Below are positions 1 through 64,000 of a stretch of DNA of 64,000 nt, in pieces. The position numbers and the translations under genes are program-made. The DNA lies in contig DATFDL010000776.1 in NCBI GenBank assembly GCA_035252155.1, forward strand, positions 1,392 through 65,391. Reading direction: 5' to 3'. Position 1 is the stretch's first letter, and each line of letters starts with the position of its first letter. The notes below the pieces were generated by a model. That model had not been told where the DNA came from. It ran no database searches and worked only from the letters and a program-made list of their open reading frames with translations. Source of the DNA: Pirellulales bacterium (lineage in GTDB: Bacteria > Planctomycetota > Planctomycetia > Pirellulales > JAICIG01).

Positions 1-903
1 GAGCGTGCCGCCGCGAAACAAGGCGCCGTCGCCGGCCACGCGATACGGTTCTCGCTGCTTGCCGCCGAGAAAATCGTAGAACCGCACTTGCATGACCTCT
101 TCGGGATTTTCGGAGACTTCGCCGAGCTCGCCCAAGGTGACGTTTTCGGTGAAGCCGATGCTGCTGTAGGCGGTCGAGCCGCGCGGCCGCCAGGGGGCCT
201 TTTTGCCCAGCCGTGGCAGACCGAGGAACCAAACCGACGACAAGAAGACGGTGGCCGTGGCAATCCAGACGATCTGCCGCGCGAAGCTCCAGGTGAGGCC
301 GCTCTCGAGGCCGCGGGCCGGTTGCAGCCCAGAGAAGAACGCCGCCCGATCGGCCAGGGGCCAACGCCGGCCGTCGTGCGCGGCGGCGTCGGCGGCGAGC
401 GATGGCCCGCCGGCGGTCGGCCGCGGCTCGGCGTATTTCGACTGCTCGCGATGCAGCACGAACAGGGCCATCGTCACCAGCCCCACAAACAGATAGACCG
501 GCAGCAGCATGCCGAAGGCGATGTTCAAGTTCAAAGCGCTGGCCACCGCCACCTGCAGCAGGCTGAGCAGCAACAACAACCAATAGTTGCGGATGTTTTT
601 CTTGCGGTAGTGCAGCACGAACTGCAGATAGATGAGCAGGTTGGCCAGAGCCAGCAACTGGCTTTCGGCCGCGTAGCCGTTCCAATCGCGGATGGTAATC
701 GCCAGGGCCACCAGGCCGGCCAGATTCGCGACCAGCGTATTGAGCTCGAGCCAACCCCGCGCGTCGGTGATATAGACCGAGCTGGCCGCCACGATCACGG
801 CCAGCACGGGCAGGGTGACGTTGCGTTCGCCCATGCCGAGCAACAACGTGCCCAGCGACGTCAGGGCCGCCATGTTGATCTGGAGTAGTCGCTCGACTTT
901 CAT
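1..903 (-). CDS. Transglutaminase-like (TgpA/DUF3488-type) membrane protein, N-terminal part; gene runs off the left edge
   Basis: My translation of the minus strand from ATG (903..901) stays open to position 1 (301 codons). It is absent from the ORF track because there is no stop in the window. Sequence MKVERLLQINMAALTSLG... has several hydrophobic helices, then ...ENVTLGELGEVSENPEEVMQVRFYD...ALFRGGTL. It lies directly downstream of the MoxR and DUF58 genes, the usual MoxR-DUF58-transglutaminase triad. Confidence 0.55.
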   Translation of the reverse strand, partial: MKVERLLQINMAALTSLGTLLLGMGERNVTLPVLAVIVAASSVYITDARGWLELNTLVANLAGLVALAITIRDWNGYAAESQLLALANLLIYLQFVLHYRKKNIRNYWLLLLLSLLQVAVASALNLNIAFGMLLPVYLFVGLVTMALFVLHREQSKYAEPRPTAGGPSLAADAAAHDGRRWPLADRAAFFSGLQPARGLESGLTWSFARQIVWIATATVFLSSVWFLGLPRLGKKAPWRPRGSTAYSSIGFTENVTLGELGEVSENPEEVMQVRFYDFLGGKQREPYRVAGDGALFRGGTL

Positions 904-912
904 CGTAGTTTT

Positions 913-964
913 GTCGCCTTTCGCTCCGCGAAAGTAGCGCTGCTTTCGCGGAGCGAAAGAAGAC
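913..964. repeat. Palindromic REP-like doublet (class D: GTCGCCTTTCGCTCCGCGAA)
   Basis: CTTTCGCTCCGCGAAAG-TAGCGCTG-CTTTCGCGGAGCGAAAG inverted pair between two genes. The 20-nt left unit recurs exactly at 21562 and 45451. Confidence 0.7.
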
Positions 965-965
965 A

Positions 966-2192
966 TTATTCGATCCGAAAAAACTCTCCGAGGCTCGCGT
1001 CGCCGGTGTCGAACGTTCGCACCTTGGTCAGCCAGGCACGGCGGCGCGGGTCGCGCCAGATCTCGCCGAACCGTCGCTGGTCGTTCAAGTATACCGGGTG
1101 CGTCGAGACCACCACCACCTGGGTGCCCCGCCGAATGCGGTCGAGCACGTTCGACAGGGTGCTCTGCAGGTCGTCGCGCGAGGCCGGCTCGCTCAGCGCG
1201 AGCCGCCGCATGACTTCGTGCAGCATGGCTGTCGACGTCGGTCCGCTTTCGAGCCACGGCTCGCGGCCGTTTGCGGCCACATAGAGCCATCGCCCGCCGC
1301 CGCGGCAGAGATCGGCCACGACCGTGGCCACGAAACTGACGGCCAGCTCAACCGCGTCGGCCTGGTCGGGCCGGGGCTGATCGGGTTGCCACAGGTCGAG
1401 CACCACGGCCAGGTCTTGATGCCGCTGCTGCTCGAACTGCCGAACCACGGGCGTCTGGCGGCGGGCGCTGGTGCGCCAGTGCAGCCAGCGGCGGCTGTCG
1501 CCGCTGCGCCAGTCGCGCAGCCCATAGAATTCGCCCTCATGCAAACCCTGCCGCCGCGAGGTTTTGCCCGAACCCGCCTCGGCCGCTTGCTCCAACCGCT
1601 TCCAGCCGTGCAGCAGCCGGCCCACCCGCGGAAACACAATCAGCGAGTCGTATTGATCGGTGATCATGCGATAGTGAAACAGTCCCAGTGGAAACCGAGC
1701 CGAGACTTGCAAGGGACCGAAGCGGTAACGGCCGCGTTCGACCAGCCGCCCGCGGTAGCTGGCGGTCCGCGATTGCCCTGCCGGCAGATAAGAAACGAGC
1801 GTTTGGGCCAGCAGCGGCGATCGCCGCCGGCCGCTCGACTCGCGCACGATGCGGTCGGTGATCTCCAACGCCCAGCTCGGCAAGCGGCGGCGGCGATTGA
1901 CCGCCGTGAACTCGACCACCAGCAGGTCGCCGGCCGAGATCGAATCGGGCAAGCGACGCCGCACTTCGATTTTGCGCAGCATCTTTTTGACGATCCGCCA
2001 GCACATCACCATCGCCCCGGCGAGCATGCCGAACAAGATCATTAGCAGGTTGATCTGCCGCGTGATCGCTCCGGCCAAAATAAAGGCGGCGATGCCCAGA
2101 TAGCACCAGCCCTCGAAGGTGAGCGAGATGCGATAGCGCGTCCGCGGCGCCGATCGGGCGGACGAGCGAACAGATAACCGGCGCAGCAGCAT
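966..2192 (-). CDS. DUF58 domain protein (MoxR-associated, vWA-like)
   Basis: 408 aa with N-terminal TM helices and the DUF58 signature region YGLRDWRSGDSRRWLHWRTSARRQTPVVRQFE. Same strand as the MoxR gene. Confidence 0.8.
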   Translation of the reverse strand: MLLRRLSVRSSARSAPRTRYRISLTFEGWCYLGIAAFILAGAITRQINLLMILFGMLAGAMVMCWRIVKKMLRKIEVRRRLPDSISAGDLLVVEFTAVNRRRRLPSWALEITDRIVRESSGRRRSPLLAQTLVSYLPAGQSRTASYRGRLVERGRYRFGPLQVSARFPLGLFHYRMITDQYDSLIVFPRVGRLLHGWKRLEQAAEAGSGKTSRRQGLHEGEFYGLRDWRSGDSRRWLHWRTSARRQTPVVRQFEQQRHQDLAVVLDLWQPDQPRPDQADAVELAVSFVATVVADLCRGGGRWLYVAANGREPWLESGPTSTAMLHEVMRRLALSEPASRDDLQSTLSNVLDRIRRGTQVVVVSTHPVYLNDQRRFGEIWRDPRRRAWLTKVRTFDTGDASLGEFFRIE

Positions 2193-2292
2193 GAGAGGCG
2201 TTCGCCAGGCCCGAGAGGTGTATAGCGGTTACTCGTATTGTAGGCCGGCATACGAGTGCGATGTCAAGGGCCTAGAGGGGAGCGTTATGCGG

Positions 2293-2755
2293 TCAGAGTT
2301 GGTCTGCCATATCACGCAGTTTTGCGACTGTCTTTGAGAGAGACTGTTTCTCGAGCGAATCAAGGAACTCGTCTACTGATTTCCGCGGCTTCTTCAAGTT
2401 CGCGCGCTGCCGCCTGGCTGCCGTACATACTAAATCTGGCGCGGACTGGAGTAGCTTCACGATAAAGTCGTCTGGGTGATCGGCCCTGATCTGATACGTG
2501 TCCAAGGTTTCCGCCGGGAAGTCCCGTAAGTCAAACGTTACGATAATATCCGCATTGCAGGTGACGGCCGCTGCTAAAACATGGCGGTCGTCCGGATGGA
2601 CGAGCGGCCAGCAGGTTGCTGATCCACTCTTCATGAATCCGTTCCGTCCACTTGGCGCGAAACAGGCCCGTTAGCGCCAGATGCATCAGGAGATCGCGAA
2701 GCGGGGCTGGGTAGAGAACGCAGGCGTCGTAAATCGCGATAAACTGGGCCCCCGT
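2293..2755 (-). pseudogene. Decayed PIN-domain toxin (internal deletion plus frameshift)
   Basis: Track ORF 2293..2634 holds the C-terminal PIN half (HPDDRHVLAAAVTCNADIIVTFDLRDFP). My translation of 2755..2640 in another frame gives the N-terminal half (FIAIYDACVLYPAPLRDLLMHLALTGLFRAKWTERIHEEWISNLLAARP). About 45 residues normally lie between the halves and are missing here. No canonical start codon precedes the N-terminal half. Confidence 0.6.
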
Positions 2756-2938
2756 TCAATAGCCCATATCCAGTTCTTGAGCCTGGGCAGCCAATTCTTC
2801 GAGGGCCTTCAGGCGCTCCCGATTTTTTTCATCGGTCTCGCCTGGCAAGGGAACGATCGTCACTTGCGTCCCTTCCGGCAGCGCCGCACCATTGATGAAG
2901 ACAACGACGCCGTCTTGTACCTTGCCTTGATAAGTCAT
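2756..2938 (-). CDS. Small antitoxin-like protein (DUF104/AF2212-like)
   Basis: 60 aa, MTYQGKVQDGVVVFINGAALPEGTQVTIVPL..., matching the short xGVxx...LPEGTxVxI antitoxin pattern. Its stop abuts the PIN remnant. Confidence 0.5.
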   Translation of the reverse strand: MTYQGKVQDGVVVFINGAALPEGTQVTIVPLPGETDEKNRERLKALEELAAQAQELDMGY

Positions 2939-3006
2939 CGTGGTAAGCCTCTCTCCAAGTCGGCACTCTCAGCTTTATTTTAATGCCACTGGTCGCATTG
3001 CGGCAA

Positions 3007-3951
3007 CTAGGCCGGCACGGGCAGGTCGTCAACCAGTCGCTGGATGAGGGCCTCGACGGCGCCGCGCTGGCTGCCGTGTAGATAACCCTTGGTGATGACG
3101 CGGTGGGCCAACACCGGCACCGCCAATCGCTTGACGTCGTCGGGCACCACGTAGTCGCGGCCCTCGATCAACGCCAGCGACTGGCACGCGCGGTATAAGC
3201 ACAACGCCCCGCGCGTGCTCGCCCCCACGTGCAGCTCGTCGCAGTTGCGCGTCGCTTCGACGATATCGAGCAAATAATCGTGAATCGACTCGTCGACGCT
3301 GATCTGACGCACCGCCTGTTGCAGGTTCGACACCTGAGTGCAGTCGAGCACGGGAGTCAATTCATCGACCGGCTCGCCCTGACGATGAATCGTCAACACC
3401 TGCAGCTCGTCCTCGCGATCGGGATAGCCCACGCTGATCCGCAGCAAAAACCGGTCGAGTTGGCTTTCGGGCAAGGGATACGTGCCTTCGAACTCAAATG
3501 GGTTCTGCGTGGCGATCACCAGAAACGGCCGGGGCAAATGATGCGTAGTGCCATCGATCGAAACCTGGCTGTCGCTCATGGCTTCCAGCAGGGCGCTTTG
3601 GGTGCGCGGGGTGGTGCGATTGATCTCATCGGCCAGCACGATATTGGCGAAGATCGGGCCGGGGCTGAAATAAAACTCGGCCGTCTTGGCGTTAAAGACG
3701 CTGCTGCCCACGATGTCGCTGGGCAGCAGGTCGGGCGTGAACTGAATGCGGCAAAATTTGGCGGCGATGCTTCTGGCCAGGGCCTTGCCAATCAGCGTTT
3801 TGCCCACGCCCGGCACGTCTTCGAGCAAGATATGCTCGCCCGCCAAGAGGGCCACCATGCAGAGCCGAACGACGCCGGGCTTGCCGAGCACCACTTTGGC
3901 CATGTTGGCCTCCAGTTCGCCGACCAGGCTCTGGAGTTCCGCGGTCATCAA
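3007..3951 (-). CDS. MoxR-family AAA+ ATPase
   Basis: 314 aa with Walker A LLEDVPGVGKT and Walker B IVLADEINR, followed by TPRTQSALLEAM and the typical MoxR C-terminal region. Confidence 0.9.
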   Translation of the reverse strand: MMTAELQSLVGELEANMAKVVLGKPGVVRLCMVALLAGEHILLEDVPGVGKTLIGKALARSIAAKFCRIQFTPDLLPSDIVGSSVFNAKTAEFYFSPGPIFANIVLADEINRTTPRTQSALLEAMSDSQVSIDGTTHHLPRPFLVIATQNPFEFEGTYPLPESQLDRFLLRISVGYPDREDELQVLTIHRQGEPVDELTPVLDCTQVSNLQQAVRQISVDESIHDYLLDIVEATRNCDELHVGASTRGALCLYRACQSLALIEGRDYVVPDDVKRLAVPVLAHRVITKGYLHGSQRGAVEALIQRLVDDLPVPA

Positions 3952-4035
3952 TCGCTCCGTGTTCCTTGGTAGTCCCGGCCCTTGTGGCCGGCTTTCCGGC
4001 CTTCAATATAGCCTAACGCCCCCGCGGCTGCTGGG

Positions 4036-4677
4036 CTATGGTTCGCTCAGCCAGGTCCGCCGGCCGTCGGCACGCAGACGCCCCGAGGCGATCCAACGCA
4101 GGGCCTCGGGATAGGCCGCGCACTCGGCTGCGAACACACGGGCGGCCAGCGTTTCGGCCGTGTCGCCGTCGAGCACCGGCACCGGACGCTGCAGCAAGAT
4201 CGGCCCGTGGTCGTATTGGTTGTCGACAAAATGCACGGTGCAGCCGCTGACTTTCGCCCCGTAATCGAGCACGGCTTGGTGAACGTGCGGCCCGAAAAAA
4301 CCCTGCCCGCAAAAGGCCGGAATCAACGCTGGGTGAATGTTGACGACGCGCCACTCAAAGTCGGGCGGAATGGGCACGAACTTGAGAAAGCCGCCCATCA
4401 CGACGATGTCGGGGTTTGCCAGCCGGCAGGCCTCGAAAACCGCCTGGCCAAAGCCCGCGTCGTCGGCATGGTCCCGCCGCTGGATCACGCGGGTGGTGAT
4501 GCCGGCCGCATGCGCGTGCTCCAGACCGCTCGCCGATGGATTGCTGGAAATGACCAGCTCGATGCGAGCGTCGAGCCGGCCCGCGGCCATCTGGTCGAGC
4601 AGGTTGCGCAGCGTCGTGCCGCCGCCCGAAATCAGCACCACCAGCCTCAGCGGCGAACGCCGCGGAAAGTCGAGCAT
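4036..4677 (-). CDS. purN: Phosphoribosylglycinamide formyltransferase
   Basis: Motifs LVVLISGGGTTLRNL, NIHPALIP and GCTVHFVDNQYDHGPI. Start trimmed to MLDF (ATG 4677..4675), which overlaps the upstream stop as TGATG. Confidence 0.85.
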   Translation of the reverse strand: MLDFPRRSPLRLVVLISGGGTTLRNLLDQMAAGRLDARIELVISSNPSASGLEHAHAAGITTRVIQRRDHADDAGFGQAVFEACRLANPDIVVMGGFLKFVPIPPDFEWRVVNIHPALIPAFCGQGFFGPHVHQAVLDYGAKVSGCTVHFVDNQYDHGPILLQRPVPVLDGDTAETLAARVFAAECAAYPEALRWIASGRLRADGRRTWLSEP

Positions 4678-5930
4678 CACGTGCCACTCGCTCGCACGTC
4701 GTAGCAGAACAGCTTGTCTTGATCGCGCAAATAGAGCCGCCCGTCGGCCACCACCGGGTGGGGCCAAGCCGCGCGATCGCTGCGCTGCGGCTGTTCGAAC
4801 CGCCCCGCCAACTCAAACTGCTCGGGCGTGGCCCGCACCAGGCTCACCAGGCCCTGCTCGCTCCGGCAATAGAGCATGCCGTCGGCGTAGACCAGCGAGC
4901 ACTTGCCGCAACTGCGCTCGCGCCATTTGACCTCGCCGCTGGCGAAGTCGAGACAGGTGAGCACGCCCGGATCGTCGCAGCCATACAGATAGCCATCGAC
5001 CAGCACGAGCCCGCCGTGATGGTTTTTCATCTCCTTGGTGAAATAGGCCTGCTCGGCGTCGAATTTCCGGCCTTTCTTTTTCAATCGCACCAGGCCGCCA
5101 CCGGCGCCGTAGCCCGACGCGGCAAAGACGCTGTCGTCGCTGAAGACAGGCGTGGCGACGTTGGCGGTGCCATTGGCCGGCGCGTCGTAGCGCCACAGCA
5201 GTTGGCCGTTTTTGCCACTCACGCCAATCACGCCTTGCTTGGTGAACTGCACATATTGTTTGACGCCGCCGGCCTCGATGGCGATGATCGACGAGTAATC
5301 GGCGGTGTCGCCGATTTTCGATTGCCACGCCCGCTTGCCGTTGGTTTTGTTCAAGGCCAACACTGTGGCCGCTTGTCCGCCGGGCGTGCAGAGCACCCAA
5401 GGGCCATCGACCAACACCGATTCGGAATAGCCCCAGCCGCCCACCTGCCCGTCGAAGTCGGCCACCAGGTCGTGCCGCCAGATGGGCTTGCCTCGCTCGG
5501 CATCGAGACAGACCAGGTCGCCGGCCAGGCCGAGGGCGTAGACTCGGTTGCCATCGACCGTCGGCGTGCTGCGCGGGCCGGGGTAGCCGCCACCTTGGTG
5601 CCGCACGTCGCCCACCACCGCGAGCCAGGCGGCATCGCCCTGCGCGGTGCGGTCGAGCGCGAGCACCAACTCCTTGCCATCGCGGTTGCCCATCACATAA
5701 ATAAGATCTCCGACCACGCTAGGGGTCGAAAAACCCTCGCCCAAGCCGGTGGCGGTCCAGAGCAGTTGGGGACCGCCGTCGGGCCACGTGGCGAGCAGCC
5801 CGGTTTCGGCCGAGCGGCCGTTGCGCTGTGGACCGCGCCAGCCGGGCCAATCGTGGGAGCTTTCGCCCGCACTGGCTGAAGCGACAATGAATATGCAGAG
5901 CAGAATGAAACCGGAGGCGAGGCGAGGCAT
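4677..5930 (-). CDS. Secreted PQQ-like beta-propeller repeat protein (BamB-like fold)
   Basis: Signal peptide MPRLASGFILLCIFIVASASA, then DWPGWRGPQRNGRS and repeated propeller blades. Start trimmed to ATG at 5930. Confidence 0.8.
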   Translation of the reverse strand: MPRLASGFILLCIFIVASASAGESSHDWPGWRGPQRNGRSAETGLLATWPDGGPQLLWTATGLGEGFSTPSVVGDLIYVMGNRDGKELVLALDRTAQGDAAWLAVVGDVRHQGGGYPGPRSTPTVDGNRVYALGLAGDLVCLDAERGKPIWRHDLVADFDGQVGGWGYSESVLVDGPWVLCTPGGQAATVLALNKTNGKRAWQSKIGDTADYSSIIAIEAGGVKQYVQFTKQGVIGVSGKNGQLLWRYDAPANGTANVATPVFSDDSVFAASGYGAGGGLVRLKKKGRKFDAEQAYFTKEMKNHHGGLVLVDGYLYGCDDPGVLTCLDFASGEVKWRERSCGKCSLVYADGMLYCRSEQGLVSLVRATPEQFELAGRFEQPQRSDRAAWPHPVVADGRLYLRDQDKLFCYDVRASGT

Positions 5931-6068
5931 GGTGAGGGCGGTTCCAACGGTCCGGGGTAAAATGCAGTTTTCGCACACGGCCCCGGGGGTTGCAAGGCAT
6001 TGCAATCGGTGGCCGTCGAATTACGCTAGAAAGAATAGGTCTGTTGTTTTTCTGCCGAGGTTGCACCG

Positions 6069-6557
6069 ATGATTGCCCGTCTTCCGTTGTTGCGTTGCGC
6101 GGTTTATCCCGCGGCGCTGATTCTTGCCGCGTGGGCCGGGCGGGCCGAAGCCCAGTCGCCGCACTTGGGCGGCATGGCGGGCGGAACCGGGGGCTTTGCC
6201 GGCGGCATGCCCGGCATGGGTAACATGCCGGGACTCAGCCCGTTTTTTTTCAACCCGTTCAGCGGAAATGGCGGCATGTCGATGGCTGGCAATGGCGGCG
6301 GCCAGATGATGCAGCAGCAGATGATGGCGATGCAGATGATGATGATGGCCGGCATGGCGGGCGGATACGGGGGCGGCGGTATGAGCCCCGGTATGTATCC
6401 CGGCATGATGCCGCAGATGATGGGCGGAGGCTTCGCCGACGATCCTGACGAACAACCTAAGCCGAAGCGCCGCATTCGCCGAGCGCCCCGCGCCGACGCC
6501 GGCAAGCAAAAAGCCAAGCCCGTCAAGCAGGCGGCCGCGAAGAAACGACGCCGATAA
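6069..6557 (+). CDS. Secreted Met/Gly/Gln-rich low-complexity protein with Lys/Arg-rich tail
   Basis: Signal peptide MIARLPLLRCAVYPAALILAAWAGRAEA. About 100 residues carry 22 Met (…GQMMQQQMMAMQMMMMAGMAGG…). The tail reads KPKRRIRRAP...KKRRR. Third codon positions are mostly G/C, and GAGG lies about 10 nt upstream of the ATG. Confidence 0.6.
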   Translation: MIARLPLLRCAVYPAALILAAWAGRAEAQSPHLGGMAGGTGGFAGGMPGMGNMPGLSPFFFNPFSGNGGMSMAGNGGGQMMQQQMMAMQMMMMAGMAGGYGGGGMSPGMYPGMMPQMMGGGFADDPDEQPKPKRRIRRAPRADAGKQKAKPVKQAAAKKRRR

Positions 6558-6690
6558 AGGGTTCAAACAAGGGTTCAGGGTTCAGGGTTCAGAACTTTCG
6601 TTCAGGGCATGCCGGTCGGTGCTAACCATGAACGTCCGCACAAAAATGCTGAACCCTGAACCCTGAACCCTCCGCGAACCCTGAACCCTT
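6558..6690. repeat. Heptamer-armed palindromic element, copy 1: (GGGTTCA)n - core - (TGAACCC)n
   Basis: AAGGGTTCAAACAAGGGTTCAGGGTTCAGGGTTCAG, a 56-nt core, then CTGAACCCTGAACCCTGAACCCTCCGCGAACCCTGAACCC. It starts right after the stop of the upstream gene and ends 19 nt before the trpD ATG. Confidence 0.85.
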
Positions 6691-6708
6691 TGTGAGCTCT
6701 GGAACGCC

Positions 6709-7701
6709 ATGCGGCCTCTCGACCGCGACCTGTCGATGGACGAGATGTCGGCCGCCATCGACGGCATCATGCGGGGCGAGTGGCCGCAAGAGGAGATCGC
6801 TTCGCTCTTATTGGCGCTGCACCACAAGGGCGAAACCGTCGATGAGATCGCCGGGGCCGCGGCCGCCCTGCGGCGGCACATGACGCCGATCCGCGGTCGC
6901 CGCAGCGGCATCGTGGACACCTGCGGGACCGGCGGCAACGCTTCGAGCCTGTTCAATATTAGCACGGCGGCCGCACTGGTCACGGCCGCGGCCGGGGTGC
7001 CCGTGGCCAAGCACGGCAATCGACGGGTGACCAGCCGGAGCGGCTCGGCCGACGTGCTAGCCGAGTTGGGCGTCGAGGTGGCAGCGGACATCGACTGCGT
7101 CACGGCTTGTCTCGACGAACTGGGCATCTGTTTTTGCTTCGCGCCGCTCTGTCACGGCGCGATGAAGCAAGTCGCCGAAGTCCGCCGGCAGTTGGGCGTG
7201 CCGACCATTTTCAACTTGTTAGGGCCGCTGACCAACCCCGCCGGCGCCGAATATCAATTGCTGGGCGTCGGCCGAGACGAGCTGCGATCGCGGCTGGCGG
7301 CCGCCTTGGCCAGGCTCGGGGGCAAACGCGCGTTGGTGGTGCATGGGTCGGACGGGCTGGGAGAAATAACCCTGGCCGGCGAAACGCACGTCACCGAAGT
7401 TCGCGACGGCGAATTGCGCGAATACACGCTGATGCCTGACGATTTCGGCCTTCGCCAAGCCGACCTCGAAGCGGCGCGTGTCGATGGGCCGGCGGCCAGC
7501 GCCGCGATTGTTCGCACCGTCTTGGCCGGCGTGGCGGGGCCGGCCCGCGAGGTGGTGCTGCTCAACGCGGCGGCGGCCCTGTGGCTGGCGGACAAGACCG
7601 ACACGCTTCCCGGCGGCGTGGGGTTGGCTGCCGAGGCCATCGACTCGGGCGCAGCCCGTGAGCTGTTGGGCCGCCTCGTGGAACGGACGAACGCGCGATG
7701 A
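6709..7701 (+). CDS. trpD: Anthranilate phosphoribosyltransferase
   Basis: 330 aa with GTGGNASSLFNISTAAA and KHGNRRVTSRSGSADVLAELG motifs. Confidence 0.9.
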   Translation: MRPLDRDLSMDEMSAAIDGIMRGEWPQEEIASLLLALHHKGETVDEIAGAAAALRRHMTPIRGRRSGIVDTCGTGGNASSLFNISTAAALVTAAAGVPVAKHGNRRVTSRSGSADVLAELGVEVAADIDCVTACLDELGICFCFAPLCHGAMKQVAEVRRQLGVPTIFNLLGPLTNPAGAEYQLLGVGRDELRSRLAAALARLGGKRALVVHGSDGLGEITLAGETHVTEVRDGELREYTLMPDDFGLRQADLEAARVDGPAASAAIVRTVLAGVAGPAREVVLLNAAAALWLADKTDTLPGGVGLAAEAIDSGAARELLGRLVERTNAR

Positions 7702-7711
7702 GGGCTCGCCG

Positions 7712-7838
7712 AGGGTTCAGGGTTCAGGGTTCAGGGTTCAGTACTTTGTTCCACCATTTATGGTCGGCGCCGACCACCAAGCCGTGAACGAAAGTTCTGA
7801 ACCCTGAACCCTGAACCCTCGCGTCCCCATGAACCCTT
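7712..7838. repeat. Heptamer-armed palindromic element, copy 2 (core inverted relative to copy 1)
   Basis: GAGGGTTCAGGGTTCAGGGTTCAGGGTTCAG, core, then CTGAACCCTGAACCCTGAACCCTC..CATGAACCC. The reverse complement of the core aligns to the copy 1 core (AACTTTCGTTCA...GGTCGG...ACAAA), roughly two thirds identical by eye. Confidence 0.85.
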
Positions 7839-7914
7839 CCGTTGCTTGACGACGGCCGCGCTCTAGCCGACAATCGCCAAGAACAAGCTTTAGCACCGTT
7901 TGGACCACGAATCT

Positions 7915-9486
7915 ATGGAATTCAAAGAAGGCCATACCGTCGGCATCGACCTGGGAACCACGTTTTCGGCCATCGCCAAGCTCGACGAGAACGGCGCGCC
8001 GGTGGCCCTGCTCAATGAAGAAGAGGAAGTCGAAACGCCCAGCCTGATCGTACTGGCGCAGAGCGGGCATGTGATTGTCGGCCCCAGCCGCACGCGGGCC
8101 GCCATGGAAGACCCAGAGCACGTCGTCGAGCGCGTCAAGCGCCACATGGGCAGCGCTGAATACAAGCGCACCTTCGACGGCCATGAGATCACGCCCGAAT
8201 TTCTCTCGGCCCTGATCCTGAAGAAGCTGCGGCAAGACGCCGAAAAACGGATCGGCCCCATCGGCAATGCCGTAATCACCGTGCCGTATTATTTCAACGA
8301 CGCCCGACGCAAGGCCACGCAAGACGCCGGCCGCATTTCGGGCATGAACGTGATCGACATCATCAATGAGCCGACCGCCGCCACGCTCACCTACGCTTGG
8401 CACCGGGGCGAGCTGGGGGTGGGCAAGTTCGAGAAGCCGCACATGGCGTTGGTCTACGACCTGGGCGGCGGCACGTTCGACGTGACCGTGGTCAAGTACA
8501 CGCCGACGCACTTTCAGGTGCTGGCCACCGACGGCGACGTGTATCTGGGCGGCATCGATTGGAACGATCGCTTGCTCAACTATGTAGCCGACGAATTCAA
8601 GAAGCGGCACGGGTCCGACCCGCGCGATTCGGCCGCCACCACCCAGGTGCTGCGCAACGATTGCGACCAGGCCAAGATCGCGCTCTCGAATCAGCCACAG
8701 GCTTCGATTGTCTGCCGGCATGAGGGAAAGAGCGCCTCGGTCACCGTCACGCGCGAGCAGTTCGAGCAGATGACCGCCGACCTGCTGCAACGCACGATCG
8801 ACACCACCGAATTGGTGATCGAACAGGCCAAGATTCAACCGCAAGACCTCGACGCGATCGTGCTGGTGGGCGGCTCGACGCTGATGCCCCGCGTGCCGCT
8901 GCTGCTGGAACAAGTGACGGGCAAAAAACCGTTCCAAGAGCTATCGCCGCACACGGCGGTGGCCCAGGGCGCCGCCATCCACGCGGCCATTCTCGAAGCT
9001 AAGTTTCGCGGCACCGGCAGCGAGTTGGCCGACACCGTGCGGCGCTATCTGAAAAACGTCAAGCAGGACGACGTCAATTCGCACAGCCTCGGCGTAGTGA
9101 TTAAAGATCCGCAAACCAAGAAACCGCGCAACCACGTGATGATCCCCCGCAACACGCGGCTGCCGGTCGAAAAGCAGCAGGTGTTCAACACCATCGAGCC
9201 CAACCAGGTGCGGGCCACCGTCCGAGTGATCGAAGGCGATGCGCCCGATCCGGCGGCCTGCTCGCTGATCGGCAATTGCAGCATCACGAACTTACCGGCA
9301 AGCTTACCCAAGGGATCGCCGGTCGAAGTGACGTATTCCTACGGCACCGATGGCCGGGTGCGCGTGCGGGCCCGCGACAAGACGGGCGGGCGCGAGGCCG
9401 CCATCGAGATCGAACGTCGCGGCGGGCTAAACGAGCAGCAGATCGACGGATACGCCAATTTGGCCCAGCAATACGTGGTGCAGTGA
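7915..9486 (+). CDS. Atypical Hsp70-family protein lacking the C-terminal helical lid
   Basis: Motifs GIDLGTTFSAIA, LVYDLGGGTFDVTVV and LVGGSTLMPRVP, plus a beta-sandwich SBD-like region. The protein ends about 523 aa in. The ATG at 7915 is preferred over the TTG at 7900. Confidence 0.85.
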   Translation: MEFKEGHTVGIDLGTTFSAIAKLDENGAPVALLNEEEEVETPSLIVLAQSGHVIVGPSRTRAAMEDPEHVVERVKRHMGSAEYKRTFDGHEITPEFLSALILKKLRQDAEKRIGPIGNAVITVPYYFNDARRKATQDAGRISGMNVIDIINEPTAATLTYAWHRGELGVGKFEKPHMALVYDLGGGTFDVTVVKYTPTHFQVLATDGDVYLGGIDWNDRLLNYVADEFKKRHGSDPRDSAATTQVLRNDCDQAKIALSNQPQASIVCRHEGKSASVTVTREQFEQMTADLLQRTIDTTELVIEQAKIQPQDLDAIVLVGGSTLMPRVPLLLEQVTGKKPFQELSPHTAVAQGAAIHAAILEAKFRGTGSELADTVRRYLKNVKQDDVNSHSLGVVIKDPQTKKPRNHVMIPRNTRLPVEKQQVFNTIEPNQVRATVRVIEGDAPDPAACSLIGNCSITNLPASLPKGSPVEVTYSYGTDGRVRVRARDKTGGREAAIEIERRGGLNEQQIDGYANLAQQYVVQ

Positions 9487-10514
9487 GCGCGCAACCCGAC
9501 GTCTACCGCGATTGGCTGGAGATCAGCGAGACGGCGCGTCCGCTGAACCACTACCAGCTCTTGAAACTGAAGCTGTTCGAGGACGACGCCAACGTCATCC
9601 GCGGCAGCTACCGCAAGTTGAACGCGCACGTGCGTAAATACGCCGCCGGCGAATTCGGCCCACGCTCGCAGGAGCTGCTCAATGAGCTCTGCCAGGCGAT
9701 GCTTTGCCTGACCGACGCGGTGCGCAAGGCCGAATACGACGCCTCACTGGGGCGGGCGGCGGCGCCCGTGGCCGGCAAGGCCAAAAACTTCGAGGAGCTG
9801 CTGGTGGCTCGCAAGGTGCTTACCTCGGAACAGCTCGACAAGGCGAGGCGGTTTTCGCGGACAATCGGCGTGGAGGTGCGCGACGCTATATTCCAGCAGC
9901 GGCTGGCGCCGGCCGACCAGGTGATGCAGGTCTACGCCGACTCGATCGGCCTGCCGTTCATCAACCTGGAGGACGTCGACATCGACGAAGGGCTGGTACC
10001 CAAGATGCCCGCCGTGACCGCCCGGCAGCAGTCGTGTGTTCCGTTGATGGCAGTCGACGGCCGGGTATTGGTGATGGCGCCTCATCTGTTGCCGCCCGAG
10101 ATCGAAGACCTGCTGCGGCTGCGGTTTGGCGTGCCGGTGCGGATGGTGCTCTGCACGCCGGCCGATGTCAACCAGGTGATCGCCAAGCATTTTCCCAAGG
10201 AAGCGGCGGCGGCCGAAATGGCGGCCGGGCCGGCCAAACGGGCGGCGAAGGCCACGCCAGAGACGAAGGAAAAAGCGGCGGCGCAGCCCGCAGCCCAGGC
10301 GGACCTGACCTACGAAGAAAAGAAACAGGCCAAGAAACAGCGACTGATTAATTGCTTTTTGGTGGCCAACATTTGCGTGATCGTTTTCATGATCGGGCTG
10401 GGAACTGCCACGCAGTACCTGGTAAGGCACCCGTGGCTAAGTACGCTGGTGGGCATCGTCTTTTGGGCAGGCGTATTCGGCGCCACTTGGGTCGTCACCG
10501 AGCTGAAGAAGTGA
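9483..10514 (+). CDS. Membrane-anchored J-like (HPD-less) protein with T2SS-E N-terminal (MshEN-type) domain
   Basis: GTG at 9483 overlaps the Hsp70 stop (GTGA). The N-terminus aligns to J-domain helices (YQLLKL..IRGSYRKLNAHVRKY..LCLTDAVRKAEYDASLG), with HVR in place of HPD. The middle part reads LLVARKVLTSEQLDKARRF..IGLPFINLEDVDIDEGLVPKMP..VPLMAVDGRVLVMAP, which is T2SSE_N-like. There are two C-terminal TM helices. Confidence 0.6.
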   Translation: MSAQPDVYRDWLEISETARPLNHYQLLKLKLFEDDANVIRGSYRKLNAHVRKYAAGEFGPRSQELLNELCQAMLCLTDAVRKAEYDASLGRAAAPVAGKAKNFEELLVARKVLTSEQLDKARRFSRTIGVEVRDAIFQQRLAPADQVMQVYADSIGLPFINLEDVDIDEGLVPKMPAVTARQQSCVPLMAVDGRVLVMAPHLLPPEIEDLLRLRFGVPVRMVLCTPADVNQVIAKHFPKEAAAAEMAAGPAKRAAKATPETKEKAAAQPAAQADLTYEEKKQAKKQRLINCFLVANICVIVFMIGLGTATQYLVRHPWLSTLVGIVFWAGVFGATWVVTELKK

Positions 10515-10542
10515 CGGCGACGCCGAACCGCTCGTTGCGTAT

Positions 10543-10645
10543 CTGTAGGGTGGGCCGAGCGAAGCGAATCCCACCGTTGCCTCATCATGAAGCATCAGCG
10601 TGGCGCAAGCGAAAGGTGGGGCTCGCAAGCTCGTCCCACCCTACG
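10543..10645. repeat. REPIN-like doublet (class E: GTAGGGTGGG..CCCACC)
   Basis: CTGTAGGGTGGGCCGAGCGAAGCGAATCCCACC ... GGTGGGGCTCGCAAGCTCGTCCCACCCTACG. Each arm is a GTAG head plus a hairpin. The element sits between convergent genes, and the right arm contains the stop of the receiver gene. Confidence 0.75.
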
Positions 10646-11021
10646 CCTGTTCTCGCAAGAACCTGGCCAGCTTTTCGTGCGTGCCGGGGTCGTCGAGCTG
10701 GGCCTTGCCAAAGCCTGGTTCGGCTCCCGCGGCAATCGCCTTCTGTTGATGCTCGGCAAAATTGGTGACGAGCATCACCGGCATGGACGACAACTGAGGA
10801 TCTGTCTTCATGGCCTTGATGATCGCCAAGCCATCGTCGCCATCGGCGTCGAGCTTGCGATTGACCAGCACCAGGTCGAAGTTGCCATTGCGCAAAGCCG
10901 TCAGCGCGTCGTCACGTTGATGCGCTCGCACCACACGGGCGCCGAATTGGCCTTCGACCAACCGGCGAATGGAACCGTGGTCGAGATTGCACTGGCCGAC
11001 GTCGAGAACCAGTTTGGGCAT
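10641..11021 (-). CDS. Stand-alone receiver-like domain protein with Asn at the phospho-acceptor position
   Basis: 126 aa from ATG 11021. CheY-like pattern KLVLDVGQ..FDLVLVNRKLDADGDDG..PVMLVTN..GFGKA. By alignment to the DLVLLD consensus, the D57-equivalent reads N. Confidence 0.65.
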   Translation of the reverse strand: MPKLVLDVGQCNLDHGSIRRLVEGQFGARVVRAHQRDDALTALRNGNFDLVLVNRKLDADGDDGLAIIKAMKTDPQLSSMPVMLVTNFAEHQQKAIAAGAEPGFGKAQLDDPGTHEKLARFLREQA

Positions 11022-11028
11022 GGCAGCA

Positions 11029-11058
11029 GGGTTCAGGGTTCGGGGCTGTGGGTTCGGG
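11029..11058. repeat. Single G-rich arm of the GGGTTCA family
   Basis: GGGTTCAGGGTTCGGGGCTGTGGGTTCGGG starts 8 nt upstream of the receiver gene start. On the sense strand it reads (GAACCC)n. Confidence 0.7.
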
Positions 11059-11087
11059 ACGCGCAAGCGTATTGCGTCATGGCGCTT

Positions 11088-11145
11088 GGAGGATGGCCTT
11101 CCAGGCCGTCGCCGCCGGGGTGGACGGCCTGGAAGGCCATCCTCC
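11088..11145. repeat. Near-perfect 23-bp-stem palindrome
   Basis: GGAGGATGGCCTTCCAGGCCGTC - 12 nt loop - GACGGCCTGGAAGGCCATCCTCC. Confidence 0.8.
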
Positions 11146-11251
11146 GCGTTCGACAATCGAAATCCTTGCACTAACCATGCCGGGGCATCGCCAAGGCTCT
11201 GCCCAGCCACCGGCAGTAAGCTTATGCAACGGCCGGCCACAAGGGCCGGGG

Positions 11252-13183
11252 CTATCGGCCGACTAGGGTTTCATCCGATGTTTCGGCTGCGGCTTGCTCT
11301 CCGGTATCCATCGGCACGATCGCAAACAGGTGCGACTTGTTCGAGACGTACAACACATTATTGGCCACCACAGGCGTGCTGTAGACCGAGTTGCCCATGT
11401 CGATCTGGTGCAGCGGCTGATGCTCGCCGTTGTCGTCTTTCTTCATCGCCACGTCCGGATCGGACGAGAGGCCGAAGATCGACAGCTTGCCTTCTGCGTC
11501 GCCGACATACACCTTGTCGCCGACGATCATGGCCGAGCCCCAGTTTTCGGCGAACAGGTCGTGCGTCCAATAGACCTTGCCATTCTTGGCGTCGACGCAG
11601 TGAAACAAGCCGCTGAAGTCGGGAATAAACAGCAGCCCGTCTTTGATGGCCACGGTGCCACAGGTGCGGTGCATTTTTTCTTCGAAGTCGGCGATGTCGC
11701 CGTCGCCGTTCACGTCGTATTCGGTGTAGTGCCATACCGCGGCTGAATTGGGATTGTCGATCGCCACTTCGCCGTCTTCTTCGATCACGGCTTGCAGCCG
11801 CCGCTTGGGCAGCACGTGCTTGCGGTCGTCGACCTTTACCGCCAACTCGCTGCTGACGTCGCCGCGCTTGGTGGGATCGATGCACCAGAGATGCCCGTTG
11901 CCCTCGCCGTGCTCAGGGTCTTCGCCCACCGCGATATAGACCAGATTTTCATAGATCACCGGCGTGCCGATGATGTGGTTCCGCGTGCTGCGGCCTTGGA
12001 CGCTATATTTGGCGGTTTTCGGATTGCAGTCGAACTCCCAGAGCAGTTCGGGCTTGCCGTCGTCGGTGGCTTCGCCGCGGAAGCTGCGCAACCAGCCGTC
12101 GCCGCCGCCGAAGAGCACTTGCGGCACGCCGTCGATCACCGCGTAAGCGGGCGACGACCATTGGCCGTGCAAGATGTTCTCGCCCGGCGAGTTATCTTGC
12201 CAGAGCACCTTGCCGGTGTTTTTGTCGAGGCAGAGAAAGCTGGGGGCCTCTGGCGAAGGGATTTCCGTGTGTCCTTCGTCGACGCCGTTCGAGGTGTTGA
12301 CAAACAGCAGGTCGCCGGCCGACGTGACCGAGCAACTGCACATATTGTGCTGCGAGACCTTCAACTGGCGCATCATGTCGAGATACCAGATGACGTCGGC
12401 CTCGTCTTTGTTGGTGCTCTGCTCGGCCTGAAACGGTCCGTCGTTCTCGTCGTCCAAAAACCCTTCGGTGTCGAGGCAGGCGACTTCGCCGCGGCTGGTG
12501 ACGAACCACAGCCGGTCGCCCTCGACCAGCGGCGCACAGCAGATGCCTTGCAACGGCCAATCGTGTACCCGGCCGGTGGGCAGCTTTTCGCTCGAATGCT
12601 GCCAGAGAAAATGCCCATCGGCTTCGTCGAAGCAGAGCAAACAGCCCAGGTCGACATCGGCCGGGTAACGCTTCAGATAACCGGCGCCGTTATTGGTGCC
12701 GACAAACACCTTGCCGTCGGCCACCACGGGGTTGCCGTAGCTTTGGCTGCCCAATCGCGCGACCCATTTGATGTTATGCGAGGTCTCACTCTGCCACTCG
12801 CTGGTGTCGCTGATTTCGCCAGGCGACCACTCGGTGGGAATATTCTTGCCCACCGGCACATTGTTGCGAATCGGCGAGCCGCCCCATTGGTTCCACTCGC
12901 GGTTCGGCTCGGCAGTTTCGTCATCCGCGGGTTTGCTCGCGGTATGAGCCGCCTGCTGGCCGGCGGCTTCCGACGCGACGTCGTTCTCTGCGGCGGCATC
13001 GTTGGCTACGCTGCTATCGTCGGCTGGCGCGGAGTCGTTGTCCGTCGCCTTGGACGCGACCACGTGGGCGTCGGTGCTATTCGCCGTAGTGTTTTGGGCC
13101 GTCGGCGGCGTCGATTTCGAGCAACCTATTTCTAGGGTGGCCAAGAGAACGACTGGCAGAACAAGAGCAAGATACTTTTTCAT
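11252..13183 (-). CDS. PQQ-like beta-propeller repeat protein, probable secreted or lipid-anchored
   Basis: MKKYLALVLPVVLLATLEIGCSKS signal, an acidic low-complexity linker, then WNQWGGSPIRNN and propeller blades. Start trimmed to ATG 13183. Confidence 0.8.
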   Translation of the reverse strand: MKKYLALVLPVVLLATLEIGCSKSTPPTAQNTTANSTDAHVVASKATDNDSAPADDSSVANDAAAENDVASEAAGQQAAHTASKPADDETAEPNREWNQWGGSPIRNNVPVGKNIPTEWSPGEISDTSEWQSETSHNIKWVARLGSQSYGNPVVADGKVFVGTNNGAGYLKRYPADVDLGCLLCFDEADGHFLWQHSSEKLPTGRVHDWPLQGICCAPLVEGDRLWFVTSRGEVACLDTEGFLDDENDGPFQAEQSTNKDEADVIWYLDMMRQLKVSQHNMCSCSVTSAGDLLFVNTSNGVDEGHTEIPSPEAPSFLCLDKNTGKVLWQDNSPGENILHGQWSSPAYAVIDGVPQVLFGGGDGWLRSFRGEATDDGKPELLWEFDCNPKTAKYSVQGRSTRNHIIGTPVIYENLVYIAVGEDPEHGEGNGHLWCIDPTKRGDVSSELAVKVDDRKHVLPKRRLQAVIEEDGEVAIDNPNSAAVWHYTEYDVNGDGDIADFEEKMHRTCGTVAIKDGLLFIPDFSGLFHCVDAKNGKVYWTHDLFAENWGSAMIVGDKVYVGDAEGKLSIFGLSSDPDVAMKKDDNGEHQPLHQIDMGNSVYSTPVVANNVLYVSNKSHLFAIVPMDTGEQAAAETSDETLVGR

Positions 13184-13216
13184 GTTGACTTTTGCACTTT
13201 GCATTTTGACTTTCCC

Positions 13217-15808
13217 CTACCGGTTCTCCGTAACCGAAAGATTATCGATAAAAATCTCGGCATCGTCGGCCTTGCCAAAGAGGCCGGGGCTGCCGATGAC
13301 GTTGGGCGCCTCGTCGACCGCCTCGATCGACCAATCTTCTGGCTCGTCGTCGCCGCGCGGCCAGACCTTGCCTCTCAGCACCGCCTTACCCTCTTCGACT
13401 GACGCCTGAAACTTCATCGTGTACCAGGTATCGTAGTTCCACTTGAACGGCACTGTCGTCGAGAAACGATTCGGCTGGCCCGTCCACGAACGAACCTGTA
13501 ACTGCTGTTTAATGCCCATGAGGACCAGCGTATATCGCTGGGCGATCAGGCCGATATCCGGCTGCTTGCCGTCGCGGATCGAGCCGCGTACGTCGGCCTG
13601 AATCGTGTAGTCGTGATAGTCCGGTTGCCCCATCCAGCACTGGCTGCGAGTGCCCAAGGGAATGGTGGTAATCTTGACCATCACACCGTTGCCTTCACTT
13701 TCCAGCTTGCCGCGCGACACGTCAAGGCCCACGTCGCCGTCTTCGCCCGTCCACTTGTAGTCGGCGATGATCCCCGCCTCGCGCACCAGCTTTAGGGCCG
13801 GCTCTAATTCTTTCTTGGCCCCGCCCAGCGTCTTGACCGACTTGCTCCCGTCAAGTTCGAGGTATCGCAAGAAGTTGGTCCACAGTCGGCGCGGGGTGCG
13901 GTCGTTGAAACTGGCCTTGTCCTGACCGGAGTTAAGAAACGTCGTCGTCAGATAGATGTAAAGTTGGCCGGCCCGCTCGTCTTGCTGCTTGAGCGATTCG
14001 AGCAGATCGAAATCGAGGGCGATGTGCCGATAGCGGGCGCCCACCCAGGTGATCGGCACCCGTTGGTTGGCAAAGTCGAATTTCCAAGGCAGCGGCGGCA
14101 CGATGCGAATGCGGGCCTTGCCCGTCAGATCGCCCACCTTGGCGGTCACCGTGCAGCCCACGTGCTCGTCTCCGCGGTCGGCGGTGAACGTTCCCTTGTC
14201 GTCGATCTTGCCGCCGCCATCGACTTCAAAGGCCACGTCGTCTGCCTTGGCCTCTTGAATGAACCGCCCGCGAGCGTCGTACAACCGCGCGGTATATTGC
14301 ACCTGCTCGCCCGGAGCGATCAGCGATTCGACCGGCACGACCTGCACGTGGGCCGGCTGCTGGTCTTCGCCAGCGGCTTCTTCCTGCGGCGGCTCGGGCC
14401 GCTGGTCGACGCCGGTCTTGGAGTCGGCATTGCCCAGGCAATAGAGCGTTTCGGTCGTGGGCAGATAAATCCGGCCATGCGAGACGATCGGCGAGCCATG
14501 TACTTCCTGGCCTTGACCGAAGCGGATCTTATCGATGATTTTCACGCCTTTTTCCGTGGGTTCGAGCACGTGCCAGCCGCTGGTGGTGCAGGCGTAAATC
14601 TTTCCGTCGGCATAGAGCAAGCTGGCTCGGGCAATGGTGCCGATGAGCCGCTGCTTGGCGATCTGCTTGCCCGTCTTGGTGTCGAACACATACAACGGCC
14701 CACCGTCATCGAGAGCGTAAAGTCGGCCATCGACCACTACCGGCGAGCTTTTGCCGATCATGATCTGTCGCTTCGACCAGATTTTGCCGCTTTTGGTGAT
14801 GTCGATGCTCTTGGCCGCGGGATCGAGATTGGCGGTGCCGTCGATGGCGCAGATGCCGCCCTGCGTGTTGTCGTTGATGTTTTCTTCGCTGTGGCTCATA
14901 TAGACGGCGTCGCCCTCAACCACCGGCGTCGTATTCAGCCCCCGCTGCGAAATATAGCAGCTCCACAGCGGCCGGCCCGTGCGCGGCTGAAAGGCCCACA
15001 CGCCGCCGTCGCCCGAGCCAAAAATCATCGCCGCTTGCCCGCCAAGCACCGTGAGCACCGGCGTGCTGTAGGTGGTATCGGTAGGCCGCAGTCGCGTGCC
15101 GTTGAACCAGCGGGGCACGCCGGTCCGCTTGTCGAACGCCACAAAGCGATGGGCGGGCTGGGCCATCTCGCCCCAGCCGATCACCACGGCGTTGATAATC
15201 ACCAGGTCTTCAAACACGACGGGCACATTGGTCCGCCCGCCGTAGGTGCTTAAAAAACCATATTCTTCGCTCAGCGAGTGCGACCAGATGGTTTCACCGG
15301 TGTCCCCGTCGAGACATTGAAAGTAATCGCACACGCCCATCGCATAGATGCGGCCCGTGGCGGGATCGCCCGTGCAGCACGACCAGCCCAGCCGCTCTTT
15401 GGGCACGTCGGAGAGAAAGACATTAAAACGGTTTTCCCAGAGGATCTCGCCGGTGTTGGCGTCGGCGCAAACCACTTTCTCTTGTTCGCGGGGAGTGCCC
15501 GGCTCGTGGCTGCAGATGGTGTAGAGCTTGCCCCGCATGACGATGGGCGTCGAGCGGCTGCCCAGGGCATCGCTTTTCCAGATAACGTTGTCGCCCTCTT
15601 TGCTCCAATGGTCGATCAGGCCGGTCTCGCGCGAGATGCCATTTTGCTCCGGCCCGCGCCAATTGGGCCAATCCAAGGGATCGATCTCCGCGGCACCTTC
15701 CGATTTATCTTGGGCCACCACCGGTCGGACCAAAGCGACAACCGGCGCCACGGCCAGCATCCAACATCCATACGGAACGAAAACCAAAGCCGCGCGAAAG
15801 AGACTCAT
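13217..15808 (-). CDS. PQQ-like beta-propeller protein with C-terminal LamG/concanavalin-like domain
   Basis: DWPNWRGPEQNGISRETG plus blades. The C-terminus DYTIQADVRG...YTLVLMG...WYTMKFQASV...AEIFIDNLSV looks jelly-roll-like. The ATG at 15808 is preferred over the TTG at 15823. Confidence 0.75.
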   Translation of the reverse strand: MSLFRAALVFVPYGCWMLAVAPVVALVRPVVAQDKSEGAAEIDPLDWPNWRGPEQNGISRETGLIDHWSKEGDNVIWKSDALGSRSTPIVMRGKLYTICSHEPGTPREQEKVVCADANTGEILWENRFNVFLSDVPKERLGWSCCTGDPATGRIYAMGVCDYFQCLDGDTGETIWSHSLSEEYGFLSTYGGRTNVPVVFEDLVIINAVVIGWGEMAQPAHRFVAFDKRTGVPRWFNGTRLRPTDTTYSTPVLTVLGGQAAMIFGSGDGGVWAFQPRTGRPLWSCYISQRGLNTTPVVEGDAVYMSHSEENINDNTQGGICAIDGTANLDPAAKSIDITKSGKIWSKRQIMIGKSSPVVVDGRLYALDDGGPLYVFDTKTGKQIAKQRLIGTIARASLLYADGKIYACTTSGWHVLEPTEKGVKIIDKIRFGQGQEVHGSPIVSHGRIYLPTTETLYCLGNADSKTGVDQRPEPPQEEAAGEDQQPAHVQVVPVESLIAPGEQVQYTARLYDARGRFIQEAKADDVAFEVDGGGKIDDKGTFTADRGDEHVGCTVTAKVGDLTGKARIRIVPPLPWKFDFANQRVPITWVGARYRHIALDFDLLESLKQQDERAGQLYIYLTTTFLNSGQDKASFNDRTPRRLWTNFLRYLELDGSKSVKTLGGAKKELEPALKLVREAGIIADYKWTGEDGDVGLDVSRGKLESEGNGVMVKITTIPLGTRSQCWMGQPDYHDYTIQADVRGSIRDGKQPDIGLIAQRYTLVLMGIKQQLQVRSWTGQPNRFSTTVPFKWNYDTWYTMKFQASVEEGKAVLRGKVWPRGDDEPEDWSIEAVDEAPNVIGSPGLFGKADDAEIFIDNLSVTENR

Positions 15809-15912
15809 AAGAGGTATTTTCAATAGGAGGCGGGACCGGCGAACCGGTTTTGGCGGGCAAAATACGTGGCTCTAGGATACGCTCCGGCCCGCCGGTTCGG
15901 CAAGCCGCCAGC

Positions 15913-16050
15913 GCGGGAGCGAGGGAGCAAGGGAGCGAGGGAGCAGGGGAGAAACGGAGCAACGCGGACAAGAAGCGCGTGACAAGAAACCACGTCCTGC
16001 GTCTCCTCTGCTCCCGTGCTCCCCCTCTCCCATGCTCCGTTTTCGCTTGC
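15913..16050. repeat. Octamer-armed element: (GGGAGCRA)n - core - inverted (GCTCCC)-type array
   Basis: GGGAGCGAGGGAGCAAGGGAGCGAGGGAGCAGGGGAG..., a 41-nt core, then CTCCTCTGCTCCCGTGCTCCCCCTCTCCCATGCTCC. The complementarity is imperfect. It lies in a divergent intergenic region. Confidence 0.75.
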
Positions 16051-16118
16051 TACCCGCCCCGCGCCAGCATACAACAATCGGGTCGGGCCGCGTGCCGCAC
16101 TTTTAGGAATTTCGCCAC

Positions 16119-17366
16119 ATGGTTGCCTCAAAACCCCTCACCAAAGATAACGTCGGCGCCGCCTTGAACCGCGCCTTGGATGCCGCTCAGGGCCTGCTGC
16201 GGCTCACGCCCACCTGGGTGCCGCGCAGCTTTCTGCATCCGGGCAAACGCATCAAGCTCGCCCCCGGCGATTGGTATGCCTTTGGCGCGCACCGCGGCGG
16301 CATCGACGAACGCTGGTTCGCCAGCACCACCGAGGCCGCCAACGAAAACCGCACGCCCGACGAAGGCCTGAGCTACGTGGCCTTCGAGGGCCAGCGGTTT
16401 ACCCTCCGCGACGCCGTGGCCGAGGCCGGCCCGCGCCTGATCGGCAAGGCCATGCACGAGCAATACAAGCGCTGGCCGGTCTACTCGAAGTTTTTCGACA
16501 ACATGGGGCCGATCCCGCACCACATGCACCAGCGGTTCGAAGACGCCAAGCTGGTCGGCCAGGAAGGCAAGCCTGAAAGCTATTATTTTCCGCCGCAACT
16601 GAACAACGTCGACAACAACTTCGCCTACACCTTCATGGGCCTCGAGCCGGGCACGACCAAAGAGCAGGTCCGCCAGTGCCTGGCCGACTGGCACAAAGGC
16701 GACAACGGCATTCTCGATCTTTCGCGAGCGTACCGGCTGAAGCGAGGCACCGGCTGGCTGATCCCGCCCGGCGTGCTGCACGCGCCCGGTTCGCTCTGCA
16801 CCTATGAGCCGCAATGGGGCAGCGATGTGTTCGGCATGTTTCAATCGCTGGTCGAGGGTCGCGAAGTGCCTTGGTCGCTGTTGGTCAAAGACATGCCGAA
16901 GGAAAAACACCGCGATCTCGACTTTATCGTCGGCCAGCTCGATTGGGAAAAAAACGTCGACACGCATTTCAAAGAGCACAACTACCTGGAGCCGATCGTC
17001 GACGCCAGTTGCTCGGGCAGCGGCGCCACCGACCGCTGGATCGTCTATGGCACGGTCGACGGCCGACAGCTCTTCAGCGCCAAAGAGTTAACTCTCGAGC
17101 CCGGCGCCAAGTACACGCTGAAAGACGCCGGCGCCAGCGGCTGGATTACCGTGCAAGGCCGCGGACGGATGGGTAAGCTGAATCTCCAGACGCCCGCCAT
17201 GATTCACTTTGGCGAAGAGACCGAAGACGAAGTTTTTATCGCGCACGAAGCGGCCACCGCGGGCGTGGAGGTCGAAAACACCGGCAGCGAGCCGCTAGTC
17301 GGCCTGCGTTACTTTGGCCCCGACGTGCATCGCAGCCTGCCGAAGGTGGGCGATTACCGCAAATAA
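16119..17366 (+). CDS. Cupin-type sugar isomerase-like protein (possibly class I mannose-6-phosphate isomerase-like)
   Basis: 415 aa with His-rich PIPHHMHQRF and WLIPPGVLHAPGS, consistent with a metal-binding cupin. The family assignment is from recall only. Confidence 0.35.
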   Translation: MVASKPLTKDNVGAALNRALDAAQGLLRLTPTWVPRSFLHPGKRIKLAPGDWYAFGAHRGGIDERWFASTTEAANENRTPDEGLSYVAFEGQRFTLRDAVAEAGPRLIGKAMHEQYKRWPVYSKFFDNMGPIPHHMHQRFEDAKLVGQEGKPESYYFPPQLNNVDNNFAYTFMGLEPGTTKEQVRQCLADWHKGDNGILDLSRAYRLKRGTGWLIPPGVLHAPGSLCTYEPQWGSDVFGMFQSLVEGREVPWSLLVKDMPKEKHRDLDFIVGQLDWEKNVDTHFKEHNYLEPIVDASCSGSGATDRWIVYGTVDGRQLFSAKELTLEPGAKYTLKDAGASGWITVQGRGRMGKLNLQTPAMIHFGEETEDEVFIAHEAATAGVEVENTGSEPLVGLRYFGPDVHRSLPKVGDYRK

Positions 17367-17392
17367 TTCCCACTCAGCGCGTAGCTGACTTC

Positions 17393-18169
17393 GTGAGAAG
17401 TCAGGCAGCCCCCGCCATGACAAACGCAGCCGGTACGAGCGAAAAGCGAATCCAGATTGTATCGGTCGAGCGCGAGGATTATGAGAAGATCGCTGCCGCC
17501 TTCCAGGGGTTCGATCTCGTTTATCGCCGGCGCATTGACGAGTTGGAAGTACCAGCCGTCATGCACGGCGTCTCTTGGCAGCAGTATGAAGCTTTACTCG
17601 ACGCACTGCCCGAGCGCTATCTACGTCAAGCTTATTATCGAGGCACATTAGAGCTGCGCGATAAGACCATGTGGCAGCAGCACACCAAGTGCCTCATCGA
17701 TCAGTTCATTGGGGCGGCGGCACTTGAATTTGAAATCCGCATAGCCTCTCTCGGGTCGACGACCCGCACCAAGCAAGCGCTGGAGTGCGGCATTGAGCCC
17801 GACGAATCATATTACTTCGCTCAGGCGCACGCGGTGCCTTGGGGTCGCGACATCGGTCCAGAGGATGGACCGCCGCCGGATTTGGTCGTCGAAACCGATT
17901 TTGACCATGCCGAGTTGGACCGGCTCATCGTGCTTCGGCTGCTGGAAGTGCCCGAGGTTTGGAAATACGATGGAACCCGGTTGACGTTCCACCGGTTAGC
18001 TGCGAACAAGCAATACGAGTTGTGTGACCGAAGTTTGTGGTTTCCGTTTCTCGGGCCGGAAGACATTCAGCCATTTTTAGAAGACTTGAGCACCACCGAC
18101 GACAATGCTCTCACGCGAGCTTTCTTGAAGCACGCCAAAACGCGCCACCGACAGGCATCGCGAAATTAA
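17393..18169 (+). CDS. Uma2-family (DUF820) putative endonuclease
   Basis: IEPDESYYF...PPPDLVVETDF...VPEVWKYD pattern typical of Uma2. The start may instead be the ATG at 17417 rather than the GTG at 17393. Confidence 0.65.
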   Translation: MRSQAAPAMTNAAGTSEKRIQIVSVEREDYEKIAAAFQGFDLVYRRRIDELEVPAVMHGVSWQQYEALLDALPERYLRQAYYRGTLELRDKTMWQQHTKCLIDQFIGAAALEFEIRIASLGSTTRTKQALECGIEPDESYYFAQAHAVPWGRDIGPEDGPPPDLVVETDFDHAELDRLIVLRLLEVPEVWKYDGTRLTFHRLAANKQYELCDRSLWFPFLGPEDIQPFLEDLSTTDDNALTRAFLKHAKTRHRQASRN

Positions 18170-18205
18170 CGACTCGCACCGTCATCGCACCGGCCGGTAG
18201 GCCGT

Positions 18206-18237
18206 CCTGAACCCTGAACCCTGAACCCTGAACCCTT
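18206..18237. repeat. Single C-rich arm (CTGAACC)x4 of the GGGTTCA family
   Basis: CCTGAACCCTGAACCCTGAACCCTGAACCCTT ends 2 nt before the ATG at 18240. Confidence 0.8.
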
Positions 18238-18239
18238 TG

Positions 18240-19289
<1,050 letters not shown>

Positions 19290-19303
19290 AGGTCGTTCCC
19301 GCC

Positions 19304-20104
19304 TCACGGCACCTGCGCCATCGTCTCGCGAATGGCTTGGGCCTGGGTCACGATGGCCAACCCGAGTTGCTTGCGGAATTCACCGCTTTCATAGGTAAAT
19401 TCAAACCGCTGGTTGAAGAAGTGCTGCCCCTGCACGAGGCCCAGAATCTTCAAGCTGGCGCTCTCGCCGGTTTCGCGCTTCCAATAGACCGGTCCGCCGC
19501 TGTCGCCCTCAAAGGTGTTGTAGTCGACCAAAAAGGTCGGCTCTTTTTCCAACGGCAGCAAGGGATAGCTGGCGATGCATCCCAAGCGCACTACAGGAAA
19601 CGACGCCTGGTTCGGTTCGAACACCGTGGCGTGCGGAAAGCCGACGCAGCGAACCAGGTCGCCTGGCTCGACGCCGCGCAGGTCATCGGCTGTGGCCAGC
19701 AGGTCGGCGGTCAGCCGTGGCAGCTCGATGCCGGCGGGCGGCTCGATCGGCATGGCGGCCACGTCTTGCTTGGCATGGCGCTGCCACAGCGGCTTTCCTT
19801 CGCTGCGGATTTTCAACGGGGCGGGCGCCTTGGCAAATTCGCCCTCGCCGGTTTTCCGACGATAGTTGACCGTCATCTCGTCGCCGTCCGACATCTCCAG
19901 CACGTGGGCGGCCGTGATCAGAATATATTGGGGCGTTGCTTCGTCGCCGGCCCGCGGACGCGATAGCACAAATCCCGTGGCCGTCGATTTGAGGTTCGAC
20001 AATCGGACAGTGGCCATCACTAGATCGGTCTGTGGCCCAGCCGTTTGGCCGCGCGCCGGTGATATCGGCAGTAGGCAGAGGGCGACGCAGAGCAGGGTTC
20101 GCAT
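19304..20104 (-). CDS. Secreted trypsin-like (S1) serine protease
   Basis: Signal peptide, ILITAAHVLE (catalytic His context) and FEGDSGGPVYW (catalytic Ser context). Confidence 0.7.
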   Translation of the reverse strand: MRTLLCVALCLLPISPARGQTAGPQTDLVMATVRLSNLKSTATGFVLSRPRAGDEATPQYILITAAHVLEMSDGDEMTVNYRRKTGEGEFAKAPAPLKIRSEGKPLWQRHAKQDVAAMPIEPPAGIELPRLTADLLATADDLRGVEPGDLVRCVGFPHATVFEPNQASFPVVRLGCIASYPLLPLEKEPTFLVDYNTFEGDSGGPVYWKRETGESASLKILGLVQGQHFFNQRFEFTYESGEFRKQLGLAIVTQAQAIRETMAQVP

Positions 20105-20268
20105 AGGTCACGAGTTGGAAGTTGGAAGTTTGAAGTTTTCAGAGCTGAAAAAGCCATTGTAACTCGCTTCATAGCCTGCCGCGAACCGGTTGCCAACCGC
20201 CGCGACGGATGGATAATCAGTCGGGGCGATTTGCCAGCAACGCGATCTCTATACGGCTCGCAATACCG

Positions 20269-21549
20269 ATGAAAAGCAGTTTCTCGTCCACGTTTCCGCG
20301 CGTGTTCCTTGTTACGTTCGCCTTATTTGCCGGAATGATTGCCACGGCATGCGGGGCCGACTGGCCCGCCTTCCGTGGGCCGGCAGGCACCGGCGTCGCC
20401 GATGAGACCGACGTGCCGCTGCACTGGTCGAGCGAAGAAAACGTCAAGTGGAAATCTCCGTTGCCAGGGCCGGGCGATTCCAGCCCGGTCGTCTCTGGCA
20501 CGCGGGTGTTTGTCACCTGCGCCACCGAGTCGGGCAAGCGGCGCGGACTTTATTGTTTCGACCGGAAGAACGGCGAGCAGCTTTGGTCGCAGATCGTCGA
20601 GTTCGACGGCGAGGAACCGACGCACGAGACCAACCCCTATTGCGGTTCTTCGCCCGCCGCCGATGGCCGGCGAGTAGTCGTCTGGCATGGCTCGGCCGGG
20701 CTGCACTGCTACGACTACGACGGCCGGCCGCTCTGGTCGCGCGATCTGGGCAGCTTTCGCCATATCTGGGGCCACGGCTCCTCGCCGGTCTTTTACGGCG
20801 ATCGAATTCTGCTCAATTGCGGGCCGGGCAAGCGCACCTTCATCACCGCCATCGACGCCGCCAACGGCCAGACGATTTGGCAAACCGATGAGCCGGGCGG
20901 CGATGACGGCCAGGATCGTCCCGGCCAAAAGCCCGTCTGGGTCGGCTCGTGGAGCACGCCGGTCGTCACGCAAGTCGACGGCCGCGACCAGATCATCGTC
21001 AGCCTGCCGCATCGCGTGCAAGCCTACAACCCTGACAAAGGCCAGATCATCTGGAGCTGCGGCGGCCTGGGCGATCTGGTTTACACGTCGGTCGTGGTGG
21101 GCGACGGAGTTGGCGCGGCGCTGGGCGGCTTCTATGGCCCGGCGATCGGCTTCAAGCTCGGCGGATCGGGCGACATGACCGAGCAAAACCGGCTCTGGCG
21201 ACTCGCCGACAAAAACCCGCAGCGGATCGGTTCGGGCGTGATCTTAAAGGGCTATCTCTATCTGATCGACGAACCGGGGCAAATGGAGTGCATCGACATA
21301 AAGACGGGCCAAGCCACTTGGAAAGGGCGGCTGGGCGCTGACAAAGTTTGGGCCTCGATTGTCGCCGCTGCCGACCGGCTATACGTCACCAGCCAGGCCG
21401 GCACCACCTATGTCGTTGGCGCCAATCCCGAGCAGTTCGAGCTGGTGGCAAAAAACGAACTGGGCGAGCCCAGCAATTCGACAATCGCCATTTCCGACGG
21501 CCAGATCTTTCTGCGCACCTTCGATAGCCTGGTCTGCGTCGAGCAATAA
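20269..21549 (+). CDS. Secreted PQQ-like beta-propeller repeat protein
   Basis: MKSSFSSTFPRVFLVTFALFAGMIATACG signal, then DWPAFRGPAGTGVADE plus blades. Start trimmed to ATG 20269. Confidence 0.8.
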   Translation: MKSSFSSTFPRVFLVTFALFAGMIATACGADWPAFRGPAGTGVADETDVPLHWSSEENVKWKSPLPGPGDSSPVVSGTRVFVTCATESGKRRGLYCFDRKNGEQLWSQIVEFDGEEPTHETNPYCGSSPAADGRRVVVWHGSAGLHCYDYDGRPLWSRDLGSFRHIWGHGSSPVFYGDRILLNCGPGKRTFITAIDAANGQTIWQTDEPGGDDGQDRPGQKPVWVGSWSTPVVTQVDGRDQIIVSLPHRVQAYNPDKGQIIWSCGGLGDLVYTSVVVGDGVGAALGGFYGPAIGFKLGGSGDMTEQNRLWRLADKNPQRIGSGVILKGYLYLIDEPGQMECIDIKTGQATWKGRLGADKVWASIVAAADRLYVTSQAGTTYVVGANPEQFELVAKNELGEPSNSTIAISDGQIFLRTFDSLVCVEQ

Positions 21550-21561
21550 AGGTGGGCCAAT

Positions 21562-21582
21562 GTCGCCTTTCGCTCCGCGAAG
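21562..21582. repeat. REP-like unit, class D singlet
   Basis: GTCGCCTTTCGCTCCGCGAAG, with a 20-nt exact match to 913 and 45451. Confidence 0.7.
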
Positions 21583-21633
21583 GGGTGCGCTCGGCCAGGC
21601 GGTTTATACTTCACGCGGGCGTGAATCCAGTAA

Positions 21634-21708
21634 TGTGGAACAGCCGCCCTCGGCTGTCTCGCGGTCGCCTTTAGCGACCACCTCACAGCCGGGGGTGGCT
21701 GTACCACA
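21634..21708. repeat. REPIN-like doublet with GTGG heads (class G)
   Basis: TGTGGAACAGCCGCCCTCGGCTGTCTCGCGGTCGCC-TTTA-GCGACCACCTCACAGCCGGGGGTGGCTGTACCACA, between convergent genes. Confidence 0.75.
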
Positions 21709-21748
21709 TCGGCGGCGGATGTCGCATCGTGGCGGTGTGGAGTAAAGC

Positions 21749-23293
21749 CTACTCATCCAAGTCCACCGACTCGCCGCCGGCACGAGTAAACAGGGCCCGC
21801 AATGTCGCCAGGTCGATGTCGTTGGGCAAAAACCGCGTCGTGCCGTCGGCAAACAATACCGAAAAGCCCCCCAGCCGAGCGTTGGCCAGGCCGCGCAACG
21901 GTTGGCTGGCGTCGTAATCCAAGTCGGTGGGCTGGGTCCAGACGACCTCGTGTTCTGCGTCCGCCTCAACCACCATAATGGTCGTGCTCGTGAAATCCCG
22001 AAAATCGCGAACGCTGGTTGGCGTCGCGGCCGATAGGGCCGTGCCTTCGCCAATCGCCGCCAGAAAGGGAGTTCGGCCATCACGGGCGGAAACCGCACCC
22101 GGCCGCAGATATACTTCGGGCATCTGCTTAATCAACGCCGAGTTATGCTCGCTGTCCCACGGCTCGTTCCGATGAAACTGTTGAGCAAGGTGTTCCTCGC
22201 CGAGCAGCGGCAATAAGGCGACGCGCCAACTTAAAAGTGGCTTGCCGTCTTCGCTGTAACTAGCCGCTTGCGGAAACATTCCTTTGCGGTCCAAAAGGGT
22301 TTGCAGCGCCAGACCGAGCGTCAACAACTTCTGGCGCGACGCCCCGCGGTGCGCCGCGGCGCGCGAAAGCGCCAACGGGAATCGCAACGCCGCACCGAGG
22401 GCGGCAAGCCCCCGATTTTGATCGCTGAGCTGCAAAATCAGTCGATCGCCGTCGACCGTCGGTGTGAGCAAGCCCGACGGATTATCGATGCTGGGCATGG
22501 CGCCGATCACATCGGGATGGAGGCAGGCACGTTGCACGAATTCGGACCACACGCCGCGAAGTGCGACCGCCGCGCGGTCGTCGGCCGACTGAATGACCAG
22601 CCGCAGAGTGAGCTTCTCCGGATCCAAACTCGACGCGGCCCAGCGGCATCCCGACGTTATCGCCTGGGTCGATCCACCGCCGATTTCGCTCGGCAACCGC
22701 GGCAACATGGCCGAGAAGACCTGACGTTGATCTTCACTGGGCGTGAAGCAGACCCCCATGGCGCCATTCTCGACCGCGGATAAAGCGGTGCCGACTTCCG
22801 GCCGTGCCACAGGCCGAGCCCGCCTCACCCGGTCGACGGTTTCCTGATCGCCGCCAAGGATGACCTCATCCGAACGTTCGGCCGCCATGCCTTGATCGCG
22901 TAGGTACTGAATGATCGGTTCGGCCGCGCGTTCGTTTTCGGCGGGGATCACCAAAAGCGGTGAGCCATCGGGGATGTCGGCCAGACTGACCAGCAAGTAG
23001 ACGTTGCGGGCGCCGGCGCGCACGAGTGCCGCCATCGCCAGCCGGAACTCATTGGTGCCCTCCCTCGCATCGGGGCGCACCTGTTCGAGCCAGCCGGCGA
23101 CTTTGGTGAGATAGTCTTCTCCGACCGTGGCCGGCAGGGCGATGGAAACTACCAGGCAAGTTTGCTCGTCGAAGAATGGCTCTAATTGGCGTACAGTATC
23201 TCTGCCAGGGCCATTTTCGGCTGCGGCGACGCTGCAACTCAGCATTGCCAATAACGCGCAGGTGATTTCAGCCAAAAGCGTTCGGGGGTTCAT
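21749..23293 (-). CDS. Secreted protein with C-terminal DUF1559-like module and no pilin-like N-terminus
   Basis: C-terminal third reads LLSWRVALLPLLGEEHLAQQFHRNEPWDSEHNSALIKQMP ... FADGTTRFLPNDID (DUF1559 pattern). The N-terminus has a Sec-type signal MNPRTLLAEITCALLAMLSCSVAAA followed by about 330 aa of unassigned sequence. Confidence 0.55.
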   Translation of the reverse strand: MNPRTLLAEITCALLAMLSCSVAAAENGPGRDTVRQLEPFFDEQTCLVVSIALPATVGEDYLTKVAGWLEQVRPDAREGTNEFRLAMAALVRAGARNVYLLVSLADIPDGSPLLVIPAENERAAEPIIQYLRDQGMAAERSDEVILGGDQETVDRVRRARPVARPEVGTALSAVENGAMGVCFTPSEDQRQVFSAMLPRLPSEIGGGSTQAITSGCRWAASSLDPEKLTLRLVIQSADDRAAVALRGVWSEFVQRACLHPDVIGAMPSIDNPSGLLTPTVDGDRLILQLSDQNRGLAALGAALRFPLALSRAAAHRGASRQKLLTLGLALQTLLDRKGMFPQAASYSEDGKPLLSWRVALLPLLGEEHLAQQFHRNEPWDSEHNSALIKQMPEVYLRPGAVSARDGRTPFLAAIGEGTALSAATPTSVRDFRDFTSTTIMVVEADAEHEVVWTQPTDLDYDASQPLRGLANARLGGFSVLFADGTTRFLPNDIDLATLRALFTRAGGESVDLDE

Positions 23294-23310
23294 GGCTGTT
23301 TTTTCCCAAG

Positions 23311-24765
23311 TCAACGGGTTTCCTTCGCGAAGCGAAGTTCGTACCTGCGCCGCCACTCATGCTCCGGTTCGGTACGTGGCGGCGGCGTCTCAAGGATCGC
23401 GCAGTCCTCCTGGCGCTTGTAGATAAATGGGCCGCCCGTCACCGGGTCCGTCGGAATCGGCAGATCGTTCAGCTCTTCGAGCCGATCCGGCAATTCGCCG
23501 CCGTGGAACGCGCCATAAGCGCGAATCGCCTCAATAATTCGCAGCAGCGCAATCGCGCGGTCATGGAAGGCCCCTCCAAACTGCGCCGTGTCCACGGCCG
23601 GGAGGAGCACCATCGCCACCGGTATGATCGGACGCAAGCCGAGATCGGCCGACTCGCGCCAGTCGGCCGGAACTTCGTGGTAGGGCAAACAGAGTCGCTT
23701 GAACGCGCGGTCACGTTCGATCTTATAGATGCTCACGGTGTGGAAGAGCAGAATCTGGGAGACCGGCATGTTTTGCACCCGTTCGGCTAAAAACCCGCGT
23801 CCGATCAGAAATGCTTTCGCACGAGGCAATTCCTTGACTGCGAGTAACGCCAGCGGTAGACGCTCTTCCCAGTTGTCCGGGTGGTCGACTACCTGGGCGA
23901 CGAACGCGAGCAACCGGTCGAGGACATCATCCCAATACTTAGCGGAATGCGAGTCGCTCTCGAGGTTTTTCAACTCCGGAAAGCTCCAGTAAAGCGATTC
24001 GCCTTCGGTGTCGATGGTCTGCCGGAGGTCGATCAGCGGGCGTGGCAACGCGGTGAGCGCCCAATAAAGATTAGGTGAACCCGGCTGAGTCGGCCAGTCG
24101 ATCAGCACTCGCTCCATATTACCGCTGATGGCGTTGCCCACCAGCGCATGCATGAGCGTCGAACCCAGCGATACGTGGCGTGCCAACGCAAATCCAGTCT
24201 GGAACGTGCGCAGGGCGTCGTCGAACCGGTGCTCGCTGATCTGTACTTGCGCTTCGAGCGCCAACAACTGTCCGAAATTCCTCGCTGGCATCACCTCGGG
24301 CAACGAGGTGGACAGATAATCGCGTTCGCCCAAAGGAAGTTCCCAGTCGCACGTCCTGCGGCGAGCCGCCATGTGAAGATCATCGAGCAAGTCGCGCGAT
24401 GACTTGAGAAAGGCGCGAACGTCATCGATGGGCAATTCGGCCAGCGGCAGCGCCAGCCAATCGCTCATACGCTGGCCGACTTCCCGCCGGTCGGCGCCCT
24501 TGCCTGGATACTCGATCGCGAGCTTGTTGTACAACACGGCGGCATTGCCCGGCCGAAGATCGAGAGCGGGAGGCAACAAGCGATACGTGAGCGCCGCTTC
24601 AGGCTCCGCGGCGGGCTGGAGCAGCAATTGCAGCGGCGCTGCTTCTTCTTCGCTTTGGCTGACGGCGGGCAACGCCGCGACGGCCGCCATCGCACAACAA
24701 CCGGCGCAAACGTAACGGAGAAGGCGCATGCGTTGCCTTTTGGTCATCGATCTCGTTGTGGTCAT
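23311..24765 (-). CDS. Hypothetical secreted protein
   Basis: 484-aa ORF with a signal-like MRLLRYVCAGCCAMAAVAALPAVSQS. No motif recognised. The start is ambiguous (24765, 24744 or 24729). It lies 17 nt upstream of the DUF1559-like gene. Confidence 0.45.
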   Translation of the reverse strand: MTTTRSMTKRQRMRLLRYVCAGCCAMAAVAALPAVSQSEEEAAPLQLLLQPAAEPEAALTYRLLPPALDLRPGNAAVLYNKLAIEYPGKGADRREVGQRMSDWLALPLAELPIDDVRAFLKSSRDLLDDLHMAARRRTCDWELPLGERDYLSTSLPEVMPARNFGQLLALEAQVQISEHRFDDALRTFQTGFALARHVSLGSTLMHALVGNAISGNMERVLIDWPTQPGSPNLYWALTALPRPLIDLRQTIDTEGESLYWSFPELKNLESDSHSAKYWDDVLDRLLAFVAQVVDHPDNWEERLPLALLAVKELPRAKAFLIGRGFLAERVQNMPVSQILLFHTVSIYKIERDRAFKRLCLPYHEVPADWRESADLGLRPIIPVAMVLLPAVDTAQFGGAFHDRAIALLRIIEAIRAYGAFHGGELPDRLEELNDLPIPTDPVTGGPFIYKRQEDCAILETPPPRTEPEHEWRRRYELRFAKETR

Positions 24766-24909
24766 CGAAAATTATCGCAGCGCCGACGTGACACAGCAAT
24801 CGGACGAAAGTACGGGATCGCTTCAAGGCCGCCCCAGTGGCTCGTCGCGGGTTGACGCTCAATGGCCGGAAGTGTACATTTCAGCAGTTACCGCTCACGG
24901 AGGTTTTCG

Positions 24910-25884
24910 ATGCTGGATGCGCAAGCCGCACGCGATTCGACGCACGATGCGCCCGCGCAATTCCACGTTGCTCCGCGGACATTGCTCGTCCCACCGGAGC
25001 CGCTGCCGGTGTTTTGGTTCGGACAGACGACGCTTTTCCAGAACGATTGCCTCGATTGGTTACAACACCGCGAAGAGCGATCGATTCACGCGGTCGTCAC
25101 CGACCCGCCGTATGGCTTGGTCGAATACAGCCGCAACGAGCAGTCGAAGTTGCGCGGCGGGCGTGGCGGCGTGTGGCGCATTCCCCCTTCGTTTGATGGC
25201 TGCAAGCGATCGCCGCTGCCGCGGTTCACTACGCTGACCGCCAGCGATTTGCGAGGTCTCGTCGATTTTTTCGCAACGTGGGGAAGGCGGCTGCGGCGCG
25301 TGCTTGTGCCCGGCGCTCACGTGTTCGTCGCTTCGAATCCTCTGGTGTCGTATGCGGTCGCCAAGGCCCTGGTGGAAATTGGGCTGGAGCGCCGGGGCGA
25401 AATCATCCGGCTCGTGATGACGCTCCGCGGCGGCGATCGGCCGAAGAACGCCCATCAAGAATTCGCCGACGTGACGGTGATGCCCCGCTCGATGTGGGAG
25501 CCGTGGCTGTTGTTTCGCGAGCCGCTCGAGGGCCGCGTGCAAGACAATCTCAGACGGTGGAAGACCGGCGCTCTGCGGCGTCCTTCGGCACATCAGCCCT
25601 TCGGCGACGTGATTGAATCGAGTCCTACGCAAAAGCGCGAGCGCAAGCTGGCGCCGCACCCCAGCCTCAAGCCGCAAGCGTTTCTTCGCAAGATCGTTCG
25701 TGCGGCGCTGCCCTTAGGTGACGGCGTCGTGCTCGATCCATTTTCGGGCGCTGGCTCGACCCTGGCCGCCTGCGAACACGTGGGCTATGCGAGCGTGGGA
25801 GTGGAACTCGATGAGCGATACGCCCAGATGGCCAAGACGGCGATCCCCCAATTGGCCGCATATCAAGTCGGAGCCAAGCGATAA
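24910..25884 (+). CDS. Beta-class DNA methyltransferase (N6-adenine or N4-cytosine), type II R-M
   Basis: SIHAVVTDPPYGL (motif IV) precedes VLDPFSGAGSTLAA (motif I). The ATG at 24910 has GGAGG 6 nt upstream; the track ORF starts at 24862. Confidence 0.85.
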   Translation: MLDAQAARDSTHDAPAQFHVAPRTLLVPPEPLPVFWFGQTTLFQNDCLDWLQHREERSIHAVVTDPPYGLVEYSRNEQSKLRGGRGGVWRIPPSFDGCKRSPLPRFTTLTASDLRGLVDFFATWGRRLRRVLVPGAHVFVASNPLVSYAVAKALVEIGLERRGEIIRLVMTLRGGDRPKNAHQEFADVTVMPRSMWEPWLLFREPLEGRVQDNLRRWKTGALRRPSAHQPFGDVIESSPTQKRERKLAPHPSLKPQAFLRKIVRAALPLGDGVVLDPFSGAGSTLAACEHVGYASVGVELDERYAQMAKTAIPQLAAYQVGAKR

Positions 25885-26495
25885 ACCCAGTTCTCGCGGA
25901 AGCGCTCCAGCCCTGCGGCGTGCAGCGTGGCTGTGCGCGTGCCAAGCTCGCCGCGTTCATTGCGCCGGAAGTCAGCGAGCGTTACTTGACCCAAATAGAC
26001 TTCCGTAAACGTCATTGGCCGCCGGGCTGTCGCTGGTTCTGTCTCAAGATCGACGTCATAGACAAAGACACAAAGCCACTGTGCACGAGCGCCGTGCATG
26101 TCCACGGCGCCACCCGACTTTCGCGTGCTCTTGATTTCGACGCCCTCTGATCCCGATTTCACCGAATTGTTCGGATAGCGCCCTTTGACAACCAAATCAG
26201 GATGGCCGTTGAAATACTCATTGACTGTCAGCGAGCGCGAATGCTTGGCAAGGCTCGCTGTCAGCATGTCGGAGAGCAAATCCGACATGATGGCCGGCCG
26301 TAGCATGTCGTCGAGGCGCTCTAGACCCTTGCCCTCGAGCAACTGATTTACGTCGAAGAAAAAGTCGTAGACATCCTGCATTGCCAAGTGGAAGTCATGC
26401 AGCCGCAAGTTATAAGGCAATATGCCGCCTTGGTTGAAGCAGCCTTGATCGACCGTGTTTTTGACCACCGGCACTTGCGACGCCCTTGCGCACAT
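25863..26495 (-). CDS. Putative type II restriction endonuclease (PD-ExK)
   Basis: 210 aa with GHPDLVVKG...(21 aa)...GVEIKSTRK, a PD...ExK arrangement. It is convergent with the methyltransferase and their 3' ends overlap by 22 nt. GC looks lower than the surroundings by eye. Confidence 0.5.
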   Translation of the reverse strand: MCARASQVPVVKNTVDQGCFNQGGILPYNLRLHDFHLAMQDVYDFFFDVNQLLEGKGLERLDDMLRPAIMSDLLSDMLTASLAKHSRSLTVNEYFNGHPDLVVKGRYPNNSVKSGSEGVEIKSTRKSGGAVDMHGARAQWLCVFVYDVDLETEPATARRPMTFTEVYLGQVTLADFRRNERGELGTRTATLHAAGLERFRENWVYRLAPT

Positions 26496-26587
26496 GGCTT
26501 AGAAGCGCCGGATTCTGGCTTGCAGAAGTAGCACTGTCAAGCGCGCCGCCAAAGCCAGCGGTCATCGGCCCACGGCAATTCCGATAC

Positions 26588-26613
26588 GTCAGGCTGGAAA
26601 GCCTGGCCTACGG
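26588..26613. repeat. REP-like singlet (CCGTAGGCCAGGCTTTCCAGCCTGAC on minus strand)
   Basis: A GTAG head followed by the short hairpin CAGGCT-ttcc-AGCCTG. Confidence 0.5.
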
Positions 26614-26670
26614 CCTAATACCCCACCTGCACGCCCACAGTAAAACCCACGGCATTGGTTGGCTTAGCAG

Positions 26671-27549
26671 TCATTTCGGTTGAACCGCGGCTCGCCGCCT
26701 GAGCGGCTGGCAGCCGGGACAAAAGAACGTCGCTCGTTGGGCCTGCACGAACCGCTCGATGACTGAAGTCTCGCAACGCATACACGGTTGCCGGGCGCGG
26801 TCGTAGACACGGTGGTGATTCTGGTAGTTGCCGGCCTCGTTCAAGGCGTTGCGATAGGTGCCGTCGCCCAGCGTCGATCCCTCATAACGAATGGCTGTTT
26901 CGAGTACTTCGAGTGTGGCCGCGTGGATCGCGTGCCACTCGGCCGGTTGCAGTCGATCGCAACGACGGCGCGGATGGATGCCCGCCAGGTGCAAGATCTC
27001 CGAGGCGTAAAGATTGCCGATACCGGCCACGGCGCGTTGGTCGAGCAAGGCCACCTTGATTTCGCGGCGGCTCGCAGCCAGCCGCGCCGCCAGCTCTTCG
27101 GCCGAGATGGCCAGGGCGTCGGGCCCAATACGATCAAGTCCGTAGCGCGCGGCGAATTCGGCCGGCGACACCAGCCGCACTGAACCGAGCCCGCGACGGT
27201 CCCAAAACCAAAGTTCCGGCGCCGGGCCGGCTTCGAGCCTGAGGCCAAGTCGCAAATGCTCGCGGTCGGGCGGCTCGGTCAATAGCACCAGCCCGGTCAT
27301 CCGCGGCTCGATCACGATCGAATCGGTTTCGCGTTTGCCGTTCGCACCAAGCTCGATGACGACGCGCTTGCCGACACGGCCCAGCCGCGCAATCGGGCGG
27401 CCCACCACGCGACGGCGAAAACTCGCCAGCCGCGGCGCGATGTCGATCGGACGCAATTTGCACCGCGGACGGATCACATCGGCTACGCGGCTGCCCAGCA
27501 CGGGGGCCAAGCCGCGGCGCATCGTTTCGACTTCGGGTAATTCAGGCAT
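26671..27549 (-). CDS. mutM: Formamidopyrimidine-DNA glycosylase
   Basis: N-terminal MPELPEVE and the C-terminal zinc finger CMRCETSV...FFCPGCQ. Confidence 0.9.
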   Translation of the reverse strand: MPELPEVETMRRGLAPVLGSRVADVIRPRCKLRPIDIAPRLASFRRRVVGRPIARLGRVGKRVVIELGANGKRETDSIVIEPRMTGLVLLTEPPDREHLRLGLRLEAGPAPELWFWDRRGLGSVRLVSPAEFAARYGLDRIGPDALAISAEELAARLAASRREIKVALLDQRAVAGIGNLYASEILHLAGIHPRRRCDRLQPAEWHAIHAATLEVLETAIRYEGSTLGDGTYRNALNEAGNYQNHHRVYDRARQPCMRCETSVIERFVQAQRATFFCPGCQPLRRRAAVQPK

Positions 27550-27697
27550 CTTGCCTTCAAACTATGCTCGTGCATCGCAACACGCAAGCAGGAGTTCGTT
27601 CCCTACAGATGCTGAAGAGCGTGCTTACCCGGTTTGCTTGCCCGAACCGATTGGGCTTGCATCGTGTCCTTTCTTCGTTTTCTTCGTTGCCTTCTGT

Positions 27698-28399
27698 TCA
27701 ATTTCCGAATTCAGACTGCGGCTGCTGTTTCAAAATCTGTTCGGGCGTGCCGGTGGCGGCCACGCGGCCCTGCTTGAGCACAATCACCCAGTCGGCCAAT
27801 CGCTCGACTTCGCTGGCGGCATGGCTCACGTAGATCGTGGGCAAGCGCCATTGTGCGACCACTCGCTCCAAATACGTGAGAATGCGGTCTTTCAAGGGAG
27901 CGTCGAGCGCCGCCAACGGCTCGTCGAGCAAGAGTAGCTCTGGGCTGGCCAACAGCGACCGGCCCAGGGCGACGCGTTGCCGCTGTCCGCCCGACAGATT
28001 GCGCGGCATCCGCTCCAGCAGGTCGCCCAGTTCGAGCACCTCGACGACTTGGCCGAAATCGATGTCGCTGGCGCCGACCCGTCGCCGGCGCTGACCATAG
28101 CGAAGGTTCTGTTCGACGTTCAAGTGCGGAAAGAGCAGATGGTCTTGAAAGACCAGCCCGACTCGGCGGTGTTCGGCGGCCAGGCAGATGTTTTGGGACG
28201 TATCGACCAGCATGCGCCCGCCCAGCTCGATGCGGCCCGCTTGCGGGCGCAGTGCGCCGGCGATCATAGCGAGCACGGTGGTTTTGCCGCTGCCCGACGG
28301 CCCGAAGAGCGACGTCACCTGATGCGCGATCTGGAAGGCCACGTCCAGCTCGAACCCGCTGGCATACCGGTGGCGGCAGCAAACGCTAAGCCGATTCAC
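27698..28399 (-). CDS. modC: ABC transporter ATP-binding protein, ModC-like without TOBE domain
   Basis: GPSGSGKTT, LSGGQRQRVALGR and LLLLDEPLAALD motifs. 233 aa. It overlaps the modB-like gene by 14 nt. Confidence 0.65.
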   Translation of the reverse strand: MNRLSVCCRHRYASGFELDVAFQIAHQVTSLFGPSGSGKTTVLAMIAGALRPQAGRIELGGRMLVDTSQNICLAAEHRRVGLVFQDHLLFPHLNVEQNLRYGQRRRRVGASDIDFGQVVEVLELGDLLERMPRNLSGGQRQRVALGRSLLASPELLLLDEPLAALDAPLKDRILTYLERVVAQWRLPTIYVSHAASEVERLADWVIVLKQGRVAATGTPEQILKQQPQSEFGN

Positions 28400-29090
28400 G
28401 CAGCGACTGCCTCCGCTCTAGCAGTTCGCTGGCGATCAGGGCCGCGCAGGCCAGGGCGACCGAGAGCAGCACCAGCCGCCAGCTCCGCTCCAACCCGCCC
28501 GGCCGGTTGGTGAGGCTATAAATGGCCAGCGGAATGGTGCGTCGGCCTTCGCTGCCGCCCAACACCATGATCGTGGCGCCGAATTCTCCCAGACAGCGGG
28601 CAAAAGCCAGGATGGCCCCGGCCAAGATTCCGCGTCGGGCCAGCGGCAACGTGACGGAGAAAAAACTGTCGATCGGCCCCGCGCCCAGGCCCCGCGCGGC
28701 AATTTCGAGCCGCGGATCGACGCCTTGAAACGCCAGCCGAATGGTGCGCACCAACAGCGGAAAACTGACCACCGCCGAAGCAATCGCCGCCGCCCACCAG
28801 GTAAAGACCAGCCTTACTCCGAAGAGCCGGTCGAGCAGGCCGCCGACCGGGCCACTCGGCACGAGGCAGACCAACAACAAATAACCGGTGACCACCGGCG
28901 GCAGCACCAGCGGCAGATCGACACCAAGTTGAATGAGCCAGCGCACGGCTTGCGCGTGCCAGCGCGCCGCCGGCGCGCCGCGGGCGAGCAAATAGGCAAT
29001 CGGTATCGCGGCCGGCAAGCTGACGGCGACCGCACATACACCCACCCGCAAGCTCAGCTCGAACGCGGACCATTCGGAGGCTGTAAGCAT
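28386..29090 (-). CDS. modB: Molybdate/sulfate-type ABC transporter permease
   Basis: 234 aa, multi-TM, with the CysTW/ModB-like EAA loop region AARGLGAGPIDSFFSVTLPLARRGILAG. Confidence 0.7.
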   Translation of the reverse strand: MLTASEWSAFELSLRVGVCAVAVSLPAAIPIAYLLARGAPAARWHAQAVRWLIQLGVDLPLVLPPVVTGYLLLVCLVPSGPVGGLLDRLFGVRLVFTWWAAAIASAVVSFPLLVRTIRLAFQGVDPRLEIAARGLGAGPIDSFFSVTLPLARRGILAGAILAFARCLGEFGATIMVLGGSEGRRTIPLAIYSLTNRPGGLERSWRLVLLSVALACAALIASELLERRQSLRESA

Positions 29091-29093
29091 CTG

Positions 29094-29471
29094 CTAGCTC
29101 AGCCTGGCCAGCGCGGCGACGGCTTCTCGGGCATTGTCGATGCCGCCGAGCTCGTCGGCCAACTTTTTGGCGGCGATCAAATGGTCGATCGAGATTCTCA
29201 AGGCGCCGTTCGCACTGGGCCGGCGGCCTGGCCGCCGTCCGCGGCGCTTGGGGCGTCCACGCCGGCCGGTGCCCGCCGTGGATCTGCCCGCCCTCGATTT
29301 GGCCAGCGGATCGTTGTATTTGATTCGATTGATCAGCGAAGGCGATACCTCGTGGCCCTGCTTGCTCAGCCCCTCGCGAATTTCTTTGGGGCCGGCAGTT
29401 GGGTTGTGCGCGATGAACTCGCGGATGCGATCGCTATCGGTTGTCGCGCCGGTGTTTCTTGGTCTAGCCAT
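29094..29471 (-). CDS. Small basic protein with AT-hook-like RGRP tract
   Basis: 125 aa. The central region GRRGRPKRRGRRPGRRP contains an RGRP core. It is the first gene of the modB/modC-like operon and ends 3 nt before modB. Confidence 0.4.
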   Translation of the reverse strand: MARPRNTGATTDSDRIREFIAHNPTAGPKEIREGLSKQGHEVSPSLINRIKYNDPLAKSRAGRSTAGTGRRGRPKRRGRRPGRRPSANGALRISIDHLIAAKKLADELGGIDNAREAVAALARLS

Positions 29472-29476
29472 GGTGA

Positions 29477-30613
<1,137 letters not shown>

Positions 30614-30690
30614 AAAGCGCACTGATGATGACCGCGTCGCCTAGCTGCCGTTGACAAGCGGCGCCCGCTTCAGTACAGTCCGCGATTTCC

Positions 30691-31443
30691 ATGACCACGA
30701 ACCGATTGCAACCCACGGTATCTTGGCAACCGCCCTCCGCCAGCGGCCTGGCAGGCGCGCCACAGCTCGGCTCGGCCATCTATCGGCCGGCGCGAGATGA
30801 TCTGCACGTGGCGCTATTCGCGCCGCTGCACTACGAGCCGAACTATGCCTATCCGCTCTTGGTATGGCTGCACGGGCCGGGCGACGACGAAAGCCAACTC
30901 AAACGAATTATGCCGCTGGTGAGCGTGCGCAATTATGTCGCCGCCGCGCCGCGCGGCCCGCGCCGCCAGGATGCAACGGCCGGCAAGGCCGGTTACCGCT
31001 GGTCGCAAGCTCCCACCGAGTTGCTGTCGGCCGAGCACCAGGTGTTCGAAGCGCTCGACATGGCGCGCACGCGGTTCCATATCGCGCCGCAACGTGTTTT
31101 CGTAGCCGGCTTCGATTGCGGCGGCACGATGGCGTTTCGTCTGGCGATGGACCATCCCGATCGATTTGCGGGCGTACTTTCGTTGGGCGGTGCTTTTCCC
31201 ACGGGCCAGGCCGCCCTGCGCCGCCTGGTTGATGCCCGACGCGTGCCCATCTTTCTGGCCTGCGGACGCGACAGTCGCCGTTACGCCAGCCCCACCGTTT
31301 GCCGCGACTTGAAGCTGTTTCACAGTGCGGGCATGGACGTGGCGCTGCGGCAATATCCCTGCGGTGATGAAATTGCCCCCGCCATGCTGGCCGACATGGA
31401 CCGCTGGATGATGGAGCAGGTTACGGCCGACTCGAAAGCCTGA
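30691..31443 (+). CDS. Alpha/beta hydrolase of the phospholipase/carboxylesterase type with atypical nucleophile elbow
   Basis: PLLVWLHGPGDDESQ and VFVAGFDCGGTMAF. The position of the usual GFSQGG reads GFDCGG. Confidence 0.55.
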   Translation: MTTNRLQPTVSWQPPSASGLAGAPQLGSAIYRPARDDLHVALFAPLHYEPNYAYPLLVWLHGPGDDESQLKRIMPLVSVRNYVAAAPRGPRRQDATAGKAGYRWSQAPTELLSAEHQVFEALDMARTRFHIAPQRVFVAGFDCGGTMAFRLAMDHPDRFAGVLSLGGAFPTGQAALRRLVDARRVPIFLACGRDSRRYASPTVCRDLKLFHSAGMDVALRQYPCGDEIAPAMLADMDRWMMEQVTADSKA

Positions 31444-31444
31444 C

Positions 31445-32458
31445 CTACGGGGCGCCGTTGCCGCGAGCGGCGTCGCGGGCGACAAAATTTCCCTCGCGAA
31501 AGGCCGAGGCCATCGCCAGCGGCACTTCGGCCTCCGCCAGCACCACGCGGGCGCGGTTCTCGGCCGTCCGGGCTTTCATCTCTTGTTCCTGCGCGATCGC
31601 CACCGCGCGGCGCTGTTCGGCCCGGGCGCGGGCCACTCGAGTGTCGGCTTCGGCCTGATCGGCTTGCAAACGCGCCCCGATGTTCTCACCCACCTCGATA
31701 TCGGCGATGTCGATCGAGACGATCTCGAACGCCGTCTGAGCATCAAGTCCGCGGGCTAGCACCGCCTTCGAGATCAGGTCGGGCTTTTCCATCACAATAA
31801 AGTGATCGTCGGCCGAACCGATCGCCGTGATAATGCCTTCGCCGACGCGTGCGATGACCGTCTCCTCGGTGGCGCCGCCGATGAGCTGCTTGATGTTCGT
31901 CCGCACGGTCACACGGGCACGCACCCTCAGTTCGACGCCGTTCTTGGCGATAGCGCTGAGCGTCGCCTTCTTCGACTTTTGCGGATCGGGGCAGTCGATC
32001 ACTTTCGGATTGACGCTGGTTTGCACAGCTTCGAGCACGTCGCGGCCGGCCAGATCGATGGCCGCGGCGCGGTCGAAATCCAGATCGATATCGGCGCGAT
32101 GCGCGGCGATGATGGCTTTGATCACGCCCGGCACGTTGCCACCCGCCAGGTAGTGTGCCTCAAGGCGTCGGGTAGTAACACCGGTCGAGGGATCGTTAGC
32201 GATGCCCGCCTGCATGGCCATGATCTTCGACTGCACGATGACCCGTGTATTCACCTGCCGCAGGCTCATGCCCACCAGGCTGAGCATGCTCACTCGGGCG
32301 TTCGACATATACGCCTGAAACCAGATGTTGCCATAGAGCATCACAAGGATGCCCAAGACAAGCACCACTCCCAACAGCGCAACGATGGAGATCGCCCAGA
32401 GCAGCGAGTTTTGTGAAAGGTTGAAACCGGCGGCGAAGATCAAGAGTGTGCTTGGCAT
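31445..32458 (-). CDS. floA: Flotillin-like protein FloA (UPF0365/YqfA family)
   Basis: [56 protein letters not shown] and QADQAEAD...[10 protein letters not shown] are close to B. subtilis FloA as I recall it. Confidence 0.9.
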
Positions 32459-32487
32459 GATAGGAGCGACAAGCGTGGGGTGGTTCT

Positions 32488-32726
32488 AATGCGGAATGCG
32501 GCGTGCGGAATGCGGAATGGTTTTTTAGTTCCGGCGTGTTTTGCGGTTCCGTGCAGTTCGAATGTTCGTGTACGCATTCGCAGCATATCAGAGTCTATCG
32601 GCATCGCAATGCTCCCCTTGTAAAATTAGTGGTCACAAGCCCCGCCTCGGGGCGACGCGACCTCTCTCGGCATCCGGCATTTCAATCATTCCGCATTCCG
32701 CGCTCCACATTCCGCATTTCAATCAC
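32488..32726. repeat. Octamer-armed element: (GCGGAATG)n - about 157-nt AT-richer core - (CATTCCGC)n
   Basis: AATGCGGAATGCGGCGTGCGGAATGCGGAATGG ... CATTCCGCATTCCGCGCTCCACATTCCGCATT. The right arm overlaps the mnmA stop. The left arm ends 30 nt before the floA start. Confidence 0.8.
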
Positions 32727-33832
32727 TCGATCCAGCCGCCACCCAAGACACGCTCGCCGTCATAACAAACGGCGGCCTGGCCCGGCGCGATGCCGGCGCG
32801 CGGCTCATGCAGAGCCACGTGCAGCCGCCGGTTGTCAAGCACCGAGACGGTCGCAGCCGTCGGGGCGCTGCGGTAACGAATCTGAACCGAGCAGTCAAAC
32901 GACCCGGCCGGCGGATCGATCAGCCAATTCGTCTCGCGAGCGGACAGTTCATCGCGAAGCAATTCGTGCCGTTCACCGATCACGACTCGACGCACTGCTG
33001 GTTCCAACCGTACCACATAGCGCGGCTTTCCTAGAGCCACCCCGAGTCCTTTGCGCTGGCCGATCGTAAAACCTTCGATCCCCGCGTGCCGGCCCACCAC
33101 GGCGCCGTCCGTGGTGACAATTTCGCCCGAACGGTCGTTGGCAAGGCGGCGGCGCACGAAACCGGCGTAGTCTCCGTCGGGCACAAAGCAGATCTCCTGG
33201 CTGTCTTTCTTGTCGGCCACCCGCAAGCCAAGTTCGTGCGCCATGCGTCGGATTTCCTTCTTGCAATAACCACCTACTGGCAGCATTACCCGTGAGAGCA
33301 CTTTTCGATCGACGCCAAACAACACATAGGACTGGTCTTTGCCGCCATCCAGCCCGCGGAGTAGCGACGGCGCTTCGCCAGGCGCGGTGGTCTGAAGCCG
33401 CGCGTAATGCCCAGTGGCGATCAATTCGGCCCCGACGCTGTCGGCGTAGTCGAGCAGCTTGCCGAACTTCAGCCAGTTGTTGCAGACCACGCAGGGGTTG
33501 GGTGTGCGGCCTGCCGTGTATTCATCGGCGAAGTAATCCATGATTCGCCCAAACTCATCGGCGAAATCGACGGCATAGAACGGAATGTCGAGCCGATCGG
33601 CCACACGTCGGGCATCGGCGGCGTCGCTGGCCGTGCAGCATCCCTGCTTATGTGGCGTCGCGGCGATGATCGGCAGCGACATCGATCCCGCGGAGCTGGC
33701 GTCGCAGCTTGCGGGCGAGCTTTCGCCATGCCGCATGAACAACCCGATCACCTCATGGCCGTCCGCGCGCAGCAGATGCGCCGCCACGCTGCTATCCACT
33801 CCGCCCGACATTGCCAGCACGATTCGAGCCAT
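32723..33832 (-). CDS. mnmA: tRNA 2-thiouridine(34) synthase
   Basis: MARIVLAMSGGVDSSVAAHLL PP-loop. Start trimmed to ATG 33832. The upstream 80 codons of the track ORF run through a palindromic repeat. Confidence 0.9.
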   Translation of the reverse strand: MARIVLAMSGGVDSSVAAHLLRADGHEVIGLFMRHGESSPASCDASSAGSMSLPIIAATPHKQGCCTASDAADARRVADRLDIPFYAVDFADEFGRIMDYFADEYTAGRTPNPCVVCNNWLKFGKLLDYADSVGAELIATGHYARLQTTAPGEAPSLLRGLDGGKDQSYVLFGVDRKVLSRVMLPVGGYCKKEIRRMAHELGLRVADKKDSQEICFVPDGDYAGFVRRRLANDRSGEIVTTDGAVVGRHAGIEGFTIGQRKGLGVALGKPRYVVRLEPAVRRVVIGERHELLRDELSARETNWLIDPPAGSFDCSVQIRYRSAPTAATVSVLDNRRLHVALHEPRAGIAPGQAAVCYDGERVLGGGWIE

Positions 33833-33947
33833 GCGATTCAGTGTAAGTTGGGCCTCAGGGGTGCCACAAGGCGGCAGACGTGGTATGGTGGGCCGCCTCG
33901 CGTGCCGATACTCTGATCGGTTTTGACGTTCAAAATCGGGATGACCT

Positions 33948-34037
33948 CTGTAGGGAACGCCCTCCGTGGCGTTCCGCGGGGGGCGAGTTGGCGCCGAATC
34001 GCAGGTCACGGAACGCCACGGAGGGCGTTCCCTACAG
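33948..34037. repeat. REPIN-like doublet, class A (GTAGGGAACGCC..GGCGTTCC), copy 1
   Basis: CTGTAGGGAACGCCCTCCGTGGCGTTCCG ... CGGAACGCCACGGAGGGCGTTCCCTACAG. It is nested inside an outer 14-nt inverted repeat (33912..33925 and 34070..34083). Confidence 0.9.
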
Positions 34038-34106
34038 CCGTCGCTGGGGACATTACCGGTTTTGGTCGGCAAAACCGATCAGAAGCATGCCATTTAGGGC
34101 CGCCTC

Positions 34107-35486
34107 GTGTCGCAAGCAAATCCTCTCGACCCTCCCCGCCGAATTCCTCTGCACACCAAGATCGTCATCGGCCTGCTGGTCGGCGGCGCGCTCGGATTGA
34201 CCGGCAATTGGCTGGCGACTCAGCCGGCGACTGCGGGCGTCGCAAACCCCGGCGACGCCAACGGCAACGGCCTCGACGACCGGCTCGATTGGCTCACGCT
34301 CAACATCGCCGAGCCGGTGGGCAAAATCTTTTTGCGACTGATGTTCATGGTGGTGCTGCCGCTGGTCTTTTCGGCCTTGGCCTTGGCCGTAGTCGAGATT
34401 GGCGACTTGCGGCGGCTCGGGCGGGTCGGCCTGCGAACGTTGTCGTTCACTGCGATCTTGTCGAGCATCGCGGTGCTGTTGGGCATTACGCTCGTGGGCA
34501 TAGTGAAGCCCGGTCGTTCGCTCTCGCCCGAAACCCGCGATCGCCTGGAACAGCGCTACGGCGGCCCAGCGCTCGCCGCCAAAACGGCGCACCCCAAGCG
34601 CCTGCGAGACATTTTGGTCGACATGTTTCCGGAAAACCCGTTGCAAGAAATGGTCGGCGCCATCGACGGCAGCTCGAAGGGCAACGGCATGTTGGCGGTG
34701 ATGGTCTTTGCTTTGATCTTTGGGGCGGCCATCACCGCGGCCCCAGGCCCCTGCGCCACGTTGGTAGGCTGGCTCGAGGGATTGAATGCGGTCTCGATGA
34801 TCGTGATTGGCTGGGCGATGCGGTTGGCGCCGGTGGGCGCCGGTTGCCTGGTGTTTGCCATGACGGCCCAGCTTGGCGTCGATGTGCTGCTGACGCTGTT
34901 GTGGTTCGTGCTCACCGTGCTGACGGGCCTGACGATCCATCTGCTGATCACCTATCCGGTGGTGCTGTTAGCGTTTAGCCGCATGTCGCCGCGGCGGTTT
35001 TTTCGCGGCGTGCGCGAAGCGATGCTGGTGGCCTTTGGCACATCGTCGTCCAATGCTACGCTGCCGACGGCCCTGAAAGTGGCCGAGAGCGAATTGCAGC
35101 TTCCCAAGGAAATCTCGCGGTTCGTGCTCACCATTGGCGCCACGGGCAATCAGAACGGCACGGCCCTGTACGAAGGTGTGGTCGTATTGTTCATGGCGCA
35201 AGTCTTTGGCGTCGAGTTGAGCCTTGGCCAGCAGGTTCAAGTGGTCCTGATGTCGATCCTGGCCGGCGTGGGCACGGCCGGCGTGCCCGGCGGCTCGCTG
35301 CCGCTGATTGTGGTGCTGATGCAAAGCGCCGGCATTCCCGGCGACGGCATCGGCATTATTCTCGGCATCGACCGGCTGCTGGACATGTGCCGGGCGGTGT
35401 TGAACGTGACGGGCGATTTGGTTGTCGCGACCTGCGTGGCCGGTGCTACATCCACCGGAACCACCGCAGAGCCATTGCAAAGCTGA
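34107..35486 (+). CDS. Dicarboxylate/amino acid:cation symporter (DAACS/GltP family)
   Basis: 459 aa, multi-TM, with the GTSSSNATLPTAL motif. GTG start at 34107. Confidence 0.85.
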   Translation: MSQANPLDPPRRIPLHTKIVIGLLVGGALGLTGNWLATQPATAGVANPGDANGNGLDDRLDWLTLNIAEPVGKIFLRLMFMVVLPLVFSALALAVVEIGDLRRLGRVGLRTLSFTAILSSIAVLLGITLVGIVKPGRSLSPETRDRLEQRYGGPALAAKTAHPKRLRDILVDMFPENPLQEMVGAIDGSSKGNGMLAVMVFALIFGAAITAAPGPCATLVGWLEGLNAVSMIVIGWAMRLAPVGAGCLVFAMTAQLGVDVLLTLLWFVLTVLTGLTIHLLITYPVVLLAFSRMSPRRFFRGVREAMLVAFGTSSSNATLPTALKVAESELQLPKEISRFVLTIGATGNQNGTALYEGVVVLFMAQVFGVELSLGQQVQVVLMSILAGVGTAGVPGGSLPLIVVLMQSAGIPGDGIGIILGIDRLLDMCRAVLNVTGDLVVATCVAGATSTGTTAEPLQS

Positions 35487-36486
35487 CCACCGCCCAGGCG
35501 GTCAGGCCAAGGCATTCCCGCCACAATGCCATCGCGCCGGCGCCTTCGAGCATCACGCCACGCAAGGCGTCGTTAAGCATGGTCAGTGGCAAGAGCTTGA
35601 TGGCCGGCTGAACCACCGCGGGAAATCGCTCGGACGAAAAGAACACGCCCGACAGCAGCCACATCGGCAGCATCACCAGGTTCATCAGACCAGAGACCGT
35701 TTCGATGGTGCGAGCGCGGCTGGCCACCAACAGGCCGATGCCCGCGAACGCCAGCGAACCGAGCAAGATAAACAGCCCCAGCGTCGCCAGATTACCGTAA
35801 ATCACCACGCCGAACGCCAGCCGGGCGAAGATCAGAATGATAAACACTTCGGGGATGATGAACAGCAGCCGGCTGGCCATGACAGCCGCCAGAAAATGGC
35901 TGCGCCGCATGGGCGTGGCCAAAAACCGTTTGAGCAGCTTGCGGATGCGCATGTCGACAATCACAAATCCCACGCCCCACAGTCCGCCTCCCATCAGGCT
36001 CATGCCCAACAGGCCAGGCACCAGAAAGTCGATGTACCGTCCGCCCGGCTCGTCGAGCGGCTGCTCTGCGACGCTGGCCGGGTCGCGCCGGCCGGCAGCT
36101 CGCTGCAAGACATCGTCTACCGCGTTGCGGGCCAGCAGGCTCTCGGGCCGCGTCGGATCGTAGGCATATTGGTAGTGCGGCGCCGAGGCGTGCGTGGCGG
36201 TCACGATCACCTCGGTCTTTCCGGTGCGCAGCCGCAGCCGGCACGTATCGGCGTCGCGAATCGCGGCAACGAACCGTGGCTCGGCCTGCAAGGCATCCAG
36301 CACCGCGCCGGCCGCCGCCGTCTGCTCAATATCGACCGTGATCCGCTCGACCGGCTTGTTGCGAAAGGCGATGCCCAGGCCGATGGTCATCACTAGCGGA
36401 AATCCATAGACCCAAAACACCGCTTCGGGCGTCCGTGTGAACTCGCGAAAACGCGCCAGCACAAGTTGCACAAAAGGATGACTCAT
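35446..36486 (-). CDS. ABC-2 type transporter permease
   Basis: 346 aa with six predicted TM segments. It overlaps the upstream ATPase gene by 4 nt. Confidence 0.75.
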   Translation of the reverse strand: MSHPFVQLVLARFREFTRTPEAVFWVYGFPLVMTIGLGIAFRNKPVERITVDIEQTAAAGAVLDALQAEPRFVAAIRDADTCRLRLRTGKTEVIVTATHASAPHYQYAYDPTRPESLLARNAVDDVLQRAAGRRDPASVAEQPLDEPGGRYIDFLVPGLLGMSLMGGGLWGVGFVIVDMRIRKLLKRFLATPMRRSHFLAAVMASRLLFIIPEVFIILIFARLAFGVVIYGNLATLGLFILLGSLAFAGIGLLVASRARTIETVSGLMNLVMLPMWLLSGVFFSSERFPAVVQPAIKLLPLTMLNDALRGVMLEGAGAMALWRECLGLTAWAVVSFAMALRWFRWM

Positions 36487-37466
36487 GGCGCGGCAACTTC
36501 CTCTTCTTCAAAATGCCGGCCCGCGAGCTTGACAAAGACATCTTCCAGGCTGGCGTGGCGCACCGACAGGCTGGTAAGCTGCACGTTCAATTTTTGCAGG
36601 CGGTCGACCAATGACGGCAGCGTCACGTGCGGCTCGGCCACCGAAAGGCACATCCGGTCGCCCTCCGGGCGGGCCGCCGTCACGCCGGGTAAGTCGGCCA
36701 CCGCGGCCGCATCGACGCCGCCATCGGCAATCGCGGCGTCGGACGCCTGGCGATGATCGGCATGGGCCGAGAACTCGATGACATGCTCGCCGCCCAAGCT
36801 GGCAATCAGCTCGCGAGGCGTGCCCAGCGCGATCACCTTGCCGTGATCGACGATTGCCACACGGTCGCAGAGCCGTTCGGCCTCGTCCAAATAATGCGTG
36901 GTGACCAGCACGGTTCGCCCTTGCCGCCCGAATTGGCGTATCACTTCCCAAAGCTGTCGGCGCGACTGCGGATCGAGTCCGGTGGTTGGCTCGTCGAGAA
37001 ACAGCAACTCCGGATCACCGACCAGCGCCGCGGCAACCGCCAGCCGTTGCTTTTGACCACCAGAGAGTTTGCCTACCCAGGCCGACGCTTTTTCTGCGAG
37101 ATCGACCTGGCGGATGGCTTCATCAGGCTCGGTGCCGCGGCGGTAAAAGCTGCGAAAGAGCGTCAGCGTTTCGCGGACCGAGAGCTTTTCCGACAGTCGG
37201 GTTTCTTGCAGCGAGATGCCGATCCGTTGACGGATTTCGTCCCCATCGTTTTTCCAGGTAAGACCCAGCACCTCGACTTCGCCGGAGGTGGGCGATAACA
37301 GCCCTTCGATGATTTCGATCGTGGTGGTTTTGCCGGCGCCGTTCGGCCCCAGTAGTCCGAAACATTCGCCACGTTCAATGGCCAAATCGAGGCCGCGCAC
37401 CGCTTCGACGGGCGGGCGGCCTTCGTAGGTCTTCACGAGCTGAGTGCAGCGGATGGCGGAGGGCAA
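36483..37466 (-). CDS. ABC transporter ATP-binding protein (DrrA/CcmA-like)
   Basis: GPNGAGKTT, LSGGQKQRLAVA and LLFLDEPTTGLD motifs. TTG start at 37466. Confidence 0.85.
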   Translation of the reverse strand: MPSAIRCTQLVKTYEGRPPVEAVRGLDLAIERGECFGLLGPNGAGKTTTIEIIEGLLSPTSGEVEVLGLTWKNDGDEIRQRIGISLQETRLSEKLSVRETLTLFRSFYRRGTEPDEAIRQVDLAEKASAWVGKLSGGQKQRLAVAAALVGDPELLFLDEPTTGLDPQSRRQLWEVIRQFGRQGRTVLVTTHYLDEAERLCDRVAIVDHGKVIALGTPRELIASLGGEHVIEFSAHADHRQASDAAIADGGVDAAAVADLPGVTAARPEGDRMCLSVAEPHVTLPSLVDRLQKLNVQLTSLSVRHASLEDVFVKLAGRHFEEEEVAAP

Positions 37467-37470
37467 CGAA

Positions 37471-37509
37471 GGGGCTGGGGCCTAGAGGCTGGGGGCTAGG
37501 GACTAGGCG
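37471..37509. repeat. G-rich tandem array (GGGGCT/CTAGGG units), single arm
   Basis: GGGGCTGGGGCCTAGAGGCTGGGGGCTAGGGACTAGG begins 5 nt upstream of the ABC ATPase start. It is related in unit sequence to the arms at 60350..60440. Confidence 0.65.
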
Positions 37510-37558
37510 GTCAAATATAGCGAGCGATTCGAGCGTTGCCCAGGTGGCGGCAATGGTA

Positions 37559-38461
37559 CTATGCCGCGCGAGCGCGTTTTACCGCCGGCTGCTCGACGGA
37601 GGCAGCATGCGGATCGAGGATCGCTTCCGCCGGCTGGTATTCCAGCTTGCGGAACTGCATCGCCAGATTGTAAGCCAGCGGCCCAGAGGCGACCTGATAG
37701 TCAAGGGCCATCAACGCATAGCAGAGCGAGGCCCAAACGCGCCCCAGGAGCGGGGGCGGGAAACATAGTCCCAAGTAACCCGCGCCGTACAGCAATGAGC
37801 CGCGCCGCGCGGTGCGCTGTGCGACAAACTGCCCTTCGGCCAATGCCGCCAAATCGGCCGCGCTGAAATGATGATGACGCTGGCCGGTCGCATTGTGCCC
37901 GCGCACCCAGAACCGCACCGGCGTGGCGGCACTCAACGCGCGATATAGCCGCGGATAATCGCTCGCCATGTTTTCGGGGCTGAGCCAACGCAGCGCCCCA
38001 CGATAGGGTACGCTGACGGTCCACAATCCGCCGGGCCGCAGCACGCGGGCGATTTCGGCCACCAGCCCCGCGCGGTCGGGCACATGCTCCAAGACATCGA
38101 GCAGCGTTATCGCGTCGAAGCTGCCGTCGGCAAACGGCAATGTTGCACCATCGTAGTGCAAGAACGTGACACGGCTGCTCCGTACGCGGCGGCGGGCAAC
38201 TCGCAAGGCCACGCGGTCGACGTCGATGGCCACCACCCGCTTTGCCTTGCGGGCCAGATGTCGCACGTGGTATCCCGCGCCGCAGCCGATGTCGAGCAGC
38301 TCGGCCCGGTCGGGCAGCCACTGCTTGGCCAGCCGCCCTCGATCGAGCGGCACAGGCAAAGCCGGCATTCGCTCGTAAAACTCTTGCTTCTCGGCGTCAT
38401 CGGCGAAAATTGCCGCTTCGTCGCACGATCGTGGAGTAGGAAATGGGGAGCCTATTCGCAT
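37559..38461 (-). CDS. Class I SAM-dependent methyltransferase
   Basis: LLDIGCGAGYHVRHLA (motif I) and AITLLDVLEHV. Start trimmed to ATG 38461 because the upstream part of the track ORF runs through two palindromic repeats. Confidence 0.7.
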   Translation of the reverse strand: MRIGSPFPTPRSCDEAAIFADDAEKQEFYERMPALPVPLDRGRLAKQWLPDRAELLDIGCGAGYHVRHLARKAKRVVAIDVDRVALRVARRRVRSSRVTFLHYDGATLPFADGSFDAITLLDVLEHVPDRAGLVAEIARVLRPGGLWTVSVPYRGALRWLSPENMASDYPRLYRALSAATPVRFWVRGHNATGQRHHHFSAADLAALAEGQFVAQRTARRGSLLYGAGYLGLCFPPPLLGRVWASLCYALMALDYQVASGPLAYNLAMQFRKLEYQPAEAILDPHAASVEQPAVKRARAA

Positions 38462-38489
38462 CACGTTAAGGTATTTCTGTAGCGAAAAC

Positions 38490-38580
38490 CTGTAGGGAAC
38501 GCCCTCTGTGGCGGTCCGCGAGGGGCGAGTCGACGTCTCACCCGCAGTTCTCGGAACGCCACGGAGGGCGTTCCCTACAA
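38490..38580. repeat. REPIN-like doublet, class A, copy 2
   Basis: CTGTAGGGAACGCCCTCTGTGGCGGTCCG ... CGGAACGCCACGGAGGGCGTTCCCTACA. Confidence 0.9.
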
Positions 38581-38687
38581 ACCCGAACGGTATGGCAGTA
38601 GCAATCGTGGGCGGTAGTCTAGGAAGAACTTGCGGACTAGGCAACGTCAGTCTTGCCGACCTAACGGGAGGTATCCCCCACCGGCTT

Positions 38688-38777
38688 CTGTAGAGAACGG
38701 ACTTCCTGCCGGTGGGTGAATGGCGGCGCGAGGCCAAATCGTAATTCGCTCAACGGCTCGGAGTCCGTTCCCTACAG
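38688..38777. repeat. REPIN-like doublet, class A variant (GTAGAGAACGGAC..GTCCGTTC)
   Basis: CTGTAGAGAACGGACTTCCTGCCGGTGGG ... CGGCTCGGAGTCCGTTCCCTACAG. Same 90-bp length and same CTGTAG/CTACAG termini as class A. Confidence 0.8.
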
Positions 38778-39032
38778 ACCTGAAAGTCGCTCCGTCCGCT
38801 ACCACTCGACCGTGGCGTCCGCCATCGCTCGTCGAGCCGGCCATATTCACCAAACTCGCGCTGGCGCCGATTCGATAGCACCTATTGGGTTGCCGCGCCC
38901 CGATTCGAAGGAAGGCTCTGCCGCGGTCATAACTCAAAGCCACGATTGCCATTGACGACTAACGGGGCCGGGCACTATCGTGCCGCCGCTCGCGGGAGTC
39001 CCGACACCCTGATTCGCAGCCCGGCCTTTTTT

Positions 39033-40340
39033 ATGCACCTTCCCTGGTTTGCCGCATGGCTGGCGTTTGCGATCGCAGCCGCCGCGCAATTTGCACTGAT
39101 CACCTGGCAGCTTTGGGAGAATCGCCGCTTCGCGCGCAGCCGCCTGTTTCGATCGCCCATCGTTCGTCATCGGCCCTGCGTGGCCCTATTTGCGCCGTGC
39201 AAGGGACTCGACCCAGAGGTTGTCGAAAATCTCCGTCCGTTGCTGCGGCAAGATTACGACAACTACCGCGTCACGTTTATCGTCGAAAGCGGCGACGACC
39301 CGGTCTGCGGGCCCATTCGCCGGCTGATGATGCAACATCCGCGCGTGCCCGCCCGGCTGCTTGTTGCGGGCCAGGCTACCGACACGGGACAAAAAGTTCA
39401 TAATCTGCGGACTGCAACAGCCGACCTGCCCGACGACGTCGAAGTGTTGGCGTTTGTCGATTCCGACGCGCGGCCTCGCGCCGACTGGTTACGGCGGCTT
39501 GTCAGCCGGCTCAACCGGCAAGAAATTGGCGCGGTGACCGGCTATCGCTGGTTCGTGCCCACCGATCGCTCCGCGGCGCAATTGCTGCTCTACAGCGTCA
39601 ACGCCTCGGTGGCGTCGGGCTTCGGGCCCGGCGGCCATCACCTGGTGTGGGGTGGCTCGTGGGCGGTCCGCCGCGATGTCTTCGAGCAGTTGGGATTGCG
39701 TAGCGCCTGGCGCGGAACGCTCAGCGACGACCTGGTGGCCACTCGCGTGCTTCATCAGTCGGGATTGCGCGTCGAGTTCGAGCCGGCTTGCATGGTGGCT
39801 TCGCCCATTGATGGCGGTTGGCAGCAGGCGCTGTCGTTCATTCGGCGGCAATATGTGATCTCGCGGTTCTACGCGCCGCGATGGTGGCTCTTGGCGCTGA
39901 CGGCGGCCACGCTGGGAGTCGTGACTTTTTGGGGCGGCCTGGTCGCGTTGGTCACAGGCGCTGCTGCTGGCGCCGACTGGACCTGGGTGCCCGCACTGGT
40001 CTGCTCGTTGTTCTACGGCGGCTCGATATTGCGTGGCTGGCAGCGCCGGGCACTGGCACGGGTTTATTTGCCCGACGCACAGTCACGTCTGGCGGCCGCC
40101 GCCTGGATCGATCTCTGGACGGGACCGCTGGTGGGGCTGGCCCATTGGTTGAGTATTCTCAGTTCGCTCGTTGGCGACGAGCTCGATTGGCGCGGCGTTC
40201 GGTATCGCATCCGCCGGGGAGGCGGCATCGAAATCGTTTCTCGCGAAGTTGCAATTCCGACCGGTCCACCAACGCCGAAACCAGGCCGCCGGCCGAAGCG
40301 CCAGTTGCAGCCTGTCCACTGCCACACCGGCGGTTCATAA
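39033..40340 (+). CDS. Membrane glycosyltransferase, GT21/ceramide-glucosyltransferase-like (HpnI-like)
   Basis: VTFIVESGDDP...NLRTATADLPDDVEVLAFVDSDARPRADWL (DxD) with several C-terminal TM helices. ATG 39033 chosen. Confidence 0.65.
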   Translation: MHLPWFAAWLAFAIAAAAQFALITWQLWENRRFARSRLFRSPIVRHRPCVALFAPCKGLDPEVVENLRPLLRQDYDNYRVTFIVESGDDPVCGPIRRLMMQHPRVPARLLVAGQATDTGQKVHNLRTATADLPDDVEVLAFVDSDARPRADWLRRLVSRLNRQEIGAVTGYRWFVPTDRSAAQLLLYSVNASVASGFGPGGHHLVWGGSWAVRRDVFEQLGLRSAWRGTLSDDLVATRVLHQSGLRVEFEPACMVASPIDGGWQQALSFIRRQYVISRFYAPRWWLLALTAATLGVVTFWGGLVALVTGAAAGADWTWVPALVCSLFYGGSILRGWQRRALARVYLPDAQSRLAAAAWIDLWTGPLVGLAHWLSILSSLVGDELDWRGVRYRIRRGGGIEIVSREVAIPTGPPTPKPGRRPKRQLQPVHCHTGGS

Positions 40341-40365
40341 AGCGGAGATTTTGATCGCGAGAAAC

Positions 40366-40389
40366 GAACGGAACGAATTCCGTTCTACG
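40366..40389. repeat. REP-like singlet, class B (CGTAGAACGGAA-loop-TTCCGTTC)
   Basis: GAACGGAACGAATTCCGTTCTACG, between the GT stop and the radical SAM start. Confidence 0.8.
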
Positions 40390-40399
40390 GGGGGCCAAC

Positions 40400-41818
40400 A
40401 TGCGAATCGTCTTGTGGGACACGCGCCGGCTTGACGTGGCCAAAGATTTTGCGGGCGGTTTTGGCGTCGGCCAATATCCTGGCCAAGGTGGCGTCGGCGG
40501 CTGGCTCGTTCGCAGGGCGTTCAAGCGCGATCGCCGTCCTGTGGCGCTTGCCTTTGCCTATCTGGCGGCCATCTTTCGCCGCTTGGGGCACCAGGTCGAG
40601 TACAGCGAAGACCAGGTTCCGGCGGGGGCCGACGTCTATCTCTTCCATCCCGCGCTGATCACGCTGGCGCTGGAGCGCCGGGCGATCGAGAAGGCGCTCG
40701 CCCAATCGCCGCAGCCCACGGTGCTGGTCACCGGTATTTTGGCTCACGCGCTACCTGAAGCGTTCGCAGGGCTGAACGTTACCTTAGTGCGCGGCGAAAT
40801 CGAGCAATTGCTCTGGAAGCTCGACGAGGTGCTGTCGGCCGCCGCCGGAGCCGTGAAGAGCGATGGTTTCACCACGATTGATATCGGCTCGGTCCGCGAT
40901 CTCGATGCCTTGCCGTTTCCCGATTGGTCGCCCTTCGGGCCGCGGCGTTTCCGCGTGGCATACGACTTCTGGAAATTTCCCACGGCGTTCATTCAGCAAA
41001 GCCGCGGCTGCACGTTTTCGTGCAACTATTGCCCCTATATCGTCGTCGAAAAATCGACCCGTTTTCGCCAGCCCGAGCTGGTGGCCGACGAGATGCGGCA
41101 CGGCGTCGAAACCTACGGCTTTCGCTCGTTCAAGTTTCGTGATCCACTGTTCGGCCTCGACCGCCCGCGCGTTTTTCGCCTGGCTGAAGCGATCGGGCGG
41201 TTGCCGCGCCCCGTGCAATTCTCAATCGAAGGCCGCATCGACCTGCTGCGGCCCGACGTCTTGCGCGAGCTGAAGCGCGTCGGGTTGACCAGCATCACCG
41301 TGGGCATCGAGACGCCCGACGAAGGCACGCTGCGCCGCCACAAGCGGGCGCCGATCAAAGACGACCGGCAGCGCGAGTTCGTCGCGCTCTGCCGCGCGCT
41401 GGGCATCCGCACGGTGGCCGGATTCATGATCGGCTTTCCCGAAGATACGACGCGGTCGATCGAGGCGGTGCTCAAGTACGCCAAGCTGGTCGGGCCGACG
41501 TTCGCGAATTTCAATATCGTCACGCCCTATCCGGGCACCGAGTTTTTCAACGAGGTACGGAACCAAATCGCCAGCTTCGATTTCACGCGCTATAACGTCT
41601 ACACGCCGGTGATGAAGTATCGCCATCTCACGCCGGACGAAGTGGCTTGGCAGCACGCCCGCTGCTTCGTTGGCTATTATTTCCGTTCGCGCTGGTTTGC
41701 CGAAAATGCGCGGCTGGTGTGGCCGCGGTTGGGCCGGCTGCTTTCCGACCATGCGGTCGCCAAAGATTCGGCGAGGCTCGCTGAAGCCGACGGAGAACGG
41801 GCCTCGAAGGCCGCGTGA
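40400..41818 (+). CDS. B12-binding-domain radical SAM protein
   Basis: 472 aa with an N-terminal Rossmann-like B12-type region and the radical SAM cluster motif SRGCTFSCNYCPY (CxxxCxxC). Confidence 0.8.
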   Translation: MRIVLWDTRRLDVAKDFAGGFGVGQYPGQGGVGGWLVRRAFKRDRRPVALAFAYLAAIFRRLGHQVEYSEDQVPAGADVYLFHPALITLALERRAIEKALAQSPQPTVLVTGILAHALPEAFAGLNVTLVRGEIEQLLWKLDEVLSAAAGAVKSDGFTTIDIGSVRDLDALPFPDWSPFGPRRFRVAYDFWKFPTAFIQQSRGCTFSCNYCPYIVVEKSTRFRQPELVADEMRHGVETYGFRSFKFRDPLFGLDRPRVFRLAEAIGRLPRPVQFSIEGRIDLLRPDVLRELKRVGLTSITVGIETPDEGTLRRHKRAPIKDDRQREFVALCRALGIRTVAGFMIGFPEDTTRSIEAVLKYAKLVGPTFANFNIVTPYPGTEFFNEVRNQIASFDFTRYNVYTPVMKYRHLTPDEVAWQHARCFVGYYFRSRWFAENARLVWPRLGRLLSDHAVAKDSARLAEADGERASKAA

Positions 41819-41843
41819 CCCTCTTGCACACTGGCACCCCGTT

Positions 41844-42812
41844 TCACTTGGCGTCAGCCAACTTGCGGCGGAATGTGCGAACGCTGTCTTGTACCACCAG
41901 CGGCAACTTCGATCGCAGCAGGTTCGTGCCGTTGAACCAGCCATGCGGCTCGTCGAAGATCAGGTGGCACTCGATGAACATCGCCCCTGCCGGCTCTTGC
42001 AGCTCCGTCACTCGGCAATATCCGCCAAGGCCAGCGTAGGCCCGCGGTTCGCCTAGCGTGGTTTTGCCCGATCCGCCGCGCAGAATCGGCCGCCAACGAG
42101 CCGGATAATCGGCGTCGTCTGCCAAGCCGGGGTCGAGCAGCGCGGCGGCCACCGCCCCGCCGTCACTGCGGGTGATGGTCGCGTGAGTGATGCCGCTGAC
42201 TTGCACCTTGTCGAGCACCGGTAGCTCGATGCGAAAGTAACTTTCCTTGAAATCGTCCAAATCGCTCACATGCAACTCGCGTTTGCGTAATTCGTCGTCG
42301 GTCAGCGTCTCGGAGCGCGCCTGCGACGACCGATTGCCCCCGGCCAACTCGCCCAGCAGATTCTTATCGCTTACCGTCTGCAAAGTGCCATACGCGACAA
42401 ACCACAGATCGATCTGTTGCACGCGGCCCGCCTTTTTCTCTTCCGTGCCTTTTGGAAGATGGCCTTCCAGGCCATCGTTGTTGGTGGGCGATTTGCCAAG
42501 CTGTTGTCCACCGTCGCCCGGCGAATGAATTTCGAGCTGAAACGGCGCAACAGCCGACTTACGCACGAACTGATCGTACGAATATTTTTTGGAAACTAAC
42601 CGCTCGATGGCTTGCTTTTGTTCCGGGCCGCTCAGCCCGTCAGCCAACGACGGTTCGGCCAGCTTGACTGCCCGCGCACTCGTGCCGGCTTCAATTCCAC
42701 GCTCGACCAATTGGCGAAAGAGCGGGTTCGCGATTTCGCTATCGCCCGCCGAGGCGATCGACGGTAGTAACAGCAGAAGCGTAGTGACCCAACGCTTGAT
42801 TAGGTAGTTCAT
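41844..42812 (-). CDS. Hypothetical secreted protein
   Basis: MNYLIKRWVTTLLLLLPSIASAG signal. No recognised domain. Start trimmed to ATG 42812. Confidence 0.45.
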   Translation of the reverse strand: MNYLIKRWVTTLLLLLPSIASAGDSEIANPLFRQLVERGIEAGTSARAVKLAEPSLADGLSGPEQKQAIERLVSKKYSYDQFVRKSAVAPFQLEIHSPGDGGQQLGKSPTNNDGLEGHLPKGTEEKKAGRVQQIDLWFVAYGTLQTVSDKNLLGELAGGNRSSQARSETLTDDELRKRELHVSDLDDFKESYFRIELPVLDKVQVSGITHATITRSDGGAVAAALLDPGLADDADYPARWRPILRGGSGKTTLGEPRAYAGLGGYCRVTELQEPAGAMFIECHLIFDEPHGWFNGTNLLRSKLPLVVQDSVRTFRRKLADAK

Positions 42813-42983
42813 ATCGTGTGCTCCATCGATGAACAGATTCGGGAGGATTCTAAGAACTGGACGACGCGAGCAATTTAACCGTTTTCCTCCGGAGCGTAGG
42901 CGTTCATGGTAGACTGTGGTGCCGACCGTAATTATTGGTGCGACATTATCGTGGTACAATAGCCGCCATAAGGGCGTAGACAA

Positions 42984-43346
42984 GTGATCCTATTGCATGG
43001 AACGACTCGGCAAGGCGCGAGATCGATCCTGATGTACGGACCAAATCCGCAATTTCACGAGCCCGGTGCGCAAGCATCGGGAAACGGTTTTTCGGTGACC
43101 GCCGAATCCGGCCCGTTTTATTTCGGCACGCCGGAAGATTACGCGCGCGGCAAGGACCGCGAATTCCCCGACGAGGACGGACCGGCTATACTTGTAGTAG
43201 ACGTGCCTGACGACCTCGTGCAACTTGCCGTGAATGATTGGTTTCCTCTAAGTCAGGGACTTGTGCAATTCGACCTTGGCGCCGGCCTCGAAGAACTGGT
43301 CGCTGCATGGCCATCACTTGCCAAACACATTCGAGCAATCCAATGA
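42984..43346 (+). CDS. Hypothetical 120-aa protein with weak H-Y-[ED] ADP-ribosyltransferase-like motifs
   Basis: GTG start. MILLHGTT... (HG[ST]), then GPFYFGT (Y motif), then acidic residues in ILVVDVPDD/QFD. GC looks lower by eye. Confidence 0.35.
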   Translation: MILLHGTTRQGARSILMYGPNPQFHEPGAQASGNGFSVTAESGPFYFGTPEDYARGKDREFPDEDGPAILVVDVPDDLVQLAVNDWFPLSQGLVQFDLGAGLEELVAAWPSLAKHIRAIQ

Positions 43347-43720
43347 GTACCGTTTCTCCTTTTGCCGAGCGGATTCAAGATGCCTTTGGCCGGAGGAGTG
43401 GCGTGGTACGATTAGTCGATGAACTTTTGGTTTTATGTCGACAACACGGCCTACGGCTTGAGTGGCAAAATGGCATCTGCCAAGTTGGCGTGGGATCGCC
43501 TGAGCCGGTGGAATCGGTTGAGGTAACGATCCCTGAATCGGTATTCCGCGCGCTGCTCGCGCGGATCGCCTCCCTTTGCAATGACCACGCTGCCTGTTCT
43601 GTTTCTCCCTATGGCGGCGAGGGCATGTTGGCCGCCGATGCTGGTGCCACGTCGTATTGCCAAATCGCTTTCAGCAACCGCCCCGGCGACTTGTGGCTGA
43701 CAATGAGCAGATGCAATTAA
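43343..43720 (+). CDS. Hypothetical 125-aa protein translationally coupled to the preceding ORF
   Basis: The ATG at 43343 overlaps the upstream stop (ATGA). No recognised motif. Confidence 0.35.
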   Translation: MSTVSPFAERIQDAFGRRSGVVRLVDELLVLCRQHGLRLEWQNGICQVGVGSPEPVESVEVTIPESVFRALLARIASLCNDHAACSVSPYGGEGMLAADAGATSYCQIAFSNRPGDLWLTMSRCN

Positions 43721-43805
43721 GATTGGCAGCGCCGTGCGGATACGGTGACTCAGTAGACCGGAGAAGTACGCTTCCTCTTCTCTGTTTGGATTGAAACATC
43801 GGGCG

Positions 43806-45431
43806 CTATTTCAATCGCCGATACCGCCGGATCAGTGCGTTGGTCGAACTATCGTGCTCAAGCACCGGCTCGGTTTTGCTCTCTAACTCAGGAATGATCC
43901 GCTTGGCCAGCACCTTGCCTAGCTCGACGCCCCATTGGTCGAACGAATTGATGTGCCAGATCGTTCCCTGTGTGAACACCTTATGCTCATACAGCGCCAC
44001 CAGTTTGCCCAGCGCCTCGGGCGTGAGCCGCTTGAGCAGTAGGGTGTTCGTGGGATGGTTGCCCTCAAATGTTCGGTGCGGCACCTGAAAATCGGCCACG
44101 CCATCGGCCTTGACCTGCGCCGCCGTCTTGCCGAATGCGAGTGCCTCGGTTTGCGCAAAGAGGTTCGACATCAACAGGTCGTGATGGTTGCTCAGCGGGT
44201 TGAGCGTCTGGCAGAAGCCGATGAAGTCGCAGGGGATCAGCTTGGTGCCTTGATGGATGAGCTGGTAGTAGGCATGCTGGCCGTTGGTGCCCGGCGTGCC
44301 CCATACTATCGGACCAGTCTGATAATCGACCGGCCGGCCGTCGAGATCCACATGCTTGCCGTCGCTCTCCATGTCGAGTTGCTGCAGGTAGGCGCTGAAC
44401 CGACCTAGATAATGGTCGTACGGCAAGATCGCCACCGTCTCAGCGCCGAAGAAGTTGTTGTACCAAATGCCCAGCAGCCCCAGCAGCACGGGCAGGTTGC
44501 GGTCGAACGGCGCCGTGCGGAAATGCTCGTCCATGGCGTGAAAACCTGCCAGCATTTCGCGGAATTGATCGGAGCCGATGGCGATCATCAGCGACAGCCC
44601 GATGGCCGAATCGTACGAATACCGCCCGCCGACCCAGTCCCAAAACTCGAACATGTTGGCCGTGTCGATGCCAAACTTGCTTACCTCTTCGGCGTTCGTC
44701 GAGACCGCCACAAAATGTTTGGCCACCGCCTTTTCATCGCCCAGTGCTTCGAGGCACCAGCGGCGGGCCGAATGGGCGTTGGTGAGCGTTTCGAGCGTGG
44801 TGAAGGTTTTTGACGAGACGATCACCAACGTTTCGGCCGGGTCGAGATCGCGAGTAGCTTCGGCCAGGTCGGTGCCGTCGATGTTCGAGACAAACCGGAA
44901 CGTCAGGCTGCGGTCGCTATAGTGCCGCAGCGCCTCGTAGGCCATCACCGGCCCCAGGTCCGAGCCGCCGATGCCAATGTTGATGATGTTGCGGATGCGC
45001 TTGCCCGTGTGACCCTTCCACTGGCCGCTGCGCACGCGGTTGGCAAAATCGGCCATTTTGTCGAGCACGGCGTGGACGCCGGGCACCACGTCCTGGCCAT
45101 TGACCACGATCGACTCGCCCTTGGGTGCTCGCAGGGCGACGTGCAACACGGCCCGCTTTTCGGTGACATTGATTTTATCGCCGCGAAACATGGCGTCGAT
45201 GCGGTCGCGCAGTCCCGACTCTTCGGCCAACTGCACAAGCAGCCGCAACGTTTCGTCGGTGGCTCGGTTTTTGGAATAGTCGAGATAGATGCCGTCGGCC
45301 TCGGCGGTCATCCGCTCGCCGCGTTTCGAGTCGTCGGCGAAGAGCTGCCGAAGATGAACGTCGCGAATGGTCTCGTAATGGGCTTGCAGTTGCTTCCAGG
45401 CGGCGCGTTGGGTGGTGGGGGTGATGCTCAT
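43806..45431 (-). CDS. pgi: Glucose-6-phosphate isomerase
   Basis: 541 aa with LDYSKNR and [18 protein letters not shown] motifs. Confidence 0.9.
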
Positions 45432-45450
45432 GTGCTTCTCCGTTGGTAAT

Positions 45451-45470
45451 GTCGCCTTTCGCTCCGCGAA
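45451..45470. repeat. REP-like unit, class D singlet
   Basis: GTCGCCTTTCGCTCCGCGAA, an exact 20-nt match to 913 and 21562. Confidence 0.7.
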
Positions 45471-45506
45471 CGCGGCGCCGTCGCGGGGCGGAAAACGACG
45501 TTAGGT

Positions 45507-45597
45507 CTGTAGGGAACGCCCTCTGTGGCGTTCCGCAAACTACGGGTGGACGTCGCGCCGCCCCTCCACGGAACGCCACGGAGGGCGTTCCCTACAG
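45507..45597. repeat. REPIN-like doublet, class A, copy 3
   Basis: CTGTAGGGAACGCCCTCTGTGGCGTTCCG ... CGGAACGCCACGGAGGGCGTTCCCTACAG. Confidence 0.9.
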
Positions 45598-45619
45598 AGG
45601 CGTTATTGCAACGGCCACG

Positions 45620-47248
45620 TCACACCGCCTGACCCGCTCCTCGGGCTGCGTGGCGCTCGATGGCCGCCGCCACAAAACCGGCAAAGAGCGGATGCGCGGC
45701 GGTCGGTTTGCTCTGAAATTCGGGGTGAAACTGCACCGCCACAAACCACGGATGGCCGGGCAACTCGATGATCTCGACCAACGCGCCGTCGGGGCTGGTG
45801 GCCGCCACCGACAGGCCATGCGCCTCGAACTGCTGCCGGTAGACGTTGTTGAACTCGTACCGATGCCGGTGCCGCTCGCGAATGGTGGGCGTGCCGTAGC
45901 AGGCGGCCGCGCGGCTCGCGGCCTCGAGCATGGCCTGTTGCGATCCCAACCGCATCGTGCCGCCCTTGTCGATAATCGACTTTTGCTCGTCGAGCAGGCA
46001 GATCACCGGGTGCGGCGTGTCTTTGCTGAACTCGGTGGAATGCGCCCCGGCCAGCCCGACCACGTTCCGCGCAAACTCGATCACCGCGCACTGCATGCCC
46101 AGGCAGATGCCCAGAAAAGGCACGTCGCGCTCACGGGCAAAGCGGATGGCCTCGACCTTGCCTTCGATGCCCCGCTCGCCAAAGCCGCCGGGCACGATCA
46201 GCCCGTCGTAGCCCGACAGCAGCCGTTCGGGCCCCTCGCGCTCGACCTCTTCGCTCTGGATGCGTTGCACGCGCACCTGGGCCAGGTTGGCGATGCCGGC
46301 ATGGTCGAGCGACTCGTAAATCGATTTGTAGGCGTCGCGATGCTCGGCGTATTTGCCCACCACGGCGATGCTGATTTCCTGCTCTGGGTTGCGCAGCCGA
46401 TGGAGCAGCTCGCGCCAATCGTCGAGCTCCAGCGGCCCGCAGGCCAATCCCAGCCGCCGCACAATCAGGTCGTCCAGCCGGTTTTGCACCAGGCTCAAAG
46501 GCACTTCGTAGATCGAAAAATCCTTGTCCTTTTCTTCGATCACCGCTTCGCTGGGCACATTGCAAAACAGGGCGATCTTTTCTCGGTCTTCGCGGCTGAT
46601 CGAGCGCTCGGTGCGGCAGATCAGCACGTCGGGCTGAATGCCGATCTCGCGCAACTGCCCCACCGAGTGCTGCGTGGGCTTGGTCTTCAGCTCGCCGGCC
46701 GCCTTGAGATACGGCACGAGCGTCAGGTGGATATAGAGGCAATTGTCTTTGCCCACGTCGAGCGAAAACTGCCGAATGGCCTCCAAAAACGGCTGGCTTT
46801 CGATGTCGCCCACGGTGCCGCCGATCTCGGTGATGACCACATCGACGTTTTCCGCGGCCAGCTTGCGGATGCAGTCCTTGATCTCGTTGGTGATGTGAGG
46901 AATCACCTGCACCGTCTTGCCCAGAAACTCGCCCCGCCGCTCCTTGTTGATGACTGACTGATAGATTTGCCCGGTGGTGTAGTTCGAGTCGCGGGTGAGC
47001 GGGCTGTGCGTGAAGCGTTCGTAGTGGCCCAGGTCGAGATCGGTCTCGCTGCCGTCGTCGAGCACATAGACTTCGCCGTGCTGATAGGGACTCATTGTGC
47101 CCGGATCGACGTTGATGTATGGATCGAACTTCTGCATCCGCACGCGCAGCCCACGTTGTTCGAGCAGCATGCCGATCGAAGCGCTGGTCAGTCCCTTGCC
47201 CAGCGAGCTGACCACGCCGCCGGTGACGAAGATGTGTTTGGTCATCAA
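45620..47248 (-). CDS. pyrG: CTP synthase
   Basis: [17 protein letters not shown]-terminus and the GATase motif [10 protein letters not shown]. 542 aa. Confidence 0.95.
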
Positions 47249-47260
47249 TACTTCCTGCTT

Positions 47261-47286
47261 CGTAGAACGGAATTCATTCCGTTTTC
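47261..47286. repeat. REP-like singlet, class B
   Basis: CGTAGAACGGAATTCATTCCGTTTTC, 13 nt upstream of the pyrG start. Confidence 0.8.
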
Positions 47287-47637
47287 CTCATGTATCGGCG
47301 TTGGCAAGCCACGCGGTGGGCCTTCTACCTCCGATCGTGGCCTATCCGCAGACCGAATGGCGAGTCAACGTCGGTTCAGCGACGACGATTGGATTTTTTG
47401 AGGCATGGCTCGGGTGTTCAATGGGCGACGCAAGCAATGCTGCCTTGGCGAAGTGATCCGCCCAGGCAGCGGCCGCCATTGACGCGCCCTTCGGCTTGGT
47501 TATCCCTTGTCGGGTTGCTTCCCAGCAGAGCCCGACTCCGTTTCACCAAGCGACCGCAGTATAGCGGAGCGCGGCCTTCGCATGCAACGAACTTAAGCGG
47601 GGGTAGTGCTCTAAACCTGTGTCCCTGACTGCGGTCG

Positions 47638-47817
47638 TCAACTGCGGTCTGATGCCGCCAATCCTTTGATGACCCATGCGGTCAATCCGACCGTAACGAC
47701 GACGATGACCGGATCAAGCGGGTACGGGTCACCATCGCGTTTCAGCACCGCTAGGTAAGCCCACGCGACGGCCATGAGGCACAACAACGTCTTCAAGCTG
47801 AACTGCGGGCGCGGCAT
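47638..47817 (-). CDS. Small membrane protein (59 aa) with N-terminal PQFSLK motif; not in ORF track
   Basis: My translation gives MPRPQFSLKTLLCLMAVAWAYLAVLKRDGDPYPLDPVIVVVTVGLTAWVIKGLAASDRS. The length is just below the apparent ~60-aa cutoff of the track. It is the third member of a tandem trio. Confidence 0.45.
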   Translation of the reverse strand: MPRPQFSLKTLLCLMAVAWAYLAVLKRDGDPYPLDPVIVVVTVGLTAWVIKGLAASDRS

Positions 47818-47823
47818 GGGCTA

Positions 47824-47979
47824 TCATCCCGGACCAACTGGACCAAACGGCTGAAACCAGAGCACTCTTGCGAACGGGTAGATGATGGCTGCGATGCACG
47901 CCGCCGCTGCGGCGATTATTAGCCACGCTGCCAGCCACGAGTAGACTGCCCGCAAGCTGAATTGAAACCGTCGGTTCAT
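47824..47979 (-). CDS. Small membrane protein (51 aa) with N-terminal RFQFSLR motif
   Basis: MNRRFQFSLRAVYSWLAAWLIIAAAAACIAAIIYPF... The ATG at 47979 overlaps the upstream stop (ATGA). Confidence 0.45.
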   Translation of the reverse strand: MNRRFQFSLRAVYSWLAAWLIIAAAAACIAAIIYPFARVLWFQPFGPVGPG

Positions 47980-48497
47980 GGCCCTTGCTCGGACGGCTGG
48001 GGCCAGACAAGCCAGTGGACCGCAGCGCAGAGAAGGCCATTGAAGATTGCCAGGCACCAAATCGGCGGCAGTCCGGCTCTTAGCTGAGTGGCGAGATACT
48101 CGACTGCAAGTGCCCACGACGGCGGGTTGCAAAATGATCCCTCCAAGAAAACGTAGTAATGCAAGAGTGCGAAAAGGCCTCCCGTGCCGGCCGGAATCGC
48201 TGCGCCAATCCAGAACGTGCGTGATTTACCAATCGTCAGGGTGGCTGCGACGATCGCGAGAGAACAGGGCAGGAATGCCATCGCATTAAGTGCTATAGCC
48301 GCCACCAAATTCGATTTGGAGGTACCACCCCACGCCGCCGTCGCAATCACCGCTGTCCAGACGAGGAGCAGGCGAATCGAGAACTGAAACCGTTGGGTCG
48401 TGAGTAGTATTATAGACGGTTCTGGGGCGCATAAAATAGCCGCCCTATTCAGGGCGGCTAGTGGACGCTTCTCTCGTTTATTGGCGCTGCGCCCCAT
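47976..48497 (-). CDS. Membrane protein (173 aa) with RFQFSIR motif
   Basis: ...TTQRFQFSIRLLLVWTAVIATAAWG... followed by four or more hydrophobic helices. Confidence 0.5.
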   Translation of the reverse strand: MGRSANKREKRPLAALNRAAILCAPEPSIILLTTQRFQFSIRLLLVWTAVIATAAWGGTSKSNLVAAIALNAMAFLPCSLAIVAATLTIGKSRTFWIGAAIPAGTGGLFALLHYYVFLEGSFCNPPSWALAVEYLATQLRAGLPPIWCLAIFNGLLCAAVHWLVWPQPSEQGP

Positions 48498-48574
48498 TGA
48501 ACGCCCGAGCTATGCCTGAGAAAATCCACCGTTGCATCGCCGACTTGCTCAAATCCTGTCAGTTCGGCGGCCAA

Positions 48575-48599
48575 AGAACGGAATGAATTCCTTTCTACG
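48575..48599. repeat. REP-like singlet, class B
   Basis: AGAACGGAATGAATTCCTTTCTACG. It contains the kdsB stop codon. Confidence 0.75.
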
Positions 48600-49350
48600 T
48601 CACGCGCCGCCGTTGTCGATCGACAAACGCCGCATAGTCCTGGGGCGTATCGATGCCCAGCGTGGCGTGCGGAACTACGGCGACCGCGATCGAATGCCCG
48701 GCTTGCAGCACGCGCAGTTGCTCCAGTTTTTCGATTTGTTCCAGCGGCGACGGCGGCATCGCGGCCAGCGATAGCAAGAAATCACGCCGATAGGCATAGA
48801 GGCCAATGTGCTGCAAGAAATGCGGAGGGTCGGCTTCCAGCAGCCGGTCGTCCCACTTACGAGCGTGCGGAATGGGGCTGCGGCTGAAGTAGAGTGCCCG
48901 GCCCGAAGTGTCGAACACCACCTTGACGCAGGCCGGGTCGAGCAGTTTATCGCGTTGGCGGATGGGCGTGGCGAGCGTGGCCATCATTACGTCGGGCCGC
49001 GATTCGAGCAATTCGACGGCCGCGTCGATCGACTGGCCTTCCAGCTCCGGTTCGTCGCCTTGTACATTGACCACCAAGTCGACATCGGTCATGCGCCGGG
49101 CGACCTCGGCCACGCGGTCGGTGCCACTGGGGCAATCAGGGCTGGTCATTTCGGCAATGCCGCCGAACGAGCGCACTTCGGCGGCGATTTCTTCGTGATC
49201 GGTGGCCACGCAGACGCCGCTCGGCCACCGGGCCCGCCGGGCGGCCTCATAGGTATGCTGAATGAGCGATTTACCGGTCTCGCGCAGCAGCAGCTTTCGC
49301 GGCAGCCGCGTCGACGCCAGCCGGGCAGGAATGATGATAACGCTGTTCAT
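48595..49350 (-). CDS. kdsB: 3-deoxy-manno-octulosonate cytidylyltransferase (CMP-KDO synthetase)
   Basis: MNSVIIIPARLASTRLPRKLL and VVNVQGDEP motifs. Start trimmed to ATG 49350. Confidence 0.9.
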   Translation of the reverse strand: MNSVIIIPARLASTRLPRKLLLRETGKSLIQHTYEAARRARWPSGVCVATDHEEIAAEVRSFGGIAEMTSPDCPSGTDRVAEVARRMTDVDLVVNVQGDEPELEGQSIDAAVELLESRPDVMMATLATPIRQRDKLLDPACVKVVFDTSGRALYFSRSPIPHARKWDDRLLEADPPHFLQHIGLYAYRRDFLLSLAAMPPSPLEQIEKLEQLRVLQAGHSIAVAVVPHATLGIDTPQDYAAFVDRQRRRVT

Positions 49351-49355
49351 GGCAA

Positions 49356-49435
49356 TGTAGCTCCGACACTCCGTGGCGGAGGTTCCGGTCGCCAAGGGCG
49401 ACCGCGATCCCCGTCACGGAGTGCCGGGGCTACTG
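49356..49435. repeat. REPIN-like doublet, class C (GTAGCTCCGACACTCCGTGGCGGAG)
   Basis: TGTAGCTCCGACACTCCGTGGCGGAGG - GGTCGCCAAGGGCGACC - CGTCACGGAGTGCCGGGGCTAC. Confidence 0.8.
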
Positions 49436-49717
49436 TGTCGGCTGCGCCGACCTATGTTCCGCAATGGCTTGCGGCGCTGAGCGAGCCATTTTTGAAACGA
49501 TTGCTGGCTCTCGGCGGATGGTTGGCCGGCGAGCAGATTTTCGACGCTCAGCCGCCGAAGGGCTCATTCCAGCGTTCTAATAATGTCGGCATCTGCCGAT
49601 GCTACGCGATAGGTCGTGGGCAGACAAGCTCGGCAACGAACGGGCGGCTAGTTTCAGTGCATCGACGCGGTGGTGCGCCTTCTATGTCTTCTCTGGGAAT
49701 CAAGCTATCCTACTGAT

Positions 49718-49954
49718 ATGGAGCTACCCATCCAATTCCCGAATGACGCCGATGTCATCGCCGAAGAGGCTGAGCGCTTCCGGGCGCTCTCTCCTGTAGA
49801 GCGGATGCGGGTCATCGCCGACTTGTTAAACGCCGGCGAACAACTGATGAAGCTCTCGCCAAAGGCTGAGTTTCTGCGGCAATACACGCAGAAGCAAGAG
49901 GAACTTGCCCAGCAAGCATTCAAAGAATTTATCGCCAGACACACCCCACGATGA
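49718..49954 (+). CDS. Hypothetical small protein (78 aa)
   Basis: MELPIQFPNDADVIAEEAERFRALSPVERMRVIADLL... No recognised family. Confidence 0.3.
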   Translation: MELPIQFPNDADVIAEEAERFRALSPVERMRVIADLLNAGEQLMKLSPKAEFLRQYTQKQEELAQQAFKEFIARHTPR

Positions 49955-50173
49955 ATCATCATGGAGCCGGTTGAAGGACCTCCGCGAGTGGTCGAACCTA
50001 GCCGATGGCGAGGACGTGCGAACGCGGTGGCTCGAAAGCGCCTTTGCGCGTTTGCTTCCGTCCGGTTGACCCGCGTTGCGCACCAGGCCGTAGCTCACTT
50101 CGCCAGAGTCGCGCCCTGCCCCGCGAGCTGCTGCCAGAATTCTCACGAATTCTGCTACGCACCGAGCGGCGTT

Positions 50174-53032
50174 TCAACTTCCCAGCCTCAACCCCCGCGG
50201 TAGGCTTTCGCCAAACATCAAGCCGGCTTCCGATTCTTCGAGCGCGCCGCCCACCGCCACCAGCTCGCGATAATGGGCCGGTGCGTCGCGGCGCTCAAGC
50301 CATGCGATGGCGCGCTCGCGCAACTTGTCGGAGAGATCGCGATAGCGGTCTTCCGTGCGGCGGGCAAGCTGCACGATCGAAAAGGCGACCGCTTCTTCGG
50401 GCAGCCCGGCGTCGATCAACCATTCCAGCCAGCGGGCCGCCGCATCGGCCGGTGTTACCGTATTCAGGGGGCCGTACATCGGCACGCGGGCGCCTAGCCG
50501 GCCCAAGGCCCACACGGCCGCGTCGCGCACCGCCCCGACTTTTTCGCGTTCGGCCAAAGGTAGGAGTAGATCGCCCAACTCGACCTTGACTGGCACCGGC
50601 AGCAGTTCGAGCGAGCCGAGCAACCGCCAGGCCTCGGCCGCCTCGTGCGAGGTCGAGCCTAAGTCGGGCTTGCGCATCTTGGGCCGGTTCGAGGGTCGCA
50701 ATGCGGCCAAGAGCGGCTCGGCCAAGGCTCGCTGCTGCCCGGCGTTCAGTCCGCCCGCAATCCGCCGCCACAGAATCAACCACTCCGTGCGGCAGGCCGG
50801 AGTGTGATGAATGCGTTTGCCTTGCAGAAGCTTCCAGGTCTGGGCAACCCGCCAATCGTCGACCGCCAGCCCGTAGCCGGGCCGCAGCGAAAAACCCAGC
50901 AGATAGAGCCACCGCAGCTCGTGCTCGGCCGTGCGTCGGCGGCCGGCTTCGATGTTGATCAGCGTTTCCCAAAAACCGCGTAAAAGCGTCATTGGCCAAT
51001 CGCGGCGTTTGAGCTCGGTGGTTTCTTCCAGCCGCTTGACCAAGCTCGCGGGGGCGGGCGGTGGCCCGTCGGGCAAAAAGATCCCGCAGATGACTCGCCG
51101 ACAGGCTTGTATCACCGCTTCGTCCAGAACGCCCTCGGTCTCGCCCGACCCACGATGCGCCGCACGGTCGGTCTCGGTCGCCGCGCGAACGTCGAATTGC
51201 AGCCGCCAGGTGCGCGGGCCATCGGCTTCGCCGCACCAGAGGTCGAGCGTGCCGATCTCGGTCAACCGGGCATGCAGCTCGACCGAGATAAAACCGCTCG
51301 GCCCTTTTTTGCCCGCTTCGAGCACCGTGCGAATTGGCGGCAACGATGTCATCTGTTCGGGATCGACGGTCAACAAATCGCCGGGCCGGTCGGTCAGCCG
51401 CGTGCTCGAAACGTAAATTGGAAATTCGACCGGCTGCCGAATGGCCAGCTCGAACCGCCGTTGCGAAAGATCGATTTCCGCTCCTTCTTCCACCCCGGCG
51501 GGAACCAGGCAGACGGCTGATGGCCGATCGCCCGCCGCGTCTTCGACGCCGATGTAATAGGTGCGTGCCAGCCCAGCCGAAATGCGTACGCCCAACCCTC
51601 GCCGAACCAGCCCGTAATAGGCGGCGCCTTGGGCCACCGCCAAGTCGAGCCGGGCGTTTTCTAAAATGCGCGGTTGCCACGGCTGTCTCCGCCACGGAGT
51701 GTCGGAGCTACTTTGGTCGGAGCCGCCCTCGAACCATGAGCCGAGCACTTCCAGCAGCCGGCCACGGAGCACGGGCGAGGCAAAAAAGCCGCCGTTGAAC
51801 AGCACCAAGTCGGGACGGGCGGGATCGTGATCGCCGGAGACCGCGGCATCTCCGTCGAGCGCCACCTGGCGATGGGCCGAAAGAAACGACGCCAGATACT
51901 TGGTGATCGCCGGGTCGGGGGCGAAGGGCAGTCCGAACTCTTGAAACCCGCTGCGCCGCGCGGCCGGCTTGTCGTCGAGCGCCACGCGGGGCAAAAATCC
52001 TTCGAGCAACAGTTGCTCGACCTCTGCCCGCGTCACATCGACCTGAAGGCCGCCGCCGATCAGCTTCGCTCCGCTGCCGGGCAGGTTGACGGTCAAGTGT
52101 TCCGGAGCGTCGGCGCCCAGCAGCGTTTCTTTCACGCGGCGGCAACTGCGGACGAGCACGGCCCATTGCCGCGGCTCGAGCTTGCCGTCGCCGGTCAGCT
52201 TGCGTTCGATGTGGTGGGCCAAGGCCAAATCGAGATTGTCGCCGCCCAAGATCAGGTGCTCGCCGACGGCCACGCGGTGAAACATCACTTTGCCCGCTTC
52301 GCCCCGACGGACGCGAATCAACGTGAAATCCGAAGTGCCGCCACCGATGTCGCAGACCAGAATCTTTTGGCCCGGCGTGACTTGCTCTTGCCAGCGGTCG
52401 CCCTGCGCGTCGATCCAGGCGTAAAAGGCGGCTTGCGGCTCTTCGATCAGCACCACCCGCGGCAAGCCCGCCAGCCGGGCCGCCCGTACCGTCAACTCGC
52501 GGGCCACTTCATCGAACGACGCCGGCAGTGTCAGCACCACGTCTTGCTCGGCCAACGGCTCTTGCGGAAAACGCGCGTCCCAGGCAGCGCGAATGTGTTC
52601 GAGATATCGCGCGCTGGCCTCGACCGGCGAAAGCCGCTCGACATCGGGCGCACCGTGCCACGGCAGCAGTTGCGCCGTCCGATCAACGCCCGGATGGCAA
52701 AGCCACGACTTGGCCGAGGCGATCAAGCGGCCCGGCACGCTCGTGCCATGATCGCGGGCAAAAAAGCCGACGGCGTAGTTGCGATCGCGCTCGCTCCAAG
52801 GCAAGGCCAAAGCCCCGGCGGCAAATTCGCCGGCCGCCGCTTCGTAATGGAACGACGGCAGCGTTTCACGAGCTTCGACCTCTGCCGGCGCCACAAGCTG
52901 TGGAAGGGGCAGCGTGTGGACGCGCGGCGGCGACTCTAAGGTATCGACATAGGCGACTGCCGAGTTGGTCGTGCCCAGATCGATGCCCACCAGGTAGCGA
53001 CTGAGTGTCTCGTGATTGTCGGGCGGACTCAT
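50174..53032 (-). CDS. Large Hsp70-like protein (952 aa) with about 350-aa helical C-terminal extension
   Basis: YLVGIDLGTTNSAVAYVD, ILVCDIGGGTSDFTLIRV and LVLFNGGFFASPV (actin-fold ATPase motifs), a beta-rich SBD-like middle, and a long Leu/Arg/Trp-rich helical tail. Confidence 0.8.
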   Translation of the reverse strand: MSPPDNHETLSRYLVGIDLGTTNSAVAYVDTLESPPRVHTLPLPQLVAPAEVEARETLPSFHYEAAAGEFAAGALALPWSERDRNYAVGFFARDHGTSVPGRLIASAKSWLCHPGVDRTAQLLPWHGAPDVERLSPVEASARYLEHIRAAWDARFPQEPLAEQDVVLTLPASFDEVARELTVRAARLAGLPRVVLIEEPQAAFYAWIDAQGDRWQEQVTPGQKILVCDIGGGTSDFTLIRVRRGEAGKVMFHRVAVGEHLILGGDNLDLALAHHIERKLTGDGKLEPRQWAVLVRSCRRVKETLLGADAPEHLTVNLPGSGAKLIGGGLQVDVTRAEVEQLLLEGFLPRVALDDKPAARRSGFQEFGLPFAPDPAITKYLASFLSAHRQVALDGDAAVSGDHDPARPDLVLFNGGFFASPVLRGRLLEVLGSWFEGGSDQSSSDTPWRRQPWQPRILENARLDLAVAQGAAYYGLVRRGLGVRISAGLARTYYIGVEDAAGDRPSAVCLVPAGVEEGAEIDLSQRRFELAIRQPVEFPIYVSSTRLTDRPGDLLTVDPEQMTSLPPIRTVLEAGKKGPSGFISVELHARLTEIGTLDLWCGEADGPRTWRLQFDVRAATETDRAAHRGSGETEGVLDEAVIQACRRVICGIFLPDGPPPAPASLVKRLEETTELKRRDWPMTLLRGFWETLINIEAGRRRTAEHELRWLYLLGFSLRPGYGLAVDDWRVAQTWKLLQGKRIHHTPACRTEWLILWRRIAGGLNAGQQRALAEPLLAALRPSNRPKMRKPDLGSTSHEAAEAWRLLGSLELLPVPVKVELGDLLLPLAEREKVGAVRDAAVWALGRLGARVPMYGPLNTVTPADAAARWLEWLIDAGLPEEAVAFSIVQLARRTEDRYRDLSDKLRERAIAWLERRDAPAHYRELVAVGGALEESEAGLMFGESLPRGLRLGS
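51687..51711. repeat. Class C REP arm copy inside the Hsp70-like CDS
   Basis: CTCCGCCACGGAGTGTCGGAGCTAC is the exact reverse complement of 49357..49381 (25 nt). It encodes ..SSSDTPWRR.. in frame. Confidence 0.8.
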
Positions 53033-53850
53033 TCCGGAAATAACCGCTCTCGCAAGTCGGCCGTCAGCGGCGCGGCGTATTCGCTGATTTCAAACACCTC
53101 GGCATATTCAACCTGCCGGCCCCGCTGCTCGCCGTACCGCGCGATCAATTCGTCGCGATAACGGTCAGTCTGCAATCGAAGATAACCCAGATACCAATCG
53201 CGCAACCACTGTCGCCGGGTCGCCTCGCCATCGGGCACTTGCTCGGAGACACCCCGATTATACGGCAGCCACTCGAAGAACTGCGACGCATGGCAGGCCA
53301 GCATGTCGACGATCGTCTCGACATGCTCGTGCACATCGACCACCACGTCGCCCGAGAGCGGCGCGGGCTTAGTGAACCGGTCCGGCAGAAAGGCCACGAC
53401 GGGGTCGCGCCGCAATGCCGGCGCATCAGGAACCAGCGACGGCACCGTCACCAGGTAACAGGCGTCGCGCACCACGTCGCCCACGGCGCGATGATCGGGG
53501 TGATAGTCGTTGGTGCGGTGCGTCAGCACCAGGTCCGGCTGAAACGAGCGAATCTCGCGAATGACTTGCCAGCGCAGTTCGAGTGTCGGTTCGAGTCGGC
53601 CATCGGGGTTGTTCCAGACCTCGGCCTCAGCACCGATCACCGCCGCCGCGGCCCGTGCTTCGCGCCCGCGGCGCTCCGCGAGCTCCTTCCCGGAGATCAG
53701 GTGGTGGCCGGCATCGCCATTGGTGAGCGTCACGATTTTCACCCGATGCCCGCGGCGGCGATAGATCGCCGCCAGCCCACCCGCGTGAAACTCAGCGTCG
53801 TCAGGGTGGGCCACGAGCAATAGCAATCGCAGAGAAGTAGAATTCATCAC
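53029..53850 (-). CDS. PIG-L/LmbE-family deacetylase
   Basis: LLLVAHPDDAEFHAGG and YHPDHRAVG motifs. Its stop overlaps the Hsp70-like start by 4 nt. Confidence 0.8.
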   Translation of the reverse strand: MMNSTSLRLLLLVAHPDDAEFHAGGLAAIYRRRGHRVKIVTLTNGDAGHHLISGKELAERRGREARAAAAVIGAEAEVWNNPDGRLEPTLELRWQVIREIRSFQPDLVLTHRTNDYHPDHRAVGDVVRDACYLVTVPSLVPDAPALRRDPVVAFLPDRFTKPAPLSGDVVVDVHEHVETIVDMLACHASQFFEWLPYNRGVSEQVPDGEATRRQWLRDWYLGYLRLQTDRYRDELIARYGEQRGRQVEYAEVFEISEYAAPLTADLRERLFPE

Positions 53851-53959
53851 CCGAATGTGTTTGTATGATCGGTCTGCTTGTCTTAAGTTTAAAAATGGCC
53901 TATAATTGCGTCAATAAGACTGCTTCGGCGTCGCACTTCTGAAGGGACGAAAAGCAACC

Positions 53960-54265
53960 GTGAAGCACGAGTCCGCTCATCCAAGCACGCTTAATAACGC
54001 GACCTCCACAAACGGTGAGGCACTTGCTGAGAGATTGTCGGTGGCAATTCGGCTTTTGAACGATTCCATCGAAATCGATCCGGGCGTGCTGGGCGGAGTG
54101 CCGGTCGTTCGCGGCACGCGAGTCTCGGTAGCTCGGGTACTTGCAGAAATTGCTGACAATTCCAGTATTTCGGAAGTCGCGGACAATCTTGAGATTGACT
54201 CGCAACTGCTCAAGAATATCGTCGAGGGGTTTTCGATCAGTCTCGACCAGCCCCTCGCAGAATGA
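53960..54265 (+). CDS. DUF433-type antitoxin-like protein
   Basis: IEIDPGVLGGVPVVRGTRVSVARVLAEI, the DUF433 pattern. GTG start. Confidence 0.6.
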   Translation: MKHESAHPSTLNNATSTNGEALAERLSVAIRLLNDSIEIDPGVLGGVPVVRGTRVSVARVLAEIADNSSISEVADNLEIDSQLLKNIVEGFSISLDQPLAE

Positions 54266-54753
54266 ATCGAGTGCGGTTTGACGAATGTTTCACGAGCAAG
54301 CGAGTGAACGCTCTGTGCGAGGCGGAAGGAAAAGTTGCAGTCGATATCTTTCCACGGCGCTTGCGCAGCAAAGCGGTGAAAGACCTCGAAGTTGTCGAGC
54401 GATTTTTAGCATCGCAGTCAACTCTGGTGACGACCGACCATCGCCTACCCCTAAAGCAAGCGCAGCACATCCCCGATCATCATCCCGGAATCATCGTTGT
54501 TCGCAACAATGGGCCGCACACGCAGCGCGAGCGGGACATCGTAGAAGTTCTAGCACTTTTCAAGGCATGCGTGCCGCAATGGGAGCAGTTGACGTGGTTG
54601 AACTCGATCGTGGAGCTGTACCAAGATAGGGCCGAAGTGTATTCAATTAAAGCCGGAAAGCCGACACGGCCCGTCGTTGCTCAATTTGGTGATAGTGACT
54701 TTTTGACTTTGCTCTCGGATGCCTTAACCGCCAACCTGCAAAGGGGAAGCTGA
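54262..54753 (+). CDS. DUF5615/Mut7-C-like PIN-fold toxin-like protein
   Basis: RFDECF...KDLEVVERFLASQSTLVTTDHRL fits the DE...D...LxTxD pattern. It has a 4-nt ATGA overlap with the DUF433 gene. Confidence 0.45.
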   Translation: MNRVRFDECFTSKRVNALCEAEGKVAVDIFPRRLRSKAVKDLEVVERFLASQSTLVTTDHRLPLKQAQHIPDHHPGIIVVRNNGPHTQRERDIVEVLALFKACVPQWEQLTWLNSIVELYQDRAEVYSIKAGKPTRPVVAQFGDSDFLTLLSDALTANLQRGS

Positions 54754-55736
54754 TGACTCAGAATGCGCGGCTGTTGCTTCGGGCGTTTCTACCGGCAGTG
54801 CTTTGCGGTCGCATCATCCTGGCCGACGAGCCGCCTGCCGAAACTCCGGCGGCCGATGCGAAACCGGCGGTCTCGCTCGAAGAGCCGACCGGCAAATACA
54901 TCCGCCTGGTTCGCGACGACGACGATCGGCCGATCGAAATGCAAACGGCCATCGTGCGGTTCGCGGCCGACGACGACGTTCGGGCGGGGTTGACGGTCGA
55001 CCTGATTGCCGCGGTCCATATCGGCGAAAAATCGTATTACGAGCGGCTCAACCGCCAGTTCGAAAAATACGATGCCTTGTTGTACGAGCTGGTCGCTCCC
55101 GAAGGCACCCGCGTGCCCAAAGGCGGCGCCAAGAGCAGCCATCCGGTCGGCAAGCTGCAAACCATGATGAAAGACCTGCTCGATCTCGACTTTCAATTGG
55201 ACTATGTCGACTACCACCAGAAGAACTTTGCGCATGCCGACATGTCTCCCGAGCGGTTCGCCAAGTCGATGAACGACCGCGGCGAGAGCATTTGGGCGCT
55301 GGTGTTTCGGATGTTGGGGCAGAGCATTGCGCAAGAGAGCAAGCATGCCGATCGTTCGTTCGACGCCGATTTGCTGCTGGCCTTGTTCGACAAGAACCGC
55401 GCGTTGGCGCTGAAGCGCGTGCTGGCCGAGCAGTTTGAGGACCTGGAAGGAGCGATGAGCGCCTTCAACGGTCCCGACGGCTCGACTTTGATTACCGAGC
55501 GTAATAAACGAGCTTTAGAAGTGCTCGACAAGGAAATCAAGGCGGGCAAGAAGCGGCTAGCCATTTTTTACGGTGCCGGGCACATGCCCGACATGGCCCG
55601 CCGGCTGCTCGACGACTTTCATCTGAAGCCGCGGCAGGAGCAATGGATCACCGCATGGGATCTACACCCGCCCGCCAAGCGCGCGAGGCCCGCGGCGAAG
55701 AAAGCCGCGCCCGAGCCGGCCGGCGCCGCCCGCTAA
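54753..55736 (+). CDS. Secreted TraB/GumN-like family protein
   Basis: Signal-like N-terminus. AAVHIGEKSYYERL...YDALLYELV and AIFYGAGHMPDM resemble the TraB/GumN motifs. Its start overlaps the upstream stop (TGATG). Confidence 0.4.
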   Translation: MTQNARLLLRAFLPAVLCGRIILADEPPAETPAADAKPAVSLEEPTGKYIRLVRDDDDRPIEMQTAIVRFAADDDVRAGLTVDLIAAVHIGEKSYYERLNRQFEKYDALLYELVAPEGTRVPKGGAKSSHPVGKLQTMMKDLLDLDFQLDYVDYHQKNFAHADMSPERFAKSMNDRGESIWALVFRMLGQSIAQESKHADRSFDADLLLALFDKNRALALKRVLAEQFEDLEGAMSAFNGPDGSTLITERNKRALEVLDKEIKAGKKRLAIFYGAGHMPDMARRLLDDFHLKPRQEQWITAWDLHPPAKRARPAAKKAAPEPAGAAR

Positions 55737-55770
55737 ACGCCGCAAACTCTGGGGTCGCCCGGCAGTAGCC

Positions 55771-56016
55771 ATGCTCCGACTTACTCCTCAGCAAATCGCA
55801 GCCGTGGCCTCGAGCGGTGATACCCCGCCGAAATTATTCGATCCAAATACGCGAACGACTTACGTCTTGCTCCGCAAAGACACGTATGACGAGCTGGCCG
55901 CCGGATCGCAGACCGGGGTACAGCGCGTTGCCGCGGCGATCGATTGGGACCGAGCGCAAAGTGCCCTGCGCCCACCCCAAGAATGGTTTGACGGAGACGA
56001 ACCGAAGCCGTTCTGA
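55771..56016 (+). CDS. Hypothetical small protein (81 aa)
   Basis: ORF only; no recognised motif. Confidence 0.3.
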   Translation: MLRLTPQQIAAVASSGDTPPKLFDPNTRTTYVLLRKDTYDELAAGSQTGVQRVAAAIDWDRAQSALRPPQEWFDGDEPKPF

Positions 56017-56058
56017 AGATGTCGGCGGCATGACGCAACTATGAATGTCGAAAAGGCA

Positions 56059-56502
56059 TCATGCCCCGCTGGTGGGCTCTAGCGGCTTATCCGGCTCGCG
56101 ATCTGGGTAAAGCGTGACCCGCAGGGACGCTCCCGCCGCGGCCATTCGGCCGAGCAACTCAGCGGACAACGCTTGGTTGAACGCCCACGGCTCCAGCCCG
56201 CAGTCATAGCCGATGTTGAATTCCCGCCGCGAGCACCCGGCCCAGAGCGACCGTAGCGACTGGGGGAGCCCTTCCACGACGGTGAGCATGGCGGAGATAT
56301 TCGGTTCCGGCTCGGCGTGCTGATCGCGCGTCTCAAAACAGGCGTACCAGAGCCCATCTTCGCCCTGGGTCACGTGGAGGGGCGTGACGCCGGCGGCCTC
56401 GAATGCGGTGGCCAGAGCGGTCAGATCGTCGGCCGATGTGAGATCCAGGTCGGTATTCAGGTAGGTGATGATGCCGTCCACCCGTGCGACCTCCGTCCGC
56501 AA
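56059..56502 (-). CDS. Hypothetical protein (147 aa)
   Basis: High third-position GC supports coding. TTG start. No recognised motif. Confidence 0.35.
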   Translation of the reverse strand: MRTEVARVDGIITYLNTDLDLTSADDLTALATAFEAAGVTPLHVTQGEDGLWYACFETRDQHAEPEPNISAMLTVVEGLPQSLRSLWAGCSRREFNIGYDCGLEPWAFNQALSAELLGRMAAAGASLRVTLYPDREPDKPLEPTSGA

Positions 56503-56605
56503 ACCCCAATGCCCGCAGATTTGCGACCCATCGCGCAGAGCGCAATGGCTACGGTGCGTCCAACGTTACGGGTCCATCGTAATGCAAGCCGCGGGCGATG
56601 GTCAA

Positions 56606-57433
56606 TCAAGCGCCCCGCCACGTCGCGGCCTCCTCACCGTCGAGCCGTAGCGTGAGACACTTGGCGCTGCCGCCGGCTTTGACGAACTCGTCGAGTGGCG
56701 TTTCGCGCGGCTCGAAACCGACGGCGCGCAACTGCCGGTGCAGTTCGCCACAGCCGGCGTTGGTGACAACGGTGCGGCCCACCACCACCGCGTTGCAGGC
56801 AAACCGCCGCGCTTCGTCGTCGTCGACGGGAATCAACTCATCGACGAACTCGCGCAAGGCCCGCAGGCCGTACTCGTCGAAGGCGGGCGGGTAGTAGATC
56901 GCCCGGCCGGGGGCCAACGGGCAGAAACAGGTGTCGAGATGATAGTAATACGGATCGACCAGCTCCAGCGGAATGACGCGGCAAGCCAGGCGTTCGCCGA
57001 TCTGCTGGTGCCCGCGGGCGTCGCTACGAATGCGATAGCCGGCGAACAAGGTGTCGCCGCAGAACAACGCATCGCCCGCTCCCTCGAAGTACACATCGTC
57101 GGGCACGCGCTCGACATCGTAGCCCTGGGCTGTCAGCCAGGCTTCGTCGAACGGCTCTTCGCCCTGGCGCTGCGGATGCCGGAAATGAGCCAGCACCGCC
57201 CGCCGCCGATAGATCAGGGCGGCGTTGGCCGTGAACACCAGATCGGGCAGACCTTTCACCGGTTCGAGCGTCGAGATGCGCGCCCCCGAATCTTCGAGCA
57301 ACGTGCGCAGCGCGGTCCATTGTTGCACCGCCAGCGAGTGATCGCTCTGCCGCTGGCGATTCATCCAGGGATTGATTTCGTACTCGATCCCGTAGTAATC
57401 GGGCGGGCACATCAAAAGATGCGGCTCGGTCAT
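56606..57433 (-). CDS. Guanidino-group-modifying enzyme (amidinotransferase/DDAH/arginine dihydrolase-like)
   Basis: MCPPDYYGIEYEINPWM, FTANAALI, YFEGAGDALF, HLDTCFCPL and the C-terminal catalytic-type Cys in GGSAKCLTLRL. Confidence 0.7.
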   Translation of the reverse strand: MTEPHLLMCPPDYYGIEYEINPWMNRQRQSDHSLAVQQWTALRTLLEDSGARISTLEPVKGLPDLVFTANAALIYRRRAVLAHFRHPQRQGEEPFDEAWLTAQGYDVERVPDDVYFEGAGDALFCGDTLFAGYRIRSDARGHQQIGERLACRVIPLELVDPYYYHLDTCFCPLAPGRAIYYPPAFDEYGLRALREFVDELIPVDDDEARRFACNAVVVGRTVVTNAGCGELHRQLRAVGFEPRETPLDEFVKAGGSAKCLTLRLDGEEAATWRGA

Positions 57434-58680
57434 GGCGACGGCGCGTGCTCCAACTCCAATACCAGAGATCGCAAAAACGGCTCGACGTCGGTCACCAGCC
57501 CGACCGTTTGAAACGAGCCGCGGTCGTTCAGCTTGATCACGGTCGAAGGGTTGATGTCGACACAGACCACCTTCACCCAGGCGGGCAGCAGGTTGCCCAC
57601 GGCGATCGAGTGCAGCGTGGTGGCGATCATCAGGCAGAACGTCACGCCGCGCAGCAGCCGCCGCATCTCACGCTGGGCCACCAGCACGTCGGTGATGACT
57701 TCGGGCAGCGGCCCGTCGTCACGGATGCTGCCGGCCAACACAAAATCGACGTTGTTTCGTACGCACTCGTACATGATGCCAGAGGTGAGCGCTCCGGTTT
57801 CGACGGCCCGGCGAATGCCGCCCAGCCGCCGGATGCGGTTGATCGCCCGCAGATGATGCTCGTGCCCTTCCTCGGTCGGAATGCCGCGTTCCATGTGGAT
57901 GCCCAAGCTGGTGCCGAAGAGCGATTGCTCAATGTCGTGCGTGGCCAGGGCGTTTCCGGCGAACAGCACGTGAAGGTAGCCCTGGCGAATCAGATGGCAG
58001 AGATGTTGGGTGCTGCCGGTGTGTACGATGGCCGGGCCGCCGACCAGCAGCACGCGACCGTTCGAGCCGCGCGTGCGCTGCAGTTCGCGGGCAATCTCGC
58101 GGACTGCCAGCCCTTTGGGTTTTTCGGTCGAAACGGCGCTGCCCATGAACTCGAACATCTGGCGTTCGGTGGCCCGCTGCTCGGGAAAGACCTTCACTCC
58201 GGCGTGGCCCACCACCAGTTGGTCGCCGGTGCGAACCTCGCACATCGGCACGCACCGCGCCTGCCGCGCGGCCGGCTCGACCAGCACGCCGCAATCCATC
58301 TCTTGATCGTCGACGGAAATCCATTGACCATCGAGCCGGATTTCGGTGCGCTGATTTGTCGTACTATAAAAACCTTCGGGGAAGGCGCCATCCATATCGG
58401 CGGCCACCAGGCGGCAGTCTTGCGTGGCGGTGGGCACGGCGCCGTGATCGGCGATCTGATCGAGGATGTCGCGCAGTTGCTCTTCGCTGGCGGCCGAGAC
58501 TTCGACCACGGCGTGACTGGGGTCGCTGCGGGCCTGCCCGATGGCGATTTTTTGAATCCGAAACGCACCGCCGCGGCTGGTGATGACGTCGAGCACCTTG
58601 GGCAGGATCAAGCTGTCGATGATATGCCCGCGAATCTCGACGGTTTGCACGTGTCGTTGAGTTTCGCTGTGGGCGGCCAT
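57430..58680 (-). CDS. LOR/SDH-like (TIGR00300-type) protein, possible ornithine cyclodeaminase-type enzyme
   Basis: VEIRGHIIDSLILPKVLDVI N-terminus and GRVLLVGGPAIVHTGS...LFAGNALATHDIE Rossmann-like part, as I recall for this family. 4-nt overlap with the downstream gene. Confidence 0.6.
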   Translation of the reverse strand: MAAHSETQRHVQTVEIRGHIIDSLILPKVLDVITSRGGAFRIQKIAIGQARSDPSHAVVEVSAASEEQLRDILDQIADHGAVPTATQDCRLVAADMDGAFPEGFYSTTNQRTEIRLDGQWISVDDQEMDCGVLVEPAARQARCVPMCEVRTGDQLVVGHAGVKVFPEQRATERQMFEFMGSAVSTEKPKGLAVREIARELQRTRGSNGRVLLVGGPAIVHTGSTQHLCHLIRQGYLHVLFAGNALATHDIEQSLFGTSLGIHMERGIPTEEGHEHHLRAINRIRRLGGIRRAVETGALTSGIMYECVRNNVDFVLAGSIRDDGPLPEVITDVLVAQREMRRLLRGVTFCLMIATTLHSIAVGNLLPAWVKVVCVDINPSTVIKLNDRGSFQTVGLVTDVEPFLRSLVLELEHAPSP

Positions 58681-58908
58681 CCGGTGTCCTCCGTGCTTAG
58701 GGGCGGAATGATAGGCGGGGTGAAACGTATCTGCGAGCGTCGGTCAATTCCACCAGCAACATTCTATGCCGGGGCGCCGCCATCGGCCAAGCTCAAGCCG
58801 CCGGATGGACGTTATCGCCCCAGGCATCGGTTAACCGACCACCATGACCGAAATGGCGATGAAGGGCTCGCGATTGACTAGCTCCGCAATGCAGCCGATA
58901 ATTTCGGT

Positions 58909-59115
58909 ATGAACATTGAAGTGGCAAGCGCCGATCCTGAAATCCTCGCCGACGCGCTGGCGATCATCGAAGCTCTCACGTCAGGGAGCCCGCCCGATCC
59001 AATGGTCATCCGGCGCGTTCGGGCACGTTCAGAAGTAATCTGCGAGCGCATCCTGCGAGAGCATGGACTTCTCGACATCGCTGTACCGGCGATTCGTGAA
59101 TTCCGAGATCGATGA
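58909..59115 (+). CDS. Small antitoxin-like protein (68 aa)
   Basis: It lies immediately upstream of the PIN remnant with an ATGA overlap. No family recognised. Confidence 0.35.
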   Translation: MNIEVASADPEILADALAIIEALTSGSPPDPMVIRRVRARSEVICERILREHGLLDIAVPAIREFRDR

Positions 59116-59321
59116 AGTACGTTTTGGATTCGCCAAAATTTTTTTCACATCTTTCCCTGATGCCGGATGCGATCCAATTGTCGTCTCAGGTCCGGATCGG
59201 CGTCTACGATTGTCTCTACGTGGCCTTGGCCGAACGAGAACAGTGCCGCGTTGCCACGGCCGATCATCGATTACTGCATTCGTTCCCCGCGCATACGATT
59301 GCTCTCGCCTCAATCCCGTAG
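59112..59321 (+). pseudogene. Internally truncated PIN (VapC-like) remnant, 69 aa
   Basis: It starts MKYVLDS (typical VapC N-terminus) and ends ...VYDCLYVALAEREQCRVATADHRLL (typical VapC C-terminal half). About 60 residues expected between them are absent. Confidence 0.5.
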
Positions 59322-59350
59322 GTGTCGCTCTCAGAGTGCCACGGGCTGAC

Positions 59351-60313
59351 TTACTTCACGCCACAGGCCCGTTGCGCGCGGAGCAAGACCTCGCCGGCTT
59401 TTTTTCGGGCGCGGGCGGCGCCGTCGGCCAAAATGGCCCGCACTTGGTCGGGCTGCGCGGCCAACTCGGCCCGTCTGCGGCGCGGCTCGGCCAAGAACCG
59501 CTCGGCCACGTCGGCCAGGGCCTGCTTGATCTCGCCATAGCCGAAACCGCCGCGGCGATACAAGGCCGCCATTTCGGTCCGCTCGGCGTCGCCGGCGAAG
59601 AGCGAATAAAGCTGAAACAGATGATCGCCCTCGGGCTCCTTGGGCTGATCCATCGGACGCGAATCGGTGACGATCCGCATGATCTTTTTGCGCAGGGCCT
59701 TGGCTTCCTCGAACAACTCCAGCGTGTTGTTGTAGCTCTTCGACATTTTTTCACCGTCGGTGCCCGGCACCTTGGCGGCGGCCGGCAGCACCTTGCCTTT
59801 GGGCATGACGAAGGTCTCGCCAAACTGGTGATTGAAGCTGCCGGCCAGGTCGCGACAGACCTCGATGTGCTGAAGTTGATCTTCACCCACCGGCACGATG
59901 TCGGCGTCGTAGATCAGAATGTCGGCGGCCATGAGCACGGGATACATAAACAGGCCGGCGTCGGCCGCCAGCCCTTTGGCCTTTTTGTCTTTGTAGGCGT
60001 GGCACCGTTCGAGCAGGCCCAGGGGCGCGCCGGTCATCAACAGCCAGCACAGCTCGCTGGCTTCGGGCACATCCGACTGCACAAACAGCGTGGCCCGACG
60101 CGGATCGAGCCCCAAGGCAAGCAGGTCCAGCGCGGCTTCGTGCGTGTATTCGGCCAGCAGCTTCGGATCGCGAACCGTGGTCAACGCATGCAGATTGGCG
60201 ATGAAGTAATACGCCTCGTTATCGTTCTGCAGGTCAATGTATTGCCGGATGGCGCCGAAATAGTTTCCCCAATGGAAACGGCCCGTCGGTTGGATGCCGG
60301 AGAGAACTCTCAT
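59351..60313 (-). CDS. trpS: Tryptophan--tRNA ligase
   Basis: SGIQPTGRFHWGNYFGAI and KMSKS motifs. Start trimmed to ATG 60313; the track ORF begins at a TTG inside the repeat. Confidence 0.9.
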   Translation of the reverse strand: MRVLSGIQPTGRFHWGNYFGAIRQYIDLQNDNEAYYFIANLHALTTVRDPKLLAEYTHEAALDLLALGLDPRRATLFVQSDVPEASELCWLLMTGAPLGLLERCHAYKDKKAKGLAADAGLFMYPVLMAADILIYDADIVPVGEDQLQHIEVCRDLAGSFNHQFGETFVMPKGKVLPAAAKVPGTDGEKMSKSYNNTLELFEEAKALRKKIMRIVTDSRPMDQPKEPEGDHLFQLYSLFAGDAERTEMAALYRRGGFGYGEIKQALADVAERFLAEPRRRRAELAAQPDQVRAILADGAARARKKAGEVLLRAQRACGVK

Positions 60314-60318
60314 AGAGG

Positions 60319-60440
60319 TCGGGGGTCGGGGGTCAGGATTCAGGGAAGAGGCTGGGGACTCGGGGCTCGGGGATAGGGATTTGTTCTCCAACCCCAAGCC
60401 TTGGTTCCCTAGACCCTAGCCCCGAGTCCCTAGCCCCTCT
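60319..60440. repeat. G-rich/C-rich armed palindromic element (GGGGCT/GGGACT units)
   Basis: GGGGGTCGGGGGTCAGG...GGCTGGGGACTCGGGGCTCGGGGATAGGGA - loop - TCCCTAGACCCTAGCCCCGAGTCCCTAGCCCC. It covers the last ~35 codons of pyrD and the trpS leader. Confidence 0.75.
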
Positions 60441-61343
60441 GCCCAACGTGCCGACGATCTCACGGACAGACTGAGCCCCGAGTTCGACAAGGGCCGAAGG
60501 GAGACCATCGAGGATTTCCATTGAGGCTTTCGGTCGGTAGTAGTTTACCGTGCCAAGTTGCACGGCCGTGGCGCCGGTCACCAAGAATTCCATCACGTCG
60601 TCGAGCGTGGCGATACCGCCGATGCCGATCACGGGCGTCGCCACGGCCCGAGCGACCTGGTAAACCGCCCGCAATGCGATGGGTTTGATGGCCGGGCCGC
60701 TCAGACCGCCCAGTACATTGCCCAGCAGCGGACGTCGCCGCCGCCAGTCGACGGCCATGCCCAGGCAGGTGTTGATGAGCGAGATGGCGTCGGCGCCGCC
60801 TTCCTCGGCGGCCTTGGCCATCGCGGCGATGTCGGTGACGTTGGGCGTCAATTTGGCGATCACCGGCAGCGAGCAGGCCGCACGAACGCCGGCCACCACG
60901 CCGCGGCACATCTCGCGGTCGGTGCCAAAGTCAACTCCGCCGCTCACATTGGGGCATGAGATATTCAGTTCAATCCCCGCCACGCCCGGCGCGCTGTCGA
61001 GCCGCCGGGCAAGCTCGACAAACTCTGCTTGGCTGCGGCCCGCAATGCTGACGACGATCGGCGCCCCGACCGACCTCAGATACAGCAGATGGTGGCTGAT
61101 GAACGCCTCGATGCCGTCGTTATCCAGGCCGATCGAGTTGAGCATGCCAGCCGCCGTCTCGACCGTCCGCCAGGGAGCGTTGCCGAGCCGCGGCTCTTTG
61201 GTAATGGTCTTCGGCAGAATGGCCCCCAGCCGCCGCAGATCGACCAGGCCCTGCATTTCGCGCGCGTAGCCGAACGTGCCCGACGCCACCATGATCGGGT
61301 TGGCGAGATGCAATCTGCCTAGTTGAACGGAGAGGTCGGGCAT
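60333..61343 (-). CDS. pyrD: Dihydroorotate dehydrogenase, class 1 catalytic subunit
   Basis: [23 protein letters not shown] and [14 protein letters not shown] motifs. The C-terminal ~35 aa are encoded by the palindromic repeat. Confidence 0.85.
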
Positions 61344-61533
61344 GGAGCGTCCGGTGTTGTCCCCGGTTGCATGTTAGCCGCGCGGACGCCCGTGGGGGAG
61401 AGGGGGACTCAGGGAGACGCGGGGACACGGAGAAGCGGAGATATGAACTTCTCCCATCACCCCCTATTTCGCGTCTAGTTGTCGGGCGCAGGGCGCACCA
61501 TCAGCGCCCGCATTCAAACAGCGACGGCTTCGA

Positions 61534-61752
61534 TTAGATAATTCCGCCGTGCGTGCGGTATGGCGTCAGATGGCTCGGCATGTCGAGCATCCAGATGCGC
61601 TCCCAATCGTCGAGCAAGTGACGCAGGTCTTCCGATGACCAGATCAATTGCTGCGCGCGGCGCACCGGATCGGCCGAGTACGCCGGGACGATGCATCCCA
61701 GACTCGGGGCGATCGACAAGCCAAGCAAAACTGCCAACAGCAGATTGCGCAT
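61534..61752 (-). CDS. Small secreted protein or possible lipoprotein (72 aa)
   Basis: MRNLLLAVLLGLSIAPSLGC signal with Cys. Start trimmed to ATG 61752. Confidence 0.4.
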   Translation of the reverse strand: MRNLLLAVLLGLSIAPSLGCIVPAYSADPVRRAQQLIWSSEDLRHLLDDWERIWMLDMPSHLTPYRTHGGII

Positions 61753-61981
61753 TGACCCAACTCCTACCTGAGACAACTGCCCGCCGCCCAAATCCGTAAA
61801 GGCGCGTAGCGTCGTCGGCCGTGCCGCGCGGGCCGAAAGGCCAACGGCGGCAACCCTCAAATGGTGATTCTTGTTTCGTCGCGTGACATGCTCAAAGCCG
61901 GCTGGGCACCGACTCTGATCGCGGGATGGGGGGGCGACGTGTGATCGCCGGGCGATACTGTGGACTCAGTGAGCCGTGACA

Positions 61982-62425
61982 TCAGTCGCCAGGCTCGTCG
62001 TTTCTGCCGTAAGTTGCTTGTGCGCCAAGTGGTTCAGGTGTTCGGTCGATGTGTGCCGCGGGCTGCGAGTTGCCCGGTGGGGCGGCATGCTGGGCAGTGT
62101 GCTGTGCGGCGGCGTGCTGGGCGGCTGCCGCGGCGGCGGCCCGGCGTTCTAGTTCGCGGACCCGCTCTTCCATTTCCTTGCCCGGCTTAAACGTAACCAC
62201 GTATTTCTCGGGCACATAGACCTTGTCGCCGGTGCGTGGGTTGCGAGCCTTGCGTGCCGCCCGCTTCTTCACCTCGAAGACACCGAAGTTTCGCAGCTCA
62301 ATCCGTTTCTCTTCGACCAGGGTTTCGACGATGGCATCAAAGGTCTTTTGGACGATCTCCTTGGTCTTCAACTGCGTCAGCCCGATTTCGTCCGAGATGG
62401 TTTTGACGATTTCTTTTTTGGTCAC
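61982..62425 (-). CDS. HU/IHF-family DNA-binding protein with Ala/Gln/His-rich C-terminal tail
   Basis: [18 protein letters not shown]...[36 protein letters not shown] (HU/IHF arm), plus a tail of about 55 aa [22 protein letters not shown]... Confidence 0.85.
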
Positions 62426-62495
62426 GGCTCGGCTCTCCTAGAGAGTTGGAGGTACGGCCTGCGCGACCGGCCTCCGGGTAACACTTGACGCTCCA

Positions 62496-62524
62496 AGTGT
62501 AAATGCCATAAGCACTAGTGTCAA
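62496..62524 (-). promoter_or_regulatory. Putative sigma70-type promoter for the HU/IHF gene
   Basis: The minus strand reads TTGACA - 17 nt - TACACT, about 70 nt upstream of the start. The inverted repeat ACACTTG-N6-CAAGTGT (62481..62500) overlaps the -10 region. Confidence 0.35.
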
Positions 62525-62724
62525 GGGCACCCACCGTAACCCAGCATGATGTCCGCCGGCTTATCGCAGCCGCGGGGGCTGCTGTCGCACGAATAAGCGA
62601 TGCCGAAGGCGCCTCTGGCCGGTCGAACCAGGGTCTGCAATATCCGAGTTGTCAAAGAGCTTGATTCCGCCAGCCACGATATCGGCGGTGCGACCGGCAA
62701 ACTCCAGCCAAAACAGAAAAATCG

Positions 62725-63141
62725 TCAAACTCGGATGACGCGGACCTGGCTGACGATCTGTTCGACGGTGAAAAGCTGCCCGCGGCCGCTGCCTGGGCAA
62801 ACGGCGCAAGTATGCCGCCAGTCTTCCTCGCTTCGCACGTTCGAGTCCCAAAATGGCCAGGTGCGGCACTGGCGAGGGCGGGCTTCATATACCTTGCAGC
62901 GGCGGGTTTCGCCGTCGAAGAACACGCAATCGCCGTTGTCGAATTCGACCAAAGTGCGGCGGACCCCCACGCGGCGGACGTACTTGCGCTCGAACTCTTC
63001 GACCGACACCCCGATTTTTGCCGCCAGGGCGTCGATCTCTTCCTGATTTACCCAAACGTAGCCGGGCGCCCCGGTGCAGCAGTCGCCGCAGCCGGTACAC
63101 TCGAACCGCAGGCCATCCTTAAACCAAGGCTCTTTGCTCAT
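62725..63141 (-). CDS. YkgJ-family cysteine-cluster protein (UPF0153)
   Basis: FECTGCGDCCTG (CxxCxxCC), plus later Cys residues RRCKVYEARPRQCRTWPFW. Start trimmed to ATG 63141. Confidence 0.75.
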   Translation of the reverse strand: MSKEPWFKDGLRFECTGCGDCCTGAPGYVWVNQEEIDALAAKIGVSVEEFERKYVRRVGVRRTLVEFDNGDCVFFDGETRRCKVYEARPRQCRTWPFWDSNVRSEEDWRHTCAVCPGSGRGQLFTVEQIVSQVRVIRV

Positions 63142-63374
63142 GCCTCTTTTGTACCCGCCGATGGCGACTCGAACAATCGAGAGAGGACAGCAGCCGGGGG
63201 CGGCGCCGTCGCGAGACTGACCAGCACGCCTGCGATTAGCGAAGCAGTCCGTCCCCAAATCACCGGGTCGAGGCCCAACAAGTAATAGGGCCGAAAGCGG
63301 GCGAGTTGCCCGATCATCGGGTCGAGCGTCTCGCCGGTCGTCAGATAAACCAGCAAAGACCGATATCGCATGAC

Positions 63375-63998
63375 TTAAACTGACAACGCTGCCAGTTGAC
63401 GTCGTGCTTCCGCGGCAAGCGGGTCTTCGGGCGCCAGACGGATGCATTGTTCAAAGGCGGCACTCGCCTCCGCGCGTTCGCCGGTGTTGGAAAGCGCGTA
63501 TCCAAGTGAAAGCTGCGTGACTGCCGAGGCGGGCCGCTCGCATAAGGACGTCCGAAGCTCGCCCGCGGCTTCCTGAAAGCGGCCGCTGCGCAACAGCACC
63601 GTGCCCAAGTTATGATGTGCCGCGGCATTGGCCGGCTGCCGATGGACCAGCTCGCGCAAGGCCTGCTCGGCTTCGACGAAATCACTGCGATCGAAGAGCA
63701 ACCGGCAAAGTTCGTCCAGCGGCGCAAGCTCGTCGGGACATTCCTTAGTCGCGCGCCGGCAGATCTCTAGCGCGGCGTCCGCTCGTCCGGAGGCTTCCAC
63801 CGCCCGAGCCGCCAGCGCCTGGGCCAAGCCGCGAAGTTGTGGCTGGCGAGCCAACAGTTGATGGGCTACCTGCTCGGCATCCGACCAGCGGCCCTGCGAT
63901 ATAAGGTTTTCCACGAGCCCCCGCCAACCGTCGCGATAGCCGGGCACTTCTTCGATGATCCGCCGCCATTGGGCCTTCGCCTTCGCCAGCGCACCCAT
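63375..63998 (-). CDS. TPR-repeat protein, C-terminal part; probably continues beyond the right edge
   Basis: Repeated 34-aa-like helices (AHHNLGTVLLRSGRFQEAAGELRTSL; LSLGYALSNTGERAEASAAFEQCIRL). The frame is open to the window end. Confidence 0.6.
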   Translation of the reverse strand: MGALAKAKAQWRRIIEEVPGYRDGWRGLVENLISQGRWSDAEQVAHQLLARQPQLRGLAQALAARAVEASGRADAALEICRRATKECPDELAPLDELCRLLFDRSDFVEAEQALRELVHRQPANAAAHHNLGTVLLRSGRFQEAAGELRTSLCERPASAVTQLSLGYALSNTGERAEASAAFEQCIRLAPEDPLAAEARRQLAALSV

Positions 63999-64000
63999 GT

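Follow-up and report, generated by a model that had tools for sequence, protein, structure and literature searches.

The locus analysed here, a window comprising the whole 64-kb stretch (64,000 nucleotides) of a Pirellulales contig, raises the question of why its spacers carry short tandem repeats with several different units in one common layout, a G-rich arm, a core and a C-rich arm, or a C-rich arm only, close to start codons. The initial annotation regarded these elements as structured, strand-specific and of a class not yet described, stressed their capacity to form G-quadruplexes (G4), and considered terminator, insulator, leader and protein-binding roles. Their strand asymmetry, non-random nature and position at gene boundaries are supported by the present analysis, while the novelty of the class and the emphasis on G4 are not.

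Tandem arrays in the window and their folding

Tandem Repeats Finder (TRF) and inspection of the sequence confirmed every array originally listed, with coordinates that differ from the stated ones by a few nt at most. Period 7-8 TRF rows with a score of at least 40 numbered 12 in the window, whereas 100 dinucleotide-preserving shuffles gave 0.03 on average and 1 at most; the arrays are thus not random, and all of them are intergenic or overlap the end of an ORF. Five two-arm pairs in inverted (convergent) orientation are present. The features are as follows.

6558..6592, + strand: G arm of element 1, GGGTTCA units (TRF 6570-6592, AGGGTTC), starting 1 nt past the stop of a 162-aa ORF (6069-6557)
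6593..6648, no strand: core of element 1; the core of element 2, which runs in the opposite orientation, is its paralogue
6649..6690, + strand: C arm of element 1, CTGAACC units (TRF to 6689), ending 18 nt before the trpD ATG at 6709
7712..7841, no strand: element 2, starting 10 nt past the trpD stop; G arm 7712-7741, palindromic core 7742-7796, C arm 7797-7819, degenerate tail to 7841
11027..11058, - strand: single array, C-rich on the sense (-) strand; 5-7 nt separate its end from the downstream ATG (11021) of a response-regulator gene
15910..16045, no strand: element with 8-nt units between a divergent PQQ gene (start 15760-15823) and ORF 16119; GGGAGCRA G arm 15910-15962, TGCTCCC C arm 16009-16045 (TRF to 16038)
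18206..18236, + strand: single array of the C-rich unit CCTGAAC (x4.4), with the ATG of a TIM-barrel gene (18240) 3 nt beyond its end
20113..20137, - strand: single C-sense array, AGTTGGA x3.6 on the + strand, no G3 run, with the ATG (20104) of a gene for a trypsin-like peptidase 8 nt downstream
32488..32718, no strand: GCGGAAT element with a 7-nt unit; G arm 32687-32718, 167-nt core, C arm 32488-32519, and an in-register variant third unit in both arms; the order on the - strand is mnmA stop (32723), G arm, core, C arm, floA ATG (32458)
37470..37507, - strand: single C-sense array, AGGGGCT-type on the + strand, 51 nt past a methyltransferase stop at 37559 and 3-33 nt upstream of an ABC-ATPase start (TTG at 37466 or the gene caller's 37436)
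60317..60346, - strand: outer single C-sense array, GGTCGGG / TCAGGAT on the + strand, 3 nt upstream of the trpS ATG at 60313
60347..60438, no strand: hairpin pair, arms 60347-60379 and 60406-60438, 85% complementary (TRF 60317-60379, together with the outer array, and 60407-60438), contained in the final ~33 codons of pyrD, which stops at 60333
61393..61478, no strand: weak G-rich then C-rich region of the GGAGACGC type, with the pyrD ATG (61343) 50-135 nt downstream

Heptamer units with a G3-4 tract and a period of 7 are GGGTTCA (6570, 7712, 11027, 18206) and the GGGGCTA type (37470, 60350); GCGGAAT (32488), AGTTGGA (20113) and the 8-nt unit at 15910 fall outside this description. Several details of the initial annotation required revision: the unit at 32488 had been counted as 8 nt, the PQQ start had been placed at 15808 and not at the gene caller's 15760, and the array at 20113-20137, which conforms to the others, and the weak region at 61393-61478 had been missed. 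Pfam backed the flanking trpD, Hsp70, receiver, PQQ, TIM-barrel, FloA, ABC ATPase and TrpS assignments and gave no support for the cupin label of the gene at 16119. The element at 60319 had been listed as intergenic; it sits inside the 3' end of the pyrD ORF, whose stop is at 60333, so that part of the element is read as the C-terminal tail of the protein.

Regarding folding, the hairpin potential proposed between arms was borne out, the RNA folds of the two-arm elements being far better than those of shuffles (z = -8.0, -8.6 at 7712..7841, -5.5 at 15910..16045, -4.5 at 60347..60438 and -4.45 at 32488..32718), and the 61393..61478 region folds no better than shuffles (z = -0.13). The single C arm at 18206..18236 is wholly unstructured as RNA (MFE 0); for the single C arms at 18206 and 11029 the MFE ranges from 0 to -2.4 kcal/mol, and for the one at 37471 it is -8.3. 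The canonical G4 pattern is matched at 7713-7736, 11029-11058, 15915-15949 and 60354-60378, and the G arms at 6559 and 37471 miss it, as had been stated. The genome is poor in Shine-Dalgarno (SD) sequences, with an SD-like motif at 11 of 47 confident genes. The C arm at 7712 is probably not a leader, because it is separated from the Hsp70 start by a conserved promoter of the sigma-70-like type (7846-7874); both this C arm and that of the 15913 element probably lie upstream of promoters and not in a leader.

Orientation of the arrays at gene boundaries

The initial annotation had described a single polarity, G arm then C arm before a start codon, and no site of opposite polarity was found in the window. 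This description is in part a tautology, as an inverted repeat reads G-then-C on both strands by symmetry and the five two-arm sites are therefore uninformative on polarity relative to genes; in the list as originally given the test rests on the single arms at 11029, 18206 and 37471. A real rule nevertheless lies beneath it: in each array, paired or single, the 5' end of the G-rich strand faces the nearest gene boundary. In gene terms, arrays are G-rich past a stop codon and C-rich ahead of a start codon. Transcription out of a gene therefore yields RNA with the G-rich repeat, and transcription into a gene yields RNA with the C-rich one. The order of the pairs, G arm then C arm, results from each arm obeying the rule against its own flanking gene.

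An orientation census, which had been named as a check, was carried out over ~0.9 Mb from many phyla, for arrays that have one boundary within 50 nt and the other farther than 50 nt away, and was strongly unequal: 49 arrays were C-sense and one was G-sense near start codons, and 75 were G-sense and eight C-sense near stop codons, counting all census loci. Gene calls in this census came from a crude codon model, and at most 2-4 violators could have gone unnoticed within called ORFs. When the GGGTTCA family is set aside, the counts for the remaining units were 20:0 near starts and 39:4 near stops. By spacer type, the rule held for 140/179 arrays in co-directional, 20/23 in convergent and 26/34 in divergent spacers. 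Neighbouring arrays of opposite skew were ordered G then C in 80 cases and C then G in seven, complementary arm pairs in 32 and none, respectively; arms that are not complementary conform as well (e.g., 6271-6303 with 6648-6701 in L120), as do the weakly G-rich units AAGTCTG and GAAGAAT. In ~150 kb of Pirellulales contigs that were not chosen for arrays, and in which some spacers are orthologous to sites of the window, ~16 arrays conform and none clearly violates the rule.

Related repeats and turnover among relatives

Knowledge of heptamer repeats in the spacers of bacteria goes back to the work on cyanobacterial STRR. The class to which the window adds a further member, with the unit GGGTTCA and in the Pirellulales, is that of the G-rich heptamer repeats of Xanthomonas (GGGAATC) and Nostoc (GGGGAYT) (Rehm et al., 2015, PLoS One, PMC4692102); in that work convergent inverted pairs were frequent, the polarity was the one seen here, G4 and i-motif formation was observed in vitro by CD spectroscopy, and competition between hairpin and G4 was already proposed, which makes the earlier statement that the class is undescribed wrong. 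Shared features are a tandem 7-nt G-tract unit in about 3-6 copies, variable copy number and a location that is about 90% intergenic. In contrast to those repeats, the units here are GGGTTCA, GGGAGCRA (8-nt), GGGGCTA and GCGGAAT, matching neither GGGNATC nor GGGGAYT, some units lack a G3 run, the host is a planctomycete, some elements are read through as C-terminal protein tails, and the four-unit preference is not seen (24, 51, 49 and 23 perfect runs with two, three, four and five G-tracts, in a sample biased by retrieval with a three-unit probe).

Heptamer arrays abutting start codons are also known as TAACTGA repeats in Beggiatoaceae (PMC4679880) and at recF/recO of Nostoc (10.1101/2022.06.06.494920). 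Like the arrays described here, these and the STRR are heptamers of spacers, often a few nt from a start codon that has no canonical SD sequence, and a regulatory role is suspected for them; their units, however, are A/T-rich and mostly form direct arrays, and neither a general G/C orientation rule nor paired arms were reported.

Regarding hairpin-forming families, a REP consists of one imperfect palindrome of 20-40 nt that bears a GTAG or CGTC head and recurs throughout a genome, and the family is linked to RAYT transposases. REP, BIME and REPIN sequences resemble the present elements in being extragenic and hairpin-forming, in occurring as fixed-handed inverted doublets and as singlets, often directly past stop codons, and in lacking target-site duplications; the arms here are tandem heptamers without a GTAG or CGTC head, and membership in REP or REPIN was rejected. 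GTAG-type REP doublets occur in the window as a separate family (33949-34036, 38491-38579, 45508-45596). With foldback MITEs the elements share arms of short tandem units round a variable core and presence or absence between relatives, but not a target-site duplication or a conserved multi-copy core, and their single and non-complementary arms obey a positional rule; with no duplication at the 7712 junctions and cores shared only by the two copies flanking trpD, they are not assigned to this group. Similarly, intrinsic (Rho-independent) terminators are GC-rich stem-loops just past a stop codon that are able to act both ways, whereas the hairpins here have stems of 20-35 bp, loops of 30-170 nt and no U-tract, and some lie within probable operons. 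The sequences past the C arms are not T-rich and, of the elements between 6000 and 20500, none was called when this region was scanned for terminators; the elements are thus not placed among intrinsic terminators.

Comparison with relatives revealed a high turnover. The sole indel in 17 kb relative to strain L118 (99.7% identical) is one 7-nt CTGAACC unit in the C arm of element 1. In L123 (90% aa identity), the spacer upstream of trpD has kept the layout of stop, G arm, core, C arm and ATG with the unit AGAGGTC/GACCTCT in both arms, and still folds (z = -5.6); the whole ~140 nt of element 2, just past the trpD stop codon, is missing from L123. In L126, L127 and L128 an array likewise abuts the trpS ATG, with the units CCCGACC, CTGAACC and CYGAATC; its position is conserved, and its unit differs across four lineages. 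The response-regulator gene at 11021 has an orthologue in L121 with an SD-like GAGGAA instead of an array, and the 61393..61478 region is present in L127 and absent in L126. Orthologous spacers thus either keep the architecture with a changed unit or lack the element, and on this comparison the arrays behave as simple-sequence repeats that arise and turn over in spacers by slippage. With regard to phase-variable (contingency) repeats, in which a change in copy number switches a surface or virulence gene via reading frame or promoter spacing, a copy-number difference between strains was seen here, but the neighbouring genes are housekeeping genes (trpD, trpS, pyrD, floA, hsp70).

Possible causes of the orientation rule

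The reading that we prefer, with a probability of about 0.5, is that the arrays are hypervariable strand-asymmetric simple-sequence repeats, self-perpetuating through slippage, with an orientation filtered by selection at the RNA level. They often form a long and imperfectly palindromic unit of G arm, core and C arm that spans the spacer between gene boundaries, and selection would act on the orientation of this self-perpetuating repeat DNA. Beside a start codon, the C-rich, G-poor strand may provide a structure-free leader in an SD-poor genome, and G-runs in this position may not be tolerated. Where both arms are transcribed, a REP-like stem-loop would form directly past the stop codon and could stabilise or delimit the upstream transcript. 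A role as terminator is not general, because in L045, L026 and L036 the element fills the spacer between co-directional genes that are probably co-transcribed. As a counterpoint, the rule is equally strong at stops and at starts and the direction of the genes is irrelevant; this symmetry makes one cause at the level of DNA or transcription more economical than two separate selections at the RNA level.

Alternatively, the elements could be mobile foldback units of a MITE- or REPIN-like kind, copied by a transposase that recognises the arms or the hairpin, with single arms as decayed copies. Homologous cores in opposite orientation at 6558 and 7712 (40/56 identical, local score 40 versus 12.4 +/- 2.1 for shuffles) are consistent with such copying, as are the clean presence or absence of the 7712 element, the occurrence of the same unit in many phyla and a subterminal 10-mer common to two pairs of one Gemmatimonadaceae genome. 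Mobility is nevertheless unlikely, given that, besides the missing target-site duplication, cores are unrelated in two of three other two-pair genomes and between genomes, a 20-mer across the array/core junction was matched nowhere else, one genome contains many different units, pairs of non-complementary arms follow the same rule, and no candidate transposase was identified.

A single cause for starts and stops and for the uniformity of the three spacer types is supplied, among the models considered here, solely by a directional transcription gate, in which a polymerase leaving a gene, by sense read-through or antisense, would be halted by its G-rich RNA while an entering polymerase passes, through an R-loop, a hybrid G4 or a pause on the C-rich template, a pair then acting as bidirectional insulator. 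The position of the arrays a few nt from the boundary fits this model, but it is purely inferential, the literature searched gave no bacterial precedent, elements fill tiny spacers in probable operons where read-through is needed, and the weakly G-rich units conform too; we regard it as quite improbable.

Regulation of the adjacent gene by a G4 on the G strand and an i-motif on the C strand, in DNA or RNA and in competition with the hairpin, is the view shared by the initial annotation and Rehm et al. (2015). It draws on the in vitro behaviour of the related repeats (PMC4692102) and on the location of all eight canonical G4 motifs of the window within arrays. Against it, architecture and orientation persist in units without a G3 run, namely GCGGAAT and AGTTGGA in the window, AGAGGTC in the L123 trpD spacer, GTGAGTG in L120 and GAAGAAT, the rule is as strong outside the GGGTTCA family as within it, two arms miss the consensus, and the tract counts given above, as far as their retrieval bias permits comparison, have no peak at four; a G4 switch is improbable. 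A platform for a protein binding single-stranded RNA or DNA in heptamer register and controlling translation start or promoter access (S1, Csp or a CsrA-like protein, as proposed for the TAACTGA repeats, or another factor) would suit arrays abutting start codons at the usual SD position and has counterparts in the proposals for Beggiatoaceae (PMC4679880) and Nostoc recF/recO (10.1101/2022.06.06.494920), but is very unlikely, since the many unrelated units per genome and the change of a spacer's unit between close relatives argue against sequence-specific recognition and the rule holds equally well beside stop codons.

Under the preferred reading of slippage repeats with a selected orientation, G4 potential is most likely incidental to some units and not a conserved feature. 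It is conceivable, although doubtful, that the rule governs intergenic tandem arrays of short units in general, across bacterial phyla, whatever the unit, its G4 capability, the complementarity of the arms or the boundary, start or stop. In that case one conserved directional process would operate at gene boundaries, either a gate halting polymerases that leave a gene or a strand-asymmetric mechanism generating the repeats, and copy-number slippage would be an evolvable tuning knob.

Regarding distribution, the heptamer class of Rehm et al. (2015) is now also found in Planctomycetota, and the census places it in Acidobacteriota, Verrucomicrobiota/Lentisphaerota, Gemmatimonadota, Chloroflexota and several Proteobacteria. 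Short-read assemblies break at the arrays, so that contigs end in them; the arrays also create spurious and variable C-terminal protein tails, e.g., in pyrD of the window. As the orientation rule is independent of G4-capable units and of arm pairing, attention moves from G4 to a direction-dependent cause related to gene boundaries.

Repeat arrays and the class to which they belong

All of the arrays listed in the initial annotation were recovered by Tandem Repeats Finder (TRF) with agreeing sequences, and the window contained 12 rows of period 7-8 with a score of at least 40, against a mean of 0.03 and a maximum of 1 in dinucleotide-preserving shuffles (n = 100), which upholds the earlier reading of these repeats as elements rather than random simple sequence. 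All arrays of the window lie between genes or overlap the end of an ORF. The window derives from a Pirellulales metagenome-assembled genome, and an assembly artefact is ruled out by the presence of the same elements in two independent assemblies, the contig L119 and strain L118 (99.7% identical). Flanking genes were assigned via Pfam and the genes called on a near-identical contig:

6558: two-arm element between the stop of a 162-aa ORF (6557) and the trpD ATG (6709)
7712: two-arm element between the trpD stop (7701) and the hsp70 ATG (7915)
11029: single arm between the receiver gene ATG (11021, minus strand) and the PQQ_2 gene stop (11252)
15913: two-arm element between a PQQ gene and ORF 16119, which are divergent
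18206: single arm between the stop of a Uma2-like gene (18169) and the ATG of the TIM-barrel gene (18240)
32488: two-arm element between the floA ATG (32458, minus strand) and the mnmA stop (32723, minus strand)
37471: single arm between the ABC-ATPase start (37466 or 37436, minus strand) and a methyltransferase stop (37559, minus strand)
60319: two-arm element with an outer single array, between the trpS ATG (60313, minus strand) and the pyrD ORF (stop at 60333)

Contrary to the initial annotation, the 32488 array has a 7-nt unit (GCGGAAT). The "cupin" label given there to one neighbouring gene has no Pfam support, and two features had been overlooked, the conforming array 20113-20137 and, at 61393-61478, a weak G/C region. 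Positions 11088-11145, in the stretch that separates the 11029 array from the PQQ_2 stop, form a perfect palindrome (23-bp stem, GGAGGATGGCCTTCCAGGCCGTC ... GACGGCCTGGAAGGCCATCCTCC) that lacks a U-tract.

Regarding their affiliation, these arrays had been taken for an undescribed class, which is wrong, since Rehm et al. (2015; PMC4692102) described the class from Xanthomonas (unit GGGAATC) and Nostoc (unit GGGGAYT). Those repeats are about 90% intergenic, occur in convergent inverted pairs (70/186), and almost always lie nearer the ORF that flanks the G strand at its 5' end, whatever the orientation of that ORF, with the G strand at most 50 bp after stops (coding strand) or before ORFs (non-coding strand); formation of G-quadruplexes (G4) and i-motifs was demonstrated by CD, and hairpin-G4 competition was discussed while the function was left unresolved (Rehm et al., 2015). 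Heptamer arrays abutting start codons were also reported by MacGregor (2015) and in a Nostoc preprint, and in later Xanthomonas papers such repeats serve as VNTR markers, with a function assigned in none. No literature description was found for Planctomycetota or for the unit GGGTTCA; the feature is genuine and belongs to a published class, with a new unit in a new phylum.

Orientation relative to gene boundaries

The polarity initially reported, G arm then C arm toward the downstream gene, has no bearing on the gene at the five two-arm sites, where it is true by symmetry: in an inverted repeat that opens with the G arm and closes with the C arm, either strand gives G before C, and this order is the handedness of the element itself. 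The polarity is tested by the single arms, where it holds throughout, as all five single arrays (11029, 18206, 37471, 20113 and the outer trpS array) are C-rich on the sense strand of the adjacent gene (C-sense) and have their ends 3-33 nt upstream of its start codon.

A query with (GGGTTCA)3 across species-representative genomes returned at least 117 stretches, and the matches listed include Acidobacteriota, Planctomycetota, Lentisphaerota/Verrucomicrobiota, Gemmatimonadota, Chloroflexota, several Proteobacteria and others; among these listed matches, close pairs were ordered G then C in 18 cases and C then G in 0. Arrays of (GGGTTCA)n were also seen in a Promethearchaeota MAG, an Asgard archaeon (L054), and in gut Firmicutes contigs of Dialister (L015, L087 and L110) and Fusicatenibacter (L064), as genuine occurrences or binning contamination. 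Many short-read contigs (L029, L064, L067, L079, L014 and L119) start or end within such arrays; (GGGTTCA)n repeats break metagenome assemblies.

The census of orientation covered about 0.9 Mb, using TRF arrays of period 5-10 with |GC skew| >= 0.35 and genes called with a custom codon model that agrees with independent gene calls on the window. Counting arrays with one flanking gene boundary at 50 nt or less and the second beyond 50 nt, 49 C-sense and 1 G-sense arrays were found near start codons, and 75 G-sense and 8 C-sense arrays near stop codons. Units outside the GGGTTCA family, an independent sample, gave 20:0 conforming near starts and 39:4 near stops. The array was nearer its conforming flank in 140/179 co-directional, 20/23 convergent and 26/34 divergent spacers. 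Adjacent arrays of opposite skew were ordered G then C in 80 cases and C then G in 7 (complementary pairs, 32 and 0). Thus, the G-rich strand has its 5' end toward the nearest gene irrespective of gene direction, and pairs owe their handedness to the fact that each arm obeys this rule relative to its own neighbour. An artefact of gene calling, with G-sense arrays hidden in N-terminal extensions, could account for at most 2-4 violators concealed inside called ORFs.

Structure and turnover of the elements

The paired elements fold far more stably than their shuffles (z = -8.0, -8.6, -5.5, -4.5 and -4.45), and their cores are imperfect palindromes in their own right. The single C arms 18206 and 11029, which abut the start codons at 18240 and 11021, have essentially no structure (MFE 0 to -2.4 kcal/mol), and folding of the 37471 arm is weak (-8.3 kcal/mol, z = -1.4). 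No hairpin carries a U-tract, and scans for canonical terminators and promoters inside the elements were at chance level; the sole supported site is a sigma-70-like TTGACG-N17-GACAAT (7846-7874) upstream of hsp70, just downstream of the inserted element 7712 and conserved in L123, a relative with 90% identical trpD. Known RNA families and tRNA-derived elements were rejected (Rfam, 0 hits; ARAGORN, 0 genes).

Between relatives, the elements change by slippage, by joint turnover of the unit in both arms and by gain or loss of whole elements. Over 17 kb, L118 and the window differ by a single indel, a CTGAACC unit of the 6649 C arm. The L123 spacer upstream of trpD has the layout of the window (stop, G arm, core, C arm, ATG) with an AGAGGTC/GACCTCT unit in both arms (fold z = -5.6), while element 7712 is absent from L123, a clean difference of ~140 nt immediately 3' of the stop codon with no target-site duplication at the junction. 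In more distant relatives, the trpD-upstream element is missing or the trpD stop is overlapped by units of the GGGTT type. At the pyrD-trpS junction of four lineages (PyrD 83-100% identical), a C-sense array abuts the conserved trpS ATG in all, with units varying by lineage (CCCGACC, CTGAACC x3, CYGAATC x4). All 42 substitutions between the L118 contig and the window fall within two short patches, 8349-8397 and 16640-16970, inside hsp70 and ORF 16119, which suggests recombination tracts and not scattered mutation.

The pyrD ORF runs through the repeat element (60333-60440, minus strand), such that the last ~33 residues of PyrD (ARDSGLGS...SLFPES) are encoded by part of the 60319 element. Conservation among PyrD homologues is confined to the first ~300 residues, and their total length of 285-408 residues is consistent with arrays repeatedly overrunning the stop codon; repeat encroachment appears to produce variable protein tails.

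In opposite orientation, the 6558 core is clearly homologous to that of 7712 (40/56 identical; local score 40 against 12.4 +/- 2.1 for shuffles), and the two copies, on either side of trpD, have a common origin. Other cores differ between genomes and are mostly unrelated within them, and the junction 20-mer GGGTTCAGAACTTTCGTTCA had no match in metagenome contigs or at any other locus, which speaks against a classical MITE family; local duplication or gene conversion is a simpler reading of 6558/7712 than a mobile family. A separate REP-like family has a 27-nt unit GGAACGCCACGGAGGGCGTTCCCTACA with a GTAG-type head (6 hits, 0 expected), with three inverted doublets resembling REPINs (33949-34036, 38491-38579 and 45508-45596), weaker copies at 38687-38778 and 49357-49433, and a copy within the pyrD-trpS spacer of a relative (L127, 3290-3320).

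Possible causes of the orientation

We propose, with a probability of about 0.5 for the whole and lower for its functional part, that the arrays would be repeat DNA that perpetuates itself, with an RNA-level filter acting on its orientation. Next to a start codon, an array would provide a structure-free, G-poor leader in a genome that appears to make little use of Shine-Dalgarno (SD) sequences, SD-like motifs (GGAG, GAGG or AGGA at -20 to -4) being present in 11/47 confidently called genes of the window; an array-free orthologue of the receiver gene has an SD-like GAGGAA. After a stop codon, the element may form a REP-like stem-loop when both arms are transcribed.

The main weakness of an RNA-level filter is that the rule is equally strong at starts, stops and all spacer types, for which one direction-dependent cause is more economical. 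Two candidates are of this kind, a gate acting on polymerases leaving genes and a strand-asymmetric process generating the repeats. A process of the latter kind, directional growth toward the gene, is not supported, as no trail of decayed units was found: in-phase unit matches did not differ between the two flanks (p = 0.72 over all arrays; p = 0.18 when those abutting a gene were set aside), TRF extension past the perfect run was 32 vs 23 (p = 0.28), and unit 4-mers in the flanks showed no excess on the 3' side of the G strand. Further rivals are a mobile foldback element, a protein platform and a G4 switch; all 8 canonical G4 motifs of the window lie within these arrays, several orientation-conforming arrays are incapable of G4, and no preference for four G-tracts was found in a sample biased by its 3-unit probe.

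Arm-arm hairpin pairing is rejected as the general cause of the polarity. At the comparison locus L120, (GTGAGTG)n after a stop and (GAATCCT)n before the next start are unrelated in sequence and both unstructured, yet they conform, so the rule does not need arm pairing; at L128 both arrays are kept with no significant fold (z = +0.43). Avoidance of G-runs upstream of start codons fails as the sole cause, since convergent spacers, where no start codon is present, also harbour conforming arrays. Cyanobacteria are not known to have Rho. Rho loading is therefore unlikely as a universal cause, as Nostoc shows the same polarity (PMC4692102).

What is added here to the published class is that the orientation rule holds across phyla and for units incapable of G4, which is modestly interesting and merits a proper genome-wide study.

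Follow-up and report, generated by a model that had tools for sequence, protein, structure and literature searches.

An Hsp70 gene and its downstream partner

The window, a 64,000-nucleotide stretch of a contig from a Pirellulales bacterium, carries on its plus strand a gene for a lidless Hsp70 paralogue of 523 residues (7915..9486; ATG at 7915, TGA at 9484-9486). The Pfam HSP70 profile (PF00012) matches this protein with E=6.7e-116 over profile positions 2-517 of 599, and because the match ends at position 517, the alpha-helical lid (SBD-alpha) is absent. The alignment to E. coli DnaK runs through DnaK residue 507, after which the protein ends 18 residues beyond the beta-sandwich, and 120 orthologues have lengths of 522-527 residues with few outliers. 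The extent of the Pfam match, the alignment to DnaK and the orthologue lengths thus bear out the first-pass annotation, which had described an Hsp70 with the NBD motifs and a beta-sandwich but without the lid. The nucleotide-binding domain (NBD, approximately residues 1-364) is followed by a family-specific insert (residues 365-379; 9007-9051, plus strand), a polar interdomain linker (residues 380-390; 9052-9084, plus strand), the beta-sandwich (SBD-beta, residues 391-505) and a tail (residues 506-523), in which the C-terminal motif of the family, Y-x-V-[DE], reads Y-V-V-Q in the window copy. The NCBIfam cut-offs ruled out an assignment as a DnaK or HscA equivalog; the scores for the DnaK equivalog (NF001413 / TIGR02350), 390.7 and 378.9 bits, fell short of the cut-offs of 648 and 822.55 bits, respectively. 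An anti-phage defence system was also ruled out, as PADLOC gave zero matches for the Hsp70 and its partner.

The partner gene encodes 343 residues (9483-10514), and its GTG start codon lies over the stop codon of the Hsp70 gene in the tetranucleotide GTGA (9483..9486, plus strand). Two observations support this GTG as the start: the 120 aligned homologues all start in one and the same column with it, and an independent gene call on an identical ENA contig uses it as well. The overlap had been read as a sign of translational coupling. It is present in the window and in three further loci (L001, L002 and L097), but it is confined to these closest relatives, and gaps of 13-222 nt separate the two genes in more distant loci.

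Upstream, between trpD and the Hsp70 gene, heptad repeats of the form (GGGTTCA)n / (TGAACCC)n build a long hairpin (7702..7828) with a predicted RNA folding energy of -76.5 kcal/mol (z = -8.8 versus shuffled sequences). The same repeat recurs at 6571-6670 and 18209-18235, with 0 matches expected by chance. The hairpin probably separates the trpD and Hsp70 transcription units. A possible sigma-70-like promoter, TTGACG-17-GACAAT (7846..7874, plus strand), upstream of the Hsp70 start is a weak candidate identified by its match to the consensus.

The catalytic residues D8, K70, E171, D194, T199 and D201 (DnaK numbering) are kept in at least 119 of the 120 orthologues, and the peptide-pocket residues F426 and V436 in 120/120 and 107/120, respectively, a pattern suggesting that ATPase activity and peptide binding are probably retained. 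For the J-domain interface, we adopted the roles of the DnaK contact residues R167, Q378, E206, D211, E217 and D477 from PMC8215388; R167 is the one that D35 in the HPD motif of a J-domain touches. The equivalent of R167 in the window Hsp70 is D148 (codon at 8356..8358, plus strand). Aspartate occupies this position in 119/120 orthologues and in all 19 Hsp70 genes of the window and the fetched loci, and the Q378 position is histidine in every one of the 120 orthologues. Elsewhere in the interface, the family has R or K for E206, a deletion or H for D211, Q for E217, and A or S for D477. The DnaK linker VLLL (389-392) reads V-K-Q-D in the window Hsp70, with K or R at L390, Q at L391, and E or D at L392 across the family, in which the D326 position is Q. 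Judged by these aligned residues, nearly all DnaK residues for J-domain contact are altered in the family, and both clamps between the NBD and SBD-beta (R167/D481 and D326/K414) are lost. Neither a canonical DnaK nor a canonical DnaJ that could serve as a comparison within the genome was found in the 0.87 Mb of DNA examined.

Domains of the partner protein

The J-like domain of the partner (residues 1-91; 9483..9755, plus strand) consists of a DVYRDWL segment followed by four J-type helices, and it is the best-conserved part of the protein, with a mean identity of 77%. The single sequence matches the Pfam DnaJ profile (PF00226) over its full length (1-63) below the gathering threshold (E=0.033, 14.7 bits against 27.8). 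When a profile of 53 J-like domains was used, the top ~35 PDB matches were all J-domains (best E=2e-5). The AlphaFold2 model of the partner (pLDDT 84.8) places the helices of the domain at residues 23-26, 36-51 (helix II), 59-77 and 79-88, with a loop at 52-58, and Foldseek matched the model to the J-domains of Tid1 and DnaJA1 with TM-scores of 0.71-0.78. The homology to J-domains proposed for the N-terminus from the letters alone was thus recovered by the family profile and by the fold comparison.

The HPD position had been read as HVR in the same proposal. The HPD motif is indeed absent, but its counterpart is a different tripeptide: two independent profile alignments and the helix boundaries of the model align H33-P34-D35 of DnaJ with R51-K52-Y53 of the partner and rule out the HVR register, because H49-V50-R51 begins two residues upstream, where helix II makes its final turn. 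Among 179 domain copies of the J-like family, 0 contain the HPD tripeptide. Conserved among these copies is the motif H-[VLI]-[RK]-x-[FY]-x-x-G, which includes R51-K52-Y53.

The second domain of the partner is of the MshEN / GspE-N type (residues 101-241; 9783..10205, plus strand), composed of a four-helix subdomain (residues 101-155) and an alpha/beta subdomain (residues 156-241). The Pfam MshEN profile (PF05157) scores 53.5 bits against a cut-off of 23.1 bits (E=2.5e-14), and the N-terminal regions of PilB and NfrB in NCBIfam as well as PilF, PilB and MshE in the PDB also match. In the Foldseek search, the model resembled the N-domains of MshE, PilF and PilB (5htl, 8pdk, 7lkm and 2d28; TM 0.7-0.79) and the fold found in the complexes PilB-N:PilZ and EpsE-N1:EpsL (2bh1, TM 0.71). 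The assignment of a T2SS-E N-terminal domain to the partner is therefore confirmed by both the Pfam and the Foldseek searches.

A linker rich in Lys, Glu and Ala (residues 242-285; 10206..10337, plus strand) follows and is predicted to be disordered, with pLDDT below 50 at residues 254-274 and a mean identity of 34%. It leads to two hydrophobic helices (residues 288-306 and 321-339; 10344..10499, plus strand) predicted to form a C-terminal membrane hairpin. A hydropathy scan found two hydrophobic segments in 83 of 121 partner homologues, and the model has helices at 277-309 and 317-341, in agreement with the linker and the two transmembrane helices noticed previously. This hairpin anchors the partner in the cytoplasmic membrane, with the J-fold and MshEN-fold domains facing the cytoplasm.

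Conservation of the pair and the wider J-like family

The Hsp70 and partner genes are adjacent and co-oriented in 13/13 related loci, whichever of the two genes the search started from, with varying flanking genes and down to approximately 50% identity of the partner; a single-sequence scan of the genome collection reached 9 close relatives only. This adjacency amid changing flanks, together with the C-terminal transmembrane segments of the partner, upholds the earlier proposal of a dedicated membrane-tethered Hsp70 module. Neither of the outcomes named beforehand as refuting it, failed homology searches or two genes that do not co-occur, was encountered: profile searches and fold comparisons both recovered the homologies to J-domains and MshEN, and the pair co-occurs at every one of the 13 loci.

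We considered other genes as possible members of the module. A conserved third gene upstream, for example for a nucleotide-exchange factor, was rejected, as the small upstream proteins of four loci (L094, L095, L010 and L011) do not all belong to one homologous group and the window contains none of them. Downstream, a convergent gene on the minus strand (10644..11021) encodes a single-domain response regulator of 126 residues (Pfam Response_reg, E=9e-8). The layout of this regulator followed by PQQ-like propellers is the same in L011, L094 and L097 but not in L010 and L095. The response regulator is a recurrent neighbour and at most a candidate member of the module.

The J-like domain without HPD belongs to a family of ~7100 clusters. 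In most cases, the member forms the cytoplasmic N-terminus of a single-pass membrane protein; a TM-like segment follows the N-terminal J-like domain in 66 of 77 longer members without MshEN. A second subfamily of lidless Hsp70s, with D at the R167 position in 115/117 members, adjoins J-like genes in 5/5 loci, and the J-like proteins linked to it have no MshEN domain. The C-terminal ends of the two Hsp70 subfamilies differ, being Y-x-V-[DE] in the window subfamily and GPLKL[SAG] in the second. J-like genes as a whole are not linked to Hsp70 genes, because an Hsp70 gene was nearby in just 2 of 80 J-like loci picked irrespective of Hsp70; the linkage holds from the Hsp70 side. The figure fits with many J-like proteins sharing few Hsp70s.

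Possible roles of the pair and known systems

We tentatively favour the reading, with a confidence just short of even, that the two genes form a conserved module of Pirellulales (Planctomycetota) comprising a specialised, rewired Hsp70 and its own membrane adaptor, as gene adjacency and residue patterns suggest. The J-like domain would dock its cognate Hsp70 via a co-evolved, non-canonical interface, and this docking would keep the chaperone at the membrane's inner face, insulated from the housekeeping DnaK/DnaJ. By analogy with the same fold in GspE-N1:GspL and PilB-N:PilZ, the MshEN-like domain might be a protein-protein adaptor and not a nucleotide sensor, and it might decide which client or machine the Hsp70 works on. 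This logic appears to extend to a far larger group, the HPD-less J-like domains that form the cytoplasmic N-termini of single-pass membrane proteins. A candidate contact would be between the basic R51/K52 of the partner and D148 of the Hsp70, at the R167 position. The R51-D148 contact is a guess, against which counts one adjacent pair (L063) with Q at the R51 position alongside an Hsp70 that does have D at 167. In helix II of the partner, the basic residues R40, R44 and K45 are retained, and the matching acidic patch of the Hsp70 is now basic or neutral; therefore, the canonical docking geometry is not simply transferable. Since the Hsp70 side has also changed (R167D, Q378H, E206R/K, and VLLL to VKQD), stimulation through a rewired interface is as possible as pure tethering, the role of recruiting without stimulating that the first-pass annotation had proposed.

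The pair could also be a signalling or regulatory heterodimer without chaperone function, in which a stable Hsp70/J-like complex, comparable to Ssz1-Zuo1, would switch a membrane machine, much as StkA acts between the PilB/type IV pilus machinery and the Dif pathway. We consider this unlikely, albeit worth weighing. A normal substrate cycle is hard to reconcile with an Hsp70 that has lost its lid, its hydrophobic linker and both allosteric clamps, and there is a parallel in StkA, a short Hsp70-like regulator (the mutant is deleted for codons 5-535) acting genetically downstream of the MshEN-bearing PilB, the window partner having a PilB-type N-domain. However, the catalytic residues and the pocket residues F426 and V436 are conserved, StkB and StkC are unrelated to the window partner, and neither pilus nor secretion genes were seen in the neighbourhoods examined.

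Another, rather improbable arrangement would have the MshEN-like domain bind the Hsp70, with its alpha/beta subdomain on the actin-like NBD as GspE-N1 sits on GspL, leaving the J-like domain for another Hsp70 or another role. The cytoplasmic domain of GspL and the Hsp70 NBD both have the ASKHA fold. The Foldseek match to the EpsE-N1:EpsL chain would accord with such binding, as would the C-terminal tail that sets the MshEN-paired Hsp70 subfamily apart from the other. Nevertheless, the J-like domain is the best-conserved part of the partner, and because the J-like proteins associated with the second Hsp70 subfamily have no MshEN domain, the common denominator is the J-like domain.

The first-pass annotation had also raised second-messenger control, in which the partner would be a receptor for c-di-GMP acting on the Hsp70. 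The domain is a true homologue of the MshEN fold, and the MshEN domains of MshE, PilF and NfrB bind c-di-GMP. Binding is associated with two copies of the 24-residue motif RLGxxL(L/V/I)xxG(L/V/I/F)(L/V/I)xxxxLxxxLxxQ, in which R9 and Q32 are pivotal (PMC12943098). In 121/121 partner homologues, R9, G11, G18 and Q32 of VcMshE are replaced by T/S, E, K and A/S, and R38, G40, G47 and Q61 by E/D, R/H, K/R and S. With both motifs degenerate, as in the precedent of the non-binder XpsE-N, a c-di-GMP receptor is ruled out on motif residues, and we regard this control as very unlikely. Family-specific invariant residues of the domain (E104, K120, R122, Q138 and Q139) may leave room for a different ligand. 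That the two genes are mere neighbours without joint function is scarcely credible: the 4-nt overlap is not kept beyond close relatives and the function of the module is predicted from sequence, but the adjacency holds at 13/13 loci down to ~50% partner identity while the flanks change, and an independent Hsp70 subfamily is likewise linked to J-like genes in 5/5 loci.

Beyond the module of a rewired Hsp70 with its own membrane adaptor, a bolder and more doubtful extension is that planctomycetes possess an orthogonal Hsp70/J network. Lidless Hsp70s with R167D, Q378H/Y and a polar linker would have co-evolved with HPD-less J folds carrying the H-[VLI]-[RK]-x-[FY]-x-x-G motif at the cytoplasmic N-termini of thousands of single-pass membrane or exported proteins. 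The network might be insulated from DnaK/DnaJ and help to sort, insert, cluster or extract these proteins at the membrane's inner face, with the MshEN-bearing partner as a universal membrane receptor. J-domain control of Hsp70s is generally held to depend on the HPD motif and on the contact that this motif makes with R167 and the hydrophobic linker (PMC8215388). An Hsp70 clade and a very large J-fold family have both dropped these elements, yet they are genetically linked, each with its own conserved signature. If the network exists, the HPD-R167 contact is not the sole way for a J fold to engage an Hsp70. If the pair works together, it would represent a naturally re-coded Hsp70/J interface, useful for studying chaperone specificity and insulation and for engineering orthogonal pairs. 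The findings also place thousands of unannotated planctomycete membrane proteins in a functional context for the first time, and they show the MshEN fold reused outside secretion ATPases, without its c-di-GMP site.

Literature searches on such a domain fusion, on lidless bacterial Hsp70s and on planctomycete DnaK paralogues returned nothing relevant, but several known systems share individual features with the pair. StkA of Myxococcus xanthus, likened here by description only, is a short Hsp70-like protein that is not heat-shock induced; its neighbours are StkB, which is SCP2-like, and StkC, and a J-like partner is undescribed. The N-domains of MshE, PilF, PilB, XpsE and NfrB share the two-subdomain fold with the partner, whose domain, unlike theirs, is not fused to a secretion/pilus ATPase or a glycosyltransferase.

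In the ribosome-associated complex of yeast, the J-protein Zuo1 has a permanent partner in Ssz1, an atypical Hsp70 whose substrate-binding domain is truncated. Ssz1 has been cited as a 'regulatory Hsp70' (PMC4319316). The likeness to the window pair, an atypical Hsp70 with a J-protein, is drawn from the Hsp70 and J folds only. Unlike the window partner, Zuo1 carries an ordinary J-domain with HPD, whose target is another Hsp70, Ssb, and the complex is bound to the ribosome and not to a membrane.

Mitochondrial Pam16 (Tim16) has an HPD-less J-fold domain and works at a membrane alongside an Hsp70, features that the window partner shares. However, Pam16 pairs with a true J-protein, Pam18, and regulates the canonical, lidded mtHsp70, whereas the window Hsp70 is itself altered and an HPD-bearing partner was not seen in the Hsp70/J-like loci.

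HscC of E. coli, with DjlC and DjlB, is likewise a specialised Hsp70 beside dedicated J-type partners, with the J domain at the N-terminus and a TM anchor at the C-terminus. HscC and the window Hsp70 both lack DnaK 76-106 and four residues of the 207-214 loop, and both have an insertion in loop L1,2 (PMC8215388). HscC (556 residues) retains R167, the hydrophobic linker VILTD and a shortened lid, all three of which the window Hsp70 lacks. With 31.8% identity to HscC against 38.8% to DnaK, the window Hsp70 is nearer DnaK, and together with these differences this rules out an HscC orthologue. The J-domain of DjlC reads HPE and is not accompanied by an MshEN domain, whereas the window partner combines its MshEN-type domain with a J-like domain without any HP motif.

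Anatomy of the Hsp70 and its HPD-less partner

The Hsp70 gene (ATG 7915 to TGA 9484–9486, + strand) encodes 523 residues. Pfam HSP70 matched it with E=6.7e-116 over profile positions 2–517 of 599 only, and in an alignment with E. coli DnaK the protein ended 18 residues past the β-sandwich without an α-helical lid, as the first-pass annotation had claimed. It scored far below both the DnaK and HscA cut-offs of NCBIfam. Across 120 orthologues, the catalytic residues did not vary and the pocket kept F426 and V436 (DnaK numbering); the elements through which DnaK is coupled with J-domains and with its own SBD were missing. The roles of the latter residues in DnaK were taken from PMC8215388. R167, which is bonded by HPD D35 and clamps D481, is replaced by D (D148 in the window protein) in 119 of the 120 orthologues, and Q378, the second D35 contact, by H in all 120. 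The acidic patch for J helix II is replaced as well (E206 by R/K, D211 by H or a deletion, and E217 by Q), D477, the SBD-β contact for J-domain K48, by A/S, D326, which clamps with K414, by Q, and D481 mostly by S. The interdomain linker V389–L392 (VLLL) reads V-K/R-Q-E/D, and the family has a 15-residue insert ahead of the linker and another of 5 residues in loop L1,2. Members of the Hsp70 subfamily that accompanies MshEN proteins also share a conserved C-terminal Y-x-V-[DE]-COOH (YRVD, YLVE, and YKVE, with the variant YVVQ in the window; tail at 9430–9483), a candidate binding motif that recalls the eukaryotic EEVD docking tail.

The co-oriented partner gene (GTG 9483 to 10514, + strand) encodes 343 residues, and its start overlaps the Hsp70 stop in the GTGA noticed earlier. 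This start is supported by the shared first alignment column of all 120 homologues listed and by the same start in the gene call on an identical ENA contig (L097). Pfam identified MshEN with E=2.5e-14 and DnaJ with E=0.033, sub-threshold yet full-length, and the N-terminal NCBIfam matches were PilB and NfrB. When a profile of 53 diverse J-like copies was compared with all PDB sequences, the first ~35 matches were J-domains (best E=2e-5). The AlphaFold2 model (mean pLDDT 84.8) contains four J helices in the expected order, and Foldseek returned, below the MshEN matches, the J-domains of Tid1, DnaJA1, DNAJC5, and DNAJB8 with TM up to 0.78. By homology and predicted fold, the N-terminus is a J-domain, and the profile scan agrees with the J-like homology first read from the sequence. 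Both profile alignments place DnaJ H33-P34-D35 opposite R51-K52-Y53. Because helix II ends at residue 51 in the model, H49-V50-R51 makes up its last turn. The reported absence of HPD holds in any register, and HPD was found in 0 of 179 domain copies of the J-like family, but the HVR assigned to the HPD position was off by two residues. Hydrophobic helices at residues 288–306 and 321–339 accompany the Lys/Glu/Ala-rich linker, bearing out the proposed membrane anchor. Mean identity to the query was 77% for the J-like domain, 64% for MshEN, 34% for the linker, and 24% for the TM region.

The middle domain has the complete two-subdomain MshEN fold proposed for it, with Foldseek TM of 0.7–0.79 to MshE-N (5htl), PilF GSPII-B, PilB-N in complex with PilZ, and XpsE-N. 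According to the part of PMC12943098 that cites Wang et al. 2016, the c-di-GMP signature comprises two copies of RLGxxL(L/V/I)xxG(L/V/I/F)(L/V/I)xxxxLxxxLxxQ, in which R9 and Q32 are pivotal. A HMMER alignment to VcMshE, read across 121 partner-family members, revealed T/S/N at R9, E at G11 (121/121), K at G18, A/S at Q32, E/D at R38, R/H at G40, K/R at G47, and S at Q61, with the hydrophobic scaffold positions retained. Since signature residues of both motifs are replaced, canonical c-di-GMP binding is ruled out on sequence grounds for the whole partner family, and the earlier idea of second-messenger control had to be abandoned. New invariant polar residues (E104, K120, R122, Q138, and Q139) suggest a different conserved surface on this domain.

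Conservation and surroundings of the gene pair

More than 737 partner homologues were found, nearly all in Pirellulales MAGs and annotated as hypothetical. In every related locus with upstream DNA, a 523–525-residue Hsp70 is encoded directly upstream on the same strand. Together with the partner-first loci (L001–L006, L008, L009, L010, and L011), a search starting from the Hsp70, which found an MshEN protein directly downstream in L094, L095/L096, and L097, gives adjacency in 13/13 loci at partner identities down to about 50%. In these loci, the co-occurrence named as a check by the first-pass annotation is borne out. The 4-nt overlap occurs in L001, L002, and L097 only, with gaps of 13–222 nt in the other loci. 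The Hsp70 is far more conserved (66–94% identity in intact loci) than the partner (56–78%). In the MAG contig L009 (4130–5861), the Hsp70 orthologue is broken up among several reading frames, as is the partner match, which points to frameshifts from assembly or else to pseudogenisation.

No conserved third gene accompanies the pair among the 13 loci, and the flanks vary. Between trpD and the Hsp70 gene lies a 127-nt element of heptad repeats (7702–7828), tandem (GGGTTCA)n facing (TGAACCC)n, whose predicted hairpin spans about 115 nt (−76.5 kcal/mol, z = −8.8). The element recurs at 6571–6670 and 18209–18235, with seven exact 20-mers against 0 expected by chance, and could be either REP-like or a terminator/insulator. 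The hairpin and a sigma-70-like match following it (7846–7874), ahead of the Hsp70 gene, together suggest that the two genes are transcribed as a separate unit. A single-domain, receiver-only response regulator of 126 residues (10644–11021, − strand) is encoded convergently to the partner gene, and beyond it lie two large PQQ-like β-propeller proteins (11252–13204 and 13217–15823, − strand). The window (and with it the identical contig L097), L011, and L094 have this trio downstream of the pair; L010 and L095 lack it there. Upstream, the L097 gene calls give a MoxR-type AAA ATPase and a DUF58 protein (about 959–3941, − strand), forming a Bat/MoxR-like cluster with a TgpA transglutaminase past the window start; L095 has a similar MoxR-DUF58 cluster upstream of the pair. 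The window also encodes a second atypical Hsp70-like protein, unrelated to the lidless Hsp70 (50177–53032, − strand; 952 residues). Its Hsp70-type NBD matches Pfam HSP70 over no more than the first ~300 profile positions (E=6e-20), DUF3731 ('DNA-K related protein') forms the C-terminal domain (E=4e-76), and the start of the gene is overlapped by that of a PIG-L deacetylase.

A wider J-like family and a second lidless Hsp70 subfamily

The J-like domain alone retrieved 7102 representative clusters (50% identity) at E<=1e-3 and 2194 at E<=1e-10, and no Pfam model covers this HPD-less domain. We sampled the family with proteins P0121–P0270 and loci L013–L092. MshEN is present in 44 of the best 150 members; the remainder belong to a general type, marked by the sequence pattern FDPYHKWLGIPP..QPPNHYRLLGI...H[VLI][RK]x[FY]xxG...CLL...YD in one to five tandem copies, usually at the extreme N-terminus. 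Among 77 general-type proteins of at least 250 residues, the domain begins within the first 30 residues in 72, and one TM-like segment follows in 62 (median 69 residues downstream). Exported-type domains lie beyond this segment: FGE-sulfatase, WD40, Laminin_G_3, β-helix, LRR/NPCBM, and 3-keto-disaccharide hydrolase.

Only 2 of 80 metagenomic loci picked via the general motif, L042 (4567–6849, − strand) and L063 (8172–9818), had an Hsp70 nearby, in both cases lidless or C-terminally non-canonical and with D at position 167. The L063 protein as query uncovered a second conserved Hsp70 subfamily of about 517 residues, with R167D and an absent lid each in 115/117 members, Q378Y, and no VLLL. Its C-terminus reads GPLKL[SAG], and some members are extended by GYF_2, SHOCT, or zinc-ribbon domains. 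A J-like gene lies beside or near the Hsp70 gene in all loci examined: nearby in L042 and L063, divergently adjacent and fused to Laminin_G_3 in L098 and L100 (Hsp70 at 6001–7554 in each), and two genes downstream, with LRR, in L099 (6001–7545). Each of the 19 Hsp70 genes within the 0.87 Mb of DNA examined encodes D at position 167. HPD-less J-like domains are thus associated with R167D lidless Hsp70s in two separate subfamilies of the latter, and the kind of J-like partner differs between the two.

Possible mechanism and relation to known systems

Beyond the anatomy, conservation, and linkage of the pair, which are direct observations, we infer that a re-coded interface lets the J-like domain dock on its cognate Hsp70, that the partner's C-terminal hairpin keeps both proteins on the cytoplasmic side of the membrane, and that the MshEN-like domain serves as a protein-protein adaptor, like its structural neighbours in PilB-N:PilZ and EpsE-N1:EpsL. 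Residue changes on both proteins raise the idea that the polar contact between HPD D35 and R167 may have been replaced by one between the basic partner residues R51/K52 and D148. However, this simple picture is opposed by partner helix II being still basic while the facing Hsp70 patch is no longer acidic, and by Q at the R51 position in one adjacent pair (L063). Docking may trigger hydrolysis, or the pair may be a constitutive complex like Ssz1-Zuo1 or StkA.

Literature searches found no description of the J-like/MshEN fusion, of the coordinated loss of canonical elements on both partners, or of an HPD-less J-like family of this size with its own conserved motif. HPD-less J-like proteins such as Pam16 and atypical lidless Hsp70s such as Ssz1 are already known. 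On the defining features tested, the two proteins fall outside the families of HscC, DnaK, and canonical J-domains. E. coli HscC, with which the first-pass annotation had compared the pair, retains R167, a hydrophobic linker, and a lid, unlike the window Hsp70, and the window protein is 31.8% identical to HscC compared with 38.8% to DnaK. In its layout, the pair matches HscC-DjlC, in which a specialised Hsp70 is likewise combined with a J-type partner carrying a C-terminal anchor.
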